Source: Candidatus Poribacteria bacterium
GTDB taxonomy: Bacteria > Poribacteria > WGA-4E > PCPOR2b
Assembly (NCBI GenBank): GCA_965218095.1
Contig: OZ244587.1
Coordinates: 1,760,001 to 1,824,000 of the forward strand
Length of the DNA: 64,000 bases
Direction of reading: 5' to 3'
In this document: positions 1 to 64,000 of the stretch, piece after piece
Numbering within the stretch: the stretch's first letter is position 1
Layout of the letters: every line of letters starts with the position of its first letter
Position numbers and translations under genes: made by a program
The notes under the pieces: model-generated
The model's database searches: none
What the model was told of the DNA's origin: nothing
The model's input: only the letters and a program-made list of their open reading frames with translations

Positions 1-14
1 TTAAACCAATTCCG

Positions 15-299
15 GTGATGTTCAATAATGGGCAACGCGCCTTCCTCAGTCTTTCCAATGCAAAAGTCGGTAAACATCAACCGCTGTACTATCTTGTCGA
101 GCAGATGAGGATAAACCAATCGGACATCCTCGCAATTGGGGATAACTATAACGATCTGGATATGTTACAATTTGTAGGACTGGGCGTTATCATGGAAAAT
201 GCGGACAAGGCGCTCAAACAGATGGGATTCTACGTGACGGCCTCGAATGATGCGGATGGCGTCGCAAAGGCTTTGGAGCGGTTTGTGTTAGGAATTTAG
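15..299 (+). CDS. Cof-type HAD hydrolase, C-terminal part (5' end outside window or truncated)
   Basis: HAD motif IV AIGDNYNDLDML...GLGVIMENA and C-terminal SNDADGVA. Confidence 0.8.
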   Translation: MMFNNGQRAFLSLSNAKVGKHQPLYYLVEQMRINQSDILAIGDNYNDLDMLQFVGLGVIMENADKALKQMGFYVTASNDADGVAKALERFVLGI

Positions 300-358
300 G
301 GGAGAAGATAGGCGAATGAGGAAACGAAACAATGAGGCAATAAAGCTTATTCACATTT

Positions 359-390
359 TACGCATTACGCATTACGCATTATGCATCACC
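359..390 (+). repeat. Heptamer tandem repeat (TTACGCA)n
   Basis: ttacgcattacgcattacgcattatgcatc; the same unit recurs at 42265-42300. Confidence 0.8.
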
Positions 391-1841
391 CTTCACAACT
401 CCGAAACGAAGTCTTGCTTCGCAGGCTCCAAAGGAGCGGATCCCCAATCTATTGGGGATCCGCGCTTCAACTCTTAATCCTGTGTGTGCTGGTTTCCATC
501 CCACAAACGTGGGGAAACCCATTAAAATCAGAACTACAGGAAAATGTATCAACTTCCCGACGGAATGCCATTGTCGACGCGGTTGAGCACGCGAGCCCCG
601 GGGTCGTCAATATCAGTACCATTCAGATACAGGAAATCAATGTCCCTCCATCTTTTGAAGATTTCTGGGTGCCATTTTTCAATTTTCCTTTTAAGGTCCC
701 GCAGCGGCGTGAACTACATGGGCTCGGATCTGGGGTGATTATTGACCAAAAAGGCTATGTAATCACAAATCAGCACGTCATTGAGGGGGCAGAAGTTACA
801 AAGGTTCTCCTTTCAGACGGACGAGAAGTTGAAGCCAAGATTATTGGTGAGGATTTTCCCACAGATCTTGCCGTGTTAGAAATTAACACACCGGATTTGA
901 CAGAGATTGAGTTCGGAAACGCTGATGAACTGCTGATTAGTGAATGGGCAATCGCAATCGGGCATGCCTTCGCAGCGGTGGTTGGAGATCCGAGGACCAC
1001 TGTCACCGTCGGCGTGGTGAGTGCTACGGATCGCGCGCTGAAGATGGATAATCGGCTCTACCGCCACCTCATCCAAACCAACGCGTCGATTAACCCTGGC
1101 AACAGTGGTGGGGCGCTTGTCAACCTCTACGGTCAGTTAATTGGTATTAACACGGCGATCTACTCGACGAGCGGTGGTTCACAGGGCATCGGCTACGCCA
1201 TCCCGGTAAATATTGCTGCCAATGTTGTTGATCGCCTTGTTACGTATGGGGCCGTTGTTCCACCATATATCGGAATCGAACCGCAAAATTTGACGCCGCA
1301 ATTAGCAGAAACGCTGAATTTGGACAGAAGAATCGGTGTGTTAGTTGCGGCTGTGGAGAAGGGGAGTCCGGCGGAAGAAGCAGGCATTGAGCGCCGTGAT
1401 CTTATCGAAGCAATAGACCAAGAGCCGGTCTCTAATTCAGAGATATTCTGGGCAATCACACGATTGCTGCGTAAAAATCAGACACCTACCTTTCACATTT
1501 TCCGTGATGGAAAGCGAAAAAACCTGCACGTAAAAATTCGAGAGCTTCAATGGAAGTATGTGGTACCCGGTTGGGGTATCACAATTGAGCAACTTCATCG
1601 AAAGCAAGCACAGAAGTACGCGCAACGCGGGGTTCTTGTTACAAAGGTTGATCGAAGAAGCACACTGGCAAGGCAAGGATTGAGACGAGGTGATCTGATC
1701 TACCGCATTAACGATTTCCGGATTAATTCGCTTGAAGACTTCAAACGTATCACAAACAGGTTAAGACGTCCCCAGCAGATTAATCTTTACTTTGAGCGGG
1801 ATGGGCAACGGTTTCCACTGCCAAACTTAATCATCCGATGA
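381..1841 (+). CDS. HtrA/DegP-family serine protease with two PDZ domains (exact start uncertain)
   Basis: GLGSGVII, TNQHV (His), TDLAV (Asp), INPGNSGG (Ser); GSPAEEAG and GLRRGDLI PDZ motifs; N-terminal hydrophobic segment. Confidence 0.92.
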   Translation: MHHPSQLRNEVLLRRLQRSGSPIYWGSALQLLILCVLVSIPQTWGNPLKSELQENVSTSRRNAIVDAVEHASPGVVNISTIQIQEINVPPSFEDFWVPFFNFPFKVPQRRELHGLGSGVIIDQKGYVITNQHVIEGAEVTKVLLSDGREVEAKIIGEDFPTDLAVLEINTPDLTEIEFGNADELLISEWAIAIGHAFAAVVGDPRTTVTVGVVSATDRALKMDNRLYRHLIQTNASINPGNSGGALVNLYGQLIGINTAIYSTSGGSQGIGYAIPVNIAANVVDRLVTYGAVVPPYIGIEPQNLTPQLAETLNLDRRIGVLVAAVEKGSPAEEAGIERRDLIEAIDQEPVSNSEIFWAITRLLRKNQTPTFHIFRDGKRKNLHVKIRELQWKYVVPGWGITIEQLHRKQAQKYAQRGVLVTKVDRRSTLARQGLRRGDLIYRINDFRINSLEDFKRITNRLRRPQQINLYFERDGQRFPLPNLIIR

Positions 1842-1973
1842 TCCCGTGGACATAACGCAACTTCATCTGCTGCCGGGTGTTTGTATATATTTGACTCTCG
1901 GTAATTATTACGTGATAGGTCATAATTCATCGACCAGTTCACCGCTATATTTTAAGACAAAAGGTAAATAAAC

Positions 1974-2693
1974 ATGCGCGTGCAACTGCCAACAATCATA
2001 TTTCTGTGTTTATCTCTTGTTGTGATTGTTTCCCTCATCTACCATATGAAGACAAGTGATCAGGCAATGAGCCGGGAAGCCATCAATCTGGAAAGTGAAG
2101 AGTTTAAGAGCTTGCGTGAACAAGCCACCATCTCTCGCAATGCCAAAAAACATACCGCAGCTATCCAGATTTACAAGGAAGCCCTGAAAATGCGCCCAGA
2201 CAACGCCGAAGTCCATAATGATCTCGGGGCGACCTACTACGGATTTGGGCTTGAATATGCTGGGCCGAACTGGCCCTCCTGGGAGAGTGACCTAGTGGGT
2301 AAAACACTGACCGAAGCCCTTCAGGAACTCCAGATGGCTATGGAGGAAACAGGTTCTGGTTATATTGTGATGAAATCCGATCAACCGGAAGTCACGGAGG
2401 AAATTCAGAAAAAAGTCCAGGAGACTGACGCGTATATATATACCGAACAGTTCGGCGAAAACGCAACGATGAACATTGTGATCGGCAAGACAAAAGAGTT
2501 TTTCATGAAAGCGCGGGACCATTACATCCGCGCGATCGACATCAAACCCGCTTACAGCCCTGCCTACCGCAACCTCGGAGCGCTGTACATGAAAATTGGT
2601 CACCGCGATGTCGGAGTTGATAATTTACAAAAGGCGTACCGATTGGATCCGCGAGATAAAGAACTTGAGCAATATCTCAATCAGTTCAAGTAG
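1974..2693 (+). CDS. Membrane-anchored TPR protein
   Basis: N-terminal TM; TPR patterns AIQIYKEALKMRPDNAEVHNDLG and PAYRNLGALY...LQKAYRLDP. Confidence 0.85.
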   Translation: MRVQLPTIIFLCLSLVVIVSLIYHMKTSDQAMSREAINLESEEFKSLREQATISRNAKKHTAAIQIYKEALKMRPDNAEVHNDLGATYYGFGLEYAGPNWPSWESDLVGKTLTEALQELQMAMEETGSGYIVMKSDQPEVTEEIQKKVQETDAYIYTEQFGENATMNIVIGKTKEFFMKARDHYIRAIDIKPAYSPAYRNLGALYMKIGHRDVGVDNLQKAYRLDPRDKELEQYLNQFK

Positions 2694-2724
2694 AAAAGTC
2701 GCCGACTCGCACCGATTCCAGCCG

Positions 2725-3456
2725 ATGACAGTTAGGGAAATCCTCTCCCGGTCAATGCTTCTCTATCGAGGGAATTTTCTGAAGCTGGTTGGCATTGCTG
2801 TCCCCGGTGCTATTATTAGTGGTTTGGCTATTCAGTCCATTTGGATGTATCTATATGCTGTGACCGGGCGGGTGCAAATCCTGGAGATAGCACTGCCGTA
2901 TATGGCGATTGCCGCCTTCCAGTCTTTGATTGTGACGGCGGCAGGCGTCATTGCAATTTCGGAACAACTTCTGGGGCGGTCGATCAGTGTCGGGGGTGCG
3001 TACTCACGGGTTTTGGGTTCGCTCTTTCCCCTGCTCGGGGCGTTGATTCTTTTTACGATTATAGTCGGCATTGGCATTCAGTTCGTACTGGGAATCATTG
3101 CTTATGTTTGGTTCTGTTTGACTGCTCCGGTCGTCATGATTGAAGGAGAAGGCGGGCTCGGCGCACTCAAGCGAAGTCGCGTGATTGTCAAGGGATTCTT
3201 TAACAAAGCATTCCTGGTTGTTGTGTCGTTCACACTCGTGCAAGCCTTTGTGGCGGTCTTTCTGCTTACCCTCCCGCATCTCATCGGAAACTTTCCCGGT
3301 CTTCCCTCCCTTTTCTCGCTCCTTTCTGTTTGTCTACCACTCCTTATCGAACCGTTCAAAGTTGCATCAACGACAATGCTCTACTATGACCTCCGTATCC
3401 GTAAGGAGGGATATGACCGCCAAGTCCTGGCAGAGGAACTTGCTGCCTCATCGTGA
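2725..3456 (+). CDS. Multi-pass membrane protein of unknown function
   Basis: About 5-6 hydrophobic segments; ALKRS...VKG and LYYDLRIRKEGYD motifs of a common uncharacterised membrane family; start placed at MTVREILS. Confidence 0.75.
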   Translation: MTVREILSRSMLLYRGNFLKLVGIAVPGAIISGLAIQSIWMYLYAVTGRVQILEIALPYMAIAAFQSLIVTAAGVIAISEQLLGRSISVGGAYSRVLGSLFPLLGALILFTIIVGIGIQFVLGIIAYVWFCLTAPVVMIEGEGGLGALKRSRVIVKGFFNKAFLVVVSFTLVQAFVAVFLLTLPHLIGNFPGLPSLFSLLSVCLPLLIEPFKVASTTMLYYDLRIRKEGYDRQVLAEELAASS

Positions 3457-3601
3457 AACGTCAAAACCGGCGGAAAATATAGGCGACGGCTGCTTGCGTA
3501 AGTTTCCCCTTCCCATTCTTGCCCCACTGTGCTAAAATACCATCTCACAAATTTGATTTGCAAAACTAAAACATGTGCTCTGCCTTTATGTGGAGGTTCA
3601 A

Positions 3602-4465
3602 ATGAGACTTGGAATTGTCGGCATGTTGCCGGGCGACTTTCGGGGGTTTACAAACAAACAGATGGAAACGATTCGGGCGCTGAAATTCACCGGATTCGGA
3701 TTTCACTTCAGCAGTGATGATGTTTTCGACGTGATGACGGAGGACTGTGAAAAGTACAATCAATTCATGGTGGGAGAAGATCTGGATCCGGTTCAGTTTG
3801 CCATCACCTACAGGGAATGCCTCTTCGATCCAGACCCAGCCGTCAGGGAGTCAATTACGTCAAGAATCAACCGGGGGGCAGAAATCGCGCGGCAAATCAA
3901 CGCACATGCTTACCTCATCCGTCCCGGAAGCCTGAATCCCGATGGATCATGGACGTCGCACCGGGATAACCACCTCCCTGAAAGCATGGAACGCCTGATT
4001 GGGACGCTAAAATCGATTGCACGCAAGGCTGAAGCAGAGGGCGTGACCATTATTGTGGAGACCCATGCGATCTCAATTATGGATTCCCCAGAGACCTGCA
4101 AGGCGGTTGTCGATGCGGTCGGATCGGACAATCTGCGAATCGTCATGGACTATGTCAACCACTTCCAAACCCTACAACAGGTTTACAATAGCACAGAGCG
4201 GTTGAACCATATCTTCGATATAATGGGGCCAATCGCTCCTGTAGCGCACATCAAAGACATCAAGGTGACGAATGGTCTGGTGCTTCATCTTGATGAGGAA
4301 GTCCCCGACGAAGGCGAGATAGATCTCGTCCTGGCGCTGAGCAGGTTTGATGCACTTTATCCCGATGGGTATGGGCTGATTGAGCACCTGCTGATGTCAA
4401 AAATTCCACTTGCAAACGCAAACGTGCGACGGATTGCCGCCGAACATGGAATCGATATCCACTAA
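3602..4465 (+). CDS. Sugar phosphate isomerase/epimerase (AP endonuclease 2 TIM barrel)
   Basis: VETH, MDYVNH, HIKD and IEH metal-binding pattern; RBS ggagg upstream. Confidence 0.85.
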   Translation: MRLGIVGMLPGDFRGFTNKQMETIRALKFTGFGFHFSSDDVFDVMTEDCEKYNQFMVGEDLDPVQFAITYRECLFDPDPAVRESITSRINRGAEIARQINAHAYLIRPGSLNPDGSWTSHRDNHLPESMERLIGTLKSIARKAEAEGVTIIVETHAISIMDSPETCKAVVDAVGSDNLRIVMDYVNHFQTLQQVYNSTERLNHIFDIMGPIAPVAHIKDIKVTNGLVLHLDEEVPDEGEIDLVLALSRFDALYPDGYGLIEHLLMSKIPLANANVRRIAAEHGIDIH

Positions 4466-4552
4466 TATTGATTTCGGATTGTCAATACAACCGAAACGGA
4501 CGACAACGGCAACTAGAGTAAAGAAATGCACAGTTTTATAGTAGACATGTAG

Positions 4553-4581
4553 AGGTGGCGGAGAACCCGCCCCCTTTTTTT
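4553..4581 (+). terminator. Rho-independent terminator
   Basis: aggtggcgg-agaac-ccgccccct hairpin followed by a T run. Confidence 0.7.
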
Positions 4582-4734
4582 ATGTTGATACTGCATCTCA
4601 ACCGGAGTATCATACAGATGAAGTACCGGACGAAAAACGATAAGGAGGATTTCAGATGCGAAGAGAAATCATTTTACTTTCCATAATAACCCGCAAGCGT
4701 TCTATTTGAATTTCTTCACCAATGGGAGGCGTGA

Positions 4735-6117
4735 ATGTCCACATTTGATGTCAGTATCATCGGCGGCGGCCCGGGCGGCTATGTCGCAGCGATCAAGGCC
4801 GCACAGCTTGGGAGCAACGTCTGCTTAATTGAAAAAGGGGGTTGGGGCGGTACATGCCTGAATCGTGGGTGTATCCCAACCAAAACGCTATTTTCGGTTG
4901 CCAAATTTGCTACACAAGTGCGGGAAGCGGAGGGATTCGGGCTCAAGATTCAAGGCGCGGAGATCGATTATCCGCAGGTGTTGGCGCACAAAGACGCCAC
5001 CGTCAAAAAGTTGACAAGTGGTATCGCACAGTTGCTCAAAAGTAACGGCGTCTACACGATTAATGGAACCGGCGCCCTTTCTGGAAGAAACACTATTGAA
5101 GTGACGAAAGTGGATGGCACACAGGAAGAGGTCACCGCGAATCAGATTATCATCGCCACCGGTTCTGAGCCAGCGAATATTCCCGTTTTTGAAATTGATG
5201 AACAACAGGTGTTGACAACGACGGGCGTCCTCGAATTGACGAAACTTCCCAGAAGCATCATCATTGTCGGCGGCGGCGTCTCCGGCTGCGAGTTTGCCTC
5301 GATTTTCAACGGCTTGGGCTGCGAAGTCACCGTCCTTGAACTGCTGCCAACGATTCTCGCAACAGAGGATGTTCAGATCATCCGACAGGTTCGCCTCTTG
5401 ATGAAACGGAAAGGGATTGAAATCAAGACGGAAGTGAATGTGATGCGGCTGGAAAAATCGGAATCCGGGGTGACGGCGACGCTGGAATCCGGGGAGCAGT
5501 TCAACGCCGAAAAGATGTTGATCTCCATCGGCAGGGCGTTCAACTCCGAAGGAATTGGATTGGAAAAAGTCGGGGTTCACACAGATCGCGGCAAGATTGT
5601 CGTCAACGAGCGGATGGAGACGAACGTTCCGGGGATTTATGCTGTTGGCGACGTAGCGAGCCGGTATCTTTTGGCGCACGTCGCATCAGCGGAAGGGATT
5701 GTCGCCGCACAAAACTGCATGGGTGGAAACGTCGAAATGGATTACGGCACGGTTCCGTGGTGCGTTTTCACGATTCCCGAAGTCGCCAGGGTCGGCATGA
5801 CAGAGGAGGAAGCGAAGGCGGAAGGCTATGCGGTCAAAGTGGGTCGATTCCCTTATGCAGCAAGCGGTAAGGCTTTGGGCATGCGTGAGACCGACGGGTT
5901 CGTCAAGGTCGTTTCGGATCAGGAATTCGGGGATATCCTCGGCGTCCACATCCTTGGGGCGCACGCTTCAGACCTCGTCCATGAGGCTGCCGTTGCCATC
6001 CGTCTGGAGGCGTCGGTTGCAGATCTCGCGGACACGATCCACGCACACCCAACCCTCGCCGAAGCCGTTATGGAAGCGGCGGAAGCGGCGCATGATCGCG
6101 CGATTCACATCATATAA
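4735..6117 (+). CDS. lpdA: Dihydrolipoyl dehydrogenase
   Basis: GGGPGGYVAAIKAAQLG, redox GGTCLNRGCIPTK, C-terminal HAHPTLAE. Confidence 0.96.
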   Translation: MSTFDVSIIGGGPGGYVAAIKAAQLGSNVCLIEKGGWGGTCLNRGCIPTKTLFSVAKFATQVREAEGFGLKIQGAEIDYPQVLAHKDATVKKLTSGIAQLLKSNGVYTINGTGALSGRNTIEVTKVDGTQEEVTANQIIIATGSEPANIPVFEIDEQQVLTTTGVLELTKLPRSIIIVGGGVSGCEFASIFNGLGCEVTVLELLPTILATEDVQIIRQVRLLMKRKGIEIKTEVNVMRLEKSESGVTATLESGEQFNAEKMLISIGRAFNSEGIGLEKVGVHTDRGKIVVNERMETNVPGIYAVGDVASRYLLAHVASAEGIVAAQNCMGGNVEMDYGTVPWCVFTIPEVARVGMTEEEAKAEGYAVKVGRFPYAASGKALGMRETDGFVKVVSDQEFGDILGVHILGAHASDLVHEAAVAIRLEASVADLADTIHAHPTLAEAVMEAAEAAHDRAIHII

Positions 6118-6135
6118 GTTGCACAGGTTTTTCAA

Positions 6136-6164
6136 TTGACAGATGGATGAGGGTTTGCTATAGT
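6136..6164 (+). promoter_or_regulatory. Sigma70-type promoter
   Basis: TTGACA-17 nt-TATAGT, with an extended -10 TGn. Confidence 0.7.
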
Positions 6165-6217
6165 ATCCTCAATGCTTCGCAAAGTTATCTAACTATGAGG
6201 GAGGTCATCGAAACCTT

Positions 6218-7773
6218 GTGCGCCATGTAAGCGGTAAGTAGGAGTGCCTGTATAACAGGCTAGGATTGTCAGAATATCCTGTACACACCCGCGTTAGGTT
6301 CGTCGGGTAACCGACTGAAATCTCGAAAGAGAAGGCTAAACTTAGCATCGCGGGAAAAGGCGGTTGATGTCGAAATATCCTAGACTAGATGGCTGTCAGT
6401 GTAAGGTGTATATGAACAAAGCTGAGTTGCTTGAAGCCTAAGTCTTCATGGCTTTACGATGGACGGCAACGTATGGATTCATCTAATAATGGCAGAAGTG
6501 AGGTAATCGCTCACATCTGATTGAAGGCACGTTGCACCAGAGAACACATTGGACTTTGTAAGGTTGTGAATGTGTCTGACTTCGCTGGCATGCCTGCGCG
6601 AAGCAGGATTAAAAGGGCAAAAGGGATTCTAAGTACACCGTTTCTTTGACTTACCGAAAACATGGGATGGACTAAGTTGGATTTATCCAATATGCCAATG
6701 GAATCGCCGTATTACCCAAAGTACAGAGTCAAAAAAAGGCTCGGTGCAGAATAATACCTATCCCAGACGTATAAGCAATCAGTAATGATTGCGAAAGGGG
6801 AGAAGGGGGAAGGGCGATAGGTCAAGTATACAATATCACCAAGAAAAGCCACCAAATGGGGCATTAGTTTTTCAAAAGTGACTAGGTTCTGTTGACATTT
6901 CATCGTAACCAGATAATCGCAGCAACGAAACTCAGAAACCCCAAATAGCGACCCGCCAACTTATCAAAACGACTGAAGATACGCCTATAGTGCTTGATTT
7001 TGTTGATGAAGCATTCCACCCGATGTCTCTCTCGGTACAGATGCGTATCATAGTCTCGTGACTCACGGCGGTTGATACGGGGACGAATCACTAGCTCTGC
7101 ACCCATACGGGTTATCAACTGCACCAATGAATCTGCGTCATACGCTGAGTCGGCTATCACATACTCACTGCTATACCCTTCTGCACAAGTCATGGCGTGG
7201 CGTTGTCTAGCCGTCAGCGCAAAACGTAATGGATTGCCTAAGCCATCAACCGTGATGTGAATTTTGGTTGAAAATCCACCCGCATTACGTCCGAGTGCCT
7301 GTGAGGCTTGACCGCCACTTGTTTTCAAACCCCCTGCAGCACAGGGGTGAGCGCGGCAGATGGTACTGTCACCATATCTGGGTCGTTGACAAAGTGTTGA
7401 TGCAGCCGTTGGAAGATGCCTCTATCGCACCAGCAAGCGAATCGTTTATAGACGCTGTTCCAACTGCCGTACTCTTTTGGTAGGAGTCGCCATTGACTAC
7501 CACTACGAGTTATCCAAAGCACTGCTTGGACAAAACGTTTTAAGTTCGCTTGCTGTCCGGTGTAGACATCGGAACAGGTTTGCAGGAATGCTGCTATTTT
7601 TGACCATTGATTATCGGATAAGGTAAGTGTTGACATATCGTTATTATGCCATAAATGTCAACACGTCCTACTATATTTGACTGGAGAACCGTGTGCGGTG
7701 AAAGTCGCACACACGGTTCGGAGAGGGGGATACGCCACCCCACAGCAATGTGGAATCTCGGTCTCTACTCTAC
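6218..7773 (+). ncRNA. ORF-less group II intron interrupted by an IS5 element
   Basis: 5' GTGCG at 6218; domain V gaaccgtgt-gcggt-gaaa-gtcgc-ac-acacggttc at 7686-7719; domain VI with bulged A ending ...ctctac at 7773; about 770 nt after removing the IS; no RT ORF. Confidence 0.85.
6885..7668 (-). mobile_element. IS5-family insertion sequence with a broken transposase
   Basis: TIRs GGTTCTGTTGACATTT / AAATGTCAACACGTCC flanked by TA; ORFs 7325-7636 (LWITRSGSQWRLLP) and 6900-7328 (IADSAYD, YRERHRVECFINKIK, RFDK); frame break near DSTICRAH. Confidence 0.92.
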
Positions 7774-7917
7774 AAATCTACAAAAAAAGGTAATCATCTT
7801 ATCATCTGGGGTGATGCAATCGAGGCTTTGTCCAGCAAAATTCCGGGTGCTTCAGTTGATTTAATCTTTACAGACCCTCCATACAACATCGGTAAGAACT
7901 TCAACGGCAGAAAGTAA
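7774..7917 (+). pseudogene. N-terminal remnant of a beta-class amino DNA methyltransferase (YhdJ-like)
   Basis: Translates as GNHLIIWGDAIEALSSKIPGASVDLIFTDPPYNIGKNFNGRK* (DPPY motif IV); the stop comes from the adjacent repeat element. Confidence 0.85.
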
Positions 7918-8028
7918 TTTTCAGGATTAAACTATACATTCCGTTTGTAGTAGCGCAATGAATTGCGCGTTTGGGACGGCGATGAATTGCCTCACTACAA
8001 ACCATTACTTTCTTTTTGAAAATTACTT
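7912..8028 (+). mobile_element. ~117 bp MITE-like element, shell A, with GTAG-type REP doublet cargo
   Basis: Ends aagtaattttca / tgaaaattactt; near-identical inverted copy at 26272-26388. Confidence 0.85.
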
Positions 8029-8146
8029 AAACCAAACGATACTATAACTGAAATCGTCATAACAGATGAAAAGATCAAAAGAGAATCGCCATCGAATAAA
8101 GTGAGCGTACATATTGTAAAGCTATAACTATGAGGAGGAACTCAAG

Positions 8147-8836
8147 TTGGAAAAAAAAGCTGTTGTGCTTTTGAGTGGGGGGATTGATTCAACAACGACG
8201 CTCGCGATCGCACAATCTCAAAGTTATGATGCGTATACGATGAGCTTCCGGTACGGTCAACGCCATTCCCTTGAGCTGGATCGTGCAAAGCAAATCGCCG
8301 AGAAAATGGGCGTCAAAAAGCATACTATCGTCGATATTAATCTGCGTGCATTCGGTGGGTCGGCTTTAACCGATGACATTGATGTGCCCAGAGATCGATC
8401 AGATGAGGAGATCGGAACGGGCATCCCGATTACCTACGTTCCTGCACGGAATACGATATTTCTGTCATTCGCACTCGCCTGGGCAGAAACATTAGAAATC
8501 GACACGATCTTTATGGGCGTCAACGCGCTTGACTATTCTGGGTATCCGGACTGTAGGCCGGAATATATTGAGGCTTATCAGGCGATGGCAAATCTGGCAA
8601 CGAAGGCTGGGGTTGAAGGCAAAACGAAGCTCAAGATTCAAACGCCCTTGATCTCAATGACTAAAGCGCAAATCATACAAAAAGGAACAGAACTCGGCGT
8701 TGACTACGGGCTCACCCTCAGTTGTTATGAGCCCGATGATCAAGGCAGTGCGTGTGGTACATGCGACAGTTGTCTGTTAAGAAAGAAAGGGTTTTCGGAA
8801 GCGGGTGTCGCGGATCCAACGGCGTACAGGGCTTGA
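8147..8836 (+). CDS. queC: 7-cyano-7-deazaguanine synthase
   Basis: [35 protein letters not shown]...CGTCDSC. Confidence 0.97.
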
Positions 8837-8928
8837 GGTTATACTGCACAAGCAAGCATGCTCCTGATATTATCACCTGCCATTCTGAGGATACCCGCTT
8901 TCCATTTCTCAGTTATTCAAAAACTGCT

Positions 8929-9426
8929 TCACCTGCTCATACACATCCTAGGCTTTCCCGTACGAGATAGCTGTCGCTTTTGCTGAGGCGACAAGGTGTC
9001 GAAAACGGAGCAGGGACGGGTTGTCTGAAACTCTTCAATAGTTGCCTGATGATGCTTCAGCGCATGCATCTCCGTCGCGTTATCCTGGCATACGATTTTA
9101 GCGAACATGGTGATTAAAACCCGCGGTTCGTATTCTAACTCCCCATATTTTTCCACCCGTGTGATCGCACCCTCGACGTCATTGGCAGCAATCACCTTCT
9201 GAATGGCGTCCAACAGTTGTGGCAGGGATTGTCGAGAGATCGCAGCCACGGCATCAGGACGGGGATGAGGTTCGGAAGATATGCGATCTTTCGCATTTCT
9301 GACCTCTGGTCCCGAATTCCATAGCAGGAGTGCCAGACCTAGTCCTATTTGTTGTTCTACATGCAGCGGCCAGAATGGACGCTCCCGCCTATTTTTGCTA
9401 GACTTTTGAACAAATCTTTGATACAC
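8929..9426 (-). pseudogene. Fragment of an uncharacterised protein
   Basis: Protein-like core (CQDNATEMHALKHHQATIEEF) with implausible ends. Confidence 0.4.
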
Positions 9427-9911
9427 TTAACTAACATAGCGAGGCATGGTGTACTAAATGCGTGGTGCGCTCTGGAGGCGGTCGTGCTTTGATCAGCCGA
9501 GAACGTATTGCGTACTGCATATTGTGCAGGAGGCTTCACGTTTCACGCATCACAGCTCCGTTCCGAGAGTCCGAGAATTGGACTCCGAAGGATCGGAGTA
9601 GGCTCCGCCCCGATCTATCGGGGTTTCATTTTGGGAATAAGTAGTTACTGGCTTAAATCAACCGCAGAGGCGCAGAGTTTTTTTAATTCTTCTCTGCGTT
9701 CTCCGCGTTAAATAAGCGTGTTACGACTTATGAAGAAACGAATAAATCGGAGATTTATTGTGTTTCCTCTTGCGAAATGTTAAGCCTTAATCTACTTATT
9801 GCGTTTATTTTTTCCTTTTCATGGCACGAGAAAGTCACGGCGCAGATTTCTCAAAGGTTTAGTGATAGAACACTATCCCAATTTGTCTTCCAAAATATAA
9901 GGAGGTCAGTT

Positions 9912-11765
9912 ATGTCTTCAAAGTGGATGTTTACCGGAGCTCTATTAACCGTTGCTGTCATATTTCTTATCCCTCAAGCCAACGCACAGCAACGGTTCTC
10001 TGAAGCAGTCGGGCCAGTTTCTATTCAAGCGGTCACCTCTACGACGCCGCTGATTGTTCCTTACATTATATGGGGCGGCGAATCTGCCCTATTCTATGCT
10101 AACGGTGGCTTACTCACTAAACCTGGGTCGATCATGGCAAACCAGGGATTAAATCTGAAGCTAGTTCCCGGCGATAATTTTCCACAGCAGGTGAGAGACT
10201 ATTTATCCGGGAAATCCCCACTCCTTCGCGGAACATTTAGAATGATTGCTCAAGCAAGTGAGGTGATTGGGCGCGATGCGAGGACGAAGGGGGTTGTATT
10301 TGGTCAGTTAACGTGGTCTGCTGGCGACCATTTCGTTGGGAGGCCTAATATCAGAAGAATTTCAGACTTGCGCGGGAAAAAAGTTGCAATCCAAAAAGGC
10401 GGCCCCCATGTCGGTATGCTTTACGACATGTTGCAGACAGCAAGGCTTTCCAAGTCTGATGTGACGATTGTCTGGGTTGATGACCTGACAGGGCCAAATG
10501 GACCTGCAGAGCGGTTCAGGCAGGATGCGACAATCTCTGGTTGCTTCGTGATTACGCCTGACATGATCGGTTTAACCGGCGGGCATCAAAACACGGGCAG
10601 TGGGGCGGAAGGAACGATCAAAGGCGCTTATGTGGTTGTCAGCACAGCAACGCTTTCACGCTCAATCGCGGACGTCTATGCTTGCCGAAAGGATTTCTAT
10701 GACCCCAATAAGGGGTTGATTGAGAAATTCTTTGCGGGATACTTGAAAGGAGTGGAGGAGGTCATCCAACTCAAGAAAGCTTATGAGTCGAGAGGTTCTA
10801 AGGAATATATGGCGCTGCTTCAGATGATGCAGGATATTTATGGAAAGGACGTGCTTCCAACGCTTGAAGAAGATGCACACGGTCTGATTGCAGACTGTAC
10901 ATTTGTCGGCCAACCCGGTAACGTTGCATTCTTTAACGATCCAACAAATACGGTTGCGGGATTTGAAGGCTTTAATAAAGCGGGATTGGACATGGCAGTG
11001 AGCTGGGGATTCGCCAGGGTGAGACATAACCTGATCCCCTCCGACCTGAATTATAGTTCATCAGCTTTCACGAAACTTCTCGGGACAACGATTACTGCTC
11101 CTGTCCAGCGCAAGCGTTTTAAGGAAGAAACCGTCAGAGCGGAGATCGAATTGTTTAACGAAGAGGAGGTCCTTGACGAGAAGACGCTTATCTCGTTTAC
11201 CATTCAGTTTAAGCCAAACCAGGACACATTTAGCGAAGCCGAATATCGTGAAGAATTCGACAGGATAGTTGAACTTGCGTCAAAGTATGGAAATGCAGCC
11301 ATTGCCATCAAAGGACATACAGATCCGTCAAGAACCCTGATGGCAGCGGTTAAAACCGGATTGCGGCAAGGGATTTTAAGGCGCACCGGAACAAAAGGAA
11401 ATTACGAATATTTCATGAACGGCAAATCCTTTAGCTTGGAAAATACAAAAAATCTGATCCGATTAATCCAGCAGAAGAAGTTTGGCGATGCGAGTGATTT
11501 TGAGGGGCCCTATCAAATCATGAGAGCGGGGTTAAAACTCTCCGAACAACGTGGGGAAACCGTCAAACAGGCAATCGTTGTTTATGCCCGTAAGAAAAAC
11601 GTCCGAATTGAACCTGAGCAGATTGTCCCTGTTGGTGTGGGCATCAGAGAGCCGTTGATTGCCAAACCCTCTAATCCAGCAGAAGCGGCGAAAAATCGGC
11701 GTGTGGAGTTTGCCCTGATTAAGGTTTCGGCTGAAGCTGTTGTCGCCACTGATTTTGATTTCTAA
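9912..11765 (+). CDS. Secreted NMT1/SsuA-like substrate-binding protein fused to a C-terminal OmpA-like domain
   Basis: RBS aggagg; signal peptide ending ANA; TWSAGD and DLRGKKVAI (PBP2-like); IKGHTD...LSEQR...PVGVGIREP...NRRVEF (OmpA_C). Confidence 0.85.
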   Translation: MSSKWMFTGALLTVAVIFLIPQANAQQRFSEAVGPVSIQAVTSTTPLIVPYIIWGGESALFYANGGLLTKPGSIMANQGLNLKLVPGDNFPQQVRDYLSGKSPLLRGTFRMIAQASEVIGRDARTKGVVFGQLTWSAGDHFVGRPNIRRISDLRGKKVAIQKGGPHVGMLYDMLQTARLSKSDVTIVWVDDLTGPNGPAERFRQDATISGCFVITPDMIGLTGGHQNTGSGAEGTIKGAYVVVSTATLSRSIADVYACRKDFYDPNKGLIEKFFAGYLKGVEEVIQLKKAYESRGSKEYMALLQMMQDIYGKDVLPTLEEDAHGLIADCTFVGQPGNVAFFNDPTNTVAGFEGFNKAGLDMAVSWGFARVRHNLIPSDLNYSSSAFTKLLGTTITAPVQRKRFKEETVRAEIELFNEEEVLDEKTLISFTIQFKPNQDTFSEAEYREEFDRIVELASKYGNAAIAIKGHTDPSRTLMAAVKTGLRQGILRRTGTKGNYEYFMNGKSFSLENTKNLIRLIQQKKFGDASDFEGPYQIMRAGLKLSEQRGETVKQAIVVYARKKNVRIEPEQIVPVGVGIREPLIAKPSNPAEAAKNRRVEFALIKVSAEAVVATDFDF

Positions 11766-11768
11766 GAA

Positions 11769-12218
11769 ATGATGAAAGTGACAAATCAGATGATTCGTAA
11801 ATTGCTTCCAAAGTTAATCTCCATAGAAAAAGAGATTTCTGACGAGAAGGGGAGTTTTAGACTCTTTGGGATTTTCCTGCGTGAGGGGCAACCGCATCGA
11901 GCATGGGATCTTGTTATCACGGTCGACTGGCTGGATACAAGAACTCTGGAAGCGGATCGGATTTTTACCAAAGAGATCCAATCTCGACTTGAACGCGAGA
12001 AGTTTCTCACCCTAGCAGTGATACTGATTTTAGAACCTGACTACCCCTTCGCCAAAGAGATGAACCCTGAGTTCGATGTCGAGCATGGAGACCTTGAGTT
12101 TACCGATTACGATTTCGATGGCATGGTCTTTGAGCGTATGCATATCATTACCTCAAAAATGGGAAAACGGATTGACACAGATCTTGTTGTAGATTTCAAT
12201 AAGGAAGTCAAACCATGA
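11769..12218 (+). CDS. Hypothetical cytoplasmic protein
   Basis: 149 aa ORF packed between cluster genes; its stop overlaps the next start. Confidence 0.7.
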   Translation: MMKVTNQMIRKLLPKLISIEKEISDEKGSFRLFGIFLREGQPHRAWDLVITVDWLDTRTLEADRIFTKEIQSRLEREKFLTLAVILILEPDYPFAKEMNPEFDVEHGDLEFTDYDFDGMVFERMHIITSKMGKRIDTDLVVDFNKEVKP

Positions 12219-13153
12219 AGAACGCAAAATCCATCCTGTTCATCATCCTTCTACTTTCCATACTTCTTGTCCCAGCAGCCTCATCTGATGAAGGCGTGCA
12301 CACGGATAATATCGTGATTATTCTGGATGCTTCGGGGTCAATGGGCGACAGATTCAGCAGCGACCCGACTAAGACGAAGATGGAGGCAGCAAAAGAAGCG
12401 CTCCGGGAGGTATTATTGAAAATCCCTGATGGCACAAACATAGGCCTGCTTGTTTTTAGCGGTTCCAATGTCCGAAGTGAATGGGTTTATCCGCTTGGTC
12501 CCAAAAACGATGAGAGGCTGATGCAGGCGATCAATCTCCCCAGACCTAGCGGAGGGACGCCGCTTGGGAAGTATATTAAGATTGGCGCAGATCGTCTCTT
12601 GGAACAACGCGAAAAACAGTACAATTACGGAAGCTATCGGCTACTGACTGTCACAGACGGAAAAGCAACCGACCCGGAAAAGGTCGGGGCATATACCCCA
12701 GAAGTTATGGATAGGCAGATTAGGATTGATGTCATCGGGGTTGATATGAAACAAGATCACATGCTGGCGACAGTTGTCGATAGTTACCGCCGAGCAGATA
12801 ATCCGGGACAGTTAGTCAAGGCGGTTTCGGAAATCCTTGCTGAAACCTCGGATACCGGAATGGACATAAGTGGCGAGGATGTGTTTGAATATATTGCCCC
12901 CCTTACGGAGGAGGTTGCATTATCGTTAATCACAGCAATCACAAAGGTTCCCGAGAATAACCCAATTGGCGAGCAACCGATAGCACCCAAGTCAAAGGCG
13001 ATGACGACACAACCCACAAGTAGCGCAGGGCAGGGAGTTATTGATAACCCTCCACCAAGGAAAAAACCGTGGAGACTTCTTGTCCTCATCGTGATCGGCA
13101 TCTTGGTGTTTGCAGGCATCTGCCTATCACGTCGAAGGAGTCATGGAAGTTAA
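12215..13153 (+). CDS. Exported vWA-domain protein with C-terminal membrane anchor
   Basis: Signal peptide; MIDAS DASGS, GGTPL, VTDG; C-terminal TM followed by SRRR. Confidence 0.9.
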   Translation: MKNAKSILFIILLLSILLVPAASSDEGVHTDNIVIILDASGSMGDRFSSDPTKTKMEAAKEALREVLLKIPDGTNIGLLVFSGSNVRSEWVYPLGPKNDERLMQAINLPRPSGGTPLGKYIKIGADRLLEQREKQYNYGSYRLLTVTDGKATDPEKVGAYTPEVMDRQIRIDVIGVDMKQDHMLATVVDSYRRADNPGQLVKAVSEILAETSDTGMDISGEDVFEYIAPLTEEVALSLITAITKVPENNPIGEQPIAPKSKAMTTQPTSSAGQGVIDNPPPRKKPWRLLVLIVIGILVFAGICLSRRRSHGS

Positions 13154-13238
13154 TGCCCATGCCTGAGATCGACTATTGTCAATTGCCGCTTGCCGATTCA
13201 AGCGATAACACACCAGCAATATGAAAGGAAAATGCACG

Positions 13239-14858
13239 ATGAATGAATCTTCGAGGAGTGACTCTTCAAAGAAGGCACGCAGCAAAATCGTCATGGTCTT
13301 TAGCTGGTTGGTTATCCTTGGGATAGCGGGGGCTATCTATAAGTTCGTCATTGAACCGAGAATGAAGGGGAAGACTGTAGCTAATACTAGGACGCCCAGT
13401 CGATATACGCACGAGATCAAGATCGCCCATGACTCCTTCTCTGGTTACGCAATTCTTCGGTCCCCATCCGTTCAGAATCTGCTGGAGCGCCAAGAAATTA
13501 AGCTGACCTTCCTGGATGATAAGGCAGATTACGTTCAGAGAATGAAAAATCTACGCAGTGGCAAGATCCAAATGGCGGTCTTTACCATTGATGCTTATAT
13601 AAAGGCAGGCGATGCGATTGGGGAGTTTCCGGGTTCGATCGTGCTTGTCATTGATGAGACAAAAGGCGCGGATGCCATCGTTGCTTACAAGCAGGGCGTC
13701 CCGCAAATCCCCAAACTGAGCAACCCCGCTGCAAAGATTGTATTAACGCCGGATTCCCCCAGTGAAACCCTTGCCAGAGTTATGATAAACAAGATGAGCT
13801 TCCCCAGCCTGCCGCGAGACTGGGAATTGGAAGTAGACGGCGCCGAAGATGTGTACAAGAAGCTAAAGGCTGGGAATCCAAATGAACCGAGAGCTTATGT
13901 GCTGTGGGAGCCATTTGTTACAAAGGCATTGGCGCTCGACGGCGTTCATATCCTCCTGGACAGTTCAAAGCTCAAAGGATACATCGTCGATGTGCTGATA
14001 GCCCAGCGACAGTTTCTGACTGAGCAGCCTGAATTGGTGACGGCCGTTGTACAGGCATATCTGCGGGCGCGTTATGATTATGCCAATCAGCCGGATGGTC
14101 TGATAAACCTTGTTCTGGAGGATGCCAAAAAATACGGGGACTCGCTGAGGAGAAACGAAGCTGAAAATCTGGTCAATGGAATCGAATGGCGAAACACCAT
14201 GGAGAATTACGCCCATTTCGGCGTCATTTCCGGACAGGAAGCAAAGAATACAGATCATCTCGAAGATATGATTGCGAAAATTATCAGAGTGCTGGTTCAA
14301 ACGGGCGCCGTTGCAGGCGATCCATTAGCGGGAGATTATGGGCAAATTTTCTACGATGGCATCTTGCGATCGCTTCGCCGTGATAAGTTTCATCCAAGCG
14401 TAGCGACTTCAAGTGGCTTAGATGATATTGTTCTTGGCGATTCTACGACGACCGCGCTCCCGGAGGTGACAAGCGCCAAAGCGTTGAGCAATCTCTCGGA
14501 TTCTGAATGGAGTCGGCTCGTTCCTGTTGGCACAATGAGGTTTGACCCCATCCAATTTGGTCGGGGAAATGCCAGAATTCAGCGGAATAGTCAACGGGCG
14601 TTGGCAAGACTCGCCGAAGACCTCGACTCATTTCCGCAATGGTATCTCAAGGTCGTCGGGCATACCAGACGCGAAGGTGACCCAGAGGCAAATCGCATTC
14701 TTGCCCAGCAGCGGGCGGAGGTTGTTGCGGCGTTTCTGATGAGCAAAGGAATCAACCCCCATCGCATGAAGTTCGTTGCAAGTGACCGGCCGCCTGAAAA
14801 CGCAGTGGGGGGAAAAGCGCAAAGCGTGACTTTTGTCCTTCTGGAGAAACCGTACTGA
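13239..14858 (+). CDS. Membrane-anchored NMT1/SsuA-like substrate-binding protein fused to an OmpA-like domain
   Basis: N-terminal TM; DSFSGY, DETKGADAIV, LWEPFV; VVGHTR...ANRILAQQRAEVVAAFL..KGINPHRM. Confidence 0.85.
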   Translation: MNESSRSDSSKKARSKIVMVFSWLVILGIAGAIYKFVIEPRMKGKTVANTRTPSRYTHEIKIAHDSFSGYAILRSPSVQNLLERQEIKLTFLDDKADYVQRMKNLRSGKIQMAVFTIDAYIKAGDAIGEFPGSIVLVIDETKGADAIVAYKQGVPQIPKLSNPAAKIVLTPDSPSETLARVMINKMSFPSLPRDWELEVDGAEDVYKKLKAGNPNEPRAYVLWEPFVTKALALDGVHILLDSSKLKGYIVDVLIAQRQFLTEQPELVTAVVQAYLRARYDYANQPDGLINLVLEDAKKYGDSLRRNEAENLVNGIEWRNTMENYAHFGVISGQEAKNTDHLEDMIAKIIRVLVQTGAVAGDPLAGDYGQIFYDGILRSLRRDKFHPSVATSSGLDDIVLGDSTTTALPEVTSAKALSNLSDSEWSRLVPVGTMRFDPIQFGRGNARIQRNSQRALARLAEDLDSFPQWYLKVVGHTRREGDPEANRILAQQRAEVVAAFLMSKGINPHRMKFVASDRPPENAVGGKAQSVTFVLLEKPY

Positions 14859-14890
14859 ACCTTGCGGAGGTTTCAAACCTTCGCAGGGTT
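14858..14890. repeat. Short palindromic repeat family AACCTT-N3/4-AGGTT
   Basis: aaccttgcggaggtttcaaaccttcgcagggtt; similar copies at 37496-37529, 48902-48916 and about 50003-50017. Confidence 0.7.
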
Positions 14891-14911
14891 GAAGAGCAGG
14901 AGGCGAGGCAA

Positions 14912-15688
14912 TTGATCGACCGGAAGAAGTTAAGGAAAAAAATTCTCCTCAATCTCATAGGAAACTCCGCCGTGATCTTTCCCTTTGCCGGCGGAGCCAC
15001 CTTAGCCTTTGTAACGTGGTTTTTTAATCTTGAGCCGAGTATTCTATTTCTGTTTGTCAGCGGCGTCGTGGGGATTCTGGGCCCCGTAGGCGGGTTGATT
15101 ACGAAATGGACAACGGGCTTAGACAACATCTCAAAGCAGGCATTAAGGGAGTTGCAGGAGGAAGTTCATAAGGAACAGGAGCGTCAACTTGATGCTTTAC
15201 GCAAGCAGCTTACAGCGGATGGGGATGCCAGAACTGAAAGGATGCTTGCCGATCTTCGCACGTTGCATCAATCCTTTAAAGCAGAAGTCAATGAAAACAC
15301 ATGGTCATCATCTATCCCGTCGAATGTCGCCTTTGAGCTTGCCTACAAAGTTGAAGCCCTGTTTCATGAATCGGTAAATTGCTTAAAAGAAACCCTCACA
15401 CTTCGAGAAAAGGCGAGAAATACCGCAACGAAAACAGCAAAATCGCCTCTCTTACAACAGCGAGAACATCTGATCGCAGATGTTCAGGAAACCATCGCGC
15501 AACTCTCCAAAATCTACGGAGAGGTACTGACACTTGATACCAATAGTGATGAAACGCAGCTCTCAAGACTCAGAAATGAGCTTGATGAAAATATAGAGTT
15601 TGCCAAAAAAGTTGATCAGACAATGTGTGAGCTTGAATCACGCGATATCCATGAACCGAGTAAATATGATCAGTATATTGAAAAGTGA
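14912..15688 (+). CDS. Two-TM protein with a cytoplasmic helical/coiled-coil domain (possibly XpaC-like)
   Basis: Two hydrophobic segments, then long amphipathic helices; family call is inference. Confidence 0.7.
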   Translation: MIDRKKLRKKILLNLIGNSAVIFPFAGGATLAFVTWFFNLEPSILFLFVSGVVGILGPVGGLITKWTTGLDNISKQALRELQEEVHKEQERQLDALRKQLTADGDARTERMLADLRTLHQSFKAEVNENTWSSSIPSNVAFELAYKVEALFHESVNCLKETLTLREKARNTATKTAKSPLLQQREHLIADVQETIAQLSKIYGEVLTLDTNSDETQLSRLRNELDENIEFAKKVDQTMCELESRDIHEPSKYDQYIEK

Positions 15689-15773
15689 GCCGAGCTATTC
15701 GCTCGTTTTAAGGCATTCAGGGCGTCAAGCCAACTGAAGCATAAAATGAACCATCCCGAAGGAGGAGCATGAG

Positions 15774-16424
15774 ATGGACTGGCTACACGCAATTTACATT
15801 GGCTGCACAGTGTTTTCAGTGGGAATTACCGCGCTTGATTTCTTAGGATTTCTTGGCGGAAAGCAAGATGGCGATAGTAGTGATGGAGACGCCCACGTCG
15901 GCGAGGTTGATAGCGGCGAGATGGACCTCGGCGGCGATCATTCCGTCGAAGGCAACCATGCCGGAGAAACGGCGTCGGACGATGTTTCTCATGCCGCTGG
16001 TGGGGTTGCGGTGCTGTCCGTGCTTTCTTACTTGCGCAGCTTCATCTATTTCTGTCTCGGTTTTGGACCTACAGGTTGGGTTGCTATGGCAATGGGAAAT
16101 AGTGCAGGACAGAGCCTTATTTGGGCGGCGCCGGCTGGCGTGGTCACCTTTGTGTTAGCACGCGCGTTCTTCCGTTTCCAGCGCACCGATACGGATTCAT
16201 CCCTGCATTCAGAAGAATTGCTCTTCCAGCAAGCAACTGTAATCGTTCCACTGACACACAACACGATGGGCAAAGTACGCGTGCAAGTGGGTATGAATGT
16301 GACCGAACAATACGCGCTTGCTACCGAACCGAATGCCCAGTTTGAGAAAGGGGATACGGTTTGGGTTACCAATATCACAGATGAGTGTGTATACGTTGAG
16401 CACGAAAACATGGGAAAGGAGTAG
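15774..16424 (+). CDS. NfeD-like (YqiJ/YuaF-type) flotillin partner
   Basis: TM, then an Asp/Gly/His-rich loop, then TMs and a C-terminal OB-fold pattern (ATVIVPL...GKVRV...KGDTVWV). Confidence 0.85.
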   Translation: MDWLHAIYIGCTVFSVGITALDFLGFLGGKQDGDSSDGDAHVGEVDSGEMDLGGDHSVEGNHAGETASDDVSHAAGGVAVLSVLSYLRSFIYFCLGFGPTGWVAMAMGNSAGQSLIWAAPAGVVTFVLARAFFRFQRTDTDSSLHSEELLFQQATVIVPLTHNTMGKVRVQVGMNVTEQYALATEPNAQFEKGDTVWVTNITDECVYVEHENMGKE

Positions 16425-17912
16425 ATGAAAATGGATGCAATTACTCAGTACAGCGGGATTGTCGGTGGTGTTCTCGCAATCATCGTATTCCTCGTATTGA
16501 TTGCGATTCTACGTGCGTTTATTCGTGTCTGTCCCTCAAATCATATTCTGGTTGTCACCGGAGGAACAGAAACCGTGGTTGAAGGCAAAAAGTACGGCTT
16601 CCGTCTCCAAAAAGGCGGCTGGACTTTTGTCATCCCATTCATTCAGAGTGTCCAATTCATTGATCTCACAATCATCCCGATTAACGTACAGGTTGATAAT
16701 GTGAATTCTGCGAATGGCATCACTGTCGGATCCGACGCAACAGCGTGTGTTTGCATTGACGACATGGATGAAGTGCTGCTCTACAGTGCTGTGCAACAAC
16801 TGCTTGGCAAATCACGTGCGCAGATCCAAGAACAGATTCAGCAGACGATGATTGGCAACTTCCGCGCCACACTCAACAAAACCACACCATTGCAGGCAAT
16901 TGGGATGGTCGAGAGCGTGGAGGGCATAGATGAGCAGGAGTTGACTGAAACCACTGCCACGCTGAGTAGGCTTCCTTCAACAGAGGAAACCGTGGAAGGT
17001 GCAGGAGATGCGAGTGATCAACGTCCGAGTGAAACGCCTCAAACGATAGATGCCGAAGGCGAGCGGGCAATCTTCCGAAATCTTTTGCTTGCGGATTGTC
17101 GCGAGGACTTGAGCGCTTTTGGTATGAATGTGGTCTCTGTATCGCTCCAACGCATCTGGGATACTTCCAACTACATCGCAAATCTTGCGAACAAAACCCT
17201 TTCGCGCAAACGTCAGGAGGTGGAGATCGAGGAAGCGCGATTGCAGGCGCGTGCCGAGCGCGCGGAATCTGATTCAAAACGTCGGATGTTAGTGGCTGAA
17301 AACCGCGCGAACGAGAAAATTCTTCAAGCTCGACAAGACGTTGAACTATTTCGCCGCCAATGTGACGCAGCAATCCACCGCGCTAAACTTGAGGCCGATA
17401 GTGCCATTGTCAAGGCGCATAGTGCAGGGCAGCGGCGGGAGGAAGAGATCACAGCGGAACTTCAAAAGCTGAGGAACAGTTCTGAAGTTATTGTGGAGGC
17501 TGAAGCCAAGCGCCGTGCTGCGGAGATTCTGGCGGAGGGCGAAGCAAAAGCTGTTGAAATTGTTCAACAGACGCAGAATGAGCTCCTCCAACAGAAAGTG
17601 GATTTACTCAAGAACACCGAAGATACGGGTAAAATTGCGTTGTTCATCACGCAGTTGCCACATCTTTTTGACTCGTACCGTACACATGCGGAATCATTGA
17701 AGGTCGACAATCTGCTGGTGCTCAACGAAGAAGATGGCTTCAATAGCGCTGTCAATCGAGGCCCATCGGCATTTGTCGATTTCTTGAAATGCTTTGAGCA
17801 GGGGTTTGGTATTAGCATAAGAGATCTGATCACCCGGAGGCAAACGGAAAATTCCGTCGCAACTGAAGAGGTAGCAGCCACCGCCCAGATCCAGGAAGGA
17901 GGCGTATCATGA
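16425..17912 (+). CDS. SPFH/flotillin-family protein 1
   Basis: TM; CPSNHILVVTG...GGWTFVIPFIQ...DL; AE-rich coiled-coil tail. Confidence 0.9.
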   Translation: MKMDAITQYSGIVGGVLAIIVFLVLIAILRAFIRVCPSNHILVVTGGTETVVEGKKYGFRLQKGGWTFVIPFIQSVQFIDLTIIPINVQVDNVNSANGITVGSDATACVCIDDMDEVLLYSAVQQLLGKSRAQIQEQIQQTMIGNFRATLNKTTPLQAIGMVESVEGIDEQELTETTATLSRLPSTEETVEGAGDASDQRPSETPQTIDAEGERAIFRNLLLADCREDLSAFGMNVVSVSLQRIWDTSNYIANLANKTLSRKRQEVEIEEARLQARAERAESDSKRRMLVAENRANEKILQARQDVELFRRQCDAAIHRAKLEADSAIVKAHSAGQRREEEITAELQKLRNSSEVIVEAEAKRRAAEILAEGEAKAVEIVQQTQNELLQQKVDLLKNTEDTGKIALFITQLPHLFDSYRTHAESLKVDNLLVLNEEDGFNSAVNRGPSAFVDFLKCFEQGFGISIRDLITRRQTENSVATEEVAATAQIQEGGVS

Positions 17913-19165
17913 TACTCTTCCTCATCATACTAGGCCTACTAATCGTCGTTACGCTGATTCTTCAGCTTGTGATGAAGATGAAGCTCATACCCCCAAGCGA
18001 ACTTGGAGTGGTGCACGGTAAAGGCGGTAGCTTCAGTACTTTCCGAGGGGGACGCGTTTTCGTGTTTCCACTAATCAACCGCTTTAACACAATGGATTTA
18101 ACGCCTCAAACGACGACGGTTGTCGTGGAGTCGGCCATTGCCGAGGGAATTGTCCCCTTGACGGTCAAAGCAACCGTCAGTTATGCAGTGGCAAAGACGG
18201 AGAAAGGCCTCGTCAATGCCGTCAAACGCATCTTGAACATGACCAAGAACTGGTCTGAACTGCAAGCCATTGCCACCTCTATCATTGAAGGGCATCTTCG
18301 AGACTCGATTGCAGCAATGACTCCCGAAGAGGTGATGAGCCAAAAAGACCAGCTTATCCAAAATATGATCAAAGTCTGCAAATCCGATCTGGAAGGCATC
18401 GGTATGGAAATCACGACAATGAATATCGCCGATGTGGATGACCATCGGCTCGAAGGGGTTGAAGAACCTGATCTGTACATCGCGCTGCTCAAGCGGATAC
18501 AAACTGCCGACGCCGAAGCACAATCCCGCGAGGCGCAAGCAAATGCCCGTTCCGCTGCAAAAGAGCAAGCGGAGGAACGACGCGCCGAAGTCGTGGTTCG
18601 TGAGCTTGAAAATGAGCATCAGGAAATTGAGGCAGAGACTAAAGTGAGGGTCGCTGAAGAAAATCAGCGTGGAGCCGTCAATGAGCAGGAAGAAACCCGC
18701 AACGCGGACTCTGAGGTAGCGGGTATCGAGGCGCAGATTGAGGCGGAAAAACAGCGTATTGAGATGGTACGGGCAAGATGTGAGGCAGATACCATCGTTC
18801 CTGCTGCTGCGACAAAAGAGAAAATGATTCAAGAGGCAGAAACTCAAGCAGCGACGATCCGCGGACCGGCACAAGCTGAACTCACACAACTCAAGCAGAC
18901 AATCGAGATTCTATGTTCGGCAGGCGATCCAGGGCTGACAACCTACATCATTGAGAAGTTTAGGGATTTAATCGAACCGTTCGCCCAAACACTCGATCTG
19001 TTTCCCGTCGATCAGATCACTGTCATTGCCGGTGACCTTCACCAGAATGGTCCAATCTCTGCCATTCATCCAAATGCCATTGACGCCGAGAAAAATCGTC
19101 GGGTTGAGGAGGCGTTGGCAGTCGTTGCAGCGGTTGCTAATGCCCCCTCAACCCCATCGGAATAA
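17909..19165 (+). CDS. SPFH/flotillin-family protein 2
   Basis: GGRVFVFPLIN, IIEGHLRDSIAAMTPEE, DLEGIGMEI; EA-rich coiled coil. Confidence 0.92.
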   Translation: MILFLIILGLLIVVTLILQLVMKMKLIPPSELGVVHGKGGSFSTFRGGRVFVFPLINRFNTMDLTPQTTTVVVESAIAEGIVPLTVKATVSYAVAKTEKGLVNAVKRILNMTKNWSELQAIATSIIEGHLRDSIAAMTPEEVMSQKDQLIQNMIKVCKSDLEGIGMEITTMNIADVDDHRLEGVEEPDLYIALLKRIQTADAEAQSREAQANARSAAKEQAEERRAEVVVRELENEHQEIEAETKVRVAEENQRGAVNEQEETRNADSEVAGIEAQIEAEKQRIEMVRARCEADTIVPAAATKEKMIQEAETQAATIRGPAQAELTQLKQTIEILCSAGDPGLTTYIIEKFRDLIEPFAQTLDLFPVDQITVIAGDLHQNGPISAIHPNAIDAEKNRRVEEALAVVAAVANAPSTPSE

Positions 19166-19310
19166 GGAACTTATCAGTTCAGCAGTTCATTGATTCATTC
19201 ACATTTTACACATCAGGTTTCACAGTTTATGTTAAGGTATAATGCAACATGGTCCATTTAACCGAGGGAGGTGCAATATTATCACGAGACTCAGTTGGGT
19301 TGTGGCTTTG

Positions 19311-19370
19311 CTGTGGGAGCGAGATCCTGCTCGCGATAGAAGAATCGAGGCAGTGATGTCTCTCCCACAG
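19311..19370. repeat. REP-like doublet (TGTGGGAGC...CTCCCACA)
   Basis: ctgtgggagcgag...tctcccacag inverted ends with internal hairpins. Confidence 0.65.
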
Positions 19371-19424
19371 CATTATGCACTACCCTCATTTAACCCCATG
19401 ATTACTTGAAAGGAGAAAGACAAA

Positions 19425-20252
19425 ATGGCAAGCGGGTTTGGAAGATTCTTCAAAGCGATTTGGTATACAGTCACGGGACGTGCTCATGAGCTTGCTGACA
19501 GCATGATGGAAAACCCTGAAGCTGTCCGGGGAGCTTATGAAGATATTATTGCAGAGAAGAAAGAGAACATCCAGCGCTATAAGAATGCAATCGGTCAACT
19601 GATCGCCTTAGTCAAGCAAAAGGAGGGAACACTTGACAAGCTGACGAGAGATGTAGAGCGGCTGGAACAGCTTAAAACCGGCGCCTTAGCCAAAGCGAAG
19701 AGTGTCGCCGGCGACCTTCAGAGGCAGGGACAAACTCAAGAGGATATTAAAATGAATCCAGAGTATATGAACTGTGTCGCCGCCTACAACGATTTTAGTT
19801 CAACGCTGGAAGAGAAGAACGCTCGAATCGAAGAACTTGAGGCGGACATCCAACACGCTCAAGGGGACATTGACAATCATAAGGTTCAGATTACGGCATT
19901 GGGCAAAGATTTGGATAAAATCAAGGGAGAACAGGCAGAAGCGGTCGCCGATCTGATTACTGCAAGGGAGCAGGAACAGATTGCTGACATGGTTTCTGGC
20001 ATAAGCACTGATGGCACATCGGCGGAACTTGCCAGAATGCGAGACATCCGGCAAAGGGCGAAGGGCAGAACGCAAGTCGCTCAAGAGTTAGCTGGCACCG
20101 ATTCTCGTGCGGAAGAGGAACAGTTTCTTGCGGCTGCCAGGGGCTCGGCGGCGACGGATGAGTTTGACGCTTTGATCTTTGGCGCCGAACAAACCGATCA
20201 AGTCGAAATCCAGAAAACTCCAACCGATTCGGACTCTGAACTTCCTGTCTAA
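19425..20252 (+). CDS. PspA/IM30/Vipp1 (ESCRT-III superfamily)-like protein
   Basis: Amphipathic N-terminus GFGRFFKAI...ADSMMENPE, long coiled-coil hairpin, C-terminal DEFDALI; RBS aaggag. Confidence 0.8.
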   Translation: MASGFGRFFKAIWYTVTGRAHELADSMMENPEAVRGAYEDIIAEKKENIQRYKNAIGQLIALVKQKEGTLDKLTRDVERLEQLKTGALAKAKSVAGDLQRQGQTQEDIKMNPEYMNCVAAYNDFSSTLEEKNARIEELEADIQHAQGDIDNHKVQITALGKDLDKIKGEQAEAVADLITAREQEQIADMVSGISTDGTSAELARMRDIRQRAKGRTQVAQELAGTDSRAEEEQFLAAARGSAATDEFDALIFGAEQTDQVEIQKTPTDSDSELPV

Positions 20253-20393
20253 TTTGGTGGGTGGTGAGTGAGTGGACGTGAAAGTGAATCTGATTTTCAA
20301 CAGAATCGCCCATCACCATCCACCACCTCAAACGCAAAGCATTTATCGAAAAGATAATTCATGTCTATAGTTCTATTGGAGAGGAGAATCGCA

Positions 20394-21497
20394 ATGGGGA
20401 ATTACCGAAAGTCCATTTCAATTTCAGTCGTTTTTTGTACGATTTGCTTTTTCATGCTAACACCGATGACTTTGGCACAGAAGGCACCAACGTTCAGCCT
20501 TGCTTGGAGCGAATATCCGTCATGGAGCGTCTTCGGCGTCGCTCATGAATTTAAACTCATTGACGGCAGAGAAGGGGTGATGGAGGAAATCGAAAAAAAG
20601 TGGGACGTTGATATTAAGTTAGAAGAGCTCGATTATGATTCGTGCATGGCGCTTTATGCAAGCCTCGGCTGCGATGCCGTGTGTCTCACAAATATGGACT
20701 CGCTAAATCCAGCGTTGAGTCGTCAGTCAGTTGCCATCCTTCCCACGAGTACAAGCTATGGGGCTGATGCCTGCATTGTCGTCGGTGGCATTACGGAGAT
20801 GATTCAACTCAAAGGGGTTGATGTCTACGGTCTTGCAAAATCGGTGTCTGAGTACTGCTTTGTACGCAATCTTGAGGTGAACAACCAAAACGAAAGAGAC
20901 TACAAGTTTACCAATATGGATCCAGCCGCCGCTGCACTCGCAATGCAGCAGGGACAAAAGGGCTATCAAGCCATTGTCGTCTGGAATCCATTTGTGCTTG
21001 AGACGCTGAATAAAAGAAAAGATGCGCGAGTCCTTTTTGATTCAACCGCTATTCAGGGGGAGATTATTGATATGGTCGTCATGGCTCAGGCTTCCCTGGA
21101 TAAGCCCGGAGGCGATCAGTTCGCCGCCGTTGTTATCGAGGTTTTCTATAGAATTAACGAGATGCTAGCCGATCCGGACCCTGAACTTGCAAACGATACC
21201 TTGATTGCGATTGGAGAGAAGTTCTCCCATCTTGGCTTGAAGGATATGAGAAAGGTGATGCGGCAAACGCTGTTTTACAAAACGCCGAAGGATGGAAAAG
21301 GCTTGTTTGTGAGTGACAAACTTCCCAAGATTATGGAGAAGGTCGTGGGTTTTTGCGTCAGCCATGATATTGTTGATCAAAAGCCGACGATTGCTTACGG
21401 CCCCAAAGGCCAGGCACCAGATGTTAACTTACGGTTTGATCCGATGTACATTGAAAAATATGTGAAGAGTTATGATCAGAGACCCAATTTCAAATAG
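20394..21497 (+). CDS. ABC substrate-binding protein (SsuA/NMT1-like)
   Basis: Signal peptide; LAWSEYPSW, TNMD, SYGADA, VVWNPF, GEIIDMVV. Confidence 0.88.
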   Translation: MGNYRKSISISVVFCTICFFMLTPMTLAQKAPTFSLAWSEYPSWSVFGVAHEFKLIDGREGVMEEIEKKWDVDIKLEELDYDSCMALYASLGCDAVCLTNMDSLNPALSRQSVAILPTSTSYGADACIVVGGITEMIQLKGVDVYGLAKSVSEYCFVRNLEVNNQNERDYKFTNMDPAAAALAMQQGQKGYQAIVVWNPFVLETLNKRKDARVLFDSTAIQGEIIDMVVMAQASLDKPGGDQFAAVVIEVFYRINEMLADPDPELANDTLIAIGEKFSHLGLKDMRKVMRQTLFYKTPKDGKGLFVSDKLPKIMEKVVGFCVSHDIVDQKPTIAYGPKGQAPDVNLRFDPMYIEKYVKSYDQRPNFK

Positions 21498-22272
21498 ACT
21501 GCGGTTTTTTTTTGGCTTCCTCTCCGTTGCTATACTAATCTGCGGTTACTTCTATCTGTCCCACCGGCAGCACCTGAAAAACCCCGCTGATACCACCATG
21601 CCAAGTCTTTCTCAACTGAAAGATGGAATCAAAAAGATTACCACACCCCACAGGCGTTCAAAAGAGATATGGCTATTTGAAGATCTGAAAGCCACAGGTC
21701 TGAGGCTGGCTCTGGGGCTTTCAGCAGGTATCATCTCTGGAGTCGTCGTCGGGCTAATTATGGGGTGTTTTGCTGTTGGGGAGGCGTTTTTTCTTTTTCC
21801 ATTGTCATTTGCGTCAAAACTCAATCCAATCGCCATGCTTGCCGTATTTTTCGTCATGGTCGGTACCGACACGGAGCTATATGTTGCGATGATTGCTCTT
21901 GGCGTGATGCCAACTTTTGCGCAGACCATTTATTTGGCGGCAAAGAATGATGTCCCTGAAGAATTAATTCACAAAGCCTACACGTTGGGAGCAACACACA
22001 TTGAAGTCATTCTGAGCGTTATCTTTCGGCAGATTTTTCCACGAATTCTCGATTCGATTCGTCTCCAGCTTGGTCCGGCGCTGGTCTATCTTATTGCTGC
22101 CGAAATGGTTGTCGGACACGTCGGCTTTGGCTACAGAATCAGACTTGAATACAGAATTCTCAATATGAATGTTGTGTATCCATATATTGTGCTATTGGCA
22201 TTGTTCGGTTATGCCGCTGATTATGGACTGCGATTTCTACAAGGGAAATTCTTCCCTTGGTATGGGCGCTGA
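21472..22272 (+). CDS. ABC permease (SsuC/TauC-like)
   Basis: Six TMs; EAA-loop-like VPEELIHKAYTLGA; LIAAEMV...GFGYRI. Confidence 0.9.
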   Translation: MIRDPISNRLRFFFGFLSVAILICGYFYLSHRQHLKNPADTTMPSLSQLKDGIKKITTPHRRSKEIWLFEDLKATGLRLALGLSAGIISGVVVGLIMGCFAVGEAFFLFPLSFASKLNPIAMLAVFFVMVGTDTELYVAMIALGVMPTFAQTIYLAAKNDVPEELIHKAYTLGATHIEVILSVIFRQIFPRILDSIRLQLGPALVYLIAAEMVVGHVGFGYRIRLEYRILNMNVVYPYIVLLALFGYAADYGLRFLQGKFFPWYGR

Positions 22273-22343
22273 TAGTAAATAAGTTCATTGGTTCAGGAGT
22301 ACAGAAGTTCATTCACGCCTTACGTTTCGCTATGCTTTACCCC

Positions 22344-23293
22344 TAATAGACGATTACAAGATGTCGGATAAACTTAGTCATCATCAGGGAATCACGGGGG
22401 TTGGCTTTGTGCAAAAGCAGATGGGATAAGGCTTTGAACCGGTTGTCGGCATCGAAAATCTCAGATGGATTGGACAGTTGGGCCGAAAAGCGGTATGCTC
22501 CCTGGGATTGATAACTCAAAAATTGAGACAGAGGAGAATACCAATGAATTGTGAGTATCATAACCTACCGCCCACCTTTCAGCAAGAGTTTTTCGATCTG
22601 CTTGATGAAGTTCAAACCCAAGGCATAGAGCCCGTAGTGTTAGAAGCATTGTTAATTGCCCCATTGGTCAGTGACCACATCGCCGAAGTGGAAACCGTTG
22701 CCGTCCAACGACTAGATACGTTGCGTGAGGCGTTGAGAACAAATGCCATCCCAATAATGAGACTATTGAGTCGGCTCTCTTTCTTGCTCTTTTTGGAATA
22801 CCTCACTCGATTTTTTTCGCAAAACAACCCTGGCAGAAAACGCGATGGCGAATTGTCCTTTGTGGGGATGATTCACTTTTGGTCCATGCCGAAGAGAGCC
22901 ATCAACCCGATGTGGTCAACATTTGGAGTACCCTTTATAAGACCTACCGCAAGGCACATGATCTCATTGTTTTGGGAATCACCATCGGTTCCAAGACAGG
23001 AGCGTTCTTCTTTCCACTTTGGGTGGAATTGTGGCGTCAACCGAGCCAAAGAAAACAGCCCCGTCCCCAACGAATGGCGGCTGCGCTATTGCGGCTGAAC
23101 CAACAGGTTAAAGATACCGGGTTGAGCTTAGAAGGCATTGATTTTGCCACCGACAATGGATACCTCTCGCCAACTGTTGCTAAAGCGGTTGACGCATCTG
23201 GTTTGATTTTGACGACCCGGTTCAGATCCAATCAACCGGTGACACCCCTTGATGGTGAATCCATCGTGATTCGGGATTTGTAATCGTCTACTA
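22344..23293 (+). mobile_element. Degenerate, truncated IS of IS4/IS701-like DDE type
   Basis: TIRs TAATAGACGATTACAA / TTGTAATCGTCTACTA; frameshifted transposase pieces with GDDSLL and FATDNGY motifs. Confidence 0.75.
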
Positions 23294-23310
23294 CTAAGAA
23301 AAGGCAAATT

Positions 23311-24237
23311 ATGGAAACTGTACTTGAATGCAAGGGGGTTACCCATTATTTTGGTGAAAATCGGGTGCTTCATGACATCAACCTTCAAGTGGTTAGAGGG
23401 GAGATCGTCTCATTAGTTGGACCGAGCGGCTGTGGGAAATCCACTTTGCTTCGAGCAATCTTAGGAACCCATCCGCCACATAAAGGCGAAATATTGGTCA
23501 GTGGGAGGTCCGTCAAAGGTGCCGGAAGGGACAGGGGAATTGTTTACCAGCGTTATTCACTCTTTCCATTTCTGACAGCGCAGAGAAATGTGACACTGGG
23601 ATTGCTTTTTGATCAGAATTCACTTTTTGACAGGTTTGTTAAGTATTTTGTCTGGAGGAAAGAGAAAAAAAGACACCTTGACGAAGCTACGGCGCTGCTT
23701 CAAAAATTAGGACTTGGTGATGCACTGAACCTTTATCCATATCAGATGTCAGGAGGGATGTGCCAGCGGGTTGCAATCGCCCAGGCCGTTATCATGAAAC
23801 CCCAGATTCTCCTTCTGGATGAACCTTTTGGTGCCCTTGATGAGGCAACTCGCGAGGAACTTCAGAAAATGCTGCTGACTTTCTATGCAGAGAACCTTGC
23901 GGCGATGAATAATGGAGAGCAACCCCCGTATACGATCATTATTGTCACCCATGAACTTAATGAAGCCATCTACGTTGCAGATCGAGTGGTTGCGCTTTCG
24001 CAGTATTGGAACTGGCGAGAAAAGGAATTTGAAAACTTCCCCGGTGCCACAATCGTGTATGACCAAATGGCGCCTGCTTTTGCGCCGACTGATGAGATCA
24101 ATTACGTACAGTTTCTTGAACAACGGACAGAGATCCGGACAGCGGCATTTGATCCGAATTATCGCCAGGAACGGGATGACTTCAATAAATTCTGGGGACA
24201 GGTACATGAAAATGAAGAGGAGGTGTTTGAGCGATAG
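23311..24237 (+). CDS. ABC ATP-binding protein (SsuB/NrtD-like)
   Basis: GPSGCGKS, YQRYSLFP, MSGGMCQR, LLLDEPFGALD, VTH. Confidence 0.95.
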   Translation: METVLECKGVTHYFGENRVLHDINLQVVRGEIVSLVGPSGCGKSTLLRAILGTHPPHKGEILVSGRSVKGAGRDRGIVYQRYSLFPFLTAQRNVTLGLLFDQNSLFDRFVKYFVWRKEKKRHLDEATALLQKLGLGDALNLYPYQMSGGMCQRVAIAQAVIMKPQILLLDEPFGALDEATREELQKMLLTFYAENLAAMNNGEQPPYTIIIVTHELNEAIYVADRVVALSQYWNWREKEFENFPGATIVYDQMAPAFAPTDEINYVQFLEQRTEIRTAAFDPNYRQERDDFNKFWGQVHENEEEVFER

Positions 24238-26054
24238 CTGTCAAAAGTCCGAAGTATGAATTTCTGTCTCAAGCGGGAACGATAATAAACGCAGGGACCT
24301 CGAAAAGCATCATCCTTGCAGGAAATATTCATGACCTTTTCTTTTTTGATGATGGAGGGGGAAATGAGGGTTATGTGCCACTCGTTTCACTCCTGACGCG
24401 CACCTGGGATGTGCCCGGGTTTATCCTGATGGTTTATGAACTGAACGGTCCCATCAGATTTTTGGGAGCGAGCGACAAGGAAAAGCTGAGAAAGACGTTC
24501 AGTTTATGGAGACAAGATACCGATCAAAACCTGCTCTCCAAAGACACCATTCGTTATCTCATTCCGGGGAGGGGAACAAAATCTGCAGAAGAGCAATTCG
24601 ACACATATCTGAGGAACTCTATTGGAAACCCAACTGTTGCCCTTGAATTGCTCAGGCAACTATGTCTGCTTTCCCGAGGAACTGATGAGTTTGGCACAAA
24701 ATTGTTGAAAGAAAAGTTGTTGATTATTGTTGAGGCGGCTGATATGTTAATGCCGGAGGGAGAAATCCCGAGACTCTCCCAGGCGGATCGGCATAGGGTA
24801 GGCATTGCGCACGATTGGATTCTTGATCCGGATTTCATGAGTGGGAAAGATGTTGTCATCTTTATCACAGAATCCAAAAGTTTGATGAACTCAAGAATCA
24901 CGAGGCTTCCTCAAGTAGCAACCGTTGAAATTCCGTCGCCCGGTGTAGATGAGAGAAAACATTTTATTTCCCGGTTTAATAGAACCCAAAAACCCAAAGG
25001 GAAGGGGTTGCGTCTCTGGGGTACACAGGAGCAAGTCGCCATGCTGACAGCGGGGCTTTCTATCCATGCGTTGCGACAACTCCTCATCACGGCTTGTTAT
25101 TCCGGGGAAAAACTCCAGCCCCAAGATGTGATTCAGAAAGTTGGCGATTTTATTCAAGGACAAATGGGCGAAGATGTTGTTGAATTTAAGAAACCGGCTC
25201 ACGGCTTGAAAGACGTGGTCGGAAATCAACGATTGGTTGCTTTCATTCAGACTAGGCTTCTGCCGCGTCTCACCTCAACCGGTCCGGATGCAATTGCCGG
25301 TGCTGCGGTTGGTGGTCCCATTGGGAGTGGAAAGACATTCATCTTTGAGGGGCTGGCCGGGGATCTGGACATTCCCGTTTTGGTCCTCAAAAACATCAGA
25401 AGCATGTGGTTTGGCCAAACAGACGTGATCTTTGAACGCCTCAGGCGTCTACTCGCGGCACTCGTTAAAGTAATGATCTTTGTTGACGAGGCGGATACCC
25501 AATTCAGTGAAATCGGCAGAGATGCTCACGCCACTGAGCGCCGGTTAACAGGAAAGATACAGGCAATGATGTCAGATCCGCAGCTCAGGGGCAATATTAC
25601 GTGGTTACTGATGACCGCCCGAATCTACAATTTGTCGCCCGATCTCCGACGGGAGGGAAGGGTCGGTGATATGGTCATACCGGTTCTTGATCCCAACGGT
25701 GAAGATCGGAAAGCGTTTGTTAAATGGGCAATTCGTGACGTTTTTAACGGCTCCGCCAGCGATGCGGTTATTGAAAAAATGTCGCAAATCACGGAGGGAT
25801 ATTCTGCGGCAAGTTTTGCCTCACTTCGCTCTGACTTGCGTGCAGAAGGCGTCCCCTTATCAATCGAGCAAATTCTTGAAATCGCTTCTGACCGGATTCT
25901 CCCGGACATTGGTCCTGTTAGAAGATATCAAACGCTGCAAGCATTAATAAACTGCACACGGAAATCGTTACTTCCAGAAGACTATTCTCACCAAATGCGG
26001 GCTGAATGGATGGCGGAAGTCAGAAGGCTTGAACAGATGGGGGTCGGGCGTTAA
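24234..26054 (+). CDS. AAA+ ATPase with a degenerate N-terminal and an intact C-terminal AAA module; start uncertain (ATA 24234 or GTG 24375)
   Basis: Walker A GPIGSGKT, pore loop SMWFGQT, Walker B IFVDEAD, SRH-like LSPDLRREGR; frame is open from 24231. Confidence 0.88.
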   Translation: MAVKSPKYEFLSQAGTIINAGTSKSIILAGNIHDLFFFDDGGGNEGYVPLVSLLTRTWDVPGFILMVYELNGPIRFLGASDKEKLRKTFSLWRQDTDQNLLSKDTIRYLIPGRGTKSAEEQFDTYLRNSIGNPTVALELLRQLCLLSRGTDEFGTKLLKEKLLIIVEAADMLMPEGEIPRLSQADRHRVGIAHDWILDPDFMSGKDVVIFITESKSLMNSRITRLPQVATVEIPSPGVDERKHFISRFNRTQKPKGKGLRLWGTQEQVAMLTAGLSIHALRQLLITACYSGEKLQPQDVIQKVGDFIQGQMGEDVVEFKKPAHGLKDVVGNQRLVAFIQTRLLPRLTSTGPDAIAGAAVGGPIGSGKTFIFEGLAGDLDIPVLVLKNIRSMWFGQTDVIFERLRRLLAALVKVMIFVDEADTQFSEIGRDAHATERRLTGKIQAMMSDPQLRGNITWLLMTARIYNLSPDLRREGRVGDMVIPVLDPNGEDRKAFVKWAIRDVFNGSASDAVIEKMSQITEGYSAASFASLRSDLRAEGVPLSIEQILEIASDRILPDIGPVRRYQTLQALINCTRKSLLPEDYSHQMRAEWMAEVRRLEQMGVGR

Positions 26055-26271
26055 TATCAGTAACTCGCCTGACAAACCTTGCAAGCAGTGATTAACATGC
26101 CTATTTTATTGAACTGCCGAACTTTCATCTTTCACTTCCCCAACTCTCGATTCCGATAGAGAAGTGAATCTACCTGCTCAAACATCTCCCCACATTTGAT
26201 GAGATTCCCCAAGCGTTCTCCGAAGGTTATCTCTAAGAGTTGGACTGGTATCTAATATCAATTCTCAGTTT

Positions 26272-26388
26272 AATTAATTTTCAAAAAGAAAGTAATGGTT
26301 TGTAGTGAGGCGATTCATTACTGTCCCAAACGCGCAATGAATTGCGCTACTACAAACGGAATGTATAGTTTAATCCTGAAAATTACTT
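26272..26388 (-). mobile_element. MITE-like element, shell A (inverted copy of 7912-8028)
   Basis: Reverse complement matches 7912-8028 with few mismatches. Confidence 0.85.
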
Positions 26389-26413
26389 AAACCCGAAACG
26401 GTATTATTCCATA

Positions 26414-26683
26414 TCAAGCAGTCGCAATCTTATTGATCTCAAGCGCAAGGCGGGCCTTCGTCCGATTTGCCATGTCTTTTTTGATAACGCCCTTCCCTAC
26501 AGCTCGGTCAAGTTGGCTGGCAGCTTGGCGATACAATTCCTGCGCCTGTTGCGCATCCCCATCTGCAATTGCTGATTCGGTTTGCTTCAACATCGTTCTC
26601 AGCGCGGACTTCCGCTGAGAGTTCCGATCTCGCTTCTTTTTATCAGCGCGGACATGCTTCATCCCAGACTTTCTAGTGGGCAA
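26414..26683 (-). CDS. rpsT: 30S ribosomal protein S20
   Basis: RNSQRKSALRT...LDRAVGKGVIKK...ANRTKARL; RBS ggaggtg. Confidence 0.95.
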   Translation of the reverse strand: MPTRKSGMKHVRADKKKRDRNSQRKSALRTMLKQTESAIADGDAQQAQELYRQAASQLDRAVGKGVIKKDMANRTKARLALEINKIATA

Positions 26684-26702
26684 TTCAACTCACCTCCATT
26701 CG

Positions 26703-26999
26703 TTATTGATTTTTTTTATTCGGATGTTGTTCATTCCAAAGTTTTTCATAACCCTCTACTAACTCGTTGAGTCTCTCCAATATCTCTGTCCAGAGCACCA
26801 TCAATGGTTTATTTAAGTCATTGAGCCAAAACTGCTTTGCGAGTCCGTGTGCAGCAACGGCTATAGAAACAGCACCAGAACTACAGAATGGCTCAATAAG
26901 ACAACGCACAGCACTTGGGAAATGCGGAAGAATATATCGCGCAATCCCTCGCTTACTCCCCTGATATGGAAATGGGTGTGGGATATTCAACGTTTTCAT
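26703..26999 (-). pseudogene. Truncated Dam-like (alpha-class) adenine methyltransferase
   Basis: PFPYQGSKR, IEPFCSSGAVS, LNDLN motifs; ends at 98 aa, before the DPPY motif. Confidence 0.85.
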
Positions 27000-27029
27000 G
27001 GGAGTTCGGTCGTTGTAACTTCGCCAGTA

Positions 27030-27629
27030 TTATTTCGTCTTTTCCCGACCTGCCTCGCGCAAGTTTGATGCAAGCGCTTCAAGTTGGCTCCCGACTTTTT
27101 TGATATCAACATCTATGCCTTGATGGATTAGTTGATAGCAAAGGTCTTCCCAATTTTTGCATAGATCCCATGCTAACCGGCATATTTCGAGTCGGATATC
27201 AAATTCCAAAGGAAGTAACAATGTTTGGATTTTATCAAATCGGACACCTGCTGAAACGCTAAGGGCATCCCTGATTGAATCGTTCTGTTTAGAAACCCTA
27301 TTGACGACATTTTTACATTCATCCAGCGTCAGTTTTTCCTCTATAATGGCAAGGGCTAACAACCATTGGTCGTCTTTATTCTTAAGGCGGGATATTTCAT
27401 AGCCTTGCGTAATTCCAATTTGCCCTTGATCGATTTTCCATTGAATACCTTTCGGGAGTTGGAAGATGCGATTTCTTGAATTCAAGAAATTGGGAGACAC
27501 ATTCAATTGCTGTGCAATTGCTTTATAGGAATGATATTTTTGATACAAAACATCAACAGCTTTCCCAATTTCAGATGGTTTTTTCCCTTCAGGGGCAGTT
27601 AGATACTCTATTGCAGCCTTCTCCTCCAT
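27030..27629 (-). CDS. ParB/KorB-type HTH protein lacking the N-terminal ParB domain
   Basis: SYKAIAQQLNVSPNFL HTH; LPKGIQWKIDQGQIGITQGYEISRL resembles the ParB central domain. Confidence 0.65.
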   Translation of the reverse strand: MEEKAAIEYLTAPEGKKPSEIGKAVDVLYQKYHSYKAIAQQLNVSPNFLNSRNRIFQLPKGIQWKIDQGQIGITQGYEISRLKNKDDQWLLALAIIEEKLTLDECKNVVNRVSKQNDSIRDALSVSAGVRFDKIQTLLLPLEFDIRLEICRLAWDLCKNWEDLCYQLIHQGIDVDIKKVGSQLEALASNLREAGREKTK

Positions 27630-28486
27630 TACCTTGCCCCCCTCTTGAGAACGTCCGTTACCATATGACTAATAATTGTAGATTCATCTTCCAAACCTCG
27701 TGATCGGCCCCATTGCAATAACTCATCATGCAAGTCACTAGGAATTGCATATTGCACAACGTGACTCGATTCGCTAACCTTTTCCGTTACATACGCAGTC
27801 AAGTCTGCAATAGAGGCTTTGTGCTTTAACTGTTCTAAAGCCTTAACTGCATGTTCCCGACTGTCTCTGTCCAGATCAAGAATCCATGAGGCTCGCTCTC
27901 TCATCGCCTCCTGTGAGTGTTCAAAACGTGAGGCATCGAAGGTGTTTAGCACAATTGCGCTCGCATTTGCTGTAGTGAGGATTCCCTTATCTACCATTTG
28001 CTTCAGGTCTTCGGGCAATACAGATAACCTAAAATATCTCATAACTGTTTGGAGCGTTACACCAAGATACTTAGCTGCAAGTTCGAGCGCCTCTTGTCCC
28101 GTATATCCTTCGCCGCTATACCGCTTGTATATTCTCTCTGTCCAGTACGCCCGGTCACTATATGTCAGATCTCCCCGCACCTCGTTTTCAAGCCATGAAC
28201 GCTGAATGGCTTCGTCGTCATTCAATTCGAGTATAAAAGCGGGAATTTCTTCCAGTCCGATTGCTAAACACGCCTTTAGCCTGCATTGCCCGGTAACATG
28301 CTGATAATCGTATGCGGATGCAGGATCGGGATGTGGTCGAACGATAATGGGCTAATCTGGCCAATAACCGTGTTGCTGAATAGAGGCTTTGACTTCCTCA
28401 ACATTCTGTTCTACGCCTTGTCTACGAACATTGATTTCACTATCAGGATCAATAAGGTTAACTTTGAGATTCTGAACTAGACTCAT
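27629..28486 (-). pseudogene. ParB/Spo0J-family protein with an in-frame TAG at 28352-28354
   Basis: MSLVQNLKVNLIDPD...INVRR...SIQQHGYWPD*PIIVRP...VTGQCRLKAC...WLENEVRGDL is one continuous frame. Confidence 0.85.
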
Positions 28487-28533
28487 TTTTACTTCCCCTT
28501 TTCATGTAGGATGTTGCGCAGTTATCCGTTGCT

Positions 28534-28621
28534 TCCTAACGACCAAAGTTCAGTTGCGGCGAGAGGTTACAAGACAACCGACCGACCGCCTAAACCCGTC
28601 ATCTGTCAATTGATATTATAA
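28534..28621 (-). other. Integron attC-like site
   Basis: Ends in GTTAGGA on the minus strand; 27 nt identical to the right arm of the attC at 36177-36203. Confidence 0.65.
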
Positions 28622-29178
28622 AACGAAAATCCCCAGAATTCACAAGAAATAAGGGAGAAAAACTTTTTATTACTCAGGTAACTCATGAGTAAGTTTCGAC
28701 GTTTTCGAGGGGTTTTTGCCGTCTTCGGTGTAAGCGCCTCTCCTTCCCCTTCTTCGTCTGATGTTTTTGTTTCATCTTCGATACCTGACGGCGCCTCTTC
28801 AGTTTCACGTCCTTCCGGGTCAGCTTGAGAGGGCAACTTGTCGGATTCAGCCATATCCGCCTGATTGATGTCCGAAAAGTCCCCGTTATCTTCAGCCGGG
28901 TCATCAGCGTCCAAATTCAGTTCGTCTGCGTCATCAGTATCTGACTGCTTTGATTCAAAGACCTGTTTCAATCGCTCGGCTTCGGTTGACAATCTGCAGG
29001 GAACACCTTGAATTCCCGATTGCTTGACCGCTGTATCTTCCTCAAGGTTTTCTTTCCCTCCATCCGCGGACATTACCGCCACATCTTCTACTTCTTCCTG
29101 TTCAATCTCTGATATTGATATGGCTGTTTCATAGATAGTTTCAACTTGTTTGGTGATACCTTCAAGTGAATCACTCAT
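28606..29178 (-). CDS. Acidic low-complexity hypothetical protein
   Basis: 190 aa, D/E-rich; RBS ggagg upstream. Confidence 0.6.
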   Translation of the reverse strand: MSDSLEGITKQVETIYETAISISEIEQEEVEDVAVMSADGGKENLEEDTAVKQSGIQGVPCRLSTEAERLKQVFESKQSDTDDADELNLDADDPAEDNGDFSDINQADMAESDKLPSQADPEGRETEEAPSGIEDETKTSDEEGEGEALTPKTAKTPRKRRNLLMSYLSNKKFFSLISCEFWGFSFYNIN

Positions 29179-29326
29179 TGTACGCCTCCATATAATCCGC
29201 AGGCGAGTTTAAATGATAGCATAATCCGCCCCTTTTGTCCAAACCTTTTGGTCAGCTTGACACGAAAAATGATCAGTTCGTTCCCGGGTATAAGTGCCAG
29301 CTTACATGTAGTTTCTCCTGGAACGA

Positions 29327-29984
29327 TTACAATTTGTCCAATCCATCGAAAGCCGCAACCTTATATGCCTCAGTCATGGTCGGATAGTTGAAGACCGTAT
29401 TGACAAAGTAATCGATCTGGACCTCGTATGCCATGACAGCCTGGCCAATATGGATAATCTCGGCTGCACGTTCACCGATGGCGTGGATGCCCAGCAGTTT
29501 TAGCGACTCCCGGTGGAAAAGCAGTTTGAGCATACCGTTTGGATCGCCGAGGATCTGTCCCTTGGCGAGTTCTCCGTAGCGGGCAATGCGGAACTCATAG
29601 GGCGCCTTCACCTGGGTTAGGTTCTCCCCGGTTTCTCCCACCATGGAAATCTCTGGAATCGATGAAAACCTGGGTTACCGCCTCTCCCAGGCGGAGGATT
29701 ATATTTTGGTTGCGCATATGATAGATCAGCGTATCGATAATCTCTGATCGGCATGTTCAAGGATCCTATCGCGCTGATCTACCAGGGCTACTTCGACGCC
29801 TAGCGTCGCGAAGATCGAGCTATACTCACAGCCAATGACTCCAGCCCCGACGACCACCATCGTTCGCGGGATGGTAGGCAGACAGAGAACCTCATCGCTA
29901 TCGATAATCTGCTCCGGCGTGAAGGGAATATAGTCAGGCCGGGCCGGCTCGGTGCCTACCGCTATGATGAACTTTTTCCCAATT
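29327..29984 (-). pseudogene. sthA: Soluble pyridine nucleotide transhydrogenase remnant
   Basis: [38 protein letters not shown]; N-terminus lost, frameshift and internal deletion. Confidence 0.85.
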
Positions 29985-30049
29985 GTGAGCAAGGCTGATA
30001 ATTGCATAAATTTCGTAGCCACTTTGAATTTTCCGTCGTTAGATTGACG

Positions 30050-30284
30050 AAATTTCCGTATGGGACTCAGTTTGCAGCGTGCGCTCAGCGTTGTCGAGTG
30101 TATCTTTAATTCCGATGAATTGCCCAATTTTGCGTATAAAACGACACTCCAGCAGGAACTGAGCGCGAATGGGTGGAGTAAGGTCGAGCTCAAGGGGGCC
30201 TCTAAACTCAGTCACCGGGTTGAGTTCAAATTTCGTCTGAGGGACATCAATGCATTCGAGACTTCAATTGCTGACATAAAATGA
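30050..30284 (+). pseudogene. zorB: ZorB-like OmpA/MotB C-terminal fragment
   Basis: LSLQRALSVV...LSANGWS...SHRVEFKFRLRD, directly upstream of an EH-signature gene. Confidence 0.7.
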
Positions 30285-30299
30285 TGAAGGAGCTGAGAA

Positions 30300-31262
30300 A
30301 TGATTCAACCCCAGGAACTGCCGAAATACGCCCCATACTTTGGCAGCCCGAAAGCCTTGCGACGCCAAAATCAACAACTGACAACGCTGTTTTCAGCAGG
30401 CGCAATGTCGCCCGTTGATGCGGCGGAAGTTTTAGACCGTTTCTGGCAGATATACGATTCTGCCGTTGAGCCGATGAACAGCGAGTTAAAGCGGACCGAG
30501 ATTGGCAAGCTTACCTGGTGTTTTGCATTAGAGCAGAATGGCAGGCGAATTATCGATGATGTGAATGTAACTTTCTTCCTGCTCGCATTGATTCAACAAA
30601 GATACCATCATTCCTATCTGCACGGACTGAGGTATTCCTTTTTTCATGGGTATAAACCGGGAAGTACAGCCTTTAAAATATTCAGAGCTGCCCTGCGTCA
30701 AATGCTGGCAAAACTCGATTGGTCAAAGCTCCATAATCAGCAGTGGAGATTCCTTTCGGATATTTTGCCGACGAAGTCGCATCTTGTCCTTGCACGATGG
30801 GTAATCGTTGATGACATACCTTTCTTCTTCGACCAGATTGCCTTCGACCAGATTGCCGCGAATCAGGAATGGAAAACATTTTGGCTCGAATATCTGGATA
30901 GCGTCGGAAATGGAACGAATGAGCGAGCCAAGCGGTTGCCGGGTCAGGGACGTTATGCAGAATTGACCGACGGGAATGCCAGGCAAAACGCGCTTATCCT
31001 CAAGATTGAGGAACTCGTGATTGTCGAGTTCAGTGGTGGGCAAAACCTTCGTTATGTCTATGATGAACGATTCATCCCATTTGCACTGAACGCTCCATCC
31101 TATCAAATGTCGGAACTTTGCCACCCGGGCGCGCTCTTCAAACAACATCTGAAAAAAGGTTGGCAAGCAGAATTCGCCGTGATGCTTCACGATCACTTCG
31201 GCATTTACCGTCATCAATTGCGTCGTCACCAAGCCACGCAGCAGCACCATCAGCAAGTATGA
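30300..31262 (+). CDS. zorC: EH-signature domain protein (ZorC-like), probably degenerate
   Basis: FWLEYLD...ALILKIEELVIVEFSG...YVY...WQAEF; 15-nt tandem duplication at 30827-30856. Confidence 0.72.
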   Translation: MIQPQELPKYAPYFGSPKALRRQNQQLTTLFSAGAMSPVDAAEVLDRFWQIYDSAVEPMNSELKRTEIGKLTWCFALEQNGRRIIDDVNVTFFLLALIQQRYHHSYLHGLRYSFFHGYKPGSTAFKIFRAALRQMLAKLDWSKLHNQQWRFLSDILPTKSHLVLARWVIVDDIPFFFDQIAFDQIAANQEWKTFWLEYLDSVGNGTNERAKRLPGQGRYAELTDGNARQNALILKIEELVIVEFSGGQNLRYVYDERFIPFALNAPSYQMSELCHPGALFKQHLKKGWQAEFAVMLHDHFGIYRHQLRRHQATQQHHQQV

Positions 31263-31647
31263 CGTATCCGTCCCACCGAAGCCAATCTTGGGCACGCGAT
31301 TGTCACGTTATAACTGCTGCCCTCCCCCTGAAACAGTCGCATTTTTTCCTTGTTTGCGATTCATTCTGGCACAAAAGGTTAGTACCCCGAGTTGCTGCCT
31401 ATTCAATTCAATGACAGAAAAGCACCCTTTCGGAGTGCGAGAACTTTGTTTTCGCAGCAAAAACAGAGTTTTTGCAAATAGCAGTCTCATTGAAAAGTTT
31501 GGTTGAAAAGACCGAAACTGTCAGCAAGGTAGCAACTTCGGTTATTATACGCATTCAAAAGACGGTGTCAACTGAAACGTTCGATCGGGTGTGGAATTTG
31601 TCAGTATCACCTCGGCGCCTTCGGGATGACTTTTCCCATTGTCTCTT

Positions 31648-32391
31648 TTAACCGGGCTCGTCGCTAGTATGCCAACAGAATGTTGATAAAATGGCATTCA
31701 TGACGCTTTGGGTATCGCTCAGATTGTCAAAGAGGGCATCTGGTTGATACTTCTCCAGTTCTTCACGAGAATATCGACCGGTGGCCACAGCGATGACGTA
31801 AGCCCCGGCGTGACGAGCGCACTTGATGTCGCGGGGCGTGTCGCCAATAATCACGATGTCTTTGCCGCTGAACCTTTCACCCGTTTGCTCAAAAGCGCGA
31901 CGCACAGCGATATCCGGCAAGGCATTCCGGGAGCGTGCGTCATCGCCAAATGCACCCAACTGGAAAAAGGGATTCAACCGAAAAAAGTCCAACTTCGCAG
32001 CGGCGCCTCCCTTATTATTGCCGGTTAAGAGTCCGAGCAGGCACGCCTTGTAGTTCGCTACCGCTGAAATCAGTTCTTGCGCGCCATCCAACAGCTTAAC
32101 ATTCGCTCCCTTTTGGCAAGCCGCCGTCAGGATATCCGCAATACGGTCAAAAATTGAGGGCAGCAGTCGGTGGATGGCGTTTTCAGAGAGAACGCCATCC
32201 AGAATTTCATGCACGATCTGCGTGTCCGTTTTTCCCGACATCCGAACCTGACGAAATTCACCGGGCGAATTCTCCCCGAACACTTCCATTTGACGGCAGA
32301 CCTCTTCAATCGCCTGATAGGTGGCTTCCCGTCCAGTTTCGCCTGCGTTCAATATGGTTCCATCGATATCAAATAAAACGAGTTTTCTCAT
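31648..32391 (-). CDS. HAD-family hydrolase
   Basis: LFDIDGT, LLTGN, IGDTPRDI. Confidence 0.92.
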   Translation of the reverse strand: MRKLVLFDIDGTILNAGETGREATYQAIEEVCRQMEVFGENSPGEFRQVRMSGKTDTQIVHEILDGVLSENAIHRLLPSIFDRIADILTAACQKGANVKLLDGAQELISAVANYKACLLGLLTGNNKGGAAAKLDFFRLNPFFQLGAFGDDARSRNALPDIAVRRAFEQTGERFSGKDIVIIGDTPRDIKCARHAGAYVIAVATGRYSREELEKYQPDALFDNLSDTQSVMNAILSTFCWHTSDEPG

Positions 32392-32436
32392 CGTAGATTC
32401 TTTGTGTTTGTCCTTGCCCTACACCTATACGCATCT

Positions 32437-32580
32437 AAGCAAGTTTCAGGATTAAATTTGTCATTCTGAAATAGAGGCTTTGCGAAGAATCTCATCAACG
32501 ACCCACGGTCAGAGATTTTTTGGTCGCTTAGCTTCCCTCAAGATGACAGAAGATGATAGTTTGTTTTTGAAAATTACGTT
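32437..32580 (+). mobile_element. MITE-like element, shell A, with GTCATTCTGA-type REP cargo
   Basis: Ends aagcaagtttcaggattaaa ... tttttgaaaattacgtt match the ends of 7912-8028; the interior is a different palindrome. Confidence 0.7.
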
Positions 32581-32593
32581 AAGCAATGAACCA

Positions 32594-33442
32594 CTATACG
32601 TCCGCTTTATCGCCCCAGCGGTTGGGATTTACCCCTGGACCGAGTCGATCGCACATGTCGTCAGGACGATGGTCGAGCTCCCAGCTCCAACCTTTGGTGT
32701 TGAGTGGGGCAAGGAGGCGCCGTGCGATTTCGGGCGCTTTCGCCAAATCCGCTGAGTCCCACTCATCTACCGGCTGGATGGGCGACGCCCACGCCGGACG
32801 ATAGCTGTAAAGCAGGACCCGACGTAACCCGGTTGCTCCCTTGTGCGGATGGGCGCCGTGAAAAATACGAGGTCCAAAAAGCACCGCATCGCCCGCTCGC
32901 GCTAAGAGCGAGATCTCCTCCGGATGAGAGTCGTAGCGAATGTAAGGCCGAGCATCGGGGTGGAGACAAATATGGGAGCGGGGGATGATGCGGAAGGGAC
33001 CGTTGTCCTCCGTGAGGTCGTCAAGATAGTACGAGACCCGGACAATTACCGGTGCTGTCCAGAGGTAACCGCCGCGATTGGAGCCATAGGGATAACCGTC
33101 GGTGTGGATAACGACGCCAATAGCGCCCGGTTCGTAGTATCGGTAGCTACCGCTGAAGAAGATGATGTCGGGACCAATCACACGCTCAAGAAATTCAATA
33201 ATCGGCGGGTTAGCAATTAACTCACCCAGGGCGCCCCCCTGCCACTGGGGTTGACAAGTGGCGTTGCCCTGCCGGTCGTGGTAGCTGCTGTGCTCGGTGG
33301 GCAAGCGAGTGGTTTCCTCTCTCAGTTGCTCCAACTGCTCCGGCATGAGGGCATCGGGAAGCACCACATACCCCTCGACTTCAAGATGACGAATCTGTTC
33401 AGGCGTCGACAGCACCCGCCAGTCGGTTGTAACGATATTCAT
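32594..33442 (-). CDS. Phytanoyl-CoA dioxygenase (PhyH) family protein
   Basis: EGYVVLPDAL, IHTDG (HxD), IIPRSH, AGDAVLF...FHG. Confidence 0.9.
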   Translation of the reverse strand: MNIVTTDWRVLSTPEQIRHLEVEGYVVLPDALMPEQLEQLREETTRLPTEHSSYHDRQGNATCQPQWQGGALGELIANPPIIEFLERVIGPDIIFFSGSYRYYEPGAIGVVIHTDGYPYGSNRGGYLWTAPVIVRVSYYLDDLTEDNGPFRIIPRSHICLHPDARPYIRYDSHPEEISLLARAGDAVLFGPRIFHGAHPHKGATGLRRVLLYSYRPAWASPIQPVDEWDSADLAKAPEIARRLLAPLNTKGWSWELDHRPDDMCDRLGPGVNPNRWGDKADV

Positions 33443-33568
33443 AGTTTCCCCTTTCTAACATTGAGAACTTTCTGAGAAACCCCAGATCGTAGTGCATGAT
33501 GGCCTGTTCCTAAAGTCTTGTTCTCTTTATCGTTGGGCGGGATGTCCCTTGATTTGAGAACTTTTCAA

Positions 33569-34600
33569 TTACAGCGGCAGTGGAATCGCCCTTCCCGTTT
33601 CCATACTACGGGTCACGGCTTCGGTAAATTCCATATATTTCACACCGTCCTCGAAGTTGGTGTGCGTGATGACCTCCTCCCCACGGATGGCACTGACGAA
33701 TTCCTCTTCCACCCGCCAACCGCTTTCCTCTTCAGGGGGAATGGGAATTTCCGCAAGTTCCGTGTCATCGCGCTGTCCACCGTAGAGGTTGTTGTTGGCA
33801 AATCGCAATGTGCCTGCGCTGCCGAATAGGAACACTTCAGGTTCGCCGACCAAACCGGCGACATTGGAAATCTGATAGTGCGCCTGCGCACCACACGTCA
33901 TGTCCGCAATAATGTCGATGTGCTCTGGAATCCGCACAGGGCGCATGACGCCGTTGGCATCCTCGCGCATTTTGACATACGTCTTTCCCATTGCCATCAC
34001 TCGCGTCGCCTCACCGACCCAGCGCAATAACGCCTCGTACCAGATTCCCATACTCATGATGTTAAATCCACTCAAGTTGAAGTCCTCGCGCCAGTGCAGG
34101 GGAGAATCAGGGTCGAGGAATGTGCCGCCTGCACGCACCTCGATTGCCAGTATATCACCGAGATACCTTTCGGCCATGAGCCGCTTGATGGTGTTGTCCA
34201 CACGGAGGGAGAGTGGTGAGGGAACAATTTGGGTGACCAGATGGGTATTTTCACGAGCGGCGCTACGCATAGCGTGCGCCTCCTGTGCGTTCATCGCCAT
34301 CCGCGCCTCACACATCACATGCTTGTCCGCCGCCAAAGCCGCCAGTGTGACGCGGCAGTGCATATAGGGCCATGTTCCGATGACGATAGCATTGGTATCC
34401 GAGGCAGCAACCAACTCCTGCCAGTTCTCGTAGATTGTTGGGATACCGAACTGCTGCGCCACCCGTTCGGACGACTCGTAGCTGCGGTTGCAAACGCTGA
34501 CAATCTCAACGCCGTCAATCGCTTGCAGCCCCGGAATGTGGCGGGAGGTCGTGTTTGCACCTGCGCCGATAACGCCTACGCGAATTGTGTTATTGCTCAT
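33569..34600 (-). CDS. Gfo/Idh/MocA oxidoreductase
   Basis: VGVIGAG, IGTWPYMH, KHVMCEARMA. Confidence 0.92.
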   Translation of the reverse strand: MSNNTIRVGVIGAGANTTSRHIPGLQAIDGVEIVSVCNRSYESSERVAQQFGIPTIYENWQELVAASDTNAIVIGTWPYMHCRVTLAALAADKHVMCEARMAMNAQEAHAMRSAARENTHLVTQIVPSPLSLRVDNTIKRLMAERYLGDILAIEVRAGGTFLDPDSPLHWREDFNLSGFNIMSMGIWYEALLRWVGEATRVMAMGKTYVKMREDANGVMRPVRIPEHIDIIADMTCGAQAHYQISNVAGLVGEPEVFLFGSAGTLRFANNNLYGGQRDDTELAEIPIPPEEESGWRVEEEFVSAIRGEEVITHTNFEDGVKYMEFTEAVTRSMETGRAIPLPL

Positions 34601-34705
34601 AGTATACTCCTTGACAAGTTATTTGTTTCTGATGACAAATCCCATTTTACCTCAGATCGCCAGGTGAGTCAACGCCTTTTTTGCACGGATTTGAGAAAAA
34701 AGGGT

Positions 34706-34734
34706 TTGACAGATTTGCTGCTTTTTAGTATGAT
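34706..34734 (+). promoter_or_regulatory. Sigma70-type promoter
   Basis: TTGACA-17 nt-TATGAT. Confidence 0.65.
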
Positions 34735-34842
34735 GACTGATGGAAGATAGTTTGTCTATCATTACCTGGTTGACTGACAAAACTATGTCGATTCCTTTCA
34801 GAAATTAGTATCCGAGTGTCAGAAAAAAACCGAGGTTGAGTC

Positions 34843-35127
34843 ATGACCAGAAGACAAGAAATCATAAAGATTCTCAGAGCGGAGGCGCTTTCTTTACAAG
34901 ATTTGGCGGAAATGCTTCCGGCGCATCCCAAGGAGGTTCTCTCCGACATCCCCTACATCGAAAAATCGGTTCGACCAGCGGAAAAACTGATAATTACGCC
35001 TGCTCAATGTCGAAAATGTGGATTCACTTTCAAAGACAGGCGCAAAATTCAAACGCCCTCCAGATGTCCCAAGTGTAAGGGGACATGGATCAAAGAACCC
35101 CTGTTTCAGATTCAAAAGGCTAGATGA
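34843..35127 (+). CDS. HTH plus Zn-ribbon transcriptional regulator (COG3357-like)
   Basis: TRRQEIIKIL...PAQCRKCGFTF...PSRCPKCKGTWI. Confidence 0.85.
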   Translation: MTRRQEIIKILRAEALSLQDLAEMLPAHPKEVLSDIPYIEKSVRPAEKLIITPAQCRKCGFTFKDRRKIQTPSRCPKCKGTWIKEPLFQIQKAR

Positions 35128-35310
35128 ATACGAGTGTCTTGATTAGCATTGTAGAGCGTGCAGTGCTCGTCCGAGAATCGGACTTGCTCGTTCCCAACAC
35201 CTGTTTAACCTTCAAAGTCATGGAAACAAGCCCCGATAGATCGGGACAGGTTTGGGAGCATGTTCTACTTCATTCATAAAAATCGTTAGGTGGAAGGAGA
35301 CAACAAGCAG

Positions 35311-36096
35311 ATGACACAAAAGCCAACGATAATGATTCTTGGCAGTGGTCACTTGGCGGAACATGGGAGAGATGTAGTCAATTTTAAAATGGATGATGTA
35401 CGGACTCCCAAGCGGCAACGCGAGATTAAACAACTTGTCAAGCTGCTTAAGCGATTCGAGCCGACGAAGATGGCTGTTGAGGTAGAACCAGAGGATGATG
35501 CTGAACTCCACACAAAGTATCAAGGCTATCTGCAAGAGAGTTATCAACTGGAGCGCAGTGAGGTGGAGCAAATCGGGTTTCGATTGGCGAAAGAGATGGG
35601 GCACTCCAAAGTATACCCCGTCGACTGGAAGAAGCCGCCTCCCGTGGATCTGGTAAAGGTGGACTTTGTCGCGTTTGCAGAAGCAAATAATCAAAAACAC
35701 CTACTGGAAGGAGCTTTCGGTAAGTCTCACGTTCCTACCACCGATGGAGACACAATCTGGATCGAGCCTGAAGGGTACGAACCTCTGATCGAGGAGTATA
35801 GAAGGATTAACCAGGATGAAACAATACGCACAGGCCATCAGATATACCTCGTGATTGCCTGAATCGGTCTGCAAGACCAATACGTGGGCGCGGATTGGGT
35901 TCAGTATTGGTATGGGAGGAATCTCAAGATTTTCGTCAACCTGACTCGAATCACAGAATCCGACGATGAACGGATTTTGCTAATCATTGGATCTGGGCAT
36001 GTTCGGCTACTTCAACAGTTTGTGGAGGATTCTGGCTATTTCTTTTTGGAAAGTCCACTGAAGTACTTAGACGCAGGAGAGGTAGAAACCACCTAA
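35311..36096 (+). pseudogene. DUF5694-like protein with an in-frame TGA at 35860-35862; probable integron cassette gene
   Basis: ILGSGHL, KRQREI, RSEVEQIGFRLA, WYGRNLKIF, IIGSGH; frame continues through the stop (IA*IGLQDQYVGADW). Confidence 0.8.
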
Positions 36097-36204
36097 CCAG
36101 TTGTTGCAGGTGCGCTCTGTGGTTTTATTAATGGTGCGGTGGGTTTTGGTTTGTCGGATGTCTTTCGGCAAACTCCCGCCGCAACTGAACTTTGGTCGTT
36201 AGGC
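36091..36204 (+). other. Integron attC site
   Basis: R'' ACCTAAC overlaps the stop codon and is the exact complement of GTTAGGT at 35285 before the gene; L boxes ttgcag/ctgaa; R' GTTAGGC. Confidence 0.78.
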
Positions 36205-36217
36205 TGAGGAGTACGTC

Positions 36218-37381
36218 ATGCCCCGTATCATCAAAGGACCCTACCTCCAGTGGCCCACCCGTGATTCCATCATCATCATGTGGGAGACTTCCGACGAGGC
36301 TTCCTCTCGCGTCATCTATTACCAAACCGAGAGGGTGCATAGTGGGTTGAACGGCAAGTTCCGTACTATAGAATCATCGGAAAAGATCGTGGAGGACGCT
36401 AACCTCTGTTGTATACATGCCGTTACGCTTACAGGTCTCCGTCCGGACACAACCTATCACTACAAGGTGAATTCCACCAGTCGCCAGGGCGAGGCAGCCG
36501 AGAGCAAGGTATACCCGCTGAAGACGGCTGTCGAGGGGGATACACCATTCTCCTTTGCAGTGACGAGCGAAACCGGCGGCTACGGCGATGATGAGGTCAA
36601 TCGCCGGATATTCAGCCAGATTAGCCGCTACCGTCCAGATTTCCTGCTGATGGTGGGCGACGCCGTTGCGCACGGATCGCGGTACGAAGACTGGGATAAG
36701 TGGTTCTTTGCACCGGGCAAAGCCCTGTTGTGCAATACCCCGTTCTATCTCTGCCTCGGCAATCACGAAGAAAAATCCCCGTGGTTCTACCAGTTCGTCT
36801 CCTATCCAGAACCCAAAAACTATTACGCCTTTGACCACGGTAATGCACATTTCATCGCCCTGGACAGCACTGCTCTGGTAGACTACAAAGACGGAAAACC
36901 CGTCCCGACCGAAGCTCTCAAGCCCGGCGCTCCCCAGTATGAATTTCTCATTGATGACCTCAAAGCGACGCAGGCGATCTGGAAACTCGTATTTTTTCAC
37001 TATCCGCCCTATGTATCCGGGGACTATCAGGTGGAAGAGATGCGTGCCCTCTGCCCGATTCTGGAAGCCTACGGGGTCGATCTGGTGTTCAACTCCCACA
37101 CCATCGTCTATGAGCGCAGCCAGCCCCTCAGAGGTAATCAGTTGGATACGGCAGGGGGCGTCATCTACATCGTGGCTGGTGGGGCTGGCGCAAAACCGGA
37201 ATGGTTTCACCACAAGCGGGCCTGGCATACCGCTCAGTCTCTGGCTGTTCCTCACTTTGTTCAGGTCGTCATTGCCGGCAATACGCTGGAATTGCACGCC
37301 ATTGATGATACGGGGCGTCTCTTCGATACCCTCAAATTGACCAAATCATCCTCGAAGGGTTATACTCAACGCCGCTCTTAA
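36218..37381 (+). CDS. Purple-acid-phosphatase-like metallophosphoesterase with an FN3-like N-terminus
   Basis: GPYLQ, LTGLRPDTTYHY, VGD, LGNHE, FFHYPPY, YER. Confidence 0.88.
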   Translation: MPRIIKGPYLQWPTRDSIIIMWETSDEASSRVIYYQTERVHSGLNGKFRTIESSEKIVEDANLCCIHAVTLTGLRPDTTYHYKVNSTSRQGEAAESKVYPLKTAVEGDTPFSFAVTSETGGYGDDEVNRRIFSQISRYRPDFLLMVGDAVAHGSRYEDWDKWFFAPGKALLCNTPFYLCLGNHEEKSPWFYQFVSYPEPKNYYAFDHGNAHFIALDSTALVDYKDGKPVPTEALKPGAPQYEFLIDDLKATQAIWKLVFFHYPPYVSGDYQVEEMRALCPILEAYGVDLVFNSHTIVYERSQPLRGNQLDTAGGVIYIVAGGAGAKPEWFHHKRAWHTAQSLAVPHFVQVVIAGNTLELHAIDDTGRLFDTLKLTKSSSKGYTQRRS

Positions 37382-37485
37382 TTGCGTTTTTGGGACAGCG
37401 TCCCAGTAGAACGTGCTGCCAGCTCGTTCTACTGGGGCGATCCTTCCGTGCTTAAAAAACTCAATTTCTGGCGGCGCAAAGTATA
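37361..37485 (+). mobile_element. MITE-like element, shell B, with a GTAG-type hairpin cargo
   Basis: tatactcaacgccgc...ttctggcggcgcaaagtata; ends match 52212-52350 in inverted orientation. Confidence 0.75.
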
Positions 37486-37556
37486 GCATGCACGCAACCT
37501 TGCGAAGGTTTGGAACCTTCGCAAGGTTCAGCAGAGGTTTCAGAGGAGAGGAAATT

Positions 37557-38657
37557 ATGCAGATATTCACGACATATACTGAACTGCTTGACCGCGTCGA
37601 GCAGACCGGCTGTCCGACGCGCGTGCTGGGATATACGCCGGACGGGTCTCCCATCGTCTCCGTCAAAACTGCGGGAGGGAAAGAACCTGCCATACTCATT
37701 ACGGCGGGGAGCCACTCCACGGAACATGCCGGGGTCAGTGCTGCGGTTGCCCTCATTGAGCAACTTGATACCGAACACCGAGTCTATATCATACCCACCC
37801 GCGATCCCGTCGGACTCAACGGCTACGCCTGCGCTCTGAGTCTGGGCTTGGGAGAAGTACCAGCGTTTGACACCTTTGACGTGGTGGAAGCCATCCTGCG
37901 GGATGCGGGCGAGACTTTCTACGATGAGGACGATATGGTGCTGTCACTGATTGGGGATTACGGCTATGCCAGCAGCCGACCGTCGGCGCAACGACCCCAT
38001 CCGCAGTGGGCTTTCTACACTAAGCTCCAGGAAATGCATAAAACACAGCCCGACATACTGGAGCCATTCAAAGCCCGGCGAATCTATATGACGCCCGGTC
38101 AGCCGGGGGTCGAAGGCACGGGAAATTTCGGACGTGCCTATACGCTGATCATCGGCCTGGATGGAGAGATCCTGCACCTGAACCGCTTCCACGATACAGC
38201 GTGGGCCCCGATAGAAGTCCGTTGCGTCCGTCGGCTGATAGCAAAAATCAATCCCGGAATTACATTCGATCTGCACGAATCTCAACTCATGGAGGACCGC
38301 TATTGGCTTTCGGCGCGTCACCAACAAGATCAGGAAAATGAAGCCTGGGCACAGCGGGTTTCGCAGGCGGCCATCAAAGCCATTGCCGATTCTGGCGCGG
38401 TGCTGGCTTCCGACGACGATGTTTTTGGACATACACCTCCCGACAACAACTGGTTCACACAGTCTGAAAAAGGGGTGTACTGGCTGGATGCCAACGTCCG
38501 AGGAGAAGGCTTGAACCTTGCCGACTATGCGTCGCGCTTCTACGGTCTGGCTTTTGGGACGGAGATGGGCATGTACGGCAGCTTTGAAAAGCGGGTCTCG
38601 CTGGGCATGCTGACGGTGCAGACGGCGGTTAAGGTTTTTGAGGAGCGGTACAGGTAA
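37557..38657 (+). CDS. M14 Zn-carboxypeptidase / succinylglutamate desuccinylase-like protein
   Basis: GSHSTE (HxxE), LNR, DLHES, GTEMG. Confidence 0.8.
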   Translation: MQIFTTYTELLDRVEQTGCPTRVLGYTPDGSPIVSVKTAGGKEPAILITAGSHSTEHAGVSAAVALIEQLDTEHRVYIIPTRDPVGLNGYACALSLGLGEVPAFDTFDVVEAILRDAGETFYDEDDMVLSLIGDYGYASSRPSAQRPHPQWAFYTKLQEMHKTQPDILEPFKARRIYMTPGQPGVEGTGNFGRAYTLIIGLDGEILHLNRFHDTAWAPIEVRCVRRLIAKINPGITFDLHESQLMEDRYWLSARHQQDQENEAWAQRVSQAAIKAIADSGAVLASDDDVFGHTPPDNNWFTQSEKGVYWLDANVRGEGLNLADYASRFYGLAFGTEMGMYGSFEKRVSLGMLTVQTAVKVFEERYR

Positions 38658-38694
38658 TCTGAATTTTAGACCGAACCAGATAAAGGAAATAGAA

Positions 38695-39349
38695 GTGGCT
38701 AGACGTAAGCCATACACAAAGATTGTTAAAACGAATCAGATTCGTGCAGGTCACGTCAAAGGGATGGGAGATGTGGTCTTCAAAGGCTTCCAGTGTTTGA
38801 ATAGTGAGTGTCAGGAATTTATTTTCACCCGTAAAGATAAGATTGGCGATGATTTCGAGATAACCTGTCCGAGTTGTGAAACAGTTATCCGATCGGGTGA
38901 AGAGACTCAATTCTATGAGTATGAAATGGTAGATCGGAGGGACAATTCCGTTACAGAAGAAGGCGAGTTTACAATTCTGCACGATGACTATATCGCAGAA
39001 GCGCAAGAGTACAAGTACTGTATTATCTGCAATACGATCAAACCGTTTCATCTATTTGACCGCCACCGTGCTCGAAAGTCAGGCCGTCAGGGCGAGTGCA
39101 GACTGTGCAAGGCAGTTTACAACGCTATTAAGAATAAGACTCGGTTGACGGATCAACACCGCGAAGCAGCACAAAAGCGGCGGATGTATCTGGATTTGTC
39201 TGGAGGTACAAAGATTAACAGCGAGGTAGTCCACAAGCGTTCTGGATATCGTTGTTTCAAGTGCAAGAAGGACTTACGAAAAGCGGATGCAGAAGAACGT
39301 CCACTCGATCACACGCTTCCCGCTGTCTTTTTGTGGCCCCTGACAACTG
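38695..39349 (+). pseudogene. Multi-Zn-finger HNH endonuclease, truncated inside the HNH motif
   Basis: Several CxxC pairs and CFKC...LDHTLP...WPLT; the sequence then switches into an Ldh_2 gene. Confidence 0.7.
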
Positions 39350-40061
39350 GGTGCAGTCTAATCACATTGGTCGCGTGGGGCATTACACCGAAATGGCCGC
39401 GGACGAAGGCATGATCTCGATGATTTGTCTTGGTGGACAGGGGGTCAAGAATCCCACGGCGGTGCCATTCGGTGGGCGTGAGCCTGTGATGCATACCAAT
39501 CCAATTGCCATGGGTTTCCCCGGTGGCAAGGGGCCACCGATGTGCTTCGATTTCGCAACGACCGCGGTGGCCGGCGTCAAGGTCGTCAATGCGCATCGGC
39601 GTGGACAAGAACTACCGTCCGGCTGCATTGTCGACAAGGATGGTGTTCCCACGACGAATCCCAACGATTTCTTTGACGGAGGCGGGCACCTCGCTTTTGG
39701 TGGGCACAAGGGGTACGCTTTGATGATAGCGGTCGAGTACTTGGGGCGTATCTTCGTTGGATCGGACGCTTTCATCGATCAGAACCGCGGGGGAATGTAT
39801 GACCGGTATGCCGGTACCTTCATGATGGTTTTCAAAGCTGACATGTTCCAGCCCTTTGCCGATTTTGCCCGCACCGCTGACGAGATAGGACAGCACGTAC
39901 GGGTGGTCCCCCCGGTGCCGGGATTCAAAGCGGTACTGGTGCCAGGCGATTTGGAAGTGCAGGCGCGAGAAGTTCGCGAGCGCGATGGCATCCCCATTGA
40001 GGATGATATCTGGGAGACGATCGTCGAAGCAGCAAACACTGTTGGCATCAAGAGCATCTAA
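39350..40061 (+). pseudogene. Ldh_2-family (malate/L-lactate) dehydrogenase, N-terminally truncated
   Basis: NHIGRVGHY, PFGG...TNPIA, DFATT, FGGHKGYAL. Confidence 0.85.
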
Positions 40062-40097
40062 CTTCAACTAGGAAAGATTCATCAGGAGGATGGACCA

Positions 40098-40954
40098 ATG
40101 GAATTGACAGATGAAGAACGTTTTAACCTAGAATGCAGAACATACAACTGCGAGCCCACGCTGACGGACAATTAGGTTCTGGAATTCTGCAAGCAGGGCT
40201 TTCTTGTGTTGAAGAAAGTCGTTCCGGACGAGATCAATCGCAGAACCTCTGCATATCTCGACGCGAATACCTATTACGAACCGGCCGAAATCCTCAAAGA
40301 GGACTGGTTCGTTGACAGCGTGATTCTTAACCCGCACGCGGTGGGTGCAGTTCGATCGTTGCTTGGTAAAAATTTGGCTTGCCGATTATGATGAGTCAAC
40401 ATCGGGTCAAGTGTCCGATGTCGGCGCAGAACTGGCATCGGGACACCGGTTCAAAATTCGGTCCCGAACTGAATTACCTGCAGGTATTCTACTATCCGCA
40501 GGACACGCCAGAGGAATTCGGACCAACGGAGGTGCTGCCCGGTTCACATCTTTTCGACTGGTCCGCGCGTTATATGGGGCACTACGGGGGCATTCGTGGT
40601 ACGGTCAAAACAACCGTACTCGCCGGATCAATCTTCATCACGGTCTATTCGATCTGGCACCGTCGCTCGGTTTCCACGGCGGATGGGATGCGCCATATGC
40701 TAAAATACAACTACTGGCGAACCGTCCCGCCAGAGCAGGATTGGATAATTGAGCCGGACTTTGACTTCGACTCTGCGGATTATGGCGACAACCGATTCCA
40801 AAGCGCAGAGATGTTCTACTGGCTCTGTGGCAAGGCGGACGAGTTTCGCTGGATAGGGGGGCAGGCGTGGCCATTGCGTTATCAACTACAAGCCTTACGG
40901 GGCGCCATCTGCGCCGCCGGGACGCTAGTAAGTACATCGAAGTTAGGGAATTAA
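40098..40954 (+). pseudogene. PhyH-family dioxygenase with a TAG at 40173 and frameshifts
   Basis: LTDN*VLEFCKQGFLVL; frameshift near 40375; WHRD, LPGSH, IWHRR. Confidence 0.85.
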
Positions 40955-41116
40955 GATGTGAGGAGTGACAAGTGAGGAGATTAAGGCTCACTTGTCACTC
41001 CTCACCCGTTATTTCTCACTTCTGGTAACTCACATCCGATCGGGCATGAAATATGAAAATAGTTATGTCCAACTACTTATAACAATCACCCATTGCAGCA
41101 AGGAGAATATCAATCC

Positions 41117-41917
41117 ATGAACGACGACGAAAAATACCTATTCGATCTCAACGGTTATCTCGTGATTGAGGACGTACTGACGCCTGACGAGGTTGCCTTC
41201 GCAAACGAAGCCATTGACCGCCATTGGGACCAGGGGCGCATCCGGCCCCGTGAGCAGGCCCTGGACGGAGGCTCTCCTGCGCTCAGAGGTGAAAAAGGCC
41301 GCGGCGAGTTAGGCGGGATGCTCAATTGGGAAGAACCGTGGTGCAACCCGTTCCGGGAAATGCTGGTTCACCCACGAATTGTCCCTTATCTCAACGAAAT
41401 TCTTGGCAAAGGTTTTCGGATGGATCACCAAATGTCTCTGCTTTCGATGGATAAGAGGGCAGAGGGCTTTATCTTCCATGGTTCTTCGGGGCCCGGTTTT
41501 GATCCAAACCAATACTACATCTTCCGGGACGGCCGGATGCATTGTGGACTGACAGTCGTGGCGTTCCAACTCACCGATGTGAATCCAGGCGATGGTGGAT
41601 TGATCGTCATCCCTGGCAGCCACAAAAGTAACTTTCCCTGTCCCCAAAAAATGCGACGGTATGAAAAATATCAAGAGCATGTTCGGCAGGTTGTGTGCAA
41701 CGCTGGCGGTGTCATCATCTTCACGGAGGCGGCGACGCATGGGACGCTGCCGTGGACAGCAGAACACCCACGTCGGTCGGTGCTGACGCGTTATACGGCG
41801 GGGAACCTTGCGTATGTTTCTGCCTATCCCATTCCCGAATGGGCGAATGAGAGGCAGCGGGCGGTCATGGAGCCACCATATCATACGCGGCTGAATCGGC
41901 CTGTGTTGGAGAAGTAG
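41117..41917 (+). CDS. PhyH-family Fe/2OG enzyme with HxS in place of HxD
   Basis: FDLNGYLVIEDVL, FHGSSG, IPGSHK, THGTLPW. Confidence 0.88.
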   Translation: MNDDEKYLFDLNGYLVIEDVLTPDEVAFANEAIDRHWDQGRIRPREQALDGGSPALRGEKGRGELGGMLNWEEPWCNPFREMLVHPRIVPYLNEILGKGFRMDHQMSLLSMDKRAEGFIFHGSSGPGFDPNQYYIFRDGRMHCGLTVVAFQLTDVNPGDGGLIVIPGSHKSNFPCPQKMRRYEKYQEHVRQVVCNAGGVIIFTEAATHGTLPWTAEHPRRSVLTRYTAGNLAYVSAYPIPEWANERQRAVMEPPYHTRLNRPVLEK

Positions 41918-41964
41918 CAGATAAGAAACCGAGTTTTTCGGAAAAACTTGGTTTCTTATCTGCT
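41916..41964. repeat. Long near-perfect hairpin (REP-like or terminator)
   Basis: agcagataagaaaccgagtttttc / gaaaaacttggtttcttatctgct. Confidence 0.75.
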
Positions 41965-42314
41965 CAGTATGAATAAGTGGTCTACTTTTTAAATAGATAT
42001 AGGGTTTGATCCCGGACCTGCCAGGTTTCAAAAACCTGTACGGCGGCATGCCTCGACTGATCTTCATCTCTCATCGCACCGGATCGCCGCGGATCTTTGT
42101 CGAAGAGCACGCTTCTGGCTCGCTCATCCGATTGACAGGTCGCTCAAACCTCAGCGAATAGTCAGTTTATCCCTCACACAATGGACAGTCTGTTTTCTTC
42201 TCGACACACAGGCTGAACAACGCGTAACCTCCTTCAACACCTGGCACGCAATGACTGTCAACCTTTACGCATTACGCATTATGTTTCACGCATTACGCAT
42301 AAGGATAATCACGA

Positions 42315-44057
42315 ATGAACCTATATCTCCGCTTACTGAGCTACCTTAAACCGTACTGGAAAAGCACGACCGTCTCGCTGATAGCGATGCTGGTTGTGTC
42401 CGCAGGCAATCTTGCCCCGACATGGATTGGGGGCAGGATTGTCATTGACCAGGTGATCATGCAGCAGAATGTCAGCCGATTGCATTGGATCGCGCTGCTG
42501 CTGCTCGGCATCTATCTGGCGAAGAGCATTGGGGTAATGTTGGCGGAATGGCTGTCCCACGAAATCGCCGAGAAAATTATCTATGATATGCGGACGCAGA
42601 TTTACAGCCACCTGCAGAAACTCTCGTTCCGCTTTCACAAGGACAACACCACCGGCGATCTGATGTCGCGTGTGGTGAACGACATTGATGCGATGCGGGA
42701 TATGCTCGCGCACACCGCACACATGATCACTGTACAAATGTTGACCTTTATCGGCATCGCGATCTTGCTGTCCGTCATGAACTGGAAAATGGCCATCCTG
42801 ACACTTTTCCCACTCCTGATCTTGGGGCCGCTCATTGTCCGCTTCGGCATAAAACTGCGGTGCATCTCCCGCGATGTTCGCGCCGAGCTTGCAGATGTCA
42901 ATGCCCGTTTGCAGGATAACCTCTCCGGAATCTTCGAGATCCAAGCCTTTGCCCGTGAACCTTACGAAGAGACGCGGTTCACCGCCGACTGTGCCGATTA
43001 CCGCAACGCAATCATCCAAGGCGTGCGCTTGTGGGCGCGGCTGAATCCCACGGTTCAGTTTTTGCTTGGTGTAAGTTGGACAGTGATTCTGTGGTACGGG
43101 GGTTGGCAGATTATCAGCGGTTCGAGCGATATGACCGTCGGACAACTGTTTGTCTTTCTCGGATTTCTGTGGCGGCTGTTCATGCCGATTGAGATGGCGA
43201 GCCATGAGAACGAGCGTTTGCAGAAAGCCCTCGCGGCTGGTGAGCGGATGATGGAATTGTTGGATACAGAGCCAGAGATTAAAGACATCCCAAACGCTTG
43301 GGCTGGGAATGTCACAGGCGAGATTTTGTTTGAAAATGTCTCTTTTAAGTACACGGATGAAGAGGTGCTGACGGACGTAAATTTCAAAATTCGTCCGGGG
43401 GAAACGATTGCTTTCGTGGGTCCCAGCGGCGTCGGAAAAACCACGCTTGTTGGGCTTGTGCCGAGATTCTACGATGTGACCGATGGGCAGGTGGAGGTTG
43501 ATGGTGTCAGTGTACGGAATTGGCAAATTCACGCGCTGCGGGGTCAGATTGGACTCGTGCCACAAGAGACTTTTCTGTTCAACGGAACCGTCGGAGGAAA
43601 CATCGCCTACGGCAAACTGGACGCAACGCAGGCGGAGATCGAGGCCGCAGCAAAAGCCGCCAACATCTACGATTTCATCATGGACCTGCCAGAGCGCTTC
43701 AACACCGTTGTTGGTGAACGTGGCATGCGGCTCTCCGGTGGGCAGAAGCAGCGAATCTCAATTGCGCGAGCCATCCTGAAAGACCCGCCGATCCTCATCC
43801 TCGACGAAGCAACGTCCTCTGTCGATACGGAATTGGAACGGCTGATCCAGCAGAGTTTGATGAATCTGCTGCATGGGCGCACGACGCTGATTATCGCTCA
43901 CCGACTCGCAACCATCAGATTCGCTGATCGAATTGTCGTGTTGGAGGACAATCGAATCGTGGAGCTCGGGACGCATGTCGAACTCATCTCACAGGGTGGG
44001 TTGTACACCCGGCTTTACGAAGCACAATTTGGGGAAAAGCAGTTGTCAATTGCGTGA
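42315..44057 (+). CDS. MsbA-like ABC exporter (fused permease and ATPase)
   Basis: Six TMs; GPSGVGKT, LSGGQKQR, ILDEATS, IAHRL. Confidence 0.95.
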   Translation: MNLYLRLLSYLKPYWKSTTVSLIAMLVVSAGNLAPTWIGGRIVIDQVIMQQNVSRLHWIALLLLGIYLAKSIGVMLAEWLSHEIAEKIIYDMRTQIYSHLQKLSFRFHKDNTTGDLMSRVVNDIDAMRDMLAHTAHMITVQMLTFIGIAILLSVMNWKMAILTLFPLLILGPLIVRFGIKLRCISRDVRAELADVNARLQDNLSGIFEIQAFAREPYEETRFTADCADYRNAIIQGVRLWARLNPTVQFLLGVSWTVILWYGGWQIISGSSDMTVGQLFVFLGFLWRLFMPIEMASHENERLQKALAAGERMMELLDTEPEIKDIPNAWAGNVTGEILFENVSFKYTDEEVLTDVNFKIRPGETIAFVGPSGVGKTTLVGLVPRFYDVTDGQVEVDGVSVRNWQIHALRGQIGLVPQETFLFNGTVGGNIAYGKLDATQAEIEAAAKAANIYDFIMDLPERFNTVVGERGMRLSGGQKQRISIARAILKDPPILILDEATSSVDTELERLIQQSLMNLLHGRTTLIIAHRLATIRFADRIVVLEDNRIVELGTHVELISQGGLYTRLYEAQFGEKQLSIA

Positions 44058-44079
44058 CAACTGAAACGTGAAAATCCGC

Positions 44080-44108
44080 TTGACGCTAGCGCTAAAAAAT
44101 CGTACCAT
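44080..44108 (+). promoter_or_regulatory. Sigma70-type promoter
   Basis: TTGACG-17 nt-TACCAT. Confidence 0.55.
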
Positions 44109-44263
44109 TCTCTAACTGGCATGGATTCAAACAAATTTTTCTTCAAGGTATAAGGACTATGGCTGACAAAAAGAATTCGGGTTCTGCTCCGCAGCCGCAG
44201 ATTCCCTTTGATATGGAGACCCGCGCGAGTGTTACGTATTGACGTAAATAGAGTAAAACTCAG

Positions 44264-44354
44264 GGCTCATGTCAAAAGAAAATGCAAAAGCGTCAGAGAA
44301 GCATCGAAATCACTGATCTGGATCTTTCCCTTGCACGAGTTCTTAGCATGAGCC
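44264..44354 (+). mobile_element. 91 bp MITE
   Basis: Ends GGCTCATG...CATGAGCC; diverged inverted copy of identical length at 54392-54482. Confidence 0.8.
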
Positions 44355-44374
44355 AACTTCAGAAAGGAGTCACG

Positions 44375-44428
44375 ATGTTAAAAGCAGGATTTATCGGTGC
44401 CGGCGGACGAAGTCAAGGCACACACTTC
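44375..44428 (+). pseudogene. N-terminal stub of a Gfo/Idh/MocA oxidoreductase
   Basis: RBS aaggag then MLKAGFIGAGGRSQGTHF, running into a TCATCCTGA-type REP at 44427-44494. Confidence 0.6.
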
Positions 44429-44533
44429 ATCCTGAACGAAGTGAAGAATCTCTTGCACCTTAACAAGGAGATTCTTCGCTGCGCTCTATTAGACTACCAA
44501 GAAACTACCCGCAATGAGTTCAAACACTAAGAA

Positions 44534-44562
44534 TTGACAAAATTAGTGAATTGGTTTATAGT
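44534..44562 (+). promoter_or_regulatory. Sigma70-type promoter
   Basis: TTGACA-17 nt-TATAGT upstream of the aldolase gene. Confidence 0.7.
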
Positions 44563-44625
44563 ATTTTCAGCATGACGCTACCACTTTAGTCTAGGGTAGC
44601 GATTTTATTTAAGGAGAAGATAACA

Positions 44626-45426
44626 ATGATGCGTAATCGAGTGAGGGAAATTTTTAACTCAGACGAACTTTTGCTTGACACAAGGATACACAGTCCATGG
44701 GCAAACGAAATTGATATGATTGGCTGCACAGCTCTCAATACGGTGCAGGTTGTTGCCGAGTATGGCGCCCTTGAAACCTTAGATTTCGAGCACCTCTGCC
44801 GTGCAGCAGAAGCTCAGGGCTTAGGTAAGATTATTAAGATCGACAGCGCTGGCCAACAACTGAGGGTTCAAAGAGCAATTGGCGCCGGATTTGAAGCCGT
44901 GGTCTTCGTTGATGTGCATAACCGCTCCGAGACAGAAGAGTGCGTGCGCATTATTCGTGCCGAAACACCTGAGGATGGTGGATTGAATCCGGTTCGATCA
45001 GTCCGGGCTTTCTATCCCGGTTATGGTGGCACCCAAGCGTATATTGAGGCGCTGAGAGAGATTGTGGTTATCCTCATGATTGAGAAGGCGGAGGCGGTTG
45101 AGAATCTGGAAGCGATCCTTTCAGTTAAAGGCGTTGATGGGATCATCTGGGGGCCCGGGGATTTCTGGCAGAGTAAGGGGGCGCCTGAAAAAAGAGGCAC
45201 TGAAGAGGACCGAGCTATACAGACGGAGGTATACCACAAGGCTCTGAGTGTGGGTGTTGAGCCAATCGTCGAGATTAACGATTTCGAAGAAACTGCGCCG
45301 TGGCTTGATATGGGTATTCGCATGTTTTCTCTGGGAACGACGATTACCATTCTCCATGCCTATTGGCGTAAACATGGAGACGGTCTTCAGGCAATCTATG
45401 CACAACGTCAACAAATAAAAGGCTGA
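44626..45426 (+). CDS. HpcH/HpaI aldolase family protein
   Basis: AEYG, LMIEKAEAVENLEAILSVKGVD...GPGD. Confidence 0.88.
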   Translation: MMRNRVREIFNSDELLLDTRIHSPWANEIDMIGCTALNTVQVVAEYGALETLDFEHLCRAAEAQGLGKIIKIDSAGQQLRVQRAIGAGFEAVVFVDVHNRSETEECVRIIRAETPEDGGLNPVRSVRAFYPGYGGTQAYIEALREIVVILMIEKAEAVENLEAILSVKGVDGIIWGPGDFWQSKGAPEKRGTEEDRAIQTEVYHKALSVGVEPIVEINDFEETAPWLDMGIRMFSLGTTITILHAYWRKHGDGLQAIYAQRQQIKG

Positions 45427-45728
45427 TTAACTCCGGGTTTCGCACAAATTCTTATGACAGTTTTCACCCAAGTGTGCAATTTTACCCAGGTTTGATTTCC
45501 TGTACACCACCTAGTGCTCCACGGCAGAAGTTTTTGAGTTATTTATACTCAGCAGCACTAGCTGTTTTATGACATCGACGCCGCCATGGTGGCCCAGCAC
45601 GTTGATATGGAACGCGCTCTAAAGCAAATACAAAACAACCCGGGTTTAAGGGAACGGACACAATCCGCATCGCATCGGCGAGTGTGCATAAGCGTTAAGA
45701 CAACCCATTAGAAAACCTGGAGGAAACC

Positions 45729-46796
45729 ATGAAAGCAGCAGTATTTTACCAACCCAACGTTCCTGTGTCCGTCGAGGCGCTCGAAATCGAAGCGCCGCGA
45801 ACGGGGGAAGTGGTGCTCGATCTCGTTGGCGCGGGCGTCTGTCACAGTGACTACCACTACGTTGATGGTCACGTAAAGCGCGAGCAAACGCCGTGGGTCA
45901 TGGGACACGAAGGCGCGGGTGTGGTCAGGGAGGTCGGCCGCGGTGTGACCCCTGTGGCGCCCGGCGACAAGGTTATCCTCTCACTCGACGCGATGTGCGG
46001 TTACTGCCGCAACTGCAACAACGGTAGCCCAGCGCTGTGTGAGACGTATCCCGACGTCCCCGTGAGCCGCATGACGAAAAACGGCGAACCAGTCTACCAC
46101 GGCAGACCAACGTTTGTCGAGCAAACCATCGTCCTGGCCGATGCGTGTGTCAAAGTTCCGGATGACACGCCACTGGAAAAGGCTTGCCTTATTAGCTGCG
46201 GGGTCATCACCGGCATCGGTGCGGTCGTCAACCGGGCGAAGGTCGAAGCGGGTGCAACGATGGCTGTGTTCGGCTGCGGGGGCGTGGGGCTGAACGTCAT
46301 CCAGGGCGGTGTCCTCGCCTCGGCTAGCAAAATCATCGCGGTCGATAAAGTCCCGTACAAGCTGGAGTTGGCCGAACAATTTGGTGCGACCCACTTCGTC
46401 AACGCTGCTAAAGAGGATCCGGTGCAACGGATTAAGGAGATAACTAGAGGCGGCGCCGATTATGCCTTCGAAGTTGTTGGATTCCCGGCACTGGTACGGC
46501 AGGTGATCGACTCGGTCCGCACGACCGGAACCGCCGTGATGGTCGGGGTACAGCCATCGGGTAAAGAAGTTTCAGTCGAAGGCTGGCATCTGTTGCAGGA
46601 CCGGACGCTGATGGGCGCCTGGCACGGTGCTGCCCGCGCTCGCGTCGACTTTCTCTGGATTCTCGATCTGTACAACCAGGACAAGATCAAGCTCGACGAG
46701 CTGATCTCGCGCTACCGTCCGTTGGACGAAATCAACGAAGCCTTCGACGATATGAACCAGGGGAAGGTTGCGCGTACGGTGCTTGTGTTCGAATGA
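45729..46796 (+). CDS. Zn-dependent alcohol dehydrogenase (class III-like)
   Basis: GVCHSD, GHEGAG, CGYCRNC...C, GCGGVG. Confidence 0.93.
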   Translation: MKAAVFYQPNVPVSVEALEIEAPRTGEVVLDLVGAGVCHSDYHYVDGHVKREQTPWVMGHEGAGVVREVGRGVTPVAPGDKVILSLDAMCGYCRNCNNGSPALCETYPDVPVSRMTKNGEPVYHGRPTFVEQTIVLADACVKVPDDTPLEKACLISCGVITGIGAVVNRAKVEAGATMAVFGCGGVGLNVIQGGVLASASKIIAVDKVPYKLELAEQFGATHFVNAAKEDPVQRIKEITRGGADYAFEVVGFPALVRQVIDSVRTTGTAVMVGVQPSGKEVSVEGWHLLQDRTLMGAWHGAARARVDFLWILDLYNQDKIKLDELISRYRPLDEINEAFDDMNQGKVARTVLVFE

Positions 46797-46934
46797 AGAT
46801 CTATCTCGGCTTTCTTAAATTACAAATCAAATCGGGTTTAATCCAGTGTTGGTAAGGCTTTAGACTGCATTTCAGTCAAAATTATGACAAAGCCGAGTTA
46901 TTTGCTAACCAGCCTATCTATAAGGAAAAGAAAC

Positions 46935-47792
46935 ATGCTTGATGAACATCATCTTCAGCATCAGATTACTGAAGAACAACTTCAACAACTCAACGGAGAA
47001 GGTTATTTCATTGTCGAAAATGCGCTGCCGGATGACCTTGTGGAGACACTCGAAAGGCGCGTCGATCGCATCCACCAGGAACATTTGGAGTCGGGGTATG
47101 ATCCATACACGAAGTCCGAGATGACGCCACACAAGAACTTCTTTTATCCCAATTTTCTTGGCAGAGACTAGCTTTTCGTCAACCTGCTTGATTGGTATAA
47201 GACCTTCCCGAAGGTTTGGGGCATCCTCGGTTGGAACATCTACTCGTACCATTCTCACTTAATCATCATGCCGCCGCGCCTGCCTGAAGAGCGCAACAAG
47301 CCAAAGCCACTCGGCTGGCATCAAGATAGCGGATATGTCAACGTGGAGACGGAAAGCTCTCCACGCCCCCGCTTATCATTGAAGATTGTCTTCTGGCTTT
47401 CCGATTGCTCAGAGCCGGGACGCGGCAATTTTTACATTATTCCCGGTAGTCACCTCTGGGATACACTCGACCGGCCGAGCGATGGGGCACTGCCCGAAGA
47501 CGCAATGTCTGTCTGTTGTAAGCCCGGCGATGCGGTCTTCTTTGATCGGCGACTCTGGCACGCTCGTAGCGAAAATGACTCCGACATTACTCGGAAGGGG
47601 CTCTTCTATGGGTACGGTTATCGTTGGCTGCGTTCCAAGGATGACATGACCATTCCACAAGAGCTCTTCAAGAATAACGATCCAATCCGGCAGCAATTAC
47701 TTGGTGGCGGCACAGATGCGAACGGACACTTCTCACCAAAAGATGAAGATGTGCCGCTGAAAGTCTGGCTTGAAGAACATGGAATCATCTAG
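46935..47792 (+). pseudogene. PhyH-family dioxygenase with an in-frame TAG at 47169-47171
   Basis: Frame continues FLGRD*LFVNLLDWYKTFPKVWGILGWNI; WHQD, IPGSH, LWHAR. Confidence 0.85.
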
Positions 47793-47884
47793 CGCAATTT
47801 ATACCCTCGTTGAGTATATCGTAAAACGGTAAGAAGTATTATCTCCCTGTCCGGATTACACACAAACACACTCGGGGGAACCGA

Positions 47885-48901
47885 ATGAAAAAAGCAGTCA
47901 TACTCGGAGAACGTCAAGCGGGACTCATTGACGTTCTGGATCCGCAGCCTAAGGAGGACTGGGTTGTCGTCAAGGTGCATGCGGCGCCAATGTGTACCGA
48001 ATACAAAGGCTTTGTATCGGGAGACAAATCAGAGTCTCTCAGACACGAAGCTGTCGGAGAAGTTGTGGCGGTTGCACCGCCGGGGAAGGTCAAGGAAGGG
48101 GATCGGGTCGTTGTGATGCCACAATACCCATGCGGCACATGTCATCTGTGCATCGCCGGCGACTATATCCACTGCGAAAATGCCTGCAATTTTGCAGAAT
48201 TTACCGGCACCCCTGATGGATGGGCGACGATGGCGCAATACCTCCTGAAGCCTTCCTGGCTTCTGCCGAAAATTCCAGATGGGGTTCCATACGAACATGC
48301 TAGTCTCGCTTGCTGCACACTGGGCCCCTCATTTGGTGCTTTTCAGACGATGGGCTTGAGCGTATTCGACACCGTGCTGATTACTGGCATTGGTCCCGTC
48401 GGATTCGGTGCGGTTGTCAACGCGTGTTTTCGTGGCGCGCGGGTTATCGCCGTGGAGTCGATACCGTGGCGTGTGGAGCGGGTGAAGCAGATGGGAGCCG
48501 CTGAAGTCCTGCATCCACGCGATCCGGACATCATCCAGAAGATCAAAGACCTCACGGATGAGATCGGCGTTGACTGTGCGTTGGACTGCTCCGGCGCCGT
48601 GCAAGCAGAACGGCTCTGCATTGATGCGACGCGGCGAAAAGGCAAGGTTGCTTACGTCGGTGAGTGTGGACAGGATTTGGCGATCCGCGTCAGCCCAGAC
48701 CTTATCCGCAAGGGGCTCACCATCATCGGCAACTGGCACTACAACCTCAACGATTTTCCGGGCATCATGAAAGTCATCCAAGAATCGCCGCTGATTGACT
48801 TGCTCATCAGCCACGTTATCCCGATGAGTCAGATTCAGGAAGCGTTTGAGATCTCGTCGTCTCATGAGAGCAGTAAGATAATCTTGAAACCGTGGGAGTG
48901 A
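47885..48901 (+). CDS. Zn-binding dehydrogenase (MDR family)
   Basis: PMCTE, RHE (usually GHE), CGTCHLC...C, GIGPVG. Confidence 0.88.
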   Translation: MKKAVILGERQAGLIDVLDPQPKEDWVVVKVHAAPMCTEYKGFVSGDKSESLRHEAVGEVVAVAPPGKVKEGDRVVVMPQYPCGTCHLCIAGDYIHCENACNFAEFTGTPDGWATMAQYLLKPSWLLPKIPDGVPYEHASLACCTLGPSFGAFQTMGLSVFDTVLITGIGPVGFGAVVNACFRGARVIAVESIPWRVERVKQMGAAEVLHPRDPDIIQKIKDLTDEIGVDCALDCSGAVQAERLCIDATRRKGKVAYVGECGQDLAIRVSPDLIRKGLTIIGNWHYNLNDFPGIMKVIQESPLIDLLISHVIPMSQIQEAFEISSSHESSKIILKPWE

Positions 48902-48930
48902 AACCTTTGAAAGGTTAGGCGCTTTACGTT

Positions 48931-49362
48931 TTATGCACCAACGTTTGCTTGTAGATAATCAACGATGTGTTGACTAAACGTCTCAAAATCGGTAACGCAC
49001 CTTTGTAGGAACTGATAGATTAGCTCATGGTCGACAGTCATATACCGATGAACAATCACGTTTCGTAGCCCCGGCATGCCAGTGAGCTCCTGTGCAAAAT
49101 CTTGAGGCAGGATGCCGTGTCCACCAAGTCCGAGTATTGCAGATCTACTGTCGGGCGGCTGTTCCAGGTCGCCACCGATAAGCAGATGATTTGCAATGTC
49201 AATCACACACTAGATTGCCGTTTGCAGCGCATAACGAATCATCGATTGATAATTGCGATCTGCTACCGCCTCATCATAACTCAACTGCTGGTAAGTACGG
49301 AGATCTTCGGTATATTCCGAAAGCGTTTGTAACAGGTCTTGGACAGTTTGCGGGTCGACTAT
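48931..49362 (-). pseudogene. HepT/DUF86 RNase toxin with an ATA start and an internal TAG at 49210-49212
   Basis: IVDPQ...LQTAI*CVIDIANH...GLRNVIVHRY (Rx4H motif). Confidence 0.85.
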
Positions 49363-49364
49363 AA

Positions 49365-49802
49365 TTAATCGGGCTCGTTTCGGGAGTTTTGGGATTTGGC
49401 TTGCTGTCTTTTGAGGTAGTATTGCCATTGAAGGTCACGCAAAGGTTGGGTATCGACATAACGATTGAACGTGTCAACACAGAATGAGACATACCGCTGA
49501 TGTGGGTCATAGATGACAACGCCGTGACGCACGACTTGAAAAGACAGCAGCGGTGGGGCGTTGTTCAGCAGTGCAACATCGATTGCGTCTCGTTGGAAAA
49601 TGCCAATGAGCTCGGTATTGAGGTCTACCACCCGTTGACTGTATTCCGCTTGAGGAATCTGATCAGATAGCAGAACGGCGATGTCGATATCAGATTCACG
49701 GTTTGTGGTGCCTTTCGCCTGCGATCCAAAAAGGTAGGCGAGGACGACATCGCTTGCATCAAAGAGAGATGTAAACTGTGGCTTGTATCGGTTAATATTC
49801 AC
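49365..49802 (-). CDS. MntA-like minimal nucleotidyltransferase antitoxin
   Basis: AYLFGSQAKG...SDIDIAV...IDVALLNNAPP. Confidence 0.9.
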   Translation of the reverse strand: MNINRYKPQFTSLFDASDVVLAYLFGSQAKGTTNRESDIDIAVLLSDQIPQAEYSQRVVDLNTELIGIFQRDAIDVALLNNAPPLLSFQVVRHGVVIYDPHQRYVSFCVDTFNRYVDTQPLRDLQWQYYLKRQQAKSQNSRNEPD

Positions 49803-50056
49803 AGGGTTATTCCTTAGATTACATTAGAACACGGATTCAGTCGGATTTCGCGGAGGTTGCCCGCGTCGGTGGACAAGATTTGTGAAATCCGACGACATCT
49901 GCGATTCTATAAAGGTATAATAACACATCCGATAGCGAACCGACAAATGAATCAGGCAGTTCGTACACAGTGGATCTGATTGTAAATTTGCACCGTGTCA
50001 CCAACCTTCCGAAGGTTATTTTTACGTTTCACACATCACGTTTCAGGTGCAAACTC

Positions 50057-52177
50057 ATGAAACTGACAACCTTAGCGACATGCAATCTCAACCAATGGGC
50101 GCTCGATTTTGAGGGAAATTTGGGGCGGATTATCGAGTCAATTCAGAGTGCCAAGGAAAGCGGAGCACGCTATCGGCTTGGCCCAGAGTTGGAGCTCTGC
50201 GGCTATAGCTGCGAGGACCACTTCCTCGAACAGGATACCTTTCTCCATTCTTGGGAATGCCTCGCCGAAATCCTCAAGGGCGATTTGACCGCCGATATTT
50301 TGTGCGATATCGGCATGCCGGTCATGCACAAAAATGTGCGGTATAATTGTCGTATCTTCGTGCTGGATGGAAAAATTCTCCTCATCCGCCCCAAGCTGAT
50401 TCTGGCGGCCGATGGAAATTACCGTGAAACGCGATGGTTTGCGGCGTGGCAACGTCCACGACAGTTGGAGGAACACTACTTGCCGCGCATGATTCGAGAG
50501 ATTACCGGACAGGAAACAATTTCCTTCGGAGATGCGGCAATCGCTACGCGGGACACTGCTCTGGCCCCTGAAACCTGTGAGGAGCTTTTTGCGCCAAATA
50601 GTCCACATATCTATCTCGGCTTGAATGGGATTGAGATTATCACAAATGGGTCTGGGTCACATCACGAACTTCGGAAACTCGATACGCGGTTGGATCTCAT
50701 CCGCAGCGCCACATCGAAAGGCGGCGGGATTTACCTCTACGCGAATCAACAAGGCTGTGATGGCGGACGGCTCTACTTCGACGGATGTGCGCTGATTGCC
50801 GTCAATGGAGAGGTTGTCGCGCAGGGGTCACAATTTTCGTTGAACGATGTCGAAGTGGTGACTGCTACGGTCGATCTGGAAGATGTCCGTTCCTATCGAG
50901 GCTCGAAGGTCAGTCGCGGAGTTCAAGCCAGCCAATCAGAGCCGGTGCCACGAGTCAACGCGGATTTTGATCTGACCACTGATGATTTTCGCCTTGCTCC
51001 ATGCCTCCCAATTGATGTACAGTACCATACGCCTGAAGAAGAGATCGCCTATGGTCCCGCGTGCTGGCTGTGGGACTACCTGAGACGTTCTGGAGCAGCT
51101 GGATATTTCTTGCCACTCTCCGGCGGTGCAGATAGTTCATCAGTCGCAACGATTGTTGGCTCAATGTGTCAGATGGTTGCAAAAGAGGCGAAAGCGGGCA
51201 ACCAGCAGGTCATCCGAGATGCGTGTCGAATCACTGGAGCGGATGAAGATACCGACTATCTTCCGACGGATGCGCGAGAATTCGCCAATCGGATCTTTTA
51301 CACATGCTATATGGCGACTCAGAATAGCTCAAAGGCGACACGGGACCGCGCGAAAAAACTGACCAATCAGATCAGCTCTTACCACCTGAACGTGAATATC
51401 GATTCGGTCGTCGCTGCCATGGTCTCCCTTTTTGTGCGTTTGACCCGGAAGACACCTCAATTCAAGGTGGAGGGTGGAACGGAGGCGGAGAACAATGCAA
51501 TGCAAAATATTCAAGCCCGTCTTCGTATGGCCCTCTCCTATCTATTGGCGCAACTGCTGCCGTGGGTGCGGGGTAAACGCGGAACGTTGCTGGTATTAGG
51601 CAGTGCAAATGTAGACGAAAGCCTGCGCGGCTATGTGACAAAATACGATTGCAGCAGCGCGGACCTGAACCCAATCGGCGGAATTAGCAAGACAGACCTC
51701 CGCCGGTTTTTGCGATGGGCGGCGGAGAACCTTGGCTACACCGCACTGGTCGATGTGATCAAAGCCCCACCGACAGCAGAACTTGAGCCGATCACCGAGA
51801 CGTATATGCAGGAGGATGAGGCGGACATGGGGTTGACTTACGATGAACTCAGTCGCTTCGGAAAGCTGCGGAAGATTGATCGATGTGGTCCCGTAAGCAT
51901 GTTTGAGAAGCTGGCCCATGAATGGAATCATCTCACGCCCCATGAAGTCGCCGAAAAGGTCAAACGCTTCTTCTACTACTACTCAGTCAACCGCCATAAG
52001 ATGACAACCCTCACTCCCTCGTACCATGCTGAATCGTATTCTCCCGACGATAACCGATTTGACCTCCGCCAGTTCCTTTACAGTGTCCGCTGGGGGTGGC
52101 AGTTTCGCAAAATAGATCAGCTTGTCGAGCAGATGGAGAGTGAAGTGAATAAGCCAATTGACAAATCAGCATATTAA
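50057..52177 (+). CDS. nadE: Glutamine-dependent NAD+ synthetase, eukaryote (Qns1/NADSYN1)-like
   Basis: Nitrilase domain (GPELE, RPK, ETCEEL) plus synthetase domain ([30 protein letters not shown]). Confidence 0.95.
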
Positions 52178-52211
52178 AGCGGAAATCCCGGATGACATCT
52201 ATACTGCCCAC

Positions 52212-52350
52212 TATACTGCCCACCGCCAGAAACTGCGCTTTTTGGCTGTCATTCTGAGGCTTTACGAAGAATCTCAGCGCAAGAGATCCTTCACTGCGTT
52301 CAGGATGACGGGCGCCTCCAAAAGCGCAATTTGACGCGGTGTTGAGTATA
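52212..52350 (-). mobile_element. MITE-like element, shell B, with GTCATTCTGA-type REP cargo
   Basis: tatactgcccaccgccagaaa...gcggtgttgagtata; 12-nt terminal duplication at 52199-52222. Confidence 0.75.
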
Positions 52351-52672
52351 TTGCAAGTTTCTGCGTAATATTCACATTATCACGTTTTACATTTTAGGCA
52401 TCACGTATGATGGTGGGTTCGAGGTATGCTAACTTTTGGGAATTCTTGACTATTAGCTCGTTTGCAGGAAATTGTCGAGGCATCAGCAAACTGGCGTGTG
52501 CGCGTTGGTATCCGTAAAAGAGGAATGGAGATGTTTCGAGTTGATGGACTGATCGCATAAAAGAATTGACTCAGCAGTGCAGCCCTATATCCTCAATGAT
52601 GTAGAGCTTTTTTTGTTTTTATACTCAGTTGGCCCACCGAACTTGAAAAGGTTATGTACACAGCAATTACAA

Positions 52673-54043
52673 CTACAGTTGGCCTGACGACGCGTCCCAG
52701 TTTTCCAGGAGGAATTGGTAAGCCGGGGCCTGGTAACGCTCAAGCAGGAATGCTGACGCGTATTCGGGCAGGTCATCGCCAGTGATGTGAGCCGCCAGCA
52801 ACTCACCCGCCGCCTGAGACCCCATAATCCCGTAGCCGGATAGCGCCCCGATGACATAAGTCCCTTCGATGGGCAGGGGGCCAATTAACGGTCGATTTTC
52901 CGGCGTCTTGCAATAGTACCCACCATCGACATACGTTGCTCTTCCCCGACCAAAATATGCCGACAAACCGGGAATCATCCGGGTGAGGCCACGTATAAGA
53001 ACTTCGGGGTAATAGGAATCAAAAGTCGGCGGCCAGACAGGCTCCTGGGGTGCGCTATCGTACGTCCAAATGACCAAGAGCACGTGGGTGTCCGCGTTCG
53101 TGCGCGGCCGAAAATGGACACCGGCAGGAAACTGACCGAGCAGCCGGCGTGTTTCACCCCGCGCCGCCAGTTTCTCGTGCTCGACTTCGGTCCAGGGTAG
53201 GTAAACTGGGTCGTTCCAAAACATAAGAGACGCCCCGGGTGGCACAATTCCCAGATTATCTCGGAGGGCGATCTTGCCATGCAGTTCATTAAAAACAGGA
53301 AGATCCAACCCTAGCATGGCGCCAACTCGCTTGAGATATGGGCCGGCAGCGATGACGAAGGTGCGGGTGCTGATGTGGTCGCCGGATCGGAGGTAGATGT
53401 GTTGAACCCGGCTGCCGGTGACGGTGACATCTGTCACTCCATCCTGGAGTAAACGAACCCCATGAGTTTGCACCTGATCTAACAACCACCTGCCTAATCG
53501 CTGCGCATCTAGCCACCCACAGCGACGGACGTGCATCGCAGCCACCACATCTTCGGTGACGAAGGGGAACTGCTGTCGGACGAAAGCTCCATCCACCAGC
53601 AGGTCAGCGCCGGTGGGCAGATTGTGAAAGCCTTCAGGCGGAGAAGGGATGTAAGGGGACGGACCCGGGTGCTCTCGGATCGGTCCTGCACCAAGCGCAG
53701 AGATCTCAGCAGCCGCTTGCTTCATGATAGGAATCTGGTGATGCTCGGCCGTTAAGAACACATAACCACGCCGGTTCAATTGGAAAAAATTGTTGGTTTC
53801 TTGAGCCAGTTCTTCCAGCAAGTCAATGGTGCGGTTCATGAAACGCACCATCGCATCGCCGGGACCGGGCCACCAGTTCCGATACGCCTCTGTTCCTTTA
53901 TCACTGGTGAGGGTCAGCGGTGGCCTTTCATCGATCAGTACGATGTCCTTGACCCCTTGCCGGACCGCCAGGTGATATGCGGCGGCAATTCCGGCCATCC
54001 CCGCACCGCAAATGACGACATCCGAATGTTGTTTGGCTGCCAT
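52673..54043 (-). CDS. FAD-dependent oxidoreductase (DAO/sarcosine oxidase-like)
   Basis: CGAGMAGIAAAYHL, AAGP, TPENRPLIGP, SGYGIM. Confidence 0.9.
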   Translation of the reverse strand: MAAKQHSDVVICGAGMAGIAAAYHLAVRQGVKDIVLIDERPPLTLTSDKGTEAYRNWWPGPGDAMVRFMNRTIDLLEELAQETNNFFQLNRRGYVFLTAEHHQIPIMKQAAAEISALGAGPIREHPGPSPYIPSPPEGFHNLPTGADLLVDGAFVRQQFPFVTEDVVAAMHVRRCGWLDAQRLGRWLLDQVQTHGVRLLQDGVTDVTVTGSRVQHIYLRSGDHISTRTFVIAAGPYLKRVGAMLGLDLPVFNELHGKIALRDNLGIVPPGASLMFWNDPVYLPWTEVEHEKLAARGETRRLLGQFPAGVHFRPRTNADTHVLLVIWTYDSAPQEPVWPPTFDSYYPEVLIRGLTRMIPGLSAYFGRGRATYVDGGYYCKTPENRPLIGPLPIEGTYVIGALSGYGIMGSQAAGELLAAHITGDDLPEYASAFLLERYQAPAYQFLLENWDASSGQL

Positions 54044-54101
54044 TGTACTTTCCTCTTCTGTTTGAAAGGTACTTACACCATATTACACCAAAAGATTGGT
54101 G

Positions 54102-54391
54102 TCATTGGGCAGGCTTGGAAGGATGCTGACGCTGCATAAATGCGCGTCTTTGCGTTTCCGTCAACATTCTCATCAGCCGCTCAAACACGGACACGGGGGC
54201 AAGGATCTTTACACGCTGTTGGTGAAGTGGCTCACTGAAGCGCGCTTTCTGCCGTGCGAGATCGTCCTTTCCGGACGTGATGAGGGTGTGCAACTCTTTT
54301 TAGAGGTTTTCGATCTGGTTTGAATCGGTTGATGTTGTTCGTCCGCATCCTTACAGAATTGTCTCAATCTGTTTCTGCTGAAAATTCGTGA
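54102..54391 (-). pseudogene. Possible Spy/CpxP (LTxxQ) family remnant
   Basis: LTNFQ...LTETQ motifs in a helical frame with two internal TAA; the 5' end abuts a MITE. Confidence 0.4.
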
Positions 54392-54482
54392 GGCTCATGT
54401 TAAGACTTCGTGCAAAGGCAAAATTCACACCAATGATTTCGTGGCTTCTCTAACACTTTTGCACTTTCTTTTGACATGAGCC
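54392..54482 (-). mobile_element. 91 bp MITE (relative of 44264-44354)
   Basis: Same ends and length; alignable interior. Confidence 0.8.
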
Positions 54483-54531
54483 AGAAAAATCAGTCTCCAA
54501 AGGGTTTTCATTTGTTCAGCTCCAGTTATCG

Positions 54532-56178
54532 TCATTTATTCCTTCGTTTGGTCACCCGCTGATCCAATTCCTTCAGGTTGAACCGCACGCTGATGACTGA
54601 GTGTTCCTCGCCCGGTCTGTGGACAATGTAGGTGGTGGCAACGAATGTGCCATCCGGTAGCACCTCCAAGCCCGCGTAGCCGCAGTCTCCGTACTCGTCA
54701 GGCGGAAAGTTGCCGTAGTGCTGCAGCAACAGCACGCGGTACTCACCCTCGCAGCCATTGACGAGATCATCGTAAGTGCCAACCCACGCGACAAAGTTGA
54801 ATTTCGTCGAGCTGGCAAGTGCGGTATCTCGGAAGACAATCACCAGGCGACCATCGGGGGCGTAAGCCAGGTTGTGGCGGTCGCCAGTGACGCCGGCAGC
54901 TGCTTCCCTGCATTCGGACCACGTTTGGCCTTCATCGTCGCTGGTAATCACCATCGCGTTGTACGCCCGCGACTGTTCGCGCATCACCGCCGCGAGTTGC
55001 TTTCCGTCAGGCGAGCGGATGACGCCTGGTTCGTCTGGCAACGCATCTTCGTGCTGAGCAATCAACCGCTGTTTCTCCCACGTCAACCCGCCGTCAGCGG
55101 TGATACTCTGCACGATGACGTGGTCGTCGGGGGTTCTGGTTCCGCGATCGACATATATCGCCAGGTATCGATGCCCCGAGATCGGTATGAGCCTGTTTGG
55201 AACGACGATGCAATGCAAGCCGTGGGGCTTGAATGGCGTCCATGTTTCTCCGTTGTCGAGCGAGACCGACTGTCGCATATCGCCATTGCCTTCTAAAATG
55301 ATCAGGCGTTCTACACTGTCCGGACCAGTGAGGTGGTGAATGCACGGGCAGTTTGTGGCTGTCTTCCAGTTATCGGGTACAGGCAGGCGACCGCTCCAAG
55401 TTAGACCGCCATCGGTGCTCTTTTTCAGCACAGCCGATGGGCCGCCATGCCCAAGGGGATAGGTGCAAAACATGGTCTTGTTGTCGGGCAGCAGCACGGT
55501 GTCTGGATGGCCGAGGTACTGACCCGGTTGCTTGTCCACGACAATCTGTCGGTGTTCTTCGTCGGATATATCGATTGTGGGGATAAAGATGTTGATTGGT
55601 TTAGTCCGATTCCAGTTTAGCGGGATTGTCTGTCCCCGGACAGAAAAATCGTGTATCCGCAGCACACCCTCATAAGAACAGAAGCCGACCTTCCCAAACT
55701 CGCCGCCGAAAAGAAAATGTTTCACCGCTGCCTTGTCAACAAGAACAACGACCCTTTGCCCCTTGCGTACCACCTCAAAGGTGAACGGTATGCCAAGCGT
55801 GACCCAATCGGACAAGATGGACATGTGCTGATGACTGAGGACCTCTCGCGGCCAAAAGCCGCAGGTCAAACGGCGAAAACCGTTGATTCCAGCTTTATTG
55901 GCACCAACCACGAAATTCGGTTGATCGTCGTTGCTTCGGATGGTGAACCTGGCTTTGAGATGAAAATCACCGCCGCCGATTGCGCGACCTCCATACAACA
56001 GGGATTTCTTGTCGTAGATCTCGATGTACTCCGTTTCAAACTCCCAGCCGAGCCCGATTTCCCGAATGAGCCTGGGCGCTCCATCCTGAACGAAGACGGT
56101 TTCGTTTGTCGTATCGCTTGGCTCCTTCCCAAACGTTCCAAAAGTCGATTCAACGAGGGAAGCACCGCTAGTATACAT
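54532..56178 (-). CDS. Sialidase-like BNR/Asp-box beta-propeller protein with an N-terminal beta-rich domain
   Basis: Asp-boxes STDGGLTW, SLDNGETW, TADGGLTW, SDDEGQTW; DCGY. Confidence 0.88.
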   Translation of the reverse strand: MYTSGASLVESTFGTFGKEPSDTTNETVFVQDGAPRLIREIGLGWEFETEYIEIYDKKSLLYGGRAIGGGDFHLKARFTIRSNDDQPNFVVGANKAGINGFRRLTCGFWPREVLSHQHMSILSDWVTLGIPFTFEVVRKGQRVVVLVDKAAVKHFLFGGEFGKVGFCSYEGVLRIHDFSVRGQTIPLNWNRTKPINIFIPTIDISDEEHRQIVVDKQPGQYLGHPDTVLLPDNKTMFCTYPLGHGGPSAVLKKSTDGGLTWSGRLPVPDNWKTATNCPCIHHLTGPDSVERLIILEGNGDMRQSVSLDNGETWTPFKPHGLHCIVVPNRLIPISGHRYLAIYVDRGTRTPDDHVIVQSITADGGLTWEKQRLIAQHEDALPDEPGVIRSPDGKQLAAVMREQSRAYNAMVITSDDEGQTWSECREAAAGVTGDRHNLAYAPDGRLVIVFRDTALASSTKFNFVAWVGTYDDLVNGCEGEYRVLLLQHYGNFPPDEYGDCGYAGLEVLPDGTFVATTYIVHRPGEEHSVISVRFNLKELDQRVTKRRNK

Positions 56179-56408
56179 GCTGATTTTCTCCTATTGTATT
56201 CACGAAATGGTATGGGGCACTATAGGGAGTGTATCAAAATATGGGTTGAATGTCAAGGACGATGATATCACTAAATACTTGGGAAGTCCACAATGACAGG
56301 AGAAGCGCGTGAAACGTGACAGGTGATACACCGTGCAGCTCATGGGTGCTGTAGGGGTTTAAGTGTTTTTCAATTACTGATGGTACGTGCACTCCACACT
56401 ATTCGTAA

Positions 56409-57317
56409 TTATCCATAGATCAGGTGCAGGAGGTTAAAGAGAATTATCCCCGCCACAATCAAAACGATAAATGCGAAATAGAAACGGATTGAACTTCCAC
56501 GCGTCCTTCGAGTGGTCATTGCCCCAACCTGCGCACAGATTGTCGATCCAATCAGTAATGGTACAACCAGCCACAGGTCAACGTTGCCTCGTATCGCATG
56601 GGTAACGGTTCCATAAGCGGAAGAGAAGAAAACAATGAGTAGACCTGTGCCAATCGCAGTACGTGTTTCAACGCCATACCCATAGATGAGCAATGGCACA
56701 ACAATTACGCCACCGCCAATTCCAAGCAGACCTGTAAAAATGCCGATGAAGACTGCCGAGTAAGTAACTACAAGGAGTGAGATTCGCTGCACGGTGCTGA
56801 TGGGAAAGGAAACATAGGGTGGGATTGGGATGCGTTGAAGCAAGCCGAGAGGCTCTTTGAGTTTACCCTCTTTTTTGCTGCTGTTGATGACTGACTCGAT
56901 AAGAATCAACCCTGCAATGACGATGAGTACCCCCAGGAAGATCCATTGGAGGTAAAACTGAATAGCTGGAATCAATTGCTTACCGACATTGACTCCACCG
57001 AGTTTGTCCAGCCAGTCGAGCAAGTGCACGCCGATCTCAACACCGACAAAGTTGCCGCCAATAATCATCAATGCCAGCTTTACATCAACATCACCAAATT
57101 GCCAATACCGCGATACCGCAGAGAACGAAGCGCCAGTCGTTTGAGAAAGGATACTTCCGATGCCAATCGGAAAGGGGATGCCGAAGAAGATGTGGAGAAT
57201 TGGTGTGATTAATGCACCGCCACCGATGCCGAAGAACCCGGACAAAAAACCAATGATGCAACCAAGGCCGAGTAACTCAAGGAGATTGGTGGGGATACCG
57301 CTGATGTCAATATTCAT
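56409..57317 (-). CDS. Sulfite exporter TauE/SafE family protein
   Basis: Twice-repeated G-x-x-GIGGG-x-x-x-x-P motif; multiple TMs. Confidence 0.92.
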   Translation of the reverse strand: MNIDISGIPTNLLELLGLGCIIGFLSGFFGIGGGALITPILHIFFGIPFPIGIGSILSQTTGASFSAVSRYWQFGDVDVKLALMIIGGNFVGVEIGVHLLDWLDKLGGVNVGKQLIPAIQFYLQWIFLGVLIVIAGLILIESVINSSKKEGKLKEPLGLLQRIPIPPYVSFPISTVQRISLLVVTYSAVFIGIFTGLLGIGGGVIVVPLLIYGYGVETRTAIGTGLLIVFFSSAYGTVTHAIRGNVDLWLVVPLLIGSTICAQVGAMTTRRTRGSSIRFYFAFIVLIVAGIILFNLLHLIYG

Positions 57318-57779
57318 TTAGCGTGGCGGATTCAGATATGATAATCGATTGGATGGGAGGGGCGTCGTGAACGGTGGGCGCGACGCTGGAAAAAGGTAAA
57401 GATCCAGTTGATGAACGCTCCCCAGCATATTGGAAACAGTAAACAGCCTAAGACAGAGAAAATGGTTTTCATGCAAAACTCCGATTCGGTAAAACATCAA
57501 AATCTGCTAAATAGTATCCATTGATGTTTTTTACACTTTGCAGCAGTTGTGGCGGTTGCTTGAAATGAACAATCGCCAACAAACGGTGTGGTGGCTTGAT
57601 TAGGTCGTCGGACTCAATCGTACTTCCTCGCCCCCTCGTGCCATCCCGATTGCATCAAGGGTAGGTTGCTTTGAATCCCGATCCATCGGGGCTTGGCAGG
57701 TTGTTGAAAGTAAAAAGAATCTGCGTGGGATTATTTAGTCGCGGAAGTCCGCCTACCATTCATTTTTATTGAAAAAATG

Positions 57780-57860
57780 GAACACGGATAACGCAGATTT
57801 GCACGGATTTTGCCAAAGCCTTATCCGCGAAAATCTGTGCAATCCGTGTCATCTGTGTTC
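57780..57860. repeat. Long imperfect palindrome (AACACGGAT family)
   Basis: gaacacggataacgcagatttgcacggattt...aaatctgtgcaatccgtgtcatctgtgttc; related copy near 49827-49905. Confidence 0.7.
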
Positions 57861-58058
57861 TATCATTCTTTAACGGTAGGTCAACTTACGCCGTCGTGTA
57901 CTGGTGTATTCAAGTGTAGCGTAAAGTTGTCGTATTGTAAAGGGAAAAAATGCGATTCGATCGACGCGAGGCAGAGGGAAAATATCAGTTCGAGCAGATT
58001 ATCAGCTTGATGGATATAGGGCAGCGCCTACCCGACACCGTCTGAACAGTTACATCTT

Positions 58059-59108
58059 TCACGACATGGACATTACAACCCCCAACGCCTCATTCGGGAT
58101 TTGGATGAGCTTCTCACACCCATCGGCTGCCCGATCAATGGGAACGACATCCGTAATCAGCGGTTTCACCCTCAGTTTGCCTTCGGACATGAACCGCAGC
58201 ACCAATTCCAGATTTCGTTGAGTTGGCCAGGAAATAAATACCGGCGGATAATGTGCCCCATGTTCGTAGGCTTCGTCGTGATACCCGGGTCCTGTCCGTG
58301 CTGCGCTGATCACGTCTACATTCCCAAGTCCAGCCGCGAATCGGTGCGTAATGGTGGCGCCTCCGACGATGACGATGCGTCCCATCTTATGCGTGTCGGG
58401 AGCCGTCTTGAGCATACTGCGGATCTGACGGAATGCTTCCGTGCCCTCGCCGCCGAAGGCGATGATTCCGCAGTCCACCCCGTATCCATTCGTGAATTCC
58501 TCCGCAATCGGCGCCGGATCGGTTTCTGCCACGTTGATCGCTCCATCCACACCAGCCTCCCGCGCGATCTTCACACGCAAAGGCAAGCGATCTAGTCCCA
58601 TGACATACGCGCCGGCAATTTGCGCGATTTGACAGGCGAGTTGTCCCACCAAGCCAAGGCCCGCCACGACAACATTTTCGCCAATCGCGATTCGTCCACG
58701 CTGCACGGCGTGTAAGGCTGTGGCGGCAAGATGATTGGATGCGGCTTCCTCGTCGCTCACGTTGTCAGGAATCTTTGCGCAGAGATTATACGGCACACAG
58801 GCGTATGTTGTGTGCAGTGCGTATCCACCCCCCATACCCGACACACGGTCGCCAACCTCGAATTCGCCACAATCCCCCTTTTTGTTGATGACGACGCCAG
58901 CGTTGCTATAACCAAAGGGATGTTTCGTCGGATTTGGGCCTGGATTGGCGCGTCGTTCCTTGACTCCACTAAGTTCGGAGCCGGGGCTCACTATTGATGC
59001 GCGAACTTCAGTCAACAACTGTCCCAGCTTGAGTTCAGGGATGGGCTGTTCCTCCGTCCAGATTTCTCCGTTGCTATCCATCACAACAACTTTTCTTGTT
59101 TGGCTCAT
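58059..59108 (-). CDS. MDR-family dehydrogenase (Zn-ligand-poor type)
   Basis: VSPGSE, FGYSNAG, GLGLVG. Confidence 0.85.
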   Translation of the reverse strand: MSQTRKVVVMDSNGEIWTEEQPIPELKLGQLLTEVRASIVSPGSELSGVKERRANPGPNPTKHPFGYSNAGVVINKKGDCGEFEVGDRVSGMGGGYALHTTYACVPYNLCAKIPDNVSDEEAASNHLAATALHAVQRGRIAIGENVVVAGLGLVGQLACQIAQIAGAYVMGLDRLPLRVKIAREAGVDGAINVAETDPAPIAEEFTNGYGVDCGIIAFGGEGTEAFRQIRSMLKTAPDTHKMGRIVIVGGATITHRFAAGLGNVDVISAARTGPGYHDEAYEHGAHYPPVFISWPTQRNLELVLRFMSEGKLRVKPLITDVVPIDRAADGCEKLIQIPNEALGVVMSMS

Positions 59109-59214
59109 GATATTCTCCTTATGGGCAGATGGTTCATGAGTTCATAGGTTCGGCAGTGCATGGGCTGATTCTAATCCATCAAATGAAATCCGACAGCCCC
59201 CTACATTTTACGCA

Positions 59215-60606
59215 TCATGTTTCATGTTGCTTGTTCAAAGCAGCAAGCCAACCCCTCGCTTTATCCAGCGTCTCCTGGTATTCGGAAACAGGATCTGAAT
59301 CCGCGACGATGCCGCTGCCAATATGAAAGTAAGCGAGACCGTCTTTCACAATGCAGGTCCGAATAGCGATATTGAGCTCCATACCGCCGTCGAACCCAAG
59401 ATAGCCGATTGCTCCGGTGTATACGCCGCGATTTGTCGGCTCAAGTTCATCAATGAGCTCCATTGCCCGAATCTTCGGCACCCCAGTAATCGAGCCGCCG
59501 GGAAAGCACGATTGCAGGAGCTCTATCCAATCACAGTCCGTCCGGAGTGTTCCCGCGACAGTTGCAACGAGATGGTGTACATTAGAATAACTTTCAAGAG
59601 AGATCAGTTCACGCACATGAACAGACCCAATTTCACAGACACGCCCGAGATCGTTTCGCTCAAGATCTACAATCATCAATAGTTCGGCACGGTCTTTTTC
59701 GCTGTGGAGGAGCGCTGCCGCAAGTTTTCGATCTAACTCCGGTGTCAAACCGCGAGGGCGTGTCCCCTTGATTGGACGGGTTTCGACGGTTCGGCTATCC
59801 GGCCAGAAACGCAGAAAGCGTTCAGGGGAAGCACTGAGGATGTGAAAGTCACCACAGTGGAGGTACGCGCCAAATGGGGCGGGGCTTAACTGACGCAAAC
59901 GGGCGTATAGTTCTGCGGGCGGCAAATCGCTTGAGGTTGATAACCGTTGTGACAGGTTGACCTGATAGATGTCGCCTGATGCGATGTATGCCTTCGCGCG
60001 TTGCACAGTGGAGAGGTAGTCGGCTTCGGAGAAGTTAGATCGAATCGGAGATTTCGTGAAGCGTGAAACGTGAAACGTGAACCCCTCGGAACGAAGTTGT
60101 GAGGGTTGATTTTCAGATTTGAGAATCGAGCGGAGTTTTTCGACCTGTTGTTGATGTCGATTGGCGGAGGCTTCGTCAGCAGGCGATTGACACAAATAGA
60201 CCCGATTGGACAGATGATCGAATGCAACGATGGCATCGTAGAACGCAAAGTAGCAATCGGGGAGATTCAGATCATCATGTGTTGTGGCCGGCAACTCTTC
60301 GATAAAGCAGTGGAGCGGATATCCAAAATATCCAACGCCGCCGCCTGTAAACGGCAGATTCTTGAGAGGCGGAGGAGATTGAAATCGATCCAAAATCTCC
60401 CTGAGTGCATCAAACGGGTTGCCCTTCCACTCCTCAACACGATCACCCCAATCAAGCTGGAGAGAACTGCCTTTGCTGCGAAAAACCAAAAAAGGCTGCG
60501 AGCCGATGAACGAGTAACGCCCAAGCTTTCGGGCATTCATGCCACTGTCGAGGAAAAAACAGTGGGGCTCATCAGCCAACAGCCGAAAGAGGTCAAAAGC
60601 CGTCAA
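59215..60606 (-). CDS. pabB: Aminodeoxychorismate synthase component I
   Basis: GDIYQVNL, SASPERF, TRPIKGTRPR, AELLMIVDLERNDLG, FPGGSITGVPK. Confidence 0.9.
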   Translation of the reverse strand: MTAFDLFRLLADEPHCFFLDSGMNARKLGRYSFIGSQPFLVFRSKGSSLQLDWGDRVEEWKGNPFDALREILDRFQSPPPLKNLPFTGGGVGYFGYPLHCFIEELPATTHDDLNLPDCYFAFYDAIVAFDHLSNRVYLCQSPADEASANRHQQQVEKLRSILKSENQPSQLRSEGFTFHVSRFTKSPIRSNFSEADYLSTVQRAKAYIASGDIYQVNLSQRLSTSSDLPPAELYARLRQLSPAPFGAYLHCGDFHILSASPERFLRFWPDSRTVETRPIKGTRPRGLTPELDRKLAAALLHSEKDRAELLMIVDLERNDLGRVCEIGSVHVRELISLESYSNVHHLVATVAGTLRTDCDWIELLQSCFPGGSITGVPKIRAMELIDELEPTNRGVYTGAIGYLGFDGGMELNIAIRTCIVKDGLAYFHIGSGIVADSDPVSEYQETLDKARGWLAALNKQHET

Positions 60607-60707
60607 CTGCGTCTGAATCTCTTCAAGAGTGGAAACAATGCAGGTCGTGATTCAACCCACCTTTCTAAAAATGTAGGCAAATGGAGAAATCAGAGCCAAG
60701 CGCCTTT

Positions 60708-61742
60708 TTAGGGACTATTCCCAAAAAGAAGCATAGTCTCAGTCGGCGCTGCCTCAACCCGGCGACGCGCATACTCGCAGTATTCAGAGTTGATGTCATA
60801 GCCGATAAAATACCGCCCAAGTTTTTTGCAGGCGACGGCTGTGGAACCGGAGCCGATGAAGGGGTCTAGGACGACATCGCCAGTGCATGTGAGAAGGTAC
60901 AAAAACTCCTCAACAACCTTTACAGGATAAATTGCCGGGTGCTTGATTCCTTTAATTGACTCGACGGAGGTTTTGATGACATCCCGTTTGAGCTTGTCGC
61001 CCCGTAATCGAATGATCGTGAAGCCGTTTTTTTCAATCTGAATCTTACGTCCGCCATCTTGTCCGCCGAATGCTTCCGCATGGATGCCACGAATTTTCAT
61101 TCGTAATCCTGCGATTTCACCGCGGTAAAGTTCTCGGATTGCTTCTTCCAAAGCAAGTCGGGCGTTATGTTTTTCGCCCTCAGACAAATCTGATTGATCA
61201 ATCAGATCGAAATACTTCCGCCCCACATTTGCCCCTTGGGTGCGCGATTTTTTGGGAGCGTTCTCGTTTGCCATAAACGCATCGGGATTGTAAAAGTAAT
61301 CTTCTGTTTTGACGAAATGAAAGAACGGCTCGGTGCTGCTGACCAATCGCCGTCGAAACTGGCGTGGTGTTGGATTTTTCTTCACCCAGGTCACGCTGTT
61401 GACCAATTTCACCAATCCGGTTTCCGTCGCCCCAATTGCAAAACGGTACGGCACGAGGAGTAAACTGCTATTTTCATATTTATCTCCTAAATTGAACACG
61501 ATGCTTCCATTATCGCTTACAACGCGCACGCACTCGCGGAACAGACATAACAAGGTCTCAAGATAATCTTCCAGATGTTCCTCGGCGCCTATTCCTCCGC
61601 CGTAGTTACGTTGTTGGAAGTATGGCGGCGATGTGATGACGAACTGAACAGAGCAATCCGGCACCTGTCGAATCAACTCCAGATTGTCGCCACACAAGAT
61701 CTGATCGAGCGGTAGCGCAACTGTGCCGTTGTTGTCTTGCAA
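60708..61742 (-). CDS. Beta-class site-specific DNA methyltransferase (SPPY, likely N4-cytosine)
   Basis: ITSPPY near the N-terminus; HPAIYP; VLDPFIGSGST near the C-terminus. Confidence 0.92.
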   Translation of the reverse strand: MQDNNGTVALPLDQILCGDNLELIRQVPDCSVQFVITSPPYFQQRNYGGGIGAEEHLEDYLETLLCLFRECVRVVSDNGSIVFNLGDKYENSSLLLVPYRFAIGATETGLVKLVNSVTWVKKNPTPRQFRRRLVSSTEPFFHFVKTEDYFYNPDAFMANENAPKKSRTQGANVGRKYFDLIDQSDLSEGEKHNARLALEEAIRELYRGEIAGLRMKIRGIHAEAFGGQDGGRKIQIEKNGFTIIRLRGDKLKRDVIKTSVESIKGIKHPAIYPVKVVEEFLYLLTCTGDVVLDPFIGSGSTAVACKKLGRYFIGYDINSEYCEYARRRVEAAPTETMLLFGNSP

Positions 61743-61809
61743 AACGCCTCCTCTTAATTCTTTCCCTACGTCAAGCAGCAGATTCCGTATATCGCCTTAA
61801 ATCAGTAAG

Positions 61810-62175
61810 TTAGTTTGAGTTATGGCTTAAAATCCAAATCGCCTCTCGCATCACTGTTGAATAAAATCTTCGCTGACGCAGTCCATCCCATTCCGCCTGG
61901 GTATAGATTAATAGATCGACCGGGACCGGCAACGCCGCGACATCCCAACTGATACTTCGTCTTTCAAAAGGCAGGTTGGAGTGTTTGACGATGACGATGA
62001 GATCGAGGTCGCTTCCTACCCCCCAATCCCCTCGCGCGTAAGAACCAAAGTAGCCAATGCGCAACACATCTTTTCGGTGTTGACCGATGTCTTCTGCCCA
62101 ACGACGCACCGCTCTGTCAACGGTTTGTGCATCAGGCCACTTGAGCACGGATGAACTCAATAATCTCACGGGCAT
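61810..62175 (-). CDS. Minimal nucleotidyltransferase (MNT)
   Basis: FGSYARGDWGVGSDLDLIV...PVDLLIYT. Confidence 0.9.
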   Translation of the reverse strand: MPVRLLSSSVLKWPDAQTVDRAVRRWAEDIGQHRKDVLRIGYFGSYARGDWGVGSDLDLIVIVKHSNLPFERRSISWDVAALPVPVDLLIYTQAEWDGLRQRRFYSTVMREAIWILSHNSN

Positions 62176-62521
62176 ACCGAATAGCCTCCCCACTTTGCAG
62201 TGGACCGTAGTGCTCAAAAGGGGCGCCTGCCGAATGACTATTCGGATAACGGGATGGAATGTAGAAGTTATCCAAAACGCGCCCCTTCTCTACCAATTGC
62301 GCTGGCACATCAATAGTTTTCGGTAACTCCTCAAGGAGCCGAGCGATGACATGGCCCCACGCCTCCTGCCCCGAGTTCAGGTGCAAGGCTTTTACCGCTT
62401 TCTCCGCCGCTTGTTGCGCAGCGAAACATGCCCACTCATGTCGTTGGGCATGACGAGAGTCCACCGCTTGCTCCAAATCTCTGTCTGCTTGTTTCAGCCA
62501 ATCACGCGCACGATTTGGCAT
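62132..62521 (-). CDS. HEPN-domain protein
   Basis: DWLKQADRDL...WACFAAQQAAEKAVKA...WGH...YIPSRYP. Confidence 0.9.
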   Translation of the reverse strand: MPNRARDWLKQADRDLEQAVDSRHAQRHEWACFAAQQAAEKAVKALHLNSGQEAWGHVIARLLEELPKTIDVPAQLVEKGRVLDNFYIPSRYPNSHSAGAPFEHYGPLQSGEAIRYAREIIEFIRAQVA

Positions 62522-63101
62522 TCTCAGCCCCTTCCCATACGTAAAATGATAGAACCGTATCCCCATAATGTTCTTGGCGATTTAAGGCGAGCTCGCCTAG
62601 CATCGCAGGCATGGGATCATTTGCTTTTTTGACCTTCCGATGTTCCATGACAAGCAATCCGGTTGGAGAAAGTAGGCGCACTTCAACGATCTGCGCCAGA
62701 CAGGATTTGTGGATTCCAGAGACGTAAGGCGGATCAAAATAAATCAGATCGAACACCGCCTTGCGCCTGCCAAGCCGGGCAAGCGCCCTCCGTGCGTCAA
62801 GGTTGAGAAGCTGCACCTGTGGATGCTTGCGGTAAAACCCGCACAGTTCAAGATTGGACTCGATAATACCGATACGGTGATGATTGCTATCAATAAAGGT
62901 TGCGGACTTCGCTCCCCGGCTTAACGCTTCAAGACCGATACTTCCAGTACCTGCGCAGAGATCGAGAAAATCGGCGTCAATAACCCGTGCGCCAAGGATA
63001 CGGAACATTGCCTCTTTCACGCGGTCAGAAGTCGGGCGCACTGCTGAACCTTTGAACTGTTTTAAGCGTCTACTTTTGAATTTTCCGGCAACGATTCTCA
63101 T
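62502..63101 (-). CDS. rsmD: 16S rRNA m2G966 methyltransferase
   Basis: MRIVAG, RPTSDRVKEA, LDLCAGTG, EALSRGA, DPPY. Confidence 0.95.
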   Translation of the reverse strand: MRIVAGKFKSRRLKQFKGSAVRPTSDRVKEAMFRILGARVIDADFLDLCAGTGSIGLEALSRGAKSATFIDSNHHRIGIIESNLELCGFYRKHPQVQLLNLDARRALARLGRRKAVFDLIYFDPPYVSGIHKSCLAQIVEVRLLSPTGLLVMEHRKVKKANDPMPAMLGELALNRQEHYGDTVLSFYVWEGAENAKSCA

Positions 63102-63352
63102 TCTAGCAACCTTGCTGGTGCTTTGACACTTGTTGAGCGGATAGGCTGATTATACTATAGTCAGTTTCGCGCGTCAACCCAAAACACCGTGACAAATAAT
63201 GCACATCTCATTTGCGTTAGCCTAGAAGTCCATGTTATAATTGTAAATTGTCAGCAATCAGTCAAACAAAAAATAATGCGCACTGACCACGATAGTTGCA
63301 ATCCATTCCAACTTAAATCGTTCTTAAATTCAGAAGAGGGAGACCATTTCTC

Positions 63353-63811
63353 ATGGCTTACTACATTACAGAAGAATGTGTCGGCTGCATGGCATGCCTG
63401 ACGAATTGCCCCGTTGATGCCATCACCGGGGACCGCAAAATGCTTCATGTTATAGATCCGGATATATGTATCGATTGCAGCGCGTGCGGCATGGTTTGTC
63501 CGGTTGAAGCGATTCATGACCAAAACGGAGATGTTTGTAAATTTATTAAGCGTCCCAAAAACCGACCGATTGCGGTCATCTACGAAGAACTCTGCTCTGG
63601 GTGCGATTTCTGCGTCCACATCTGTCCGTGGGATTGCCTGGAGCTCAAAGACCCGGAGACCGGTGAACACGCGGAGAGTTTCTTCGGCATCTGCGAACTT
63701 GTAAAACCGAAAGATTGCGTTGGGTGCAAACTCTGTGAAGAGGTCTGTATCAAAGATGCAATCCGTGTTGAATCTCCGATCTTGACTGAGTGGCAAGAAG
63801 CGGCGGATTAA
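63353..63811 (+). CDS. Polyferredoxin with four 4Fe-4S motifs
   Basis: Four CxxCxxCxxxC motifs. Confidence 0.92.
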   Translation: MAYYITEECVGCMACLTNCPVDAITGDRKMLHVIDPDICIDCSACGMVCPVEAIHDQNGDVCKFIKRPKNRPIAVIYEELCSGCDFCVHICPWDCLELKDPETGEHAESFFGICELVKPKDCVGCKLCEEVCIKDAIRVESPILTEWQEAAD

Positions 63812-63813
63812 TC

Positions 63814-64000
63814 ATGATCAGAAGTATGACAGGCTACAGTCGGCATAGAGCGGAAACAGCCTTTGGGCAGTTGGTCATTGAGCTCAAATCGTGGAACCAT
63901 CGCTACTGTAACGTGACGGTCCGCACCTCAGAGCTCCTTTCCAGATTTGAGAACCGGATCCAAAGCGCCATCCGGAATCGAATTCCCAGAGGGCAGATCC
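63814..64000 (+). CDS. yicC: YicC/YloC-family endoribonuclease (runs off the window end)
   Basis: MIRSMTGYSR...IELKSWNHRY. Confidence 0.88.
   Translation, partial: MIRSMTGYSRHRAETAFGQLVIELKSWNHRYCNVTVRTSELLSRFENRIQSAIRNRIPRGQI

Follow-up and report, generated by a model that had tools for sequence, protein, structure and literature searches.

Results

Three copies of one repeat lie between genes

The window, by which we mean the whole 64,000-nt stretch of DNA analysed, holds three copies of a short repeat that we call Shell-A (Table 1). All three are intergenic, and Rfam detected no RNA family at any of them. Copies 1 and 2 are inverted copies of a single 119-121-nt element (94% complementary over 121 nt) and belong to type A. 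The third copy, of type B, lies between two minus-strand ORFs. The refined coordinates of the three copies leave out the flanking TA.

Table 1. Shell-A copies in the window and IS630-family elements with similar ends in related Poribacteria
Feature	Sequence	Coordinates	Strand	Remarks
Type-A copy 1, MITE with REPIN cargo	Window	7913..8027	+	TA at 8028-8029; left flank non-TA
Copy 1 left arm, 31 nt	Window	7913..7943	+	11-nt TIR AGTAATTTTCA plus subterminal part; resembles the L038, L080 and L084 IS630-family ends
Copy 1 REPIN cargo	Window	7947..7998	+	Two inverted GTAG-headed REP hairpins, 52 nt head to head
Copy 1 right arm	Window	8004..8027	+	Terminates in TIR TGAAAATTACT
Type-A copy 2, inverted relative to copy 1	Window	26273..26387	-	TA at 26271-26272 and 26388-26389; one TIR base mutated (ATTAATTTTCA)
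Type-B copy	Window	32438..32579	+	Same arms, REP-free interior; TA at 32436-32437 and 32580-32581
IS	L038	1803-3132		1330 nt, TA on both sides; HTH ORF and DDE_3 ORF
IS	L084 (genome G006)	1400-2640		1241 nt, TA on both sides; same HTH and DDE_3 ORF pair
IS	L080	720-2107		TA on both sides

An earlier note on this DNA had proposed that the three copies have common terminal arms, and our searches bear this out. A left-arm 20-mer (up to 3 mismatches) matches the window three times (7912, 26369 on the minus strand, and 32437) against 0.00 expected from 100 dinucleotide shuffles, and a right-arm 14-mer (up to 1 mismatch) also matches three times, against 0.03 expected from shuffles. The likeness of the 32437 copy, whose left arm is identical to the shell left arm at 18/20 positions, is significant against shuffled sequence.

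The left flank of copy 1 is a rearrangement junction with a truncated methylase gene, which explains why this copy has no TA on its left side. Since homology to a paralogous methylase extends as far as ...AGAAAG, the junction overlaps the first bases of the element by microhomology. We rejected the idea that insertion of copy 1 split a methylase gene that is otherwise complete: the gene is represented by its first 55 codons alone, and unrelated DNA lies downstream.

Folded as single-stranded DNA, type A forms one long imperfect hairpin, in which TIR pairs with TIR and REP with REP. Copy 1 reaches -20.8 kcal/mol (z -4.78, with none of 200 shuffles as good) and copy 2 a z of -3.20. The type-B element folds no better than shuffles (z -0.05, 94/200 shuffles as good). 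This copy had been described as enclosing an unrelated palindrome. Its interior, which starts with GTCATTCTGA and ends with GATGAC, is indeed unrelated to the REPIN, but because of the fold the term palindrome is weakly true of it.

The arms are dispersed through the genome, mostly in pairs

The shell is made up of TIRs of 11-12 bp, perfect in most copies, and of conserved arms about 31 nt long. The terminal 12-mer AAGTAATTTTCA has 38 exact copies in the 6.35-Mb genome versus 0.75 expected from base composition, and searches with 21-mer arms (up to 4 mismatches) returned 64 hit rows versus 0 in 2 Mb of shuffled sequence. Genome-wide, arms form 18 paired elements (115-247 nt) and about 14 arms stand alone, so that most arms are paired and the earlier note is not refuted on this point. 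The dispersed copies occur in both orientations. A separate BLAST of the flanks of the 18 elements showed that, other repeats aside, they are mutually unrelated; the copies are therefore not segmental duplications. A shell 13-mer has 31 occurrences in the window genome; 60 further genomes from the order yield 0-2 each, as does the reversed control there.

The arms are not tied to one interior. REP-free elements with the same arms are found at genome positions 1792437, 3598554 and 428441, and the same arms enclose many other interiors at 27 loci in 13 Poribacteria MAGs. These 13 MAGs are the ones from which the Shell-A superfamily is known so far.

Both ends are intact in 14 elements. TA flanks 11 of these on either side, and the other three show TG/TG (one) or CA/TA (two). 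Because TA is its own reverse complement, TA flanks are formally indistinguishable from an inverted repeat 2 nt longer. The lone TG/TG case is confounded by a neighbouring IS. Of 14 paired elements in other Poribacteria records, 12 have TA after the unspecified right end.

No contiguous paralogous empty site came out of the BLAST of the flanks of the 18 elements. At a G005 locus syntenic with genome position 440 kb there is no alignment upstream of the element and no empty site, and a 1.5-kb stretch around a related MITE (L041) gave one partial match and no empty site in 29 genomes of the family. In 4 public runs compared with window positions 14000-33999, contigs break off within the repeats, and none of the joints passes over an element. 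As no empty site was found, we only infer that TA is duplicated. Type-A copies of the window genome and of G005, which represent two genera, are 92-97% identical, and their flanking genes about 72-77%, which is indirect evidence of mobility. A metagenome scan for the exact end (at least 120 loci) showed no partner end among the loci listed, with arm similarity at chance level.

IS630-family elements of relatives carry similar ends

The earlier note had taken the shell for a TIR-bounded MITE of the DDE-transposase type, and had suggested a search for an autonomous IS with these ends. Such elements exist in relatives (Table 1), in agreement with this classification, but none was found in the window genome. 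The IS copies of L038, L080 and L084 have the features of the IS630 family: DDE_3, an N-terminal HTH, a length of about 1.1-1.4 kb and TA on both sides in all three copies examined. In L038, ORF1 matches HTH_29, HTH_23 and HTH_32, and ORF2 matches DDE_3 with 74.6 bits (cut-off 28.6).

The ends of these three IS are identical to the shell at 10/11 terminal bases and also show subterminal likeness. At its right end, the L038 IS has only a weak resemblance to the shell right arm (about 14/22 positions, judged by reading the alignment). The ends moreover co-vary: the IS of G006 ends in ACTAATTTTCA and the REPIN-carrying MITE of the same genome has ACTAATTTTC at both ends, compared with AGTAATTTTCA at both ends of Shell-A in the window genome.

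In the window genome there was no homologue candidate for the L038-type transposase, and tblastn with the L038 ORFs gave no hit at E<=1. Searches for paired ends up to 2.5-3.5 kb apart returned MITEs and chance pairs only, and no long element. Two resident elements were considered as partners, an IS630-family element in 7 copies and a 1111-nt IS in about 40 copies. Both were rejected, their ends being unrelated.

The cargo of type A is a REPIN with constant junctions

A GTAG REP doublet had been noticed inside the copies at 7912 and 26272, and it is real: the cargo REPs have a GTAG head followed by a short palindromic hairpin, and the heads of copy 1 lie at 7947 and 7998. A generic scan for GTAG plus hairpin gave 589 hits versus 969 in the reversed control and was dropped for a strict pattern, which finds 78 sites in the genome versus 3 in reversed-sequence controls. 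Stem variants of these REPs are compensatory. The strict pattern yields 13 inverted doublets, 6 adjoining shell arms, with window 7947-7998 among them; 60 of the 78 REPs lie away from shell arms.

The junctions between arm and REPIN are identical in 10/10 full type-A copies, which fits one capture followed by amplification as a unit. The arms vary less between copies than the cargo does (3.0% versus 7.9% per site; 36 pairs, 9 copies), and the in-shell REPIN variant differs from the REPINs outside shells. Our comparison supports the view that the doublet is a separate, older repeat family residing inside the shell. The REPIN-carrying shells of G006 and G005 have junctions unlike those of type A, so the single capture would hold for the type-A lineage only.

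The element is matched in 35/41 related genomes including the window's own (G000), that is, in 34/40 others. Among the matches listed, which leave 346 further ones outside, full length is reached only in G000, G005 and G006, and nearly all others consist of the REPIN core alone (query positions about 26-109). The REPIN core alone matches relatives over query positions 28-92.

The left half of the type-B copy is part of a dispersed family of its own, which has 25 genomic hits, 3 of which fall in shells. The type-B interior is related to a separate family of GTCAT...ATGAC palindromes, a module present in type B, at 428441, and in L114 (G005). Other members of the superfamily have the conserved ...TTCTGA of this interior within their arms, so part of the type-B cargo may itself be arm.

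Origin of Shell-A and competing explanations

We propose that Shell-A is a family of small non-coding, non-autonomous mobile elements (MITEs) in this sponge-symbiont Poribacteria bacterium, that it was derived from or mobilised by an IS of the IS630/Tc1-mariner type, and that the type-A cargo is a REPIN captured once and then passively amplified. We give this explanation as a whole a probability of about 75%. Type A is a chimera of a MITE and a REPIN, two ordinary kinds of bacterial repeat combined.

According to this model, a DDE transposase (HTH plus DDE_3) acting in trans would bind the 11-12-bp TIRs and the arms of about 31 nt. It would excise the element and insert it at a TA dinucleotide, which would become duplicated. 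Shell-A elements are orphans in the window genome because the cognate transposase gene is no longer present. The interior is free to vary between the arms: in the 119-nt type-A subfamily it is a GTAG REPIN of two inverted REP hairpins, and the type-B copy of the window retains another, REP-free one. The REPIN, an older and independent repeat family, probably got into a single shell on one occasion, either by insertion or as filler DNA in gap repair. The MITE would then have carried it along passively into about 20 copies.

The earlier note had suggested a two-tier element in which REPs ride in a MITE shell or specifically target it. The constant junctions and the distinct in-shell variant agree with the first idea. 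The second is not supported: about two independent REP-into-shell events can be counted in the genome, one that founded type A and one seen as a REPIN-bearing insert in a type-B copy (genome position 3033653). We consider it unlikely that active, recurrent targeting brings REP-like palindromes into the shell interior, for instance through HUH/RAYT insertion into the hairpin-prone middle of the MITE, which would make shells preferred landing pads and the element movable by both DDE and HUH enzymes. Several palindromic modules do lie in or beside arms, namely the GTAG REPIN, GTCAT...ATGAC, and a CCTTGCGAAGG palindrome that adjoins a solo arm at genome position 5967110. The insert at 3033653 is a separate 120-nt sequence with a different REPIN and CTAAG on either side. 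Types A2 and A3 contain additional nested hairpins (32, 15 and 25 nt) within their cargo, and the REPIN-carrying shell with different junctions in G006 and G005 also speaks for this reading. However, the identical type-A junctions imply that most in-shell REPINs stem from one event, about two independent events are too few to test the idea on, most REPs are elsewhere, the type-B cargo may in part be arm, as ...TTCTGA suggests, and the 2.5 kb around each Y1 gene contain no REP.

It is very unlikely that a tyrosine (HUH) transposase moves the 119-nt element in its entirety as an extended REPIN, with the arms as the outer part of the long hairpin. The long imperfect hairpin of type A would suit this reading, as would the four Y1_Tnp matches in the window genome, one of which is RAYT-like. 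However, the recommended search for RAYT genes turned up one RAYT-like ORF (L003, 1276-2040) whose link to the element is weak: it scores 68.9 bits for REP_Tyr_transpos, below the NCBIfam cut-off of 80, and no strict REP was found within 2.5 kb of it or of any other Y1 gene. The gene is matched in 13/41 genomes including G000 (E<=1e-10), and close, single-copy homologues with 77-94% identity are present in 10/40 other genomes versus 34/40 for the element, mostly through its REPIN core alone. In addition, these arms also enclose REP-free multi-copy elements and resemble IS630-family IS at their ends, and armless REPINs occur elsewhere in the genome as well as in most relatives. The flanking TA suits a DDE element; IS200/IS605-type elements are not known to make a target duplication.

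Finally, that the repeats are immobile, being a conserved regulatory or structural intergenic motif (terminator, protein-binding site) or spread by segmental duplication, is hardly credible: the intergenic position of all three window copies and the strong type-A hairpin would be compatible with it, but the flanks of the 18 elements are mutually unrelated apart from other repeats, copies lie in both orientations, the ends match a transposase-bearing IS, and type-A copies are far closer to those of G005 than the flanking genes are.

Discussion

Small bacterial repeats fall mainly into two classes, MITEs and REPINs, which are as a rule regarded as distinct systems, each with enzymes of its own. 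The Correia/NEMIS elements of Neisseria are an example of bacterial MITEs derived from IS630/Tc1-mariner elements. Like such MITEs, Shell-A is about 115-150 nt long and non-coding, with TIRs and TA at both flanks, and has tens of dispersed intergenic copies, size variants due to internal indels and no transposase of its own. Unlike Correia/NEMIS-type MITEs, its ends correspond to those of an IS630-family lineage specific to Poribacteria (L038, L080, L084), its main subfamily has as interior a complete REPIN that belongs to a different repeat system, and the cognate IS is missing from the genome. In type II MITEs, the ends are common to an IS and the core is not. Shell-A resembles these in having the same arms around unrelated interiors, within the genome and across 13 Poribacteria MAGs, but differs in that two of the interiors themselves belong to independent dispersed palindromic repeat families.

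The BIMEs of E. coli are mosaics of REPs with other conserved motifs. A fixed combination of a REP and a non-REP part, repeated as a unit, is what Shell-A has in common with them and with the Pseudomonas "double inverted repeats", described by Di Nocera et al. (2013; PMC3733652) as degenerate GTAG units joined to unrelated stem-loops. That paper also deals with GTAG REPs and counts NEMIS among MITEs. Unlike in BIMEs and in these double inverted repeats, the non-REP part of Shell-A can be recognised as the end of a transposon; it has TA flanks, and an IS related to it can be identified.

REPINs and RAYTs were treated by Bertels and Rainey (2011; PMC3116915). Compared with the REPINs and GTAG REPs of these two papers (PMC3116915, PMC3733652), the cargo of type A has the same GTAG heads, short GC-rich hairpins and compensatory stem variants, and it likewise consists of two inverted REPs plus a spacer and is widespread among relatives. 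It departs from the REPINs covered there in that DDE-type inverted repeats and TA enclose the doublet, which was apparently amplified within that unit. A cognate RAYT gene is typically single-copy, with its REPs on either side; the sole RAYT-like gene here falls below the family cut-off and has no flanking REPs. We found no description of MITEs or REPs in Poribacteria, nor of a REPIN inside a MITE, in the open-access full-text literature.

Our analysis documents a MITE/IS630 superfamily with highly modular interiors in 13 Poribacteria MAGs. Such repeats break short-read assemblies of these symbionts and mark rearrangement junctions, as the truncated methylase beside copy 1 illustrates. A broader idea, which we regard as improbable, is that palindromic modules (the GTAG REPIN, GTCAT...ATGAC and others) are systematically recruited into the interiors of IS630-type MITEs in Poribacteria. 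If this were true, it would create chimeric elements open to two unrelated enzyme classes, DDE and HUH, and REPINs, thought to be inherited only vertically, would gain a horizontal vehicle, in line with the 92-97% identity of type-A copies between two genera versus about 72-77% for the flanking genes. Here the REPIN is fixed within a DDE-type MITE and has been multiplied together with it. A REPIN family can therefore expand without a transposase of its own, and it could possibly cross lineages together with the MITE.

Shell-A is a MITE family with TA flanks

The genome containing the window is a single contig of 6.35 Mb with a G+C content of 50%. Our analysis confirmed that, as the earlier note had described, three stretches of the window share the same arms: a left-arm 20-mer (up to 3 mismatches) and a right-arm 14-mer (up to 1 mismatch) each match three times in the window, while 0.00 and 0.03 matches are expected, respectively. 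Copies 1 and 2 are inverted relative to each other and 94% complementary across 121 nt, and all three window copies are intergenic. Shell-A elements have the structure TA / AGTAATTTTCA ... TGAAAATTACT / TA. Their terminal 12-mer occurs in 38 exact copies genome-wide (0.75 expected), and 18 elements of this genome retain both ends (Table). About 14 solo arms represent truncated copies, several of which abut other insertion sequences. The flanks of 14 elements with intact ends were TA/TA in 11 cases, CA/TA in two and TG/TG in one. Pairwise differences among nine copies (36 pairs) were 3.0% per site for the arms and 7.9% for the cargo.

Other repeats were observed beside Shell-A. An IS of 1111 nt, present about 40 times with ends GAGGGGTGTGCATA and an 8-bp duplication, is inserted in the terminal AAGTAATT of one Shell-A copy and has duplicated AAGTAATT. 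Another TA-flanked MITE-like family, with ends ACCTTTGGTGCTAGTT ... AACTAGCACCATTGGT, abuts one Shell-A copy with a single TA in between. A sister MITE family of 137 nt with ends AGCAAATTTCAGTATTAAAG... and TA flanks belongs to the Shell-A superfamily (MITEs and IS with related ends in Poribacteria MAGs) and has a different interior.

Copy 1 has no TA at its left side. A paralogous methylase gene aligns up to ...AGAAAG, overlapping the first bases of the copy, and a methylase fragment, which has a complete paralogue around genome position 3,918,400, ends exactly at the element. Because the methylase homology overlaps the element start and only 55 codons are left, the left side of copy 1 is a rearrangement junction and not an insertion site. 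Shortly downstream of an IS5-like element, a group II intron match extends over the first part of the truncated methylase ORF; it resembles an intron 3' end left behind amid mobile DNA. The end of this IS4/IS5-type element has about 160 BLAST matches in the genome, so this element may be the commonest IS present.

Table. Location of Shell-A copies, related elements and neighbouring features
Feature	Location	Strand	Details
Shell-A copy 1	window 7913-8027	+	
Shell-A copy 2	window 26273-26387	-	
Shell-A copy 3	window 32438-32579	+	type B
Type A (REPIN inside)			n=10; 117 nt between outer As
Type A2			n=3; type A plus 32 nt within second REP
Type A3			n=1; 203 nt, additional nested hairpins
Type A with nested repeat			n=1; other ~90-nt repeat nested in left arm
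Type B (REP-free interior)			n=2; includes window copy 3
Type B with insert			n=1; 120-nt insert
IS4/IS5-type element	window 6900-7636	-	ORFs with DUF4096 and DDE_Tnp_1, two frames
Rfam Intron_gpII (group II intron domains V/VI)	window 7684-7773	+	59.5 bits (gathering score 40)
DPPY-motif DNA methylase, N-terminal fragment	window 7750-7917	+	weak N6_N4_Mtase match
Full insertion sequence with shell-type ends	L038 1803-3132		1330 nt, TA both sides
Full insertion sequence with shell-type ends	L080 720-2107		TA both sides
Full insertion sequence with shell-type ends	L084 1400-2640		1241 nt, TA both sides
RAYT-like tyrosine transposase gene	genome 3,422,219-3,422,785 (L003 1276-2040)		outside window
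1111-nt IS	genome 2,274,643-2,275,760		outside window
ACCTTTGGTGCTAGTT ... AACTAGCACCATTGGT family	genome 3,718,748 onward		six other sites
137-nt AGCAAATTTCAGTATTAAAG family	genome 6,223,276-6,223,412; 2,936,685-2,936,821		
CCTTGCGAAGGTTTGGAACCTTCGCAAGG palindrome	window 14855-14891; 37495-37531		
GTCATTCTGAGG...GGATGAC palindrome family	window 44427-44456; about 52245-52310		

Shell-type ends cap IS630-type elements in other Poribacteria

A degenerate left-end pattern, searched in a species-level genome collection, gave 44 loci: 27 from 13 Poribacteria MAGs and 17 single matches in unrelated taxa. In the Poribacteria loci, one end type caps many different interiors. A TA, which the pattern did not require, follows the partner end in 12 of the 14 Poribacteria loci where this end was found. 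Three full insertion sequences carry shell-type ends. Those of loci L038 and L084 each contain an HTH ORF and a DDE ORF, and ORF2 of L038 matches Pfam DDE_3 at 74.6 bits (cut-off 28.6). The IS630 family duplicates TA; the HTH and DDE ORFs and the TA flanks are features of this family.

In G006, another genome, the IS ends are ACTAATTTTCA and each end of the REPIN-carrying MITE is ACTAATTTTC, while in the genome containing the window both shell ends are AGTAATTTTCA. The two ends thus vary in concert and in step with the resident IS, as transposase recognition would predict.

The autonomous IS with Shell-A ends envisaged in the earlier note was not found in the window's own genome. No long element with such ends was detected there, and the L038 transposase gave no candidate, tblastn returning no match at E≤1. 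A resident DDE_3 element (7 copies) has ends that differ from those of Shell-A. As neither a cognate transposase nor a long element with their ends was found, the Shell-A copies of this genome are orphans.

The REP doublet is cargo from an independent repeat family

REPs were counted with a strict GTAG-plus-hairpin pattern and reversed-sequence controls. The genome contains 78 strict REPs (3 in reversed controls), of which 18 adjoin shell arms and 60 lie elsewhere; six of the 13 strict doublets adjoin shell arms. Used as a query, the element matched 35 of 41 genomes (its own and 40 relatives). Among the matches listed, full-length ones come from the window's genome, G005 and G006 only, and nearly all those outside these three span the REPIN core alone (query ~28-92). 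The REPINs of relatives adjoin another conserved motif (...AGGAGTTACGCA...) and often have one more REP beside them. A shell 13-mer is present in 31 copies in the window's genome versus 0-2 in 60 further genomes from its order (reversed control 0-2). The REP doublet is hitch-hiking cargo, derived from an independent and older repeat family.

The arm/REPIN junctions are identical in all 10 type-A copies, and the in-shell REPIN has a spacer and a second-REP variant distinct from those of REPINs outside shells. The simplest reading is a single capture followed by amplification of the chimera: one shell would have captured one REPIN, and the product would then have multiplied via its transposon ends.

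Type-B copies and possible targeting of shells by REPs

Type B has the same arms as type A. Its interior starts with GTCATTCTGA, finishes with GATGAC and is unrelated to the REPIN, as reported for copy 3 in the earlier note. However, the palindromic nature ascribed to this cargo holds only weakly: folded as single-stranded DNA, type B does no better than shuffles (z -0.05), whereas type A forms a single long hairpin (z -4.78 and -3.20). In its left half, the interior corresponds to another dispersed family (25 matches, 22 outside shells). Other superfamily members have the ...TTCTGA of this motif in their arms, so the arm/cargo border of type B is uncertain.

Two palindrome families were also seen in the window. 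The near-perfect palindrome CCTTGCGAAGGTTTGGAACCTTCGCAAGG has 57 genome copies at up to 4 mismatches. Members of the GTCATTCTGAGG...GGATGAC family, whose half motif gives 25 matches, sit within a larger conserved repeat starting with ATACTGCCCACCGCCAGAAACTGCGC.

The two-tier element, in which REPs ride in a MITE shell or specifically target it, was right as anatomy and, given the shared type-A junctions, probably as riding. Targeting is unproven. A few findings speak for it: at genome position 3033653, a type-B copy contains a separate 120-nt insert, which is flanked by CTAAG and includes a different REPIN; additional nested hairpins occur in types A2 and A3; and a solo arm at 5967110 abuts the CCTTGCGAAGGTTTGGAACCTTCGCAAGG palindrome of a third family. 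Moreover, one G005 shell has a GTCAT...ATGAC interior, and the REPIN-carrying shell of G006 and G005 has junctions unlike type A. However, independent REP-into-shell events in the window's genome number about two, so targeting and chance insertion in tolerated DNA are inseparable.

A RAYT-like gene is found in few genomes

Four Y1_Tnp matches were detected in the window's genome. One gene is IS200-like (73.4 bits, cut-off 55). The RAYT sought as a partner of the REPs has one RAYT-like counterpart, whose sole match is the REP-associated tyrosine transposase family, but at 68.9 bits, where the cut-off is 80. None of the four genes has a strict REP within 2.5 kb. The RAYT-like gene directly adjoins a cas1-like ORF (L003 339-1427; likeness judged by eye). 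At E≤1e-10, it matched 13 of 41 genomes, its own included. Ten of the 40 other genomes have a single copy with 77-94% identity, and three weaker matches (26-38%) probably represent other Y1 genes. Since the gene is present in few genomes while the element matched 34 of the 40, most over the REPIN core only, a REP-RAYT link is not established.

Spread between lineages and precedents

Comparisons of flanks, syntenic loci and contigs revealed no empty site for Shell-A. Type-A copies of locus L016 (G005:C147) are 92-97% identical to those at genome 434,941-441,277, in another genus; the neighbouring coding DNA of this contig is about 72-77% identical to its counterparts. Copies of the ACT variant from G006 and G005 share 98% identity. 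These MITE identities suggest a recent spread between lineages. With 5-7% contamination in these fragmented MAGs, mis-binning may instead account for the high identity between genera.

The open-access text searched included general papers on MITEs but no description of Shell-A or of any MITE with a REPIN in its interior. One study describes GTAG REPs from the PVC group and, in Pseudomonas, degenerate GTAG units in fixed union with unrelated stem-loops (PMC3733652). These unions are the nearest precedent found for the Shell-A chimera.

Shell-A with its REPIN is a chimera of two ordinary kinds of repeat and, as such, modestly novel. Shell-A itself is a genuine family of MITEs, linked to a Poribacteria transposon lineage of the IS630 type.

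What the first reader, a model, noticed from the sequence alone, without database searches (positions are those of the whole stretch)
9912..26054. Candidate envelope system: PspA/ESCRT-III, AAA+ ATPase, twin flotillins, SBP-OmpA fusions, vWA and an ABC importer
Seen: 13 co-oriented genes, several with overlapping start/stop codons. In order: SBP-OmpA, hypothetical, exported vWA, TM-SBP-OmpA, two-TM coiled-coil, NfeD-like, flotillin x2, PspA-like, SBP, permease, ABC ATPase, AAA+ ATPase. Established: PspA/Vipp1 are bacterial ESCRT-III homologues; NfeD and flotillin organise membrane microdomains; OmpA_C binds peptidoglycan; SsuABC-type sets are importers. Inference: three binding proteins for one permease, two of them cell-wall-tethered, plus membrane-remodelling proteins and no catabolic enzyme, look more like a ligand-sensing, envelope-repair or anti-phage/anti-toxin machine than nutrient uptake. 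Parts of such neighbourhoods may already appear in comparative surveys of Psp/Ter stress systems, but I know no experimental characterisation of this combination.
Basis: partly seen in the sequence, partly recalled or inferred. Interest (0 to 1): 0.88.

Follow-up and report, generated by a model that had tools for sequence, protein, structure and literature searches.

The report
PspA–AAA+ envelope operon with flotillins
A sponge-associated bacterium (Candidatus Poribacteria) carries a gene cluster, shared with several other bacterial phyla, that pairs a membrane-repair protein of the ESCRT-III family with its own motor ATPase, cell-wall-tethered binding proteins and a small importer; in this genome alone a flotillin module has been inserted into it.

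Summary
All 13 co-oriented genes lie at 9912-26054 with the stated domains.

Nine of them form a real, conserved system in fixed order: SBP-OmpA, vWA, TM-SBP-OmpA, a 2-TM helical protein, a divergent PspA, an SBP, a permease, an ABC ATPase and an AAA+ ATPase. The order recurs at 40-65% identity in Verrucomicrobia, Omnitrophota and deltaproteobacterial MAGs. All nine genes are present in 6 of 12 non-Poribacteria loci.

The NfeD-like gene and the two flotillins are not part of that system. They were found in 0 of 13 related Poribacteria loci and 0 of 80 loci centred on the TM-SBP-OmpA gene. In relatives they form a separate three-gene module elsewhere in the genome.

The core association (PspA, a two-domain AAA+ ATPase, an ABC set and a PBPB-OmpA protein) was already described in silico by a 2024 survey (PMC11237479). 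I found no experimental work.

New points:
- The 2-TM partner belongs to a Pfam-less family of 920 representatives.
- PspA has a conserved C-terminal tail.
- The AAA+ gene starts 47 codons earlier than the listed ORF, at a conserved ATA/ATC codon.

No support for anti-phage defence was found.

The parts
9912..11765 (+). g01: exported SBP-like (NMT1/SsuA superfamily) protein with a C-terminal OmpA-like domain split by an insertion. Core gene 1.
   Evidence: Pfam NMT1 E 3e-7 and OmpA 20.3 bits, below the cut-off. NCBIfam OmpA-type hits at residues 587-646. GHTD and LSEQRG motifs present. Orthologues start at residue 46 of ORF 9777, which is 9912. Present in 76 of 80 g04-centred loci; the 4 without it (L052, L060, L067, L070) have g04 under 2 kb from a locus end.
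11769..12218 (+). g02: 149-aa protein with no TM segment and no family. Lineage-specific insertion, not a core gene.
   Evidence: No Pfam, NCBIfam or PADLOC hit. No tblastn match in 13 related loci. No paralogue in the genome.
12215..13153 (+). g03: vWA protein with a signal-like N-terminus, a DxSxS motif (DASGS) and a C-terminal TM anchor. Core gene 2.
   Evidence: VWA_2 and VWA at E 3e-12. Hydropathy segments 1-28 and 284-308. Motif found. Next to g04 in 80 of 80 loci.
13221..14858 (+). g04: one TM segment, a periplasmic SsuA-like SBP domain and an OmpA_C domain. Core gene 3.
   Evidence: OmpA 48.1 bits against a cut-off of 27.2; SsuA_fam E 3e-8. TM segment at 21-45. 338 relatives in genome contigs, reaching other phyla at 46-51% identity.
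14912..15688 (+). g05: N-terminal TM hairpin plus a cytoplasmic helical domain of about 190 aa with a conserved DGDxRTE motif. Candidate membrane anchor or adaptor for PspA. Core gene 4.
   Evidence: Alignments A1 and A9. No consistent Pfam family in 19 orthologues and no PDB match. Profile search: 920 representatives at E<=1e-3 and 464 at E<=1e-30. Directly upstream of PspA in 10 of 13 Poribacteria loci and in all 10 non-Poribacteria loci that hold PspA.
15774..16424 (+). g06: three-TM protein with an acidic linker and a small C-terminal domain. NfeD/YqiJ-like by architecture and by JGI naming only. First gene of the inserted module.
   Evidence: Hydropathy. No Pfam or PDB hit, even with a profile. 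JGI names of homologues. Stand-alone g06-g07-g08 module elsewhere in 6 of 6 relatives examined.
16425..17912 (+). g07: flotillin-type SPFH protein A. Inserted module.
   Evidence: Band_7 65.8 bits. FloT model 57 bits against a cut-off of 700. Orthologues at 81-85% identity lie at unrelated loci in relatives.
17909..19165 (+). g08: flotillin-type SPFH protein B. Inserted module.
   Evidence: Band_7 61.8 bits. Follows g07 in all 6 stand-alone loci.
19425..20252 (+). g09: divergent PspA/IM30 (ESCRT-III superfamily) protein with a conserved C-terminal tail (EFDxL ... LPx at the end). Core gene 5.
   Evidence: PF04012 at E 5.4e-8 over residues 9-243. 14 of 21 orthologues hit PF04012, best 1.6e-9. 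Profile against PDB finds Vipp1/PspA at E about 1e-6. hhalign against the genome's canonical PspAs: probability 51% with A3 and 17% with A7. Tail conservation in A3 and A7.
20361..21497 (+). g10: periplasmic SBP of the NitT/TauT (SsuA/TauA/urea-type) kind. Core gene 6.
   Evidence: TIGR03427 at E 2.4e-42, 145 bits, under its cut-off of 334. 57-65% identical across phyla. In 41 related genomes the matches of 80% identity or more lie only in the cluster.
21472..22272 (+). g11: ABC importer permease. Core gene 7.
   Evidence: BPD_transp_1 48.3 bits. TauC/SsuC-like.
22273..23310 (.). 1,038-bp insertion between the permease and ABC ATPase genes. It holds a small ORF (from the ATG at 22544, inside ORF 22478-23098) with an 86-aa paralogue elsewhere in the genome. 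Not part of the system.
   Evidence: The nearest relative has only a 92-bp spacer here (L011). Paralogue at genome 5996767-5997027, 70% over 77 aa. No Pfam hit.
23311..24237 (+). g13: ABC transporter ATPase. Core gene 8.
   Evidence: ABC_tran 116.7 bits. Its TAG stop at 24235-24237 overlaps the ATA at 24234-24236.
24234..26054 (+). g14: 606-aa two-tier classical AAA+ ATPase with a degenerate N-terminal tier and an active C-terminal tier. Apparent ATA start codon. Core gene 9.
   Evidence: AAA 47.8 bits. Profile against PDB finds VAT/Afg2/p97/Cdc48 at E 1e-33 to 1e-26, only over profile positions about 283-548. One Walker A (GPIGSGKT), Walker B (MIFVDE) and a pore-loop-like MWFG. N-terminal extension and start codon. 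Next to PspA in 12 of 13 Poribacteria loci; the 13th is cut by its contig end.

Best explanation
The window holds a member of a conserved nine-gene envelope system, into which three extras have been inserted in this lineage: a separate NfeD-like plus two-flotillin module, an orphan gene (g02) and a 1-kb insertion.

The anatomy is shown by the sequence.
- Periplasmic side: two peptidoglycan-tethered, SBP-like proteins (one soluble, one anchored in the inner membrane) and a membrane-anchored vWA protein with a DxSxS metal-site motif.
- In the membrane: a two-TM protein with a cytoplasmic helical domain, and a one-permease, one-ATPase ABC importer with its own SBP.
- Cytoplasmic side: a divergent PspA and a two-tier classical AAA+ ATPase. 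Its upper tier has lost the P-loop. Its lower tier keeps Walker A and B and an aromatic pore loop.

How it most likely works is inferred.
- The cell-wall-tethered binding proteins and the vWA protein report an envelope or ligand state.
- The two-TM protein recruits or nucleates a PspA (ESCRT-III-type) polymer on the inner leaflet.
- The AAA+ ATPase takes hold of PspA's conserved flexible C-terminal tail and threads or extracts subunits, so the polymer turns over. This is what Vps4 does for ESCRT-III, although this ATPase is not a Vps4 orthologue.
- The dedicated ABC importer takes up the small molecule that its SBP binds, linking solute state to membrane remodelling.
- The conserved ATA/ATC start codon keeps the ATPase scarce relative to PspA.
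- In this genome the inserted flotillin/NfeD-like module probably adds an SPFH scaffold that helps place PspA at the membrane, as YdjI does in Bacillus subtilis.
For: Gene order across phyla. The order g01-g03-g04-g05-g09-g10-g11-g13-g14 is complete in 6 of 12 non-Poribacteria loci (L120, L121, L124, L126, L129, L131). L123 lacks only g10. Three more loci end at a contig end.

Within Poribacteria.
- PspA and the AAA+ gene are adjacent in 12 of 13 loci. g05 is adjacent to PspA in 10 of 13.
- A second version at 24-43% identity keeps the same order (L044).
- Among 41 related genomes, 16 have both PspA (g09) and g04, 3 have only g09, 1 has only g04, and 21 have neither. These genomes are kin, not independent samples.
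- The g10 SBP was found only inside clusters.

PspA identity.

AAA+ ATPase. It belongs to the classical clade, with one Walker A, a Walker B and a pore loop. W-F-G and the R..GR stretch are invariant in 16 orthologues. The N-terminal tier matches nothing and shows GNIHD where a P-loop would sit.

PspA tail. F247, L273 and P274 are invariant in 21 orthologues from several phyla. The tandem PspA paralogues of L016-L018 lack the tail.

Start codon. Of 12 Poribacteria loci, 8 have ATA, 2 have ATC and 2 have ATG at the homologous position. In 8 of the 10 ATA/ATC loci there is no in-frame ATG, GTG or TTG upstream. A GGAGG-like stretch lies 8-12 nt upstream. Between the window and L011 the 47 extension codons show 13 synonymous and 9 non-synonymous differences.

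Literature.
- PMC11237479 describes the PspA, AAA+, ABC and PBPB-OmpA association and proposes ATP-dependent remodelling (passages).
- PMC8581546 reports that an SPFH protein links PspA to the membrane in B. subtilis (title and start of abstract only).

Expression. Near-identical short contigs from four sponge metatranscriptome libraries of one study lie on 20-24 of 30 bins of 9500-26500.
Against: - No structure or complex could be predicted. The ESCRT-III fold of g09, the nature of the g14 N-terminal tier and any PspA-AAA+ or g05-PspA contact are all untested.
- g09 scores just under Pfam's cut-off (33.1 against 33.9). 7 of 21 orthologues do not reach E 0.01. The hhalign probabilities are only 51% and 17%.
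- g05 shows no detectable similarity to PspA, Snf7 or any solved chain.
- The modules come apart. In most Poribacteria loci of family f2, g01-g03-g04, with or without g05 and X600, sits away from PspA and the AAA+ gene: 60 of 80 loci. G004, G010 and G037 have PspA and the AAA+ gene without g04.
- L130 keeps the periplasmic and ABC genes but lacks PspA and the AAA+ gene. L127 stops after g10.
- In several Poribacteria an unrelated soluble protein of 560-620 aa replaces the ABC trio, so import is dispensable for the rest.
- The flotillin link is a single rearrangement in one lineage.
- The RNA-library contigs cannot show transcription, strand or operon structure, and DNA carry-over is not excluded.
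- The promoter and terminator scans were at chance level.
Confidence: 0.55

Rival explanations
1. The AAA+ ATPase does not act on PspA. It acts as a membrane-protein extractase or quality-control unfoldase on the tail-anchored vWA protein, the two-TM protein or the transporter. PspA merely stabilises the membrane while this happens.
For: The ATPase is nearest to Cdc48/VAT/Afg2-type unfoldases, not to Vps4. It has no MIT-like domain that Pfam can see. g03 is tail-anchored with a short basic cytoplasmic end. Where the ABC set is present, the AAA+ gene is translationally linked to the ABC ATPase gene by an ATAG or ATGA overlap.
Against: PspA-AAA+ adjacency persists where all the membrane and periplasmic genes are elsewhere or were not found (L014, L019, L020). 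The PspA tail is conserved exactly in the orthologues that travel with the ATPase and is missing from the extra paralogues.
Confidence: 0.15
2. It is an anti-phage or anti-toxin defence island that kills or seals the infected cell through membrane remodelling.
For: The distribution is patchy with apparent transfer across phyla. Genes typical of mobile elements lie just downstream on the other strand: a Dam methylase fragment and two ParB-like genes.
Against: PADLOC gave only weak coiled-coil or P-loop noise for 10 proteins, with the best E at 1.3e-5 to LmuB over a coiled coil. The cluster is present in 112 of 112 genomes of one Poribacteria family, which is unlike an accessory defence gene. 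No nuclease, protease, NAD-degrading or cyclase effector is present.
Confidence: 0.08
3. It is an ordinary sulfonate, urea or nitrate-type nutrient importer that happens to lie beside stress genes.
For: g10, g11 and g13 have the standard NitT/TauT architecture and hit TauC, SsuC and urea-SBP models.
Against: All matches are below the equivalog cut-offs. The trio is co-conserved with PspA and the AAA+ gene across phyla and across 24-43% divergence. g10 was never found outside a cluster in 41 genomes. No catabolic enzyme is present.
Confidence: 0.05
4. It is a ligand-triggered membrane invagination or vesicle device, a bacterial analogue of ESCRT-mediated sorting. The wall-tethered receptors and the vWA protein capture a periplasmic macromolecule, and PspA with the AAA+ ATPase shapes and cuts membrane around it.
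For: The carriers seen are Poribacteria, Verrucomicrobia and Omnitrophota, and the Atlas clusters of the two-TM family are commonest in Planctomycetota. The combination of periplasmic binding modules, an ESCRT-III-type polymer and a threading ATPase resembles the archaeal systems with SPFH and a ProX-type SBP described in PMC10936438 (passages).
Against: There is no evidence of cargo, vesicles or topology. The SBP domains are of a small-molecule type. The Atlas taxa rest on few members.
Confidence: 0.12

Closest known systems
[quoted passage not shown]
   Same: [quoted passage not shown] The paper proposes ATP-dependent membrane remodelling linked to solute transport.
   Different: The passages I read do not mention the vWA protein, a second PBPB-OmpA protein, the separate SBP, the fixed nine-gene order, the PspA tail or the start codon. 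They speak of 'Snf7 homologs with a TM segment', a likeness I could not confirm for g05. In this window a flotillin module is inserted as well.
ESCRT-III with Vps4 (archaea and eukaryotes)
   Same: A polymer-forming protein of the ESCRT-III superfamily is encoded beside a classical-clade AAA+ ATPase with an aromatic pore loop. Extra polymer paralogues occur in some genomes. Only one paralogue carries the C-terminal tail.
   Different: The ATPase has no MIT domain. It has two tiers with a dead upper tier, and it is nearer to VAT/Cdc48/Afg2 than to Vps4 or spastin in the PDB profile search. The polymer protein is of PspA type, not Snf7 type. [quoted passage not shown]
Bacillus subtilis pspA-ydjGHI (samGHI) operon
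   Same: PspA is encoded with membrane proteins and an SPFH (flotillin-family) protein that places PspA at the membrane (PMC8581546 and PMC13713150: titles and starts of abstracts; PMC9239133 passages).
   Different: Here the SPFH genes are two membrane-anchored flotillins of 495 and 418 aa with their own NfeD-like partner. They joined the PspA operon only in this lineage. B. subtilis has no AAA+ ATPase, PBP-OmpA or ABC genes in that operon.
PspM (Rv2743c) of the Mycobacterium tuberculosis clgR-pspA-pspM-pspN operon
   Same: A small integral membrane protein encoded beside PspA. The nearest Pfam-bearing Atlas cluster to a g05 homologue is PF25587 Rv2743c: feature score 0.88, and TM 0.53 and 0.52.
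   Different: Both scores are below the tool's own bar, and no sequence match was found. That PspM binds PspA is recalled from the literature, not checked here.
SsuABC/TauABC-type (NitT/TauT family) ABC importers
   Same: One SBP, one permease and one ATPase. NMT1/SsuA-type SBP fold family.
   Different: All scores are below the equivalog cut-offs. The set is embedded in and co-inherited with the Psp-type genes. Two further SBP-like domains are fused to OmpA_C.

Membership tests
PspA/IM30 (PF04012; ESCRT-III superfamily) | Match to the family profile at or above the curated cut-off | tested here: inconclusive
   Window protein scores 33.1 bits against a cut-off of 33.9, E 5.4e-8, covering profile positions 3-206 of 220. 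14 of 21 orthologues reach E<=0.01, best 1.6e-9. The genome's three canonical PspAs score 112-188 bits.
PspA/IM30 (PF04012; ESCRT-III superfamily) | Sequence relation to solved PspA/Vipp1 structures | tested here: met
   The profile of 20 sequences finds Vipp1/PspA chains (8qbv, 8qbr, 8qbw, 6zvr) at E 1.1e-6 to 1.5e-6, in two stretches. The single sequence gives E 0.002.
PspA/IM30 (PF04012; ESCRT-III superfamily) | ESCRT-III helical-hairpin fold and polymer formation | not testable with these tools
Vps4 (MIT plus a single AAA domain) | N-terminal MIT domain | tested here: not met
   No Pfam family on residues 1-300 even at E 10. The PDB profile search matches only positions about 283-548.
Vps4 (MIT plus a single AAA domain) | Closest relatives are Vps4, katanin or spastin | tested here: not met
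   The best PDB hits are VAT, Afg2, p97 and Cdc48 (E 1e-33 to 1e-26). Spastin comes at 5e-17. No Vps4 chain is among the 60 listed. The CdvC model gives only 22.6 bits.
Classical AAA (PF00004) | Profile match, Walker A and B, aromatic pore loop | tested here: met
   47.8 bits against a cut-off of 21.2. GPIGSGKT, MIFVDE and MWFG are present and invariant across 16 orthologues. The meaning of these motifs is recalled knowledge.
PspA-AAA+-ABC-PBPB-OmpA operon class (PMC11237479) | PspA, an AAA+ protein with an inactive N-terminal copy, an ABC ATPase, a permease and a PBPB-OmpA protein in one operon | tested here: met
   All five kinds are present and co-oriented. The N-terminal tier shows GNIHD in place of a P-loop. 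The paper's example record could not be fetched for a direct comparison.
SPFH / flotillin (PF01145) | Band_7 profile match and an N-terminal membrane anchor | tested here: met
   g07 scores 65.8 bits and g08 61.8 bits against a cut-off of 23.6. Hydrophobic N-termini. The FloT equivalog is not met: 57 and 73 bits against 700.
NfeD (PF01957 / COG1585) | Profile match to NfeD or to a solved NfeD C-terminal domain | tested here: not met
   No Pfam hit for g06 or for 7 orthologues at E<=1. No PDB hit with a profile. The only support is JGI's name on 22 of the 120 listed homologues, plus the architecture and the position upstream of the flotillins.
OmpA_C peptidoglycan-binding domain (PF00691) | Profile match above the cut-off | tested here: met
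   Met for g04 (48.1 bits against 27.2). g01 is below the cut-off (20.3 bits) and split by an insertion, but carries GHTD and LSEQRG. g04 has GHTR in place of GHTD. The role of these residues is recalled.
vWA (PF00092 / PF13519) | Profile match and a DxSxS metal-site motif | tested here: met
   47.5 and 47.6 bits. DASGS at residue 38.
NitT/TauT-type ABC importer with a named substrate (SsuABC, TauABC, urea-type) | Equivalog-level scores | tested here: not met
   g10 scores 145 against 334 (TIGR03427). g11 scores 70 against 342 (TauC). g13 scores 160 against 357 (the taurine ATPase model). The general architecture is met.
Known anti-phage defence systems (PADLOC-DB 2.0) | Match of any component to a defence-system model | tested here: not met
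   10 proteins were scanned. Only weak partial hits appeared (TerY 2.4e-4, LeoBC 3.2e-4, LmuB 1.3e-5, IetA 3e-4), with zero or one matched stretch each, over coiled-coil or P-loop parts. g10, g11 and g13 were not scanned.
PspM (PF25587 Rv2743c) or Snf7 (PF03357), considered for g05 | Profile or profile-profile match | tested here: not met
   No such family at E<=10 for g05 or at E<=0.1 for 19 orthologues. hhalign against the PspA profiles gives probability 0.1-1.2%. The Atlas lead to Rv2743c is below the tool's bar.

The most novel reading that the evidence does not exclude
Bacteria of several phyla (Poribacteria, Verrucomicrobia, Omnitrophota and, by the Atlas, Planctomycetota) possess an independently evolved working equivalent of ESCRT-III with Vps4. 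A PspA-type polymer carries a conserved C-terminal tail that is the handle for a dedicated two-tier AAA+ disassemblase. The pair is wired through a novel two-TM adaptor to peptidoglycan-tethered periplasmic receptors and a vWA protein, so that an extracellular or periplasmic ligand triggers ATP-driven membrane remodelling, and possibly invagination or vesicle formation. The conserved AUA/AUC start of the ATPase gene would be a built-in brake on its stoichiometry.
Probability: 0.2. Interest if true: 0.85.

Novelty: new variant of a known kind. Interest (0 to 1): 0.55.

Why it matters
Recent reviews state that bacteria lack a Vps4-like partner for their ESCRT-III proteins, and that it is unknown how PspA/Vipp1 polymers are taken apart (PMC7619361; PMC10936438; passages read). 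This cluster offers a concrete candidate: a PspA whose gene travels with a pore-loop AAA+ ATPase across at least four phylum labels.

It also has a defined set of nine parts that could be expressed and reconstituted. A pull-down and a disassembly assay with the tail deleted would answer the question directly.

The work also gives three further results:
- It defines a large protein family with no Pfam entry, the two-TM partner.
- It shows that the flotillin link, attractive as it looks, is a one-off rearrangement.
- It corrects the gene model of the ATPase, which most gene callers truncate because of its non-canonical start.

Tried and rejected
1. Structure prediction of g05, g09 and g14 was switched off, so no fold search could be made. 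I used profile searches against PDB sequences and hhalign instead.

2. Complex prediction of the PspA tail with the AAA+ ATPase was not available. Nothing was folded.

3. 'g05 is a TM-anchored Snf7 or PspA homologue': no support from Pfam, PDB or hhalign. The idea is set aside, not disproved.

4. 'g05 is PspM-like': only an Atlas lead on a homologue (P0134), below the tool's bar.

5. 'g06 is NfeD': no profile support. I kept it only as 'NfeD-like by name and architecture'.

6. Anti-phage reading: PADLOC gave nothing usable.

7. RNA families: no Rfam match at E<=0.1 in 9000-27000.

8. Promoter and terminator scan: 19 and 18 sites found, against 20.1 and 19.3 expected from shuffles. Uninformative.

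9. Exact insertion borders of the flotillin module: the intergenic DNA is too diverged to place them. Only the coding ends of g05 and g09 align with relatives.

10. A tenth conserved gene downstream of the AAA+ gene in other phyla: only L123 and L126 share one. L124 has two Kdo/WaaP-family kinase-like genes. None is conserved more widely and none matches in this genome.

11. Is g02 equivalent to the 151-aa ORF at the same position in L122? No similarity.

12. Metatranscriptome contigs. Some bins of 9500-26500 had no cover in one or more of the four runs, for example 11768-12334 in all four. With contigs at this depth that proves nothing.

13. The single-sequence word search for g05 gave only 11 clusters. 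The profile search that reads every protein gave 920. The first figure reflects the method, not the size of the family.

15. Supplementary files of PMC11237479 (Text S2.2, Tables S2-S4) could not be opened. They may already describe more of this operon than the passages I read.

16. Claims of 'not in print' rest on four full-text searches. 'Poribacteria' with 'PspA' gave 0 papers.

Full report
WHAT IS THERE.

The window is bases 1,760,001-1,824,000 of a single-contig genome of 6.35 Mb. Names attached to near-identical proteins and loci place it in Candidatus Poribacteria.

Pfam and NCBIfam confirm the domain calls:
- an SBP-like protein with an OmpA-like end (g01);
- a small protein with no family (g02);
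- a vWA protein (g03);
- a TM-SBP-OmpA protein (g04);
- a protein with an N-terminal hydrophobic hairpin and a helical rest, no family (g05);
- a three-TM protein, no family (g06);
- two Band_7/flotillin proteins (g07, g08);
- a PspA_IM30 match at E 5.4e-8, just under the curated cut-off (g09);
- an SBP, a permease and an ABC ATPase of the SsuABC/TauABC kind (g10, g11, g13);
- an AAA ATPase (g14).

Hydropathy gives the topology. g01 and g10 have signal-like starts. g03 has a signal-like start and a C-terminal anchor. g04 has one TM segment. g05 has a hairpin. g09, g13 and g14 have no TM segment.

Two details were missed. A 1,038-bp stretch (22273-23310) separates the permease and ATPase genes, and the AAA+ gene is longer than the listed ORF. 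Both are described below.

WHICH GENES BELONG TOGETHER.

I fetched the surroundings of the g09 orthologue from 13 genomes of the same order and laid all 14 window proteins on them.
- PspA and the AAA+ gene are neighbours in 12 of 13 loci. The 13th locus ends right after PspA.
- g05 sits directly upstream of PspA in 10 of 13.
- g01-g03-g04 are present in 6 loci, plus one cut by its contig end.
- The ABC trio is present in 3, the closest relatives.
- g06, g07, g08, g02 and the ORF in the gap were found in 0 of 13.

A second, much more diverged version in other genera of the order (24-43% identity) has the same order: g01-g03-g04-[TM helical protein]-PspA-SBP-permease-ABC-AAA+ (L044). L042 and L043 show a variant of it.

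A scan of one genome per species for relatives of g04 found 338 stretches. Of the 80 best, 68 are Poribacteria-like. The other 12 carry labels of Verrucomicrobia, Omnitrophota, Deltaproteobacteria, Kofleriaceae, 'Parcubacteria SG8_24' or plain 'bacterium'.

In these 12 loci the nine genes g01-g03-g04-g05-g09-g10-g11-g13-g14 stand in exactly this order at 40-65% identity:
- L120, L121, L124, L126, L129 and L131 have all nine;
- L123 lacks only g10;
- L122, L125 and L128 end at a contig end;
- L127 stops after g10 although more DNA is held;
- L130 lacks PspA and the AAA+ gene.

None of the 80 loci has a flotillin or g06 match within 10 kb of g04.

So the unit is a nine-gene system. It is old or mobile enough to be shared between phyla.

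THE FLOTILLIN MODULE.

g07 has orthologues at 81-85% identity in relatives, but at places far from their PspA cluster. In G012, for example, it lies at about 2.0 Mb against 20 kb, and in G008 at 1.03 Mb against 2.31 Mb. It also occurs in a family (f3) where the PspA and AAA+ genes were not found.

In all 6 such loci that I fetched, g06-g07-g08 stand together in this order, and no other window ORF matches their flanks. The genome has no second copy.

The block is therefore a self-contained NfeD-like plus two-flotillin module. In this genome's lineage it has landed between g05 and g09. The nearest relative has a spacer of about 110 bp there (L011).

The junction DNA is too diverged to show the borders.

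g06 could not be tied to NfeD by any profile. Only JGI's COG-style name on 22 of the 120 listed homologues, its architecture and its position say so.

PspA with SPFH/flotillin and NfeD-type partners is a known recurring association:
- B. subtilis YdjI (PMC8581546, title and start of abstract);
- Acidobacteriota neighbourhoods (PMC9239133, passages);
- band-7 with YqiJ/YuaF-type proteins (PMC11237479, passages).

The insertion is thus a plausible functional fit, but here it is one event in one lineage.

THE PspA.

The genome has three canonical PspAs elsewhere, scoring 188, 148 and 112 bits. g09 scores 32 bits in the same search.

Evidence that g09 belongs to the superfamily:
- PF04012 covers nearly the whole protein.
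- 14 of 21 orthologues from several phyla hit it, best 1.6e-9.
- A profile finds solved Vipp1/PspA chains at about 1e-6.
- hhalign against the genome's canonical PspAs aligns up to 174 columns, but with low probability (51% and 17%).

I take it as a divergent member. The fold itself could not be tested.

All 21 orthologues share a C-terminal tail after the last helix: an EFDxL-type motif, a variable acidic linker and a terminal LPx. F247, L273 and P274 are invariant.

In family f2, up to three extra PspA paralogues stand in tandem upstream of the orthologue, and they lack this tail.

THE AAA+ ATPase.

A profile of 18 orthologues finds VAT, Afg2, p97, Cdc48 and NSF at E 1e-33 to 1e-26, then Rix7 and spastin. 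All matches fall over profile positions of about 283-548. No Vps4 chain is among the 60 listed.

There is one Walker A (GPIGSGKT), a Walker B (MIFVDE) and a pore-loop-like MWFG. These and an R..GR stretch are invariant in 16 orthologues.

The first 300 or so residues match no family. They have GNIHD where a P-loop would be and an hhhhEAAD stretch. [quoted passage not shown]

It is thus a threading-type motor of the classical clade. It is not a Vps4 orthologue, and it has no MIT domain.

START CODON OF THE AAA+ GENE.

The ORF list starts the gene at the GTG at 24375. But the frame is open from 24231, and the 47 codons before the GTG encode a peptide (…AVKSPKYEF…GNIHDLF…) that aligns with the N-termini of the orthologues.

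In other phyla the gene starts there with a canonical codon:
- The proteins are 605-652 aa.
- The start often overlaps the ABC gene's stop by 4 nt.

In Poribacteria the codon at that position is:
- ATA in 8 of 12 loci (the window, L011-L014, L018-L020);
- ATC in 2 (L015, L017);
- ATG in 2 (L022, L023).

In 8 of the 10 ATA/ATC loci there is no in-frame ATG, GTG or TTG between the preceding stop and this codon. A GGAGG-like stretch lies 8-12 nt upstream in all.

Between the window and L011 the 47 codons differ at 13 synonymous and 9 non-synonymous positions. The latter fall mostly in a short acidic linker. So the extension is under protein-level constraint.

In the window the ATA (24234-24236) overlaps the TAG stop of the ABC gene.

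The simplest reading is initiation at AUA/AUC. That such codons initiate weakly is recalled knowledge, not tested here.

THE TWO-TM PARTNER.

g05 and its orthologues share two TM helices and a helical domain with a conserved DGDxRTE motif.

A profile read against 1.84 billion representatives finds 920 proteins at E<=1e-3 and 464 at E<=1e-30, nearly all of 240-260 aa.

No Pfam family recurs among 19 orthologues, and there is no PDB match.

For a stored homologue the Atlas lists only unnamed clusters, commonest in Planctomycetota. The nearest named one is PF25587 Rv2743c (PspM), below the tool's bar.

I therefore call it a new family that probably does what PspB/C, LiaI or PspM do, namely hold PspA at the membrane. 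This is inference from position and topology.

THE TRANSPORT AND PERIPLASMIC PARTS.

g10 is the best-conserved protein across phyla, at 57-65% identity.

In 41 related genomes its matches of 80% identity or more lie only in clusters. The matches of 26-29% in G001, G006, G027 and G030 lie in the second-type clusters. Only three weak hits, in family f4, lie elsewhere.

The three SBP-like domains are not recent paralogues.

In several Poribacteria a soluble protein of 560-620 aa with no family ('X600') takes the place of the ABC trio between PspA and the AAA+ gene. It is not found in this genome.

In family f2 the periplasmic module, with a g05 copy and X600 (33 loci) or alone (27 loci), sits apart from the PspA and AAA+ genes (for example G034 at 4.85 Mb against 4.68 Mb).

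The system is thus modular: a periplasmic trio, a cytoplasmic PspA-AAA+ pair with g05, and an exchangeable middle.

Among 41 genomes, g09 and g04 co-occur in 16, g09 alone in 3, g04 alone in 1, and neither in 21. These genomes are kin, so no statistics are claimed.

Across the phylum the AAA+ gene matched in 130 of 176 genomes at E<=1e-20:
- family f2, 112 of 112;
- genus g4, 0 of 20;
- at least one weak hit (L046) lies in an unrelated context.

EXPRESSION.

Four sponge metatranscriptome libraries of one study hold short contigs at least 95% identical to the region, lying on 20-24 of 30 bins. One contig crosses the g04/g05 junction.

These are assembled contigs at low depth. They show presence in RNA libraries, not transcription, strand or operon structure.

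COMPARISON WITH WHAT IS KNOWN.

The closest description is two sentences in PMC11237479. My searches found no experimental study of this system and no paper that mentions both Poribacteria and PspA.

The window's cluster is therefore a member of a computationally known operon class, with a lineage-specific flotillin insertion.

What this analysis adds:
- the fixed nine-gene core, including the vWA protein and two distinct PBP-OmpA proteins;
- the Pfam-less two-TM family;
- the conserved PspA tail;
- the corrected gene model with a non-canonical start;
- the evidence that the flotillins are not core.

VERDICT.

The mechanism (a PspA polymer turned over by a dedicated AAA+ motor, placed by a two-TM adaptor, under periplasmic wall-tethered sensing and linked to a dedicated importer) is inferred from anatomy and co-inheritance.

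Noticed in passing
window 24231-24375 (and L011-L020): The AAA+ ATPase gene appears to start at a conserved ATA (ATC in two relatives) with a GGAGG-like site upstream. In the window this codon overlaps the TAG stop of the ABC gene (ATAG). Gene callers truncate the protein by 47 or more residues. Orthologues in two Poribacteria genera and in other phyla use ATG at the same position.
   Followed up: yes
window 26300-26390 and about 7912-8000: A palindromic dispersed repeat of about 91 nt with at least 17 near-full copies in the genome. One copy lies just downstream of the cluster and one lies upstream of queC. The bin holding it (25943-26500) has a summed depth of 52-92 in the RNA-library contigs, and many different contigs break at 26330 and 26360.
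   Followed up: partly
window 22273-23310: A 1-kb insertion between the permease and ABC ATPase genes. Its small ORF (from 22544) is 70% identical over 77 aa to an 86-aa ORF at genome position 5996767-5997027, and more weakly to a third place near 4609542. No family. The nearest relative has a 92-bp spacer here.
   Followed up: partly
L015:11422-13167, L017:11381-13240, L018:11574-13391, L021:11387-13060, L023:4619-6292: A conserved soluble protein of 557-619 aa with no Pfam family ('X600') replaces the ABC trio between PspA and the AAA+ gene in several Poribacteria. It also follows a g05 copy beside g01-g03-g04 in 33 of 80 loci. It is not found in this genome.
   Followed up: partly
L012:4168-4983, L013:12769-13659, L014:5597-6409; genome 5441475-5442251: A DUF481 (outer-membrane barrel type) gene sits inside the cluster in genus g5. 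This genome has its homologue (51-57% identity) 3.7 Mb away.
   Followed up: no
L016:8378-10397, L017:9666-10421, L018:8874-10283: One to three extra tandem PspA paralogues (33-54% identical to g09) stand upstream of the orthologue in family f2. All lack the conserved C-terminal tail, and some carry long insertions after the first helix.
   Followed up: partly
genome 99780-100427, 4598698-4599345, 4601617-4602258: Three canonical PspA genes elsewhere in the genome. Two are only 2.3 kb apart, with small membrane-protein-like ORFs beside them.
   Followed up: no
window 26703-28225, minus strand: A 98-aa fragment of a D12-class adenine methyltransferase (the first 85 of 253 profile positions) and two ParB-HTH-like genes lie right after the cluster. 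G+C is lowest in the window here, 0.434 at 26001-28000. Possibly a remnant of a mobile element.
   Followed up: no
window 11769-12218: g02, a 149-aa soluble protein wedged between g01 and g03 with 4-nt spacing or overlap. It has no relatives in 13 related loci, no paralogue and no family. L122 has an unrelated 151-aa ORF in the same position.
   Followed up: partly
window 9573-9809: RNA-library contigs show two joints just upstream of g01, skipping 235 and 39 bases, and a one-base deletion at 9678. This may be strain variation in a repeat-rich intergenic stretch.
   Followed up: no

Follow-up and report, generated by a model that had tools for sequence, protein, structure and literature searches.

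Is a gene for a eukaryote-type NAD+ synthetase a genuine part of a Candidatus Poribacteria chromosome and, if so, from where did it come? The gene, here called nadE, was examined within a stretch of 64,000 nucleotides (the window). The original prediction had described it as an intronless glutamine-dependent NAD synthetase, closer to yeast, animal and plant enzymes than to typical bacterial NadE, and had proposed either transfer from a eukaryote to a bacterium or a bacterial sister clade of the eukaryotic enzyme. The ORF on the plus strand is a single unbroken reading frame without introns, and all three peptides quoted in that prediction were found in its translation. The product has 706 aa, with the ATG at 50057 and the stop codon, included in the coordinates, ending at 52177; an in-frame GTG lies upstream at 49970, and the relatives of nadE start at the methionine of MKLTT. 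The features of the locus are as follows.

49892-49921, plus strand: sigma-70-like promoter match, ACGACA-18-TATAAT (10 of 12 consensus positions)
50003-50017, no strand assigned: short near-palindrome ACCTTCCGAAGGTT in the 5′ leader, also at 37497-37527
50057-52177, plus strand: nadE, eukaryote-type (NADSYN1/Qns1-type) glutamine-dependent NAD+ synthetase (ORF, translation, Pfam, match to 6ofb)
50072-50899, plus strand: N-terminal nitrilase-like glutaminase domain, residues 6-281 (PF00795, E 3.4e-43)
50186-50188, 50393-50395 and 50576-50578, plus strand: glutaminase catalytic triad E44, K113 and C174 (alignment)
Within the glutaminase domain, plus strand: YRE loop, Y122-R123-E124 (alignment)
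51065-51859, plus strand: C-terminal NAD synthetase (N-type ATP pyrophosphatase) domain, residues 337-601 (PF02540, E 3.8e-26)
51119-51136, plus strand: PP-loop S355-G-G-A-D-S360, an SGGxDS motif (alignment)
52212-52350, no strand assigned: dispersed genome-specific repeat of about 140 bp (MITE/REP-like), just 3′ of the nadE stop

Architecture of the protein and comparison with known NAD synthetases

The CN-hydrolase and NAD synthetase domains are fused in one chain of about 700 aa (Pfam). In an alignment of 20 sequences, bacterial outgroups included, E44, K113 and C174 were invariant, as were S355, G356, G357, D359 and S360, and D531-C532, corresponding to the D-C at the tunnel end, was conserved. 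The human counterparts of E44, C174 and Y122-E124 are Glu45, Cys175 and the YRE loop described in PMC6946656. The N-terminal domain (Glu44-Lys113-Cys174) would hydrolyse glutamine, an intramolecular tunnel would carry the released ammonia to the PP-loop domain at the C-terminus (SGGADS, 355-360), and the latter would adenylate nicotinate adenine dinucleotide and then amidate it to NAD+.

In a phmmer search of the PDB, human NADSYN1 (hsNadE, 6ofb) was the top match (E 5.8e-288, 960 bits, residues 4-696), followed by Cytophaga 3ilv (219 bits) and M. tuberculosis 3dla (79.5 bits). The NadE protein is about 57-68% identical to animal, fungal and algal enzymes, with 58-63% for animals (about 59% for human NADSYN1 by Foldseek and 61-63% for bird and fish orthologues) and 66-67% for Mucoromycota fungi; yeast Qns1 is presumably another of its eukaryotic orthologues. 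It has in common with human NADSYN1 its length, the order of the two domains, the E-K-C triad, the YRE loop, the PP-loop and the tunnel-end D-C, together with the conserved C-terminal NRHK... tail of eukaryotic enzymes. Unlike the human gene, nadE lies on a bacterial chromosome with a sigma-70-like promoter match and without introns, and its product is coupled to bacterial NadA, NadC and NadD. The human tunnel-lining residues Trp54, Trp179, Asp238 and Tyr242 are replaced by Glu53, Phe178, Gly237 and Phe241, as mapped manually from the phmmer alignment (query residue n equals human n+1). By family identity and intact catalytic motifs, nadE is a member of the eukaryote-type family, and from its sequence it is predicted to encode a working NADSYN1/Qns1-type NAD+ synthetase.

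That the protein might be a divergent member of the ordinary bacterial NadE clade, merely eukaryotic in look, was also considered, since two-domain NadE is described as common in bacteria (PMC3376133). The protein passed the domain model TIGR00552 (88 vs 63.65), but reached none of the NCBIfam NadE equivalogs NF002730, NF010588, NF010587 and NF001979 (139.1, 122.2, 74.2 and 62.6 bits vs cut-offs of 473, 479, 255 and 250, respectively). The nearest ordinary bacterial type, represented by Cytophaga hutchinsonii NadE (3ilv) and the nadE of Cytophagales and of a Vibrio plasmid (L106-L109), is likewise two-domain and glutamine-type, and the domain arrangement of 3ilv is similar to that of the NadE model (TM 0.77/0.93). 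However, its identity of 27-31% over 94% of the protein length is below half of that shown by eukaryotes, and it differs by several indels and has no eukaryote-type C-terminal tail. The M. tuberculosis enzyme (3dla, 6ofc) has the same chemistry and both domains, but its type is about 24-25% identical to the NadE protein (BLASTP); M. tuberculosis-like ORFs of about 625-880 aa are the form of most Chloroflexota, and 51 sampled Chloroflexota genomes (a count that includes genome G218) have this form at 25-34% identity. A place in the ordinary clade therefore has hardly any probability, and the eukaryotic likeness noticed at the outset is borne out.

An AF2 model of the protein (pLDDT 91.8) was superposed on 6ofb with TM 0.96/0.97 and an rmsd of 1.4 Å over 696 columns, whereas whole M. 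tuberculosis NadE chains gave TM 0.40 and an rmsd of 22 Å, the low whole-chain value arising because the synthetase domain is positioned differently. The human and M. tuberculosis enzymes are reported to differ by a 103-degree domain rotation and by intra- versus inter-subunit tunnels, the latter in M. tuberculosis (PMC6946656), and the superpositions of the predicted model fit both differences. As the predicted arrangement is human and not mycobacterial, an intra-subunit ammonia tunnel would be expected.

Genomic setting and distribution

The genome is a single 6.35-Mb contig, and bacterial genes lie on both sides of nadE. The GC content of the gene is 0.524 and its GC3 0.574, and its codon-usage distance ranks at the 26th percentile among 988 long ORFs; its composition is native to the genome. 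The promoter match, a consensus match alone, lies about 135 nt 5′ of the ATG, and the same scan found no terminator-like site. The near-palindrome ACCTTCCGAAGGTT has 4 matches in the window vs 0.01 expected, with related words recurring in the genome, while another 5′ leader motif, CAYATCACGTTT, was without enrichment in the window (3 matches vs 0.6 expected). The gene had also been described as flanked by this genome's own repeats. This holds on the downstream side, where the repeat is matched 41 times across the genome, and in 10 cases the match spans 110 or more of the 166 query bases at an identity of 85-90%; the upstream side (50002-50047) is weaker, with 14-mers recurring up to 28 times and exact 17-mers just 2-4 times.

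Continuity with the flanks was seen in contigs of two other runs from two studies, which bridge the 5′ flank and nadE (49800-50343 and 49800-50620) as well as nadE and the 3′ flank (51154-52241 and 50602-52241). Sponge metatranscriptome libraries also hold parts of nadE, these RNA-library contigs being read as presence of the gene only. On the eukaryote-like sequence alone, one might suspect eukaryotic DNA that mis-binning or mis-assembly had placed in a bacterial genome. Against such an artefact stand the single contig with its bacterial neighbours, the downstream genome-specific repeat, the native codon usage, the independent bridging contigs and the strong matches found in 157 of the 158 other genomes of the same Poribacteria order, many of them single-contig chromosomes, so that its probability is close to negligible.

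A search of the genome with PF02540 gave two further matches, a QueC-like PP-loop protein and a GMP synthase, and no second nadE; the gene is thus the only NAD synthetase of this genome. The upstream pathway enzymes NadD (175 bits, cut-off 112), NadA (269 bits) and NadC (207 bits) were found, and the NadE protein would complete an NAD pathway that is otherwise bacterial.

Outside the order, 17 genomes of other Poribacteria orders and classes gave weak matches (E 4e-10 to 9e-4) or none, and all five of those checked encode classic NadE, either single-domain (267-441 aa) or two-domain (544-585 aa). These classic enzymes, which serve the same pathway step, score 249-268 bits against PF02540 vs 94 for the NadE protein, to which they are 22-33% identical (BLASTP), and presumably represent the ancestral state of the phylum. 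Across 185,579 species genomes, relatives of nadE are encoded in 190 candidate stretches, and the best 80 of these include 55 from Poribacteria and 24 from Chloroflexota. The eukaryote-type gene was found in 0 of 400 genomes of an even sample of the phylum Chloroflexota and in 0 of 400 of an even class sample, and in 33 of 167 genomes of one Chloroflexota order. One further Chloroflexota protein, P0081, shares 69-76% identity with Poribacteria and 71-73% with the other Chloroflexota, and comes from an order in which the gene occurs in 1 of 56 genomes (0 of the 55 others); these sequences hint at a separate transfer. Deep-ocean and pelagic MAGs of Poribacteria carry the gene as well, as do Chloroflexota MAGs of other sources.

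Marine contigs with unbroken matches of 57-62% were considered as further bacterial lineages and rejected. In the two of 80 loci checked (L125 and L172), the neighbouring genes are eukaryotic (RPN1, ARID, JmjC, PHD, MORN/filamin), which indicates that these contigs belong to intron-poor picoeukaryotes, not bacteria.

Phylogenetic placement and direction of transfer

Three trees were compared. The first (FastTree, 159 rows) comprised cluster representatives of 620-900 aa only and included a wrongly extracted ORF, L038 (branch length 4.0), for which P0081 was later substituted; the second (FastTree, 84 rows) contained outgroups of the M. tuberculosis type from Chloroflexota (24-25% identity) and of the Cytophagales/Vibrio type; the third (IQ-TREE, LG+C20 PMSF) consisted of 53 of these 84 rows, the longest-branched representatives and the four M. 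tuberculosis-type outgroups being left out. Most eukaryote-side rows were unlabelled cluster representatives (77); labels were obtained from a Chondrus query for red algae and from a eukaryote profile query for animals and Mucoromycota, P0123 was animal-like in a PDB search, and the Atlas cluster taxa were Chordata, Ascomycota and Arthropoda.

Going by the equivalog scores and identities given above, nesting in a broad ordinary bacterial NadE clade is excluded. The bacterial proteins form one deep group that is central among the eukaryotic sequences. In all three trees, this group adjoined red algae or Archaeplastida and was apart from fungi plus animals, with supports of 96 (159 rows) and of 94 and 95 (84 rows), and an SH-aLRT of 91 (53 rows); the mixture-model tree left the bacteria in an unresolved polytomy with the red algae and three unlabelled rows. 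After red algae, the best matches of the Chondrus enzyme were these bacterial proteins. Identities of fungus to bacteria were 63-66% vs 56-59% for fungus to red algae, and those of Galdieria to bacteria were 61-63% vs 60-64% for Galdieria to other red algae; the bacterial proteins are at most as far from any eukaryotic group as such groups lie from one another. The same central pattern would be expected from a sister or from a donor lineage.

One could imagine that a sponge symbiont recently received the gene from its host or from some other animal, as the closest relatives of the genome's gene come from sponge-associated MAGs, parts of the gene are present in sponge metatranscriptomes and the first solved-structure match is human. 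The bacterial proteins, however, group away from animals, which form their own clade (support 100) with fungi. The identity to animals is below that to Mucoromycota, the composition is fully native, and the occurrence in pelagic and other-source MAGs and a within-clade identity as low as 67% likewise speak against an animal source, which we judge very unlikely. In the alignment, the bacterial proteins lack the animal-specific and the opisthokont-specific one-residue insertions. They also lack the red-algal insertions, which places them outside crown red algae, and among the indels of the 20-sequence alignment no character unites bacteria with one eukaryotic group. The EukProt transcriptome proteins P0349 and P0371, which branch together with P0363 beside or within the bacterial group, may be a eukaryotic sister lineage or bacterial contaminants; in a metagenome scan with P0349, the closest match (67%) was a Poribacteria contig.

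We consider it rather probable that the gene is the product of an ancient xenologous displacement, most likely from eukaryote to bacterium and followed by spread between bacterial phyla, and that its product works as a NADSYN1-type enzyme. The ancestor of one Poribacteria order would have taken up this xenolog long ago, and in that order the gene would have displaced the classic bacterial NadE; it would also have passed between Poribacteria and some Anaerolineae (Chloroflexota). Its ultimate source was most likely an early eukaryote, on the red-algal/archaeplastid side or near the crown base, and not the sponge host. Two points favour transfer into bacteria: the type is limited to a single order of Poribacteria and to scattered Anaerolineae, whose kin keep classic NadE, and in the trees the bacteria branch within the eukaryotic radiation. 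From these sequences, the most likely direction is eukaryote to bacterium; it is not settled, because the root is unreliable, the very long outgroup stem (3.9 changes per column to either side of the root) joining long-branched unlabelled rows (as the program warned); long stems and such warnings came with both types of outgroup. Identity to the outgroups is 29-33% for bacterial and eukaryotic ingroup members alike and so has no discriminating power for rooting.

Possible, though doubtful, is the reverse flow, from a bacterium to a stem eukaryote, with the Poribacteria/Anaerolineae clade as descendants or sister of the bacterial donor of the eukaryotic NAD synthetase. The eukaryotic branch has been described as arising from the bacterial two-domain branch (De Ingeniis et al. 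2012, PMC3376133), and the trees do not fix the root. The bacterial proteins are the most consensus-like, scoring highest against the eukaryote-wide profile; their distances to animals, fungi, red algae and picoeukaryotes are about equal, and they lack every lineage-specific eukaryotic insertion seen. Their clade is deep, with 67-70% identity between Poribacteria families vs at most 68% to eukaryote-side sequences. However, the type is missing from the other Poribacteria orders and classes searched and from nearly all sampled Chloroflexota, so that transfer into both phyla from some other lineage would still be needed. Moreover, the clade leaves as wide a gap to ordinary NadE, and no tree set the outgroup on the bacterial stem. 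It is rather unlikely that LECA obtained its NAD synthetase from a bacterial lineage to which the present-day Poribacteria/Anaerolineae enzymes are related. The original interpretation is supported, and of its two alternatives transfer from a eukaryote is the more probable.

Significance of a eukaryote-type NAD synthetase in bacteria

It is uncommon for a core housekeeping enzyme to pass between eukaryotes and bacteria and then become fixed. In the present case, an enzyme of eukaryote type occupies the place of the native one throughout an order of abundant sponge symbionts. The case is not a one-off: the gene is fixed in that order (157/158) and recurs in scattered Anaerolineae.

No published report of a eukaryote-type NAD synthetase in Poribacteria or Chloroflexi was found, the supplementary tree and genome table of PMC3376133 lying outside the search. 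Archaeal-type phosphopantothenate enzymes are another case of foreign-domain enzymes in a Poribacteria cofactor pathway (PMC7883664), which differs from nadE in the pathway and in the donor domain.

As an intronless bacterial gene, nadE provides a human-type NAD synthetase for which expression in E. coli should be worth trying; the human enzyme was expressed in insect cells (PMC6946656). The bacterial version could aid studies of the intra-subunit ammonia tunnel. By their central position among eukaryotic sequences, the bacterial proteins bear on the origin of the eukaryotic enzyme. If their lineage was indeed the donor, these slow-evolving enzymes would preserve a near-ancestral, 'LECA-like' sequence, and a concrete donor group would be available for a universal eukaryotic housekeeping gene.

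Structure and predicted function of the nadE product

The features of nadE and its flanks are as follows (residues refer to the 706-aa product).
50057-52177, + strand: nadE, eukaryote-type NAD synthetase, a single unbroken 706-codon frame from ATG
Residues 6-281: carbon-nitrogen hydrolase domain (Pfam E 3.4e-43)
Residues 337-601: NAD synthase domain (Pfam E 3.8e-26)
50003-50017 (upstream of nadE) and 37497-37527: near-palindromic word ACCTTCCGAAGGTT
52212-52350: copy of a dispersed ~140-bp repeat, just 3' of the nadE stop

The three peptides quoted in the original prediction were all found in the translation of 50057-52177, and the gene is intronless as described. Among solved structures, the protein matched human NADSYN1 first (6ofb; E 5.8e-288, 960 bits, residues 4-696) and Cytophaga hutchinsonii NadE second (3ilv; 219 bits), and M. 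tuberculosis NadE (3dla) was matched in the glutaminase domain only (79.5 bits). The NCBI whole-protein models of bacterial NadE were all missed by a wide shortfall (scores of 139 and 122, where the cut-offs are 473 and 479). On these two grounds the eukaryote-type observation is correct, and the likeness extends beyond a few motifs. That the product is an intact NADSYN1-type enzyme is well supported, and from its sequence it is predicted to be almost certainly active.

The glutaminase triad (E44/K113/C174), the YRE loop (Y122-R123-E124), the PP-loop SGGADS (355-360) and D531-C532 were conserved in the alignment; in PMC6946656, from which the residue roles are taken, an Asp-Cys pair forms the end of the human ammonia tunnel. 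An AlphaFold2 model built from 33 aligned sequences (pLDDT 91.8, pTM 0.91) gave TM 0.96/0.97 when superposed on human NADSYN1 (rmsd 1.4 Å, 696 columns) and 0.77/0.93 on 3ilv; against whole M. tuberculosis chains the TM was only 0.40 (rmsd 22 Å). This contrast would mirror what the same paper describes: a 103-degree difference between the two enzymes in how the domains are placed, with a tunnel that is intra-subunit in the human and inter-subunit in the mycobacterial one. Manual mapping on the 6ofb alignment (query residue n corresponding to human n+1) placed Glu, Phe, Gly and Phe at the positions of the human tunnel-lining residues Trp54, Trp179, Asp238 and Tyr242, respectively; because of such differences, the kinetics may depart from those of the human enzyme.

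Genomic setting of nadE

nadE is a genuine part of the bacterial genome. The window is part of one 6.35-Mb contig (completeness 93.9%, contamination 2.4%), and the genes around nadE are of bacterial kind, encoding two Zn-dependent dehydrogenases, a PhyH fragment, a HepT/MntA toxin-antitoxin pair, a DAO-type oxidoreductase, a BNR protein and TauE. Both GC (0.524) and GC3 (0.574) of nadE were typical of the 988 long ORFs of the genome, among which its codon distance of 0.066 (mean 0.080, sd 0.023) stood at the 26th percentile. Continuity with the flanks was confirmed, as contigs of two other runs from two studies bridged both sides with 0-4 mismatched letters, one contig also having a 12-letter gap. 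Contigs matching parts of nadE with 0-1 mismatches occurred in sponge metatranscriptome libraries, which denotes presence in RNA libraries, not proven transcription.

The earlier view that nadE is flanked by repeats of this genome held downstream, where the ~140-bp repeat has 41 matches in the 6.35-Mb genome (10 covering at least 110 of 166 query bases at 85-90% identity) and in sequence resembles a MITE/REP-like element belonging to it. The upstream side holds a short near-palindrome with genome-recurring words: ACCTTCCGAAGGTT and its variants gave four matches in the window against 0.01 expected, with up to 28 genomic occurrences of related 14-mers. A sigma-70-like promoter upstream of nadE is a consensus match only. 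A perfect 17-nt inverted repeat places TCAGGTGCAAACTCATG across the nadE start codon (50043-50059) and its complement within the DAO-type oxidoreductase gene 3.4 kb away (53461-53477); these are its only two copies in the genome. Directly 5' of nadE, 48931-49802 (- strand) encodes a 91-aa HepT-like RNase and a 145-aa MntA/Pol-beta nucleotidyltransferase, a HepT/MntA-type toxin-antitoxin pair.

No second nadE is present in the genome, since its other two PF02540 matches are a QueC-like PP-loop protein and GMP synthase. The genome encodes NadA and NadC (269 and 207 bits) as well as NadD, which scored 175 bits against a cut-off of 112; NAPRTase gave a weak match only. With these bacterial enzymes leading to NaAD and a eukaryote-type enzyme at the final step, the NAD pathway is a mosaic.

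Distribution among bacteria

The closest proteins (70-87% identity) were assigned by their sources to Candidatus Poribacteria and Chloroflexota. When prokaryotes were scanned with one genome per species (185,579 species), 190 candidate stretches encoded a relative. Of the best 80, with identities of 69-87%, 55 were from Poribacteria, 24 from Chloroflexota (Caldilineaceae, Ardenticatenaceae, Promineifilaceae and other Anaerolineae) and one from an unnamed bacterium. Within the Poribacteria order of the window, all but one of the 158 other genomes (157) had strong matches (67-87% identity), and 17 genomes of other Poribacteria orders and classes gave weak matches in 16 (E 4e-10 to 9e-4) and none in one. 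All five of these 17 that were searched with the NAD synthase family encoded classic bacterial NadE (249-268 bits, against 94 bits for the window protein with the same model), some with a single domain (ORFs of 267-441 aa) and others in a two-domain form (544-585 aa).

The eukaryote-type gene is rare and patchy in Chloroflexota. It occurred in 33 of 167 genomes of the order with Ardenticatenaceae and Promineifilaceae carriers, in none of 400 other genomes sampled evenly across the phylum, in none of 400 sampled evenly across the class, and in none of 55 other genomes of the order of one carrier. A 25-34% identical form on ORFs of ~625-880 aa was found in 51 of the 400 phylum genomes, a count that includes the unpublished genome G218. 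Five Chloroflexota carriers had no full NadE besides the eukaryote-type gene; one of the five also carried a 336-aa NadE-like gene. The Anaerolineae genome G176 was the only carrier among 56 genomes of its order; its protein is up to 76% identical to those of Poribacteria and 71-73% to those of other Chloroflexota, which hints at a separate, later transfer.

A group of Poribacteria MAGs (loci L037, L039, L048 and L063, at least one deep-ocean) split off first in the bacterial clade, and Chloroflexota stood beside the main Poribacteria groups (FastTree, 159 rows; IQ-TREE, 53 rows); these branchings suggest transfer from Poribacteria to Anaerolineae, possibly in more than one event. Ordinary nadE types are also plasmid-borne: a Cytophaga-type two-domain nadE adjoins pncB on ~0.9-Mb Vibrio replicons (plasmids or chromids; loci L108 and L109), with similar genes on plasmids of Hymenobacter and Spirosoma.

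Relation to the eukaryotic enzymes and direction of transfer

Identity of the window protein was 68% to an unnamed EukProt protein, 66-67% to Mucoromycota fungi, 58-63% to animals, 57-63% to red algae, 58% to a plant-like representative, 54% to Lupinus and 27-31% to Cytophagales/Vibrio NadE. Identity to the bacterial proteins was 63-66% for Umbelopsis (61-65% to animals, 56-59% to red algae), 61-63% for Galdieria (60-64% to other red algae), 59-63% for Branchiostoma (53-57% to red algae) and 61-64% for a picoeukaryote gene from a marine contig (57-63% to red algae), whose eukaryotic origin follows from its RPN1, ARID and JmjC neighbours. A profile of 33 sequences across the eukaryote-type family scored bacterial proteins highest, and they were also the best matches of the Chondrus enzyme after red algae. 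As judged from sequence, the bacterial members are central among the eukaryotic ones.

The marine contigs L125 and L172 (84-126 kb), with uninterrupted NADSYN1-type genes by proteasome RPN1, ARID, JmjC, PHD and MORN/filamin genes, are intron-poor picoeukaryote genomes within metagenome collections. A Galdieria phlegrea gene model (P0334, 1088 aa) has ribosomal L6 and NMNAT-like (PF01467) domains ahead of the NAD synthetase domains, and a Lupinus angustifolius protein (P0046, 1201 aa) has a tandem full and partial copy; each could reflect either an error of gene modelling or a true fusion or duplication.

Eukaryote-side rows of the trees were mostly cluster representatives without an organism label. 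In the FastTree analysis of 159 rows, the 80 bacterial rows formed a single clade (support 100), with Chloroflexota (99) among Poribacteria groups, sister (96) to a clade with Lupinus and a Chondrus representative. With 84 rows and eight outgroups, one group (94) was made up of an archaeplastid-like clade (97) and a second clade that joined the bacteria to four unlabelled rows (95); its sister was fungi and animals (94). IQ-TREE (LG+C20+F+G4 PMSF, 53 rows, four outgroups) gave a group (SH-aLRT 91), polytomous inside, of bacteria, six red algae and five unlabelled rows, apart from animals (100) and fungi (100), which were joined (92). Two EukProt rows branched with the bacteria. In both rooted trees a very long stem connected the outgroup to unlabelled rows with long branches and the software flagged long-branch attraction, so that the root is not trustworthy. 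Outgroups were 29-33% identical to every ingroup member; the bacterial clade thus leaves the gap to ordinary NadE unbridged. Red-algal, animal and opisthokont insertions were absent from the bacterial proteins in the alignment, and indels attach the bacteria to no single group.

It is well supported that a foreign type took over from classic NadE in Poribacteria and Chloroflexota, fixed in one order and scattered elsewhere, and that the acquisition is old, its source being neither the sponge host nor any animal. Both readings offered by the original prediction, eukaryote-to-bacterium transfer or a bacterial clade sister to the eukaryotic enzyme, found backing. Transfer from eukaryote to bacterium is modestly favoured, because the type occurs in every labelled eukaryotic group sampled (animals, fungi, red algae, plant, picoeukaryotes) as against small, unrelated bacterial patches whose kin retain classic NadE, all three trees nest the bacteria in the eukaryotic radiation, and the bacterial members share the whole of the long stem that sets the type apart from ordinary NadE. 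It seems rather unlikely that the carriers descend from, or took their gene from, a bacterial lineage to which the eukaryotic ancestor owed its enzyme; their central, insertion-free and slow-evolving sequences speak for such a donor, as does the 2012 inference, in PMC3376133, that the eukaryotic NAD synthetase branch arose from a bacterial one. The finding gives a well-known enzyme family a new taxonomic home and an instance of xenologous displacement; its interest is moderate and would be greater if the bacterial-donor reading were true.
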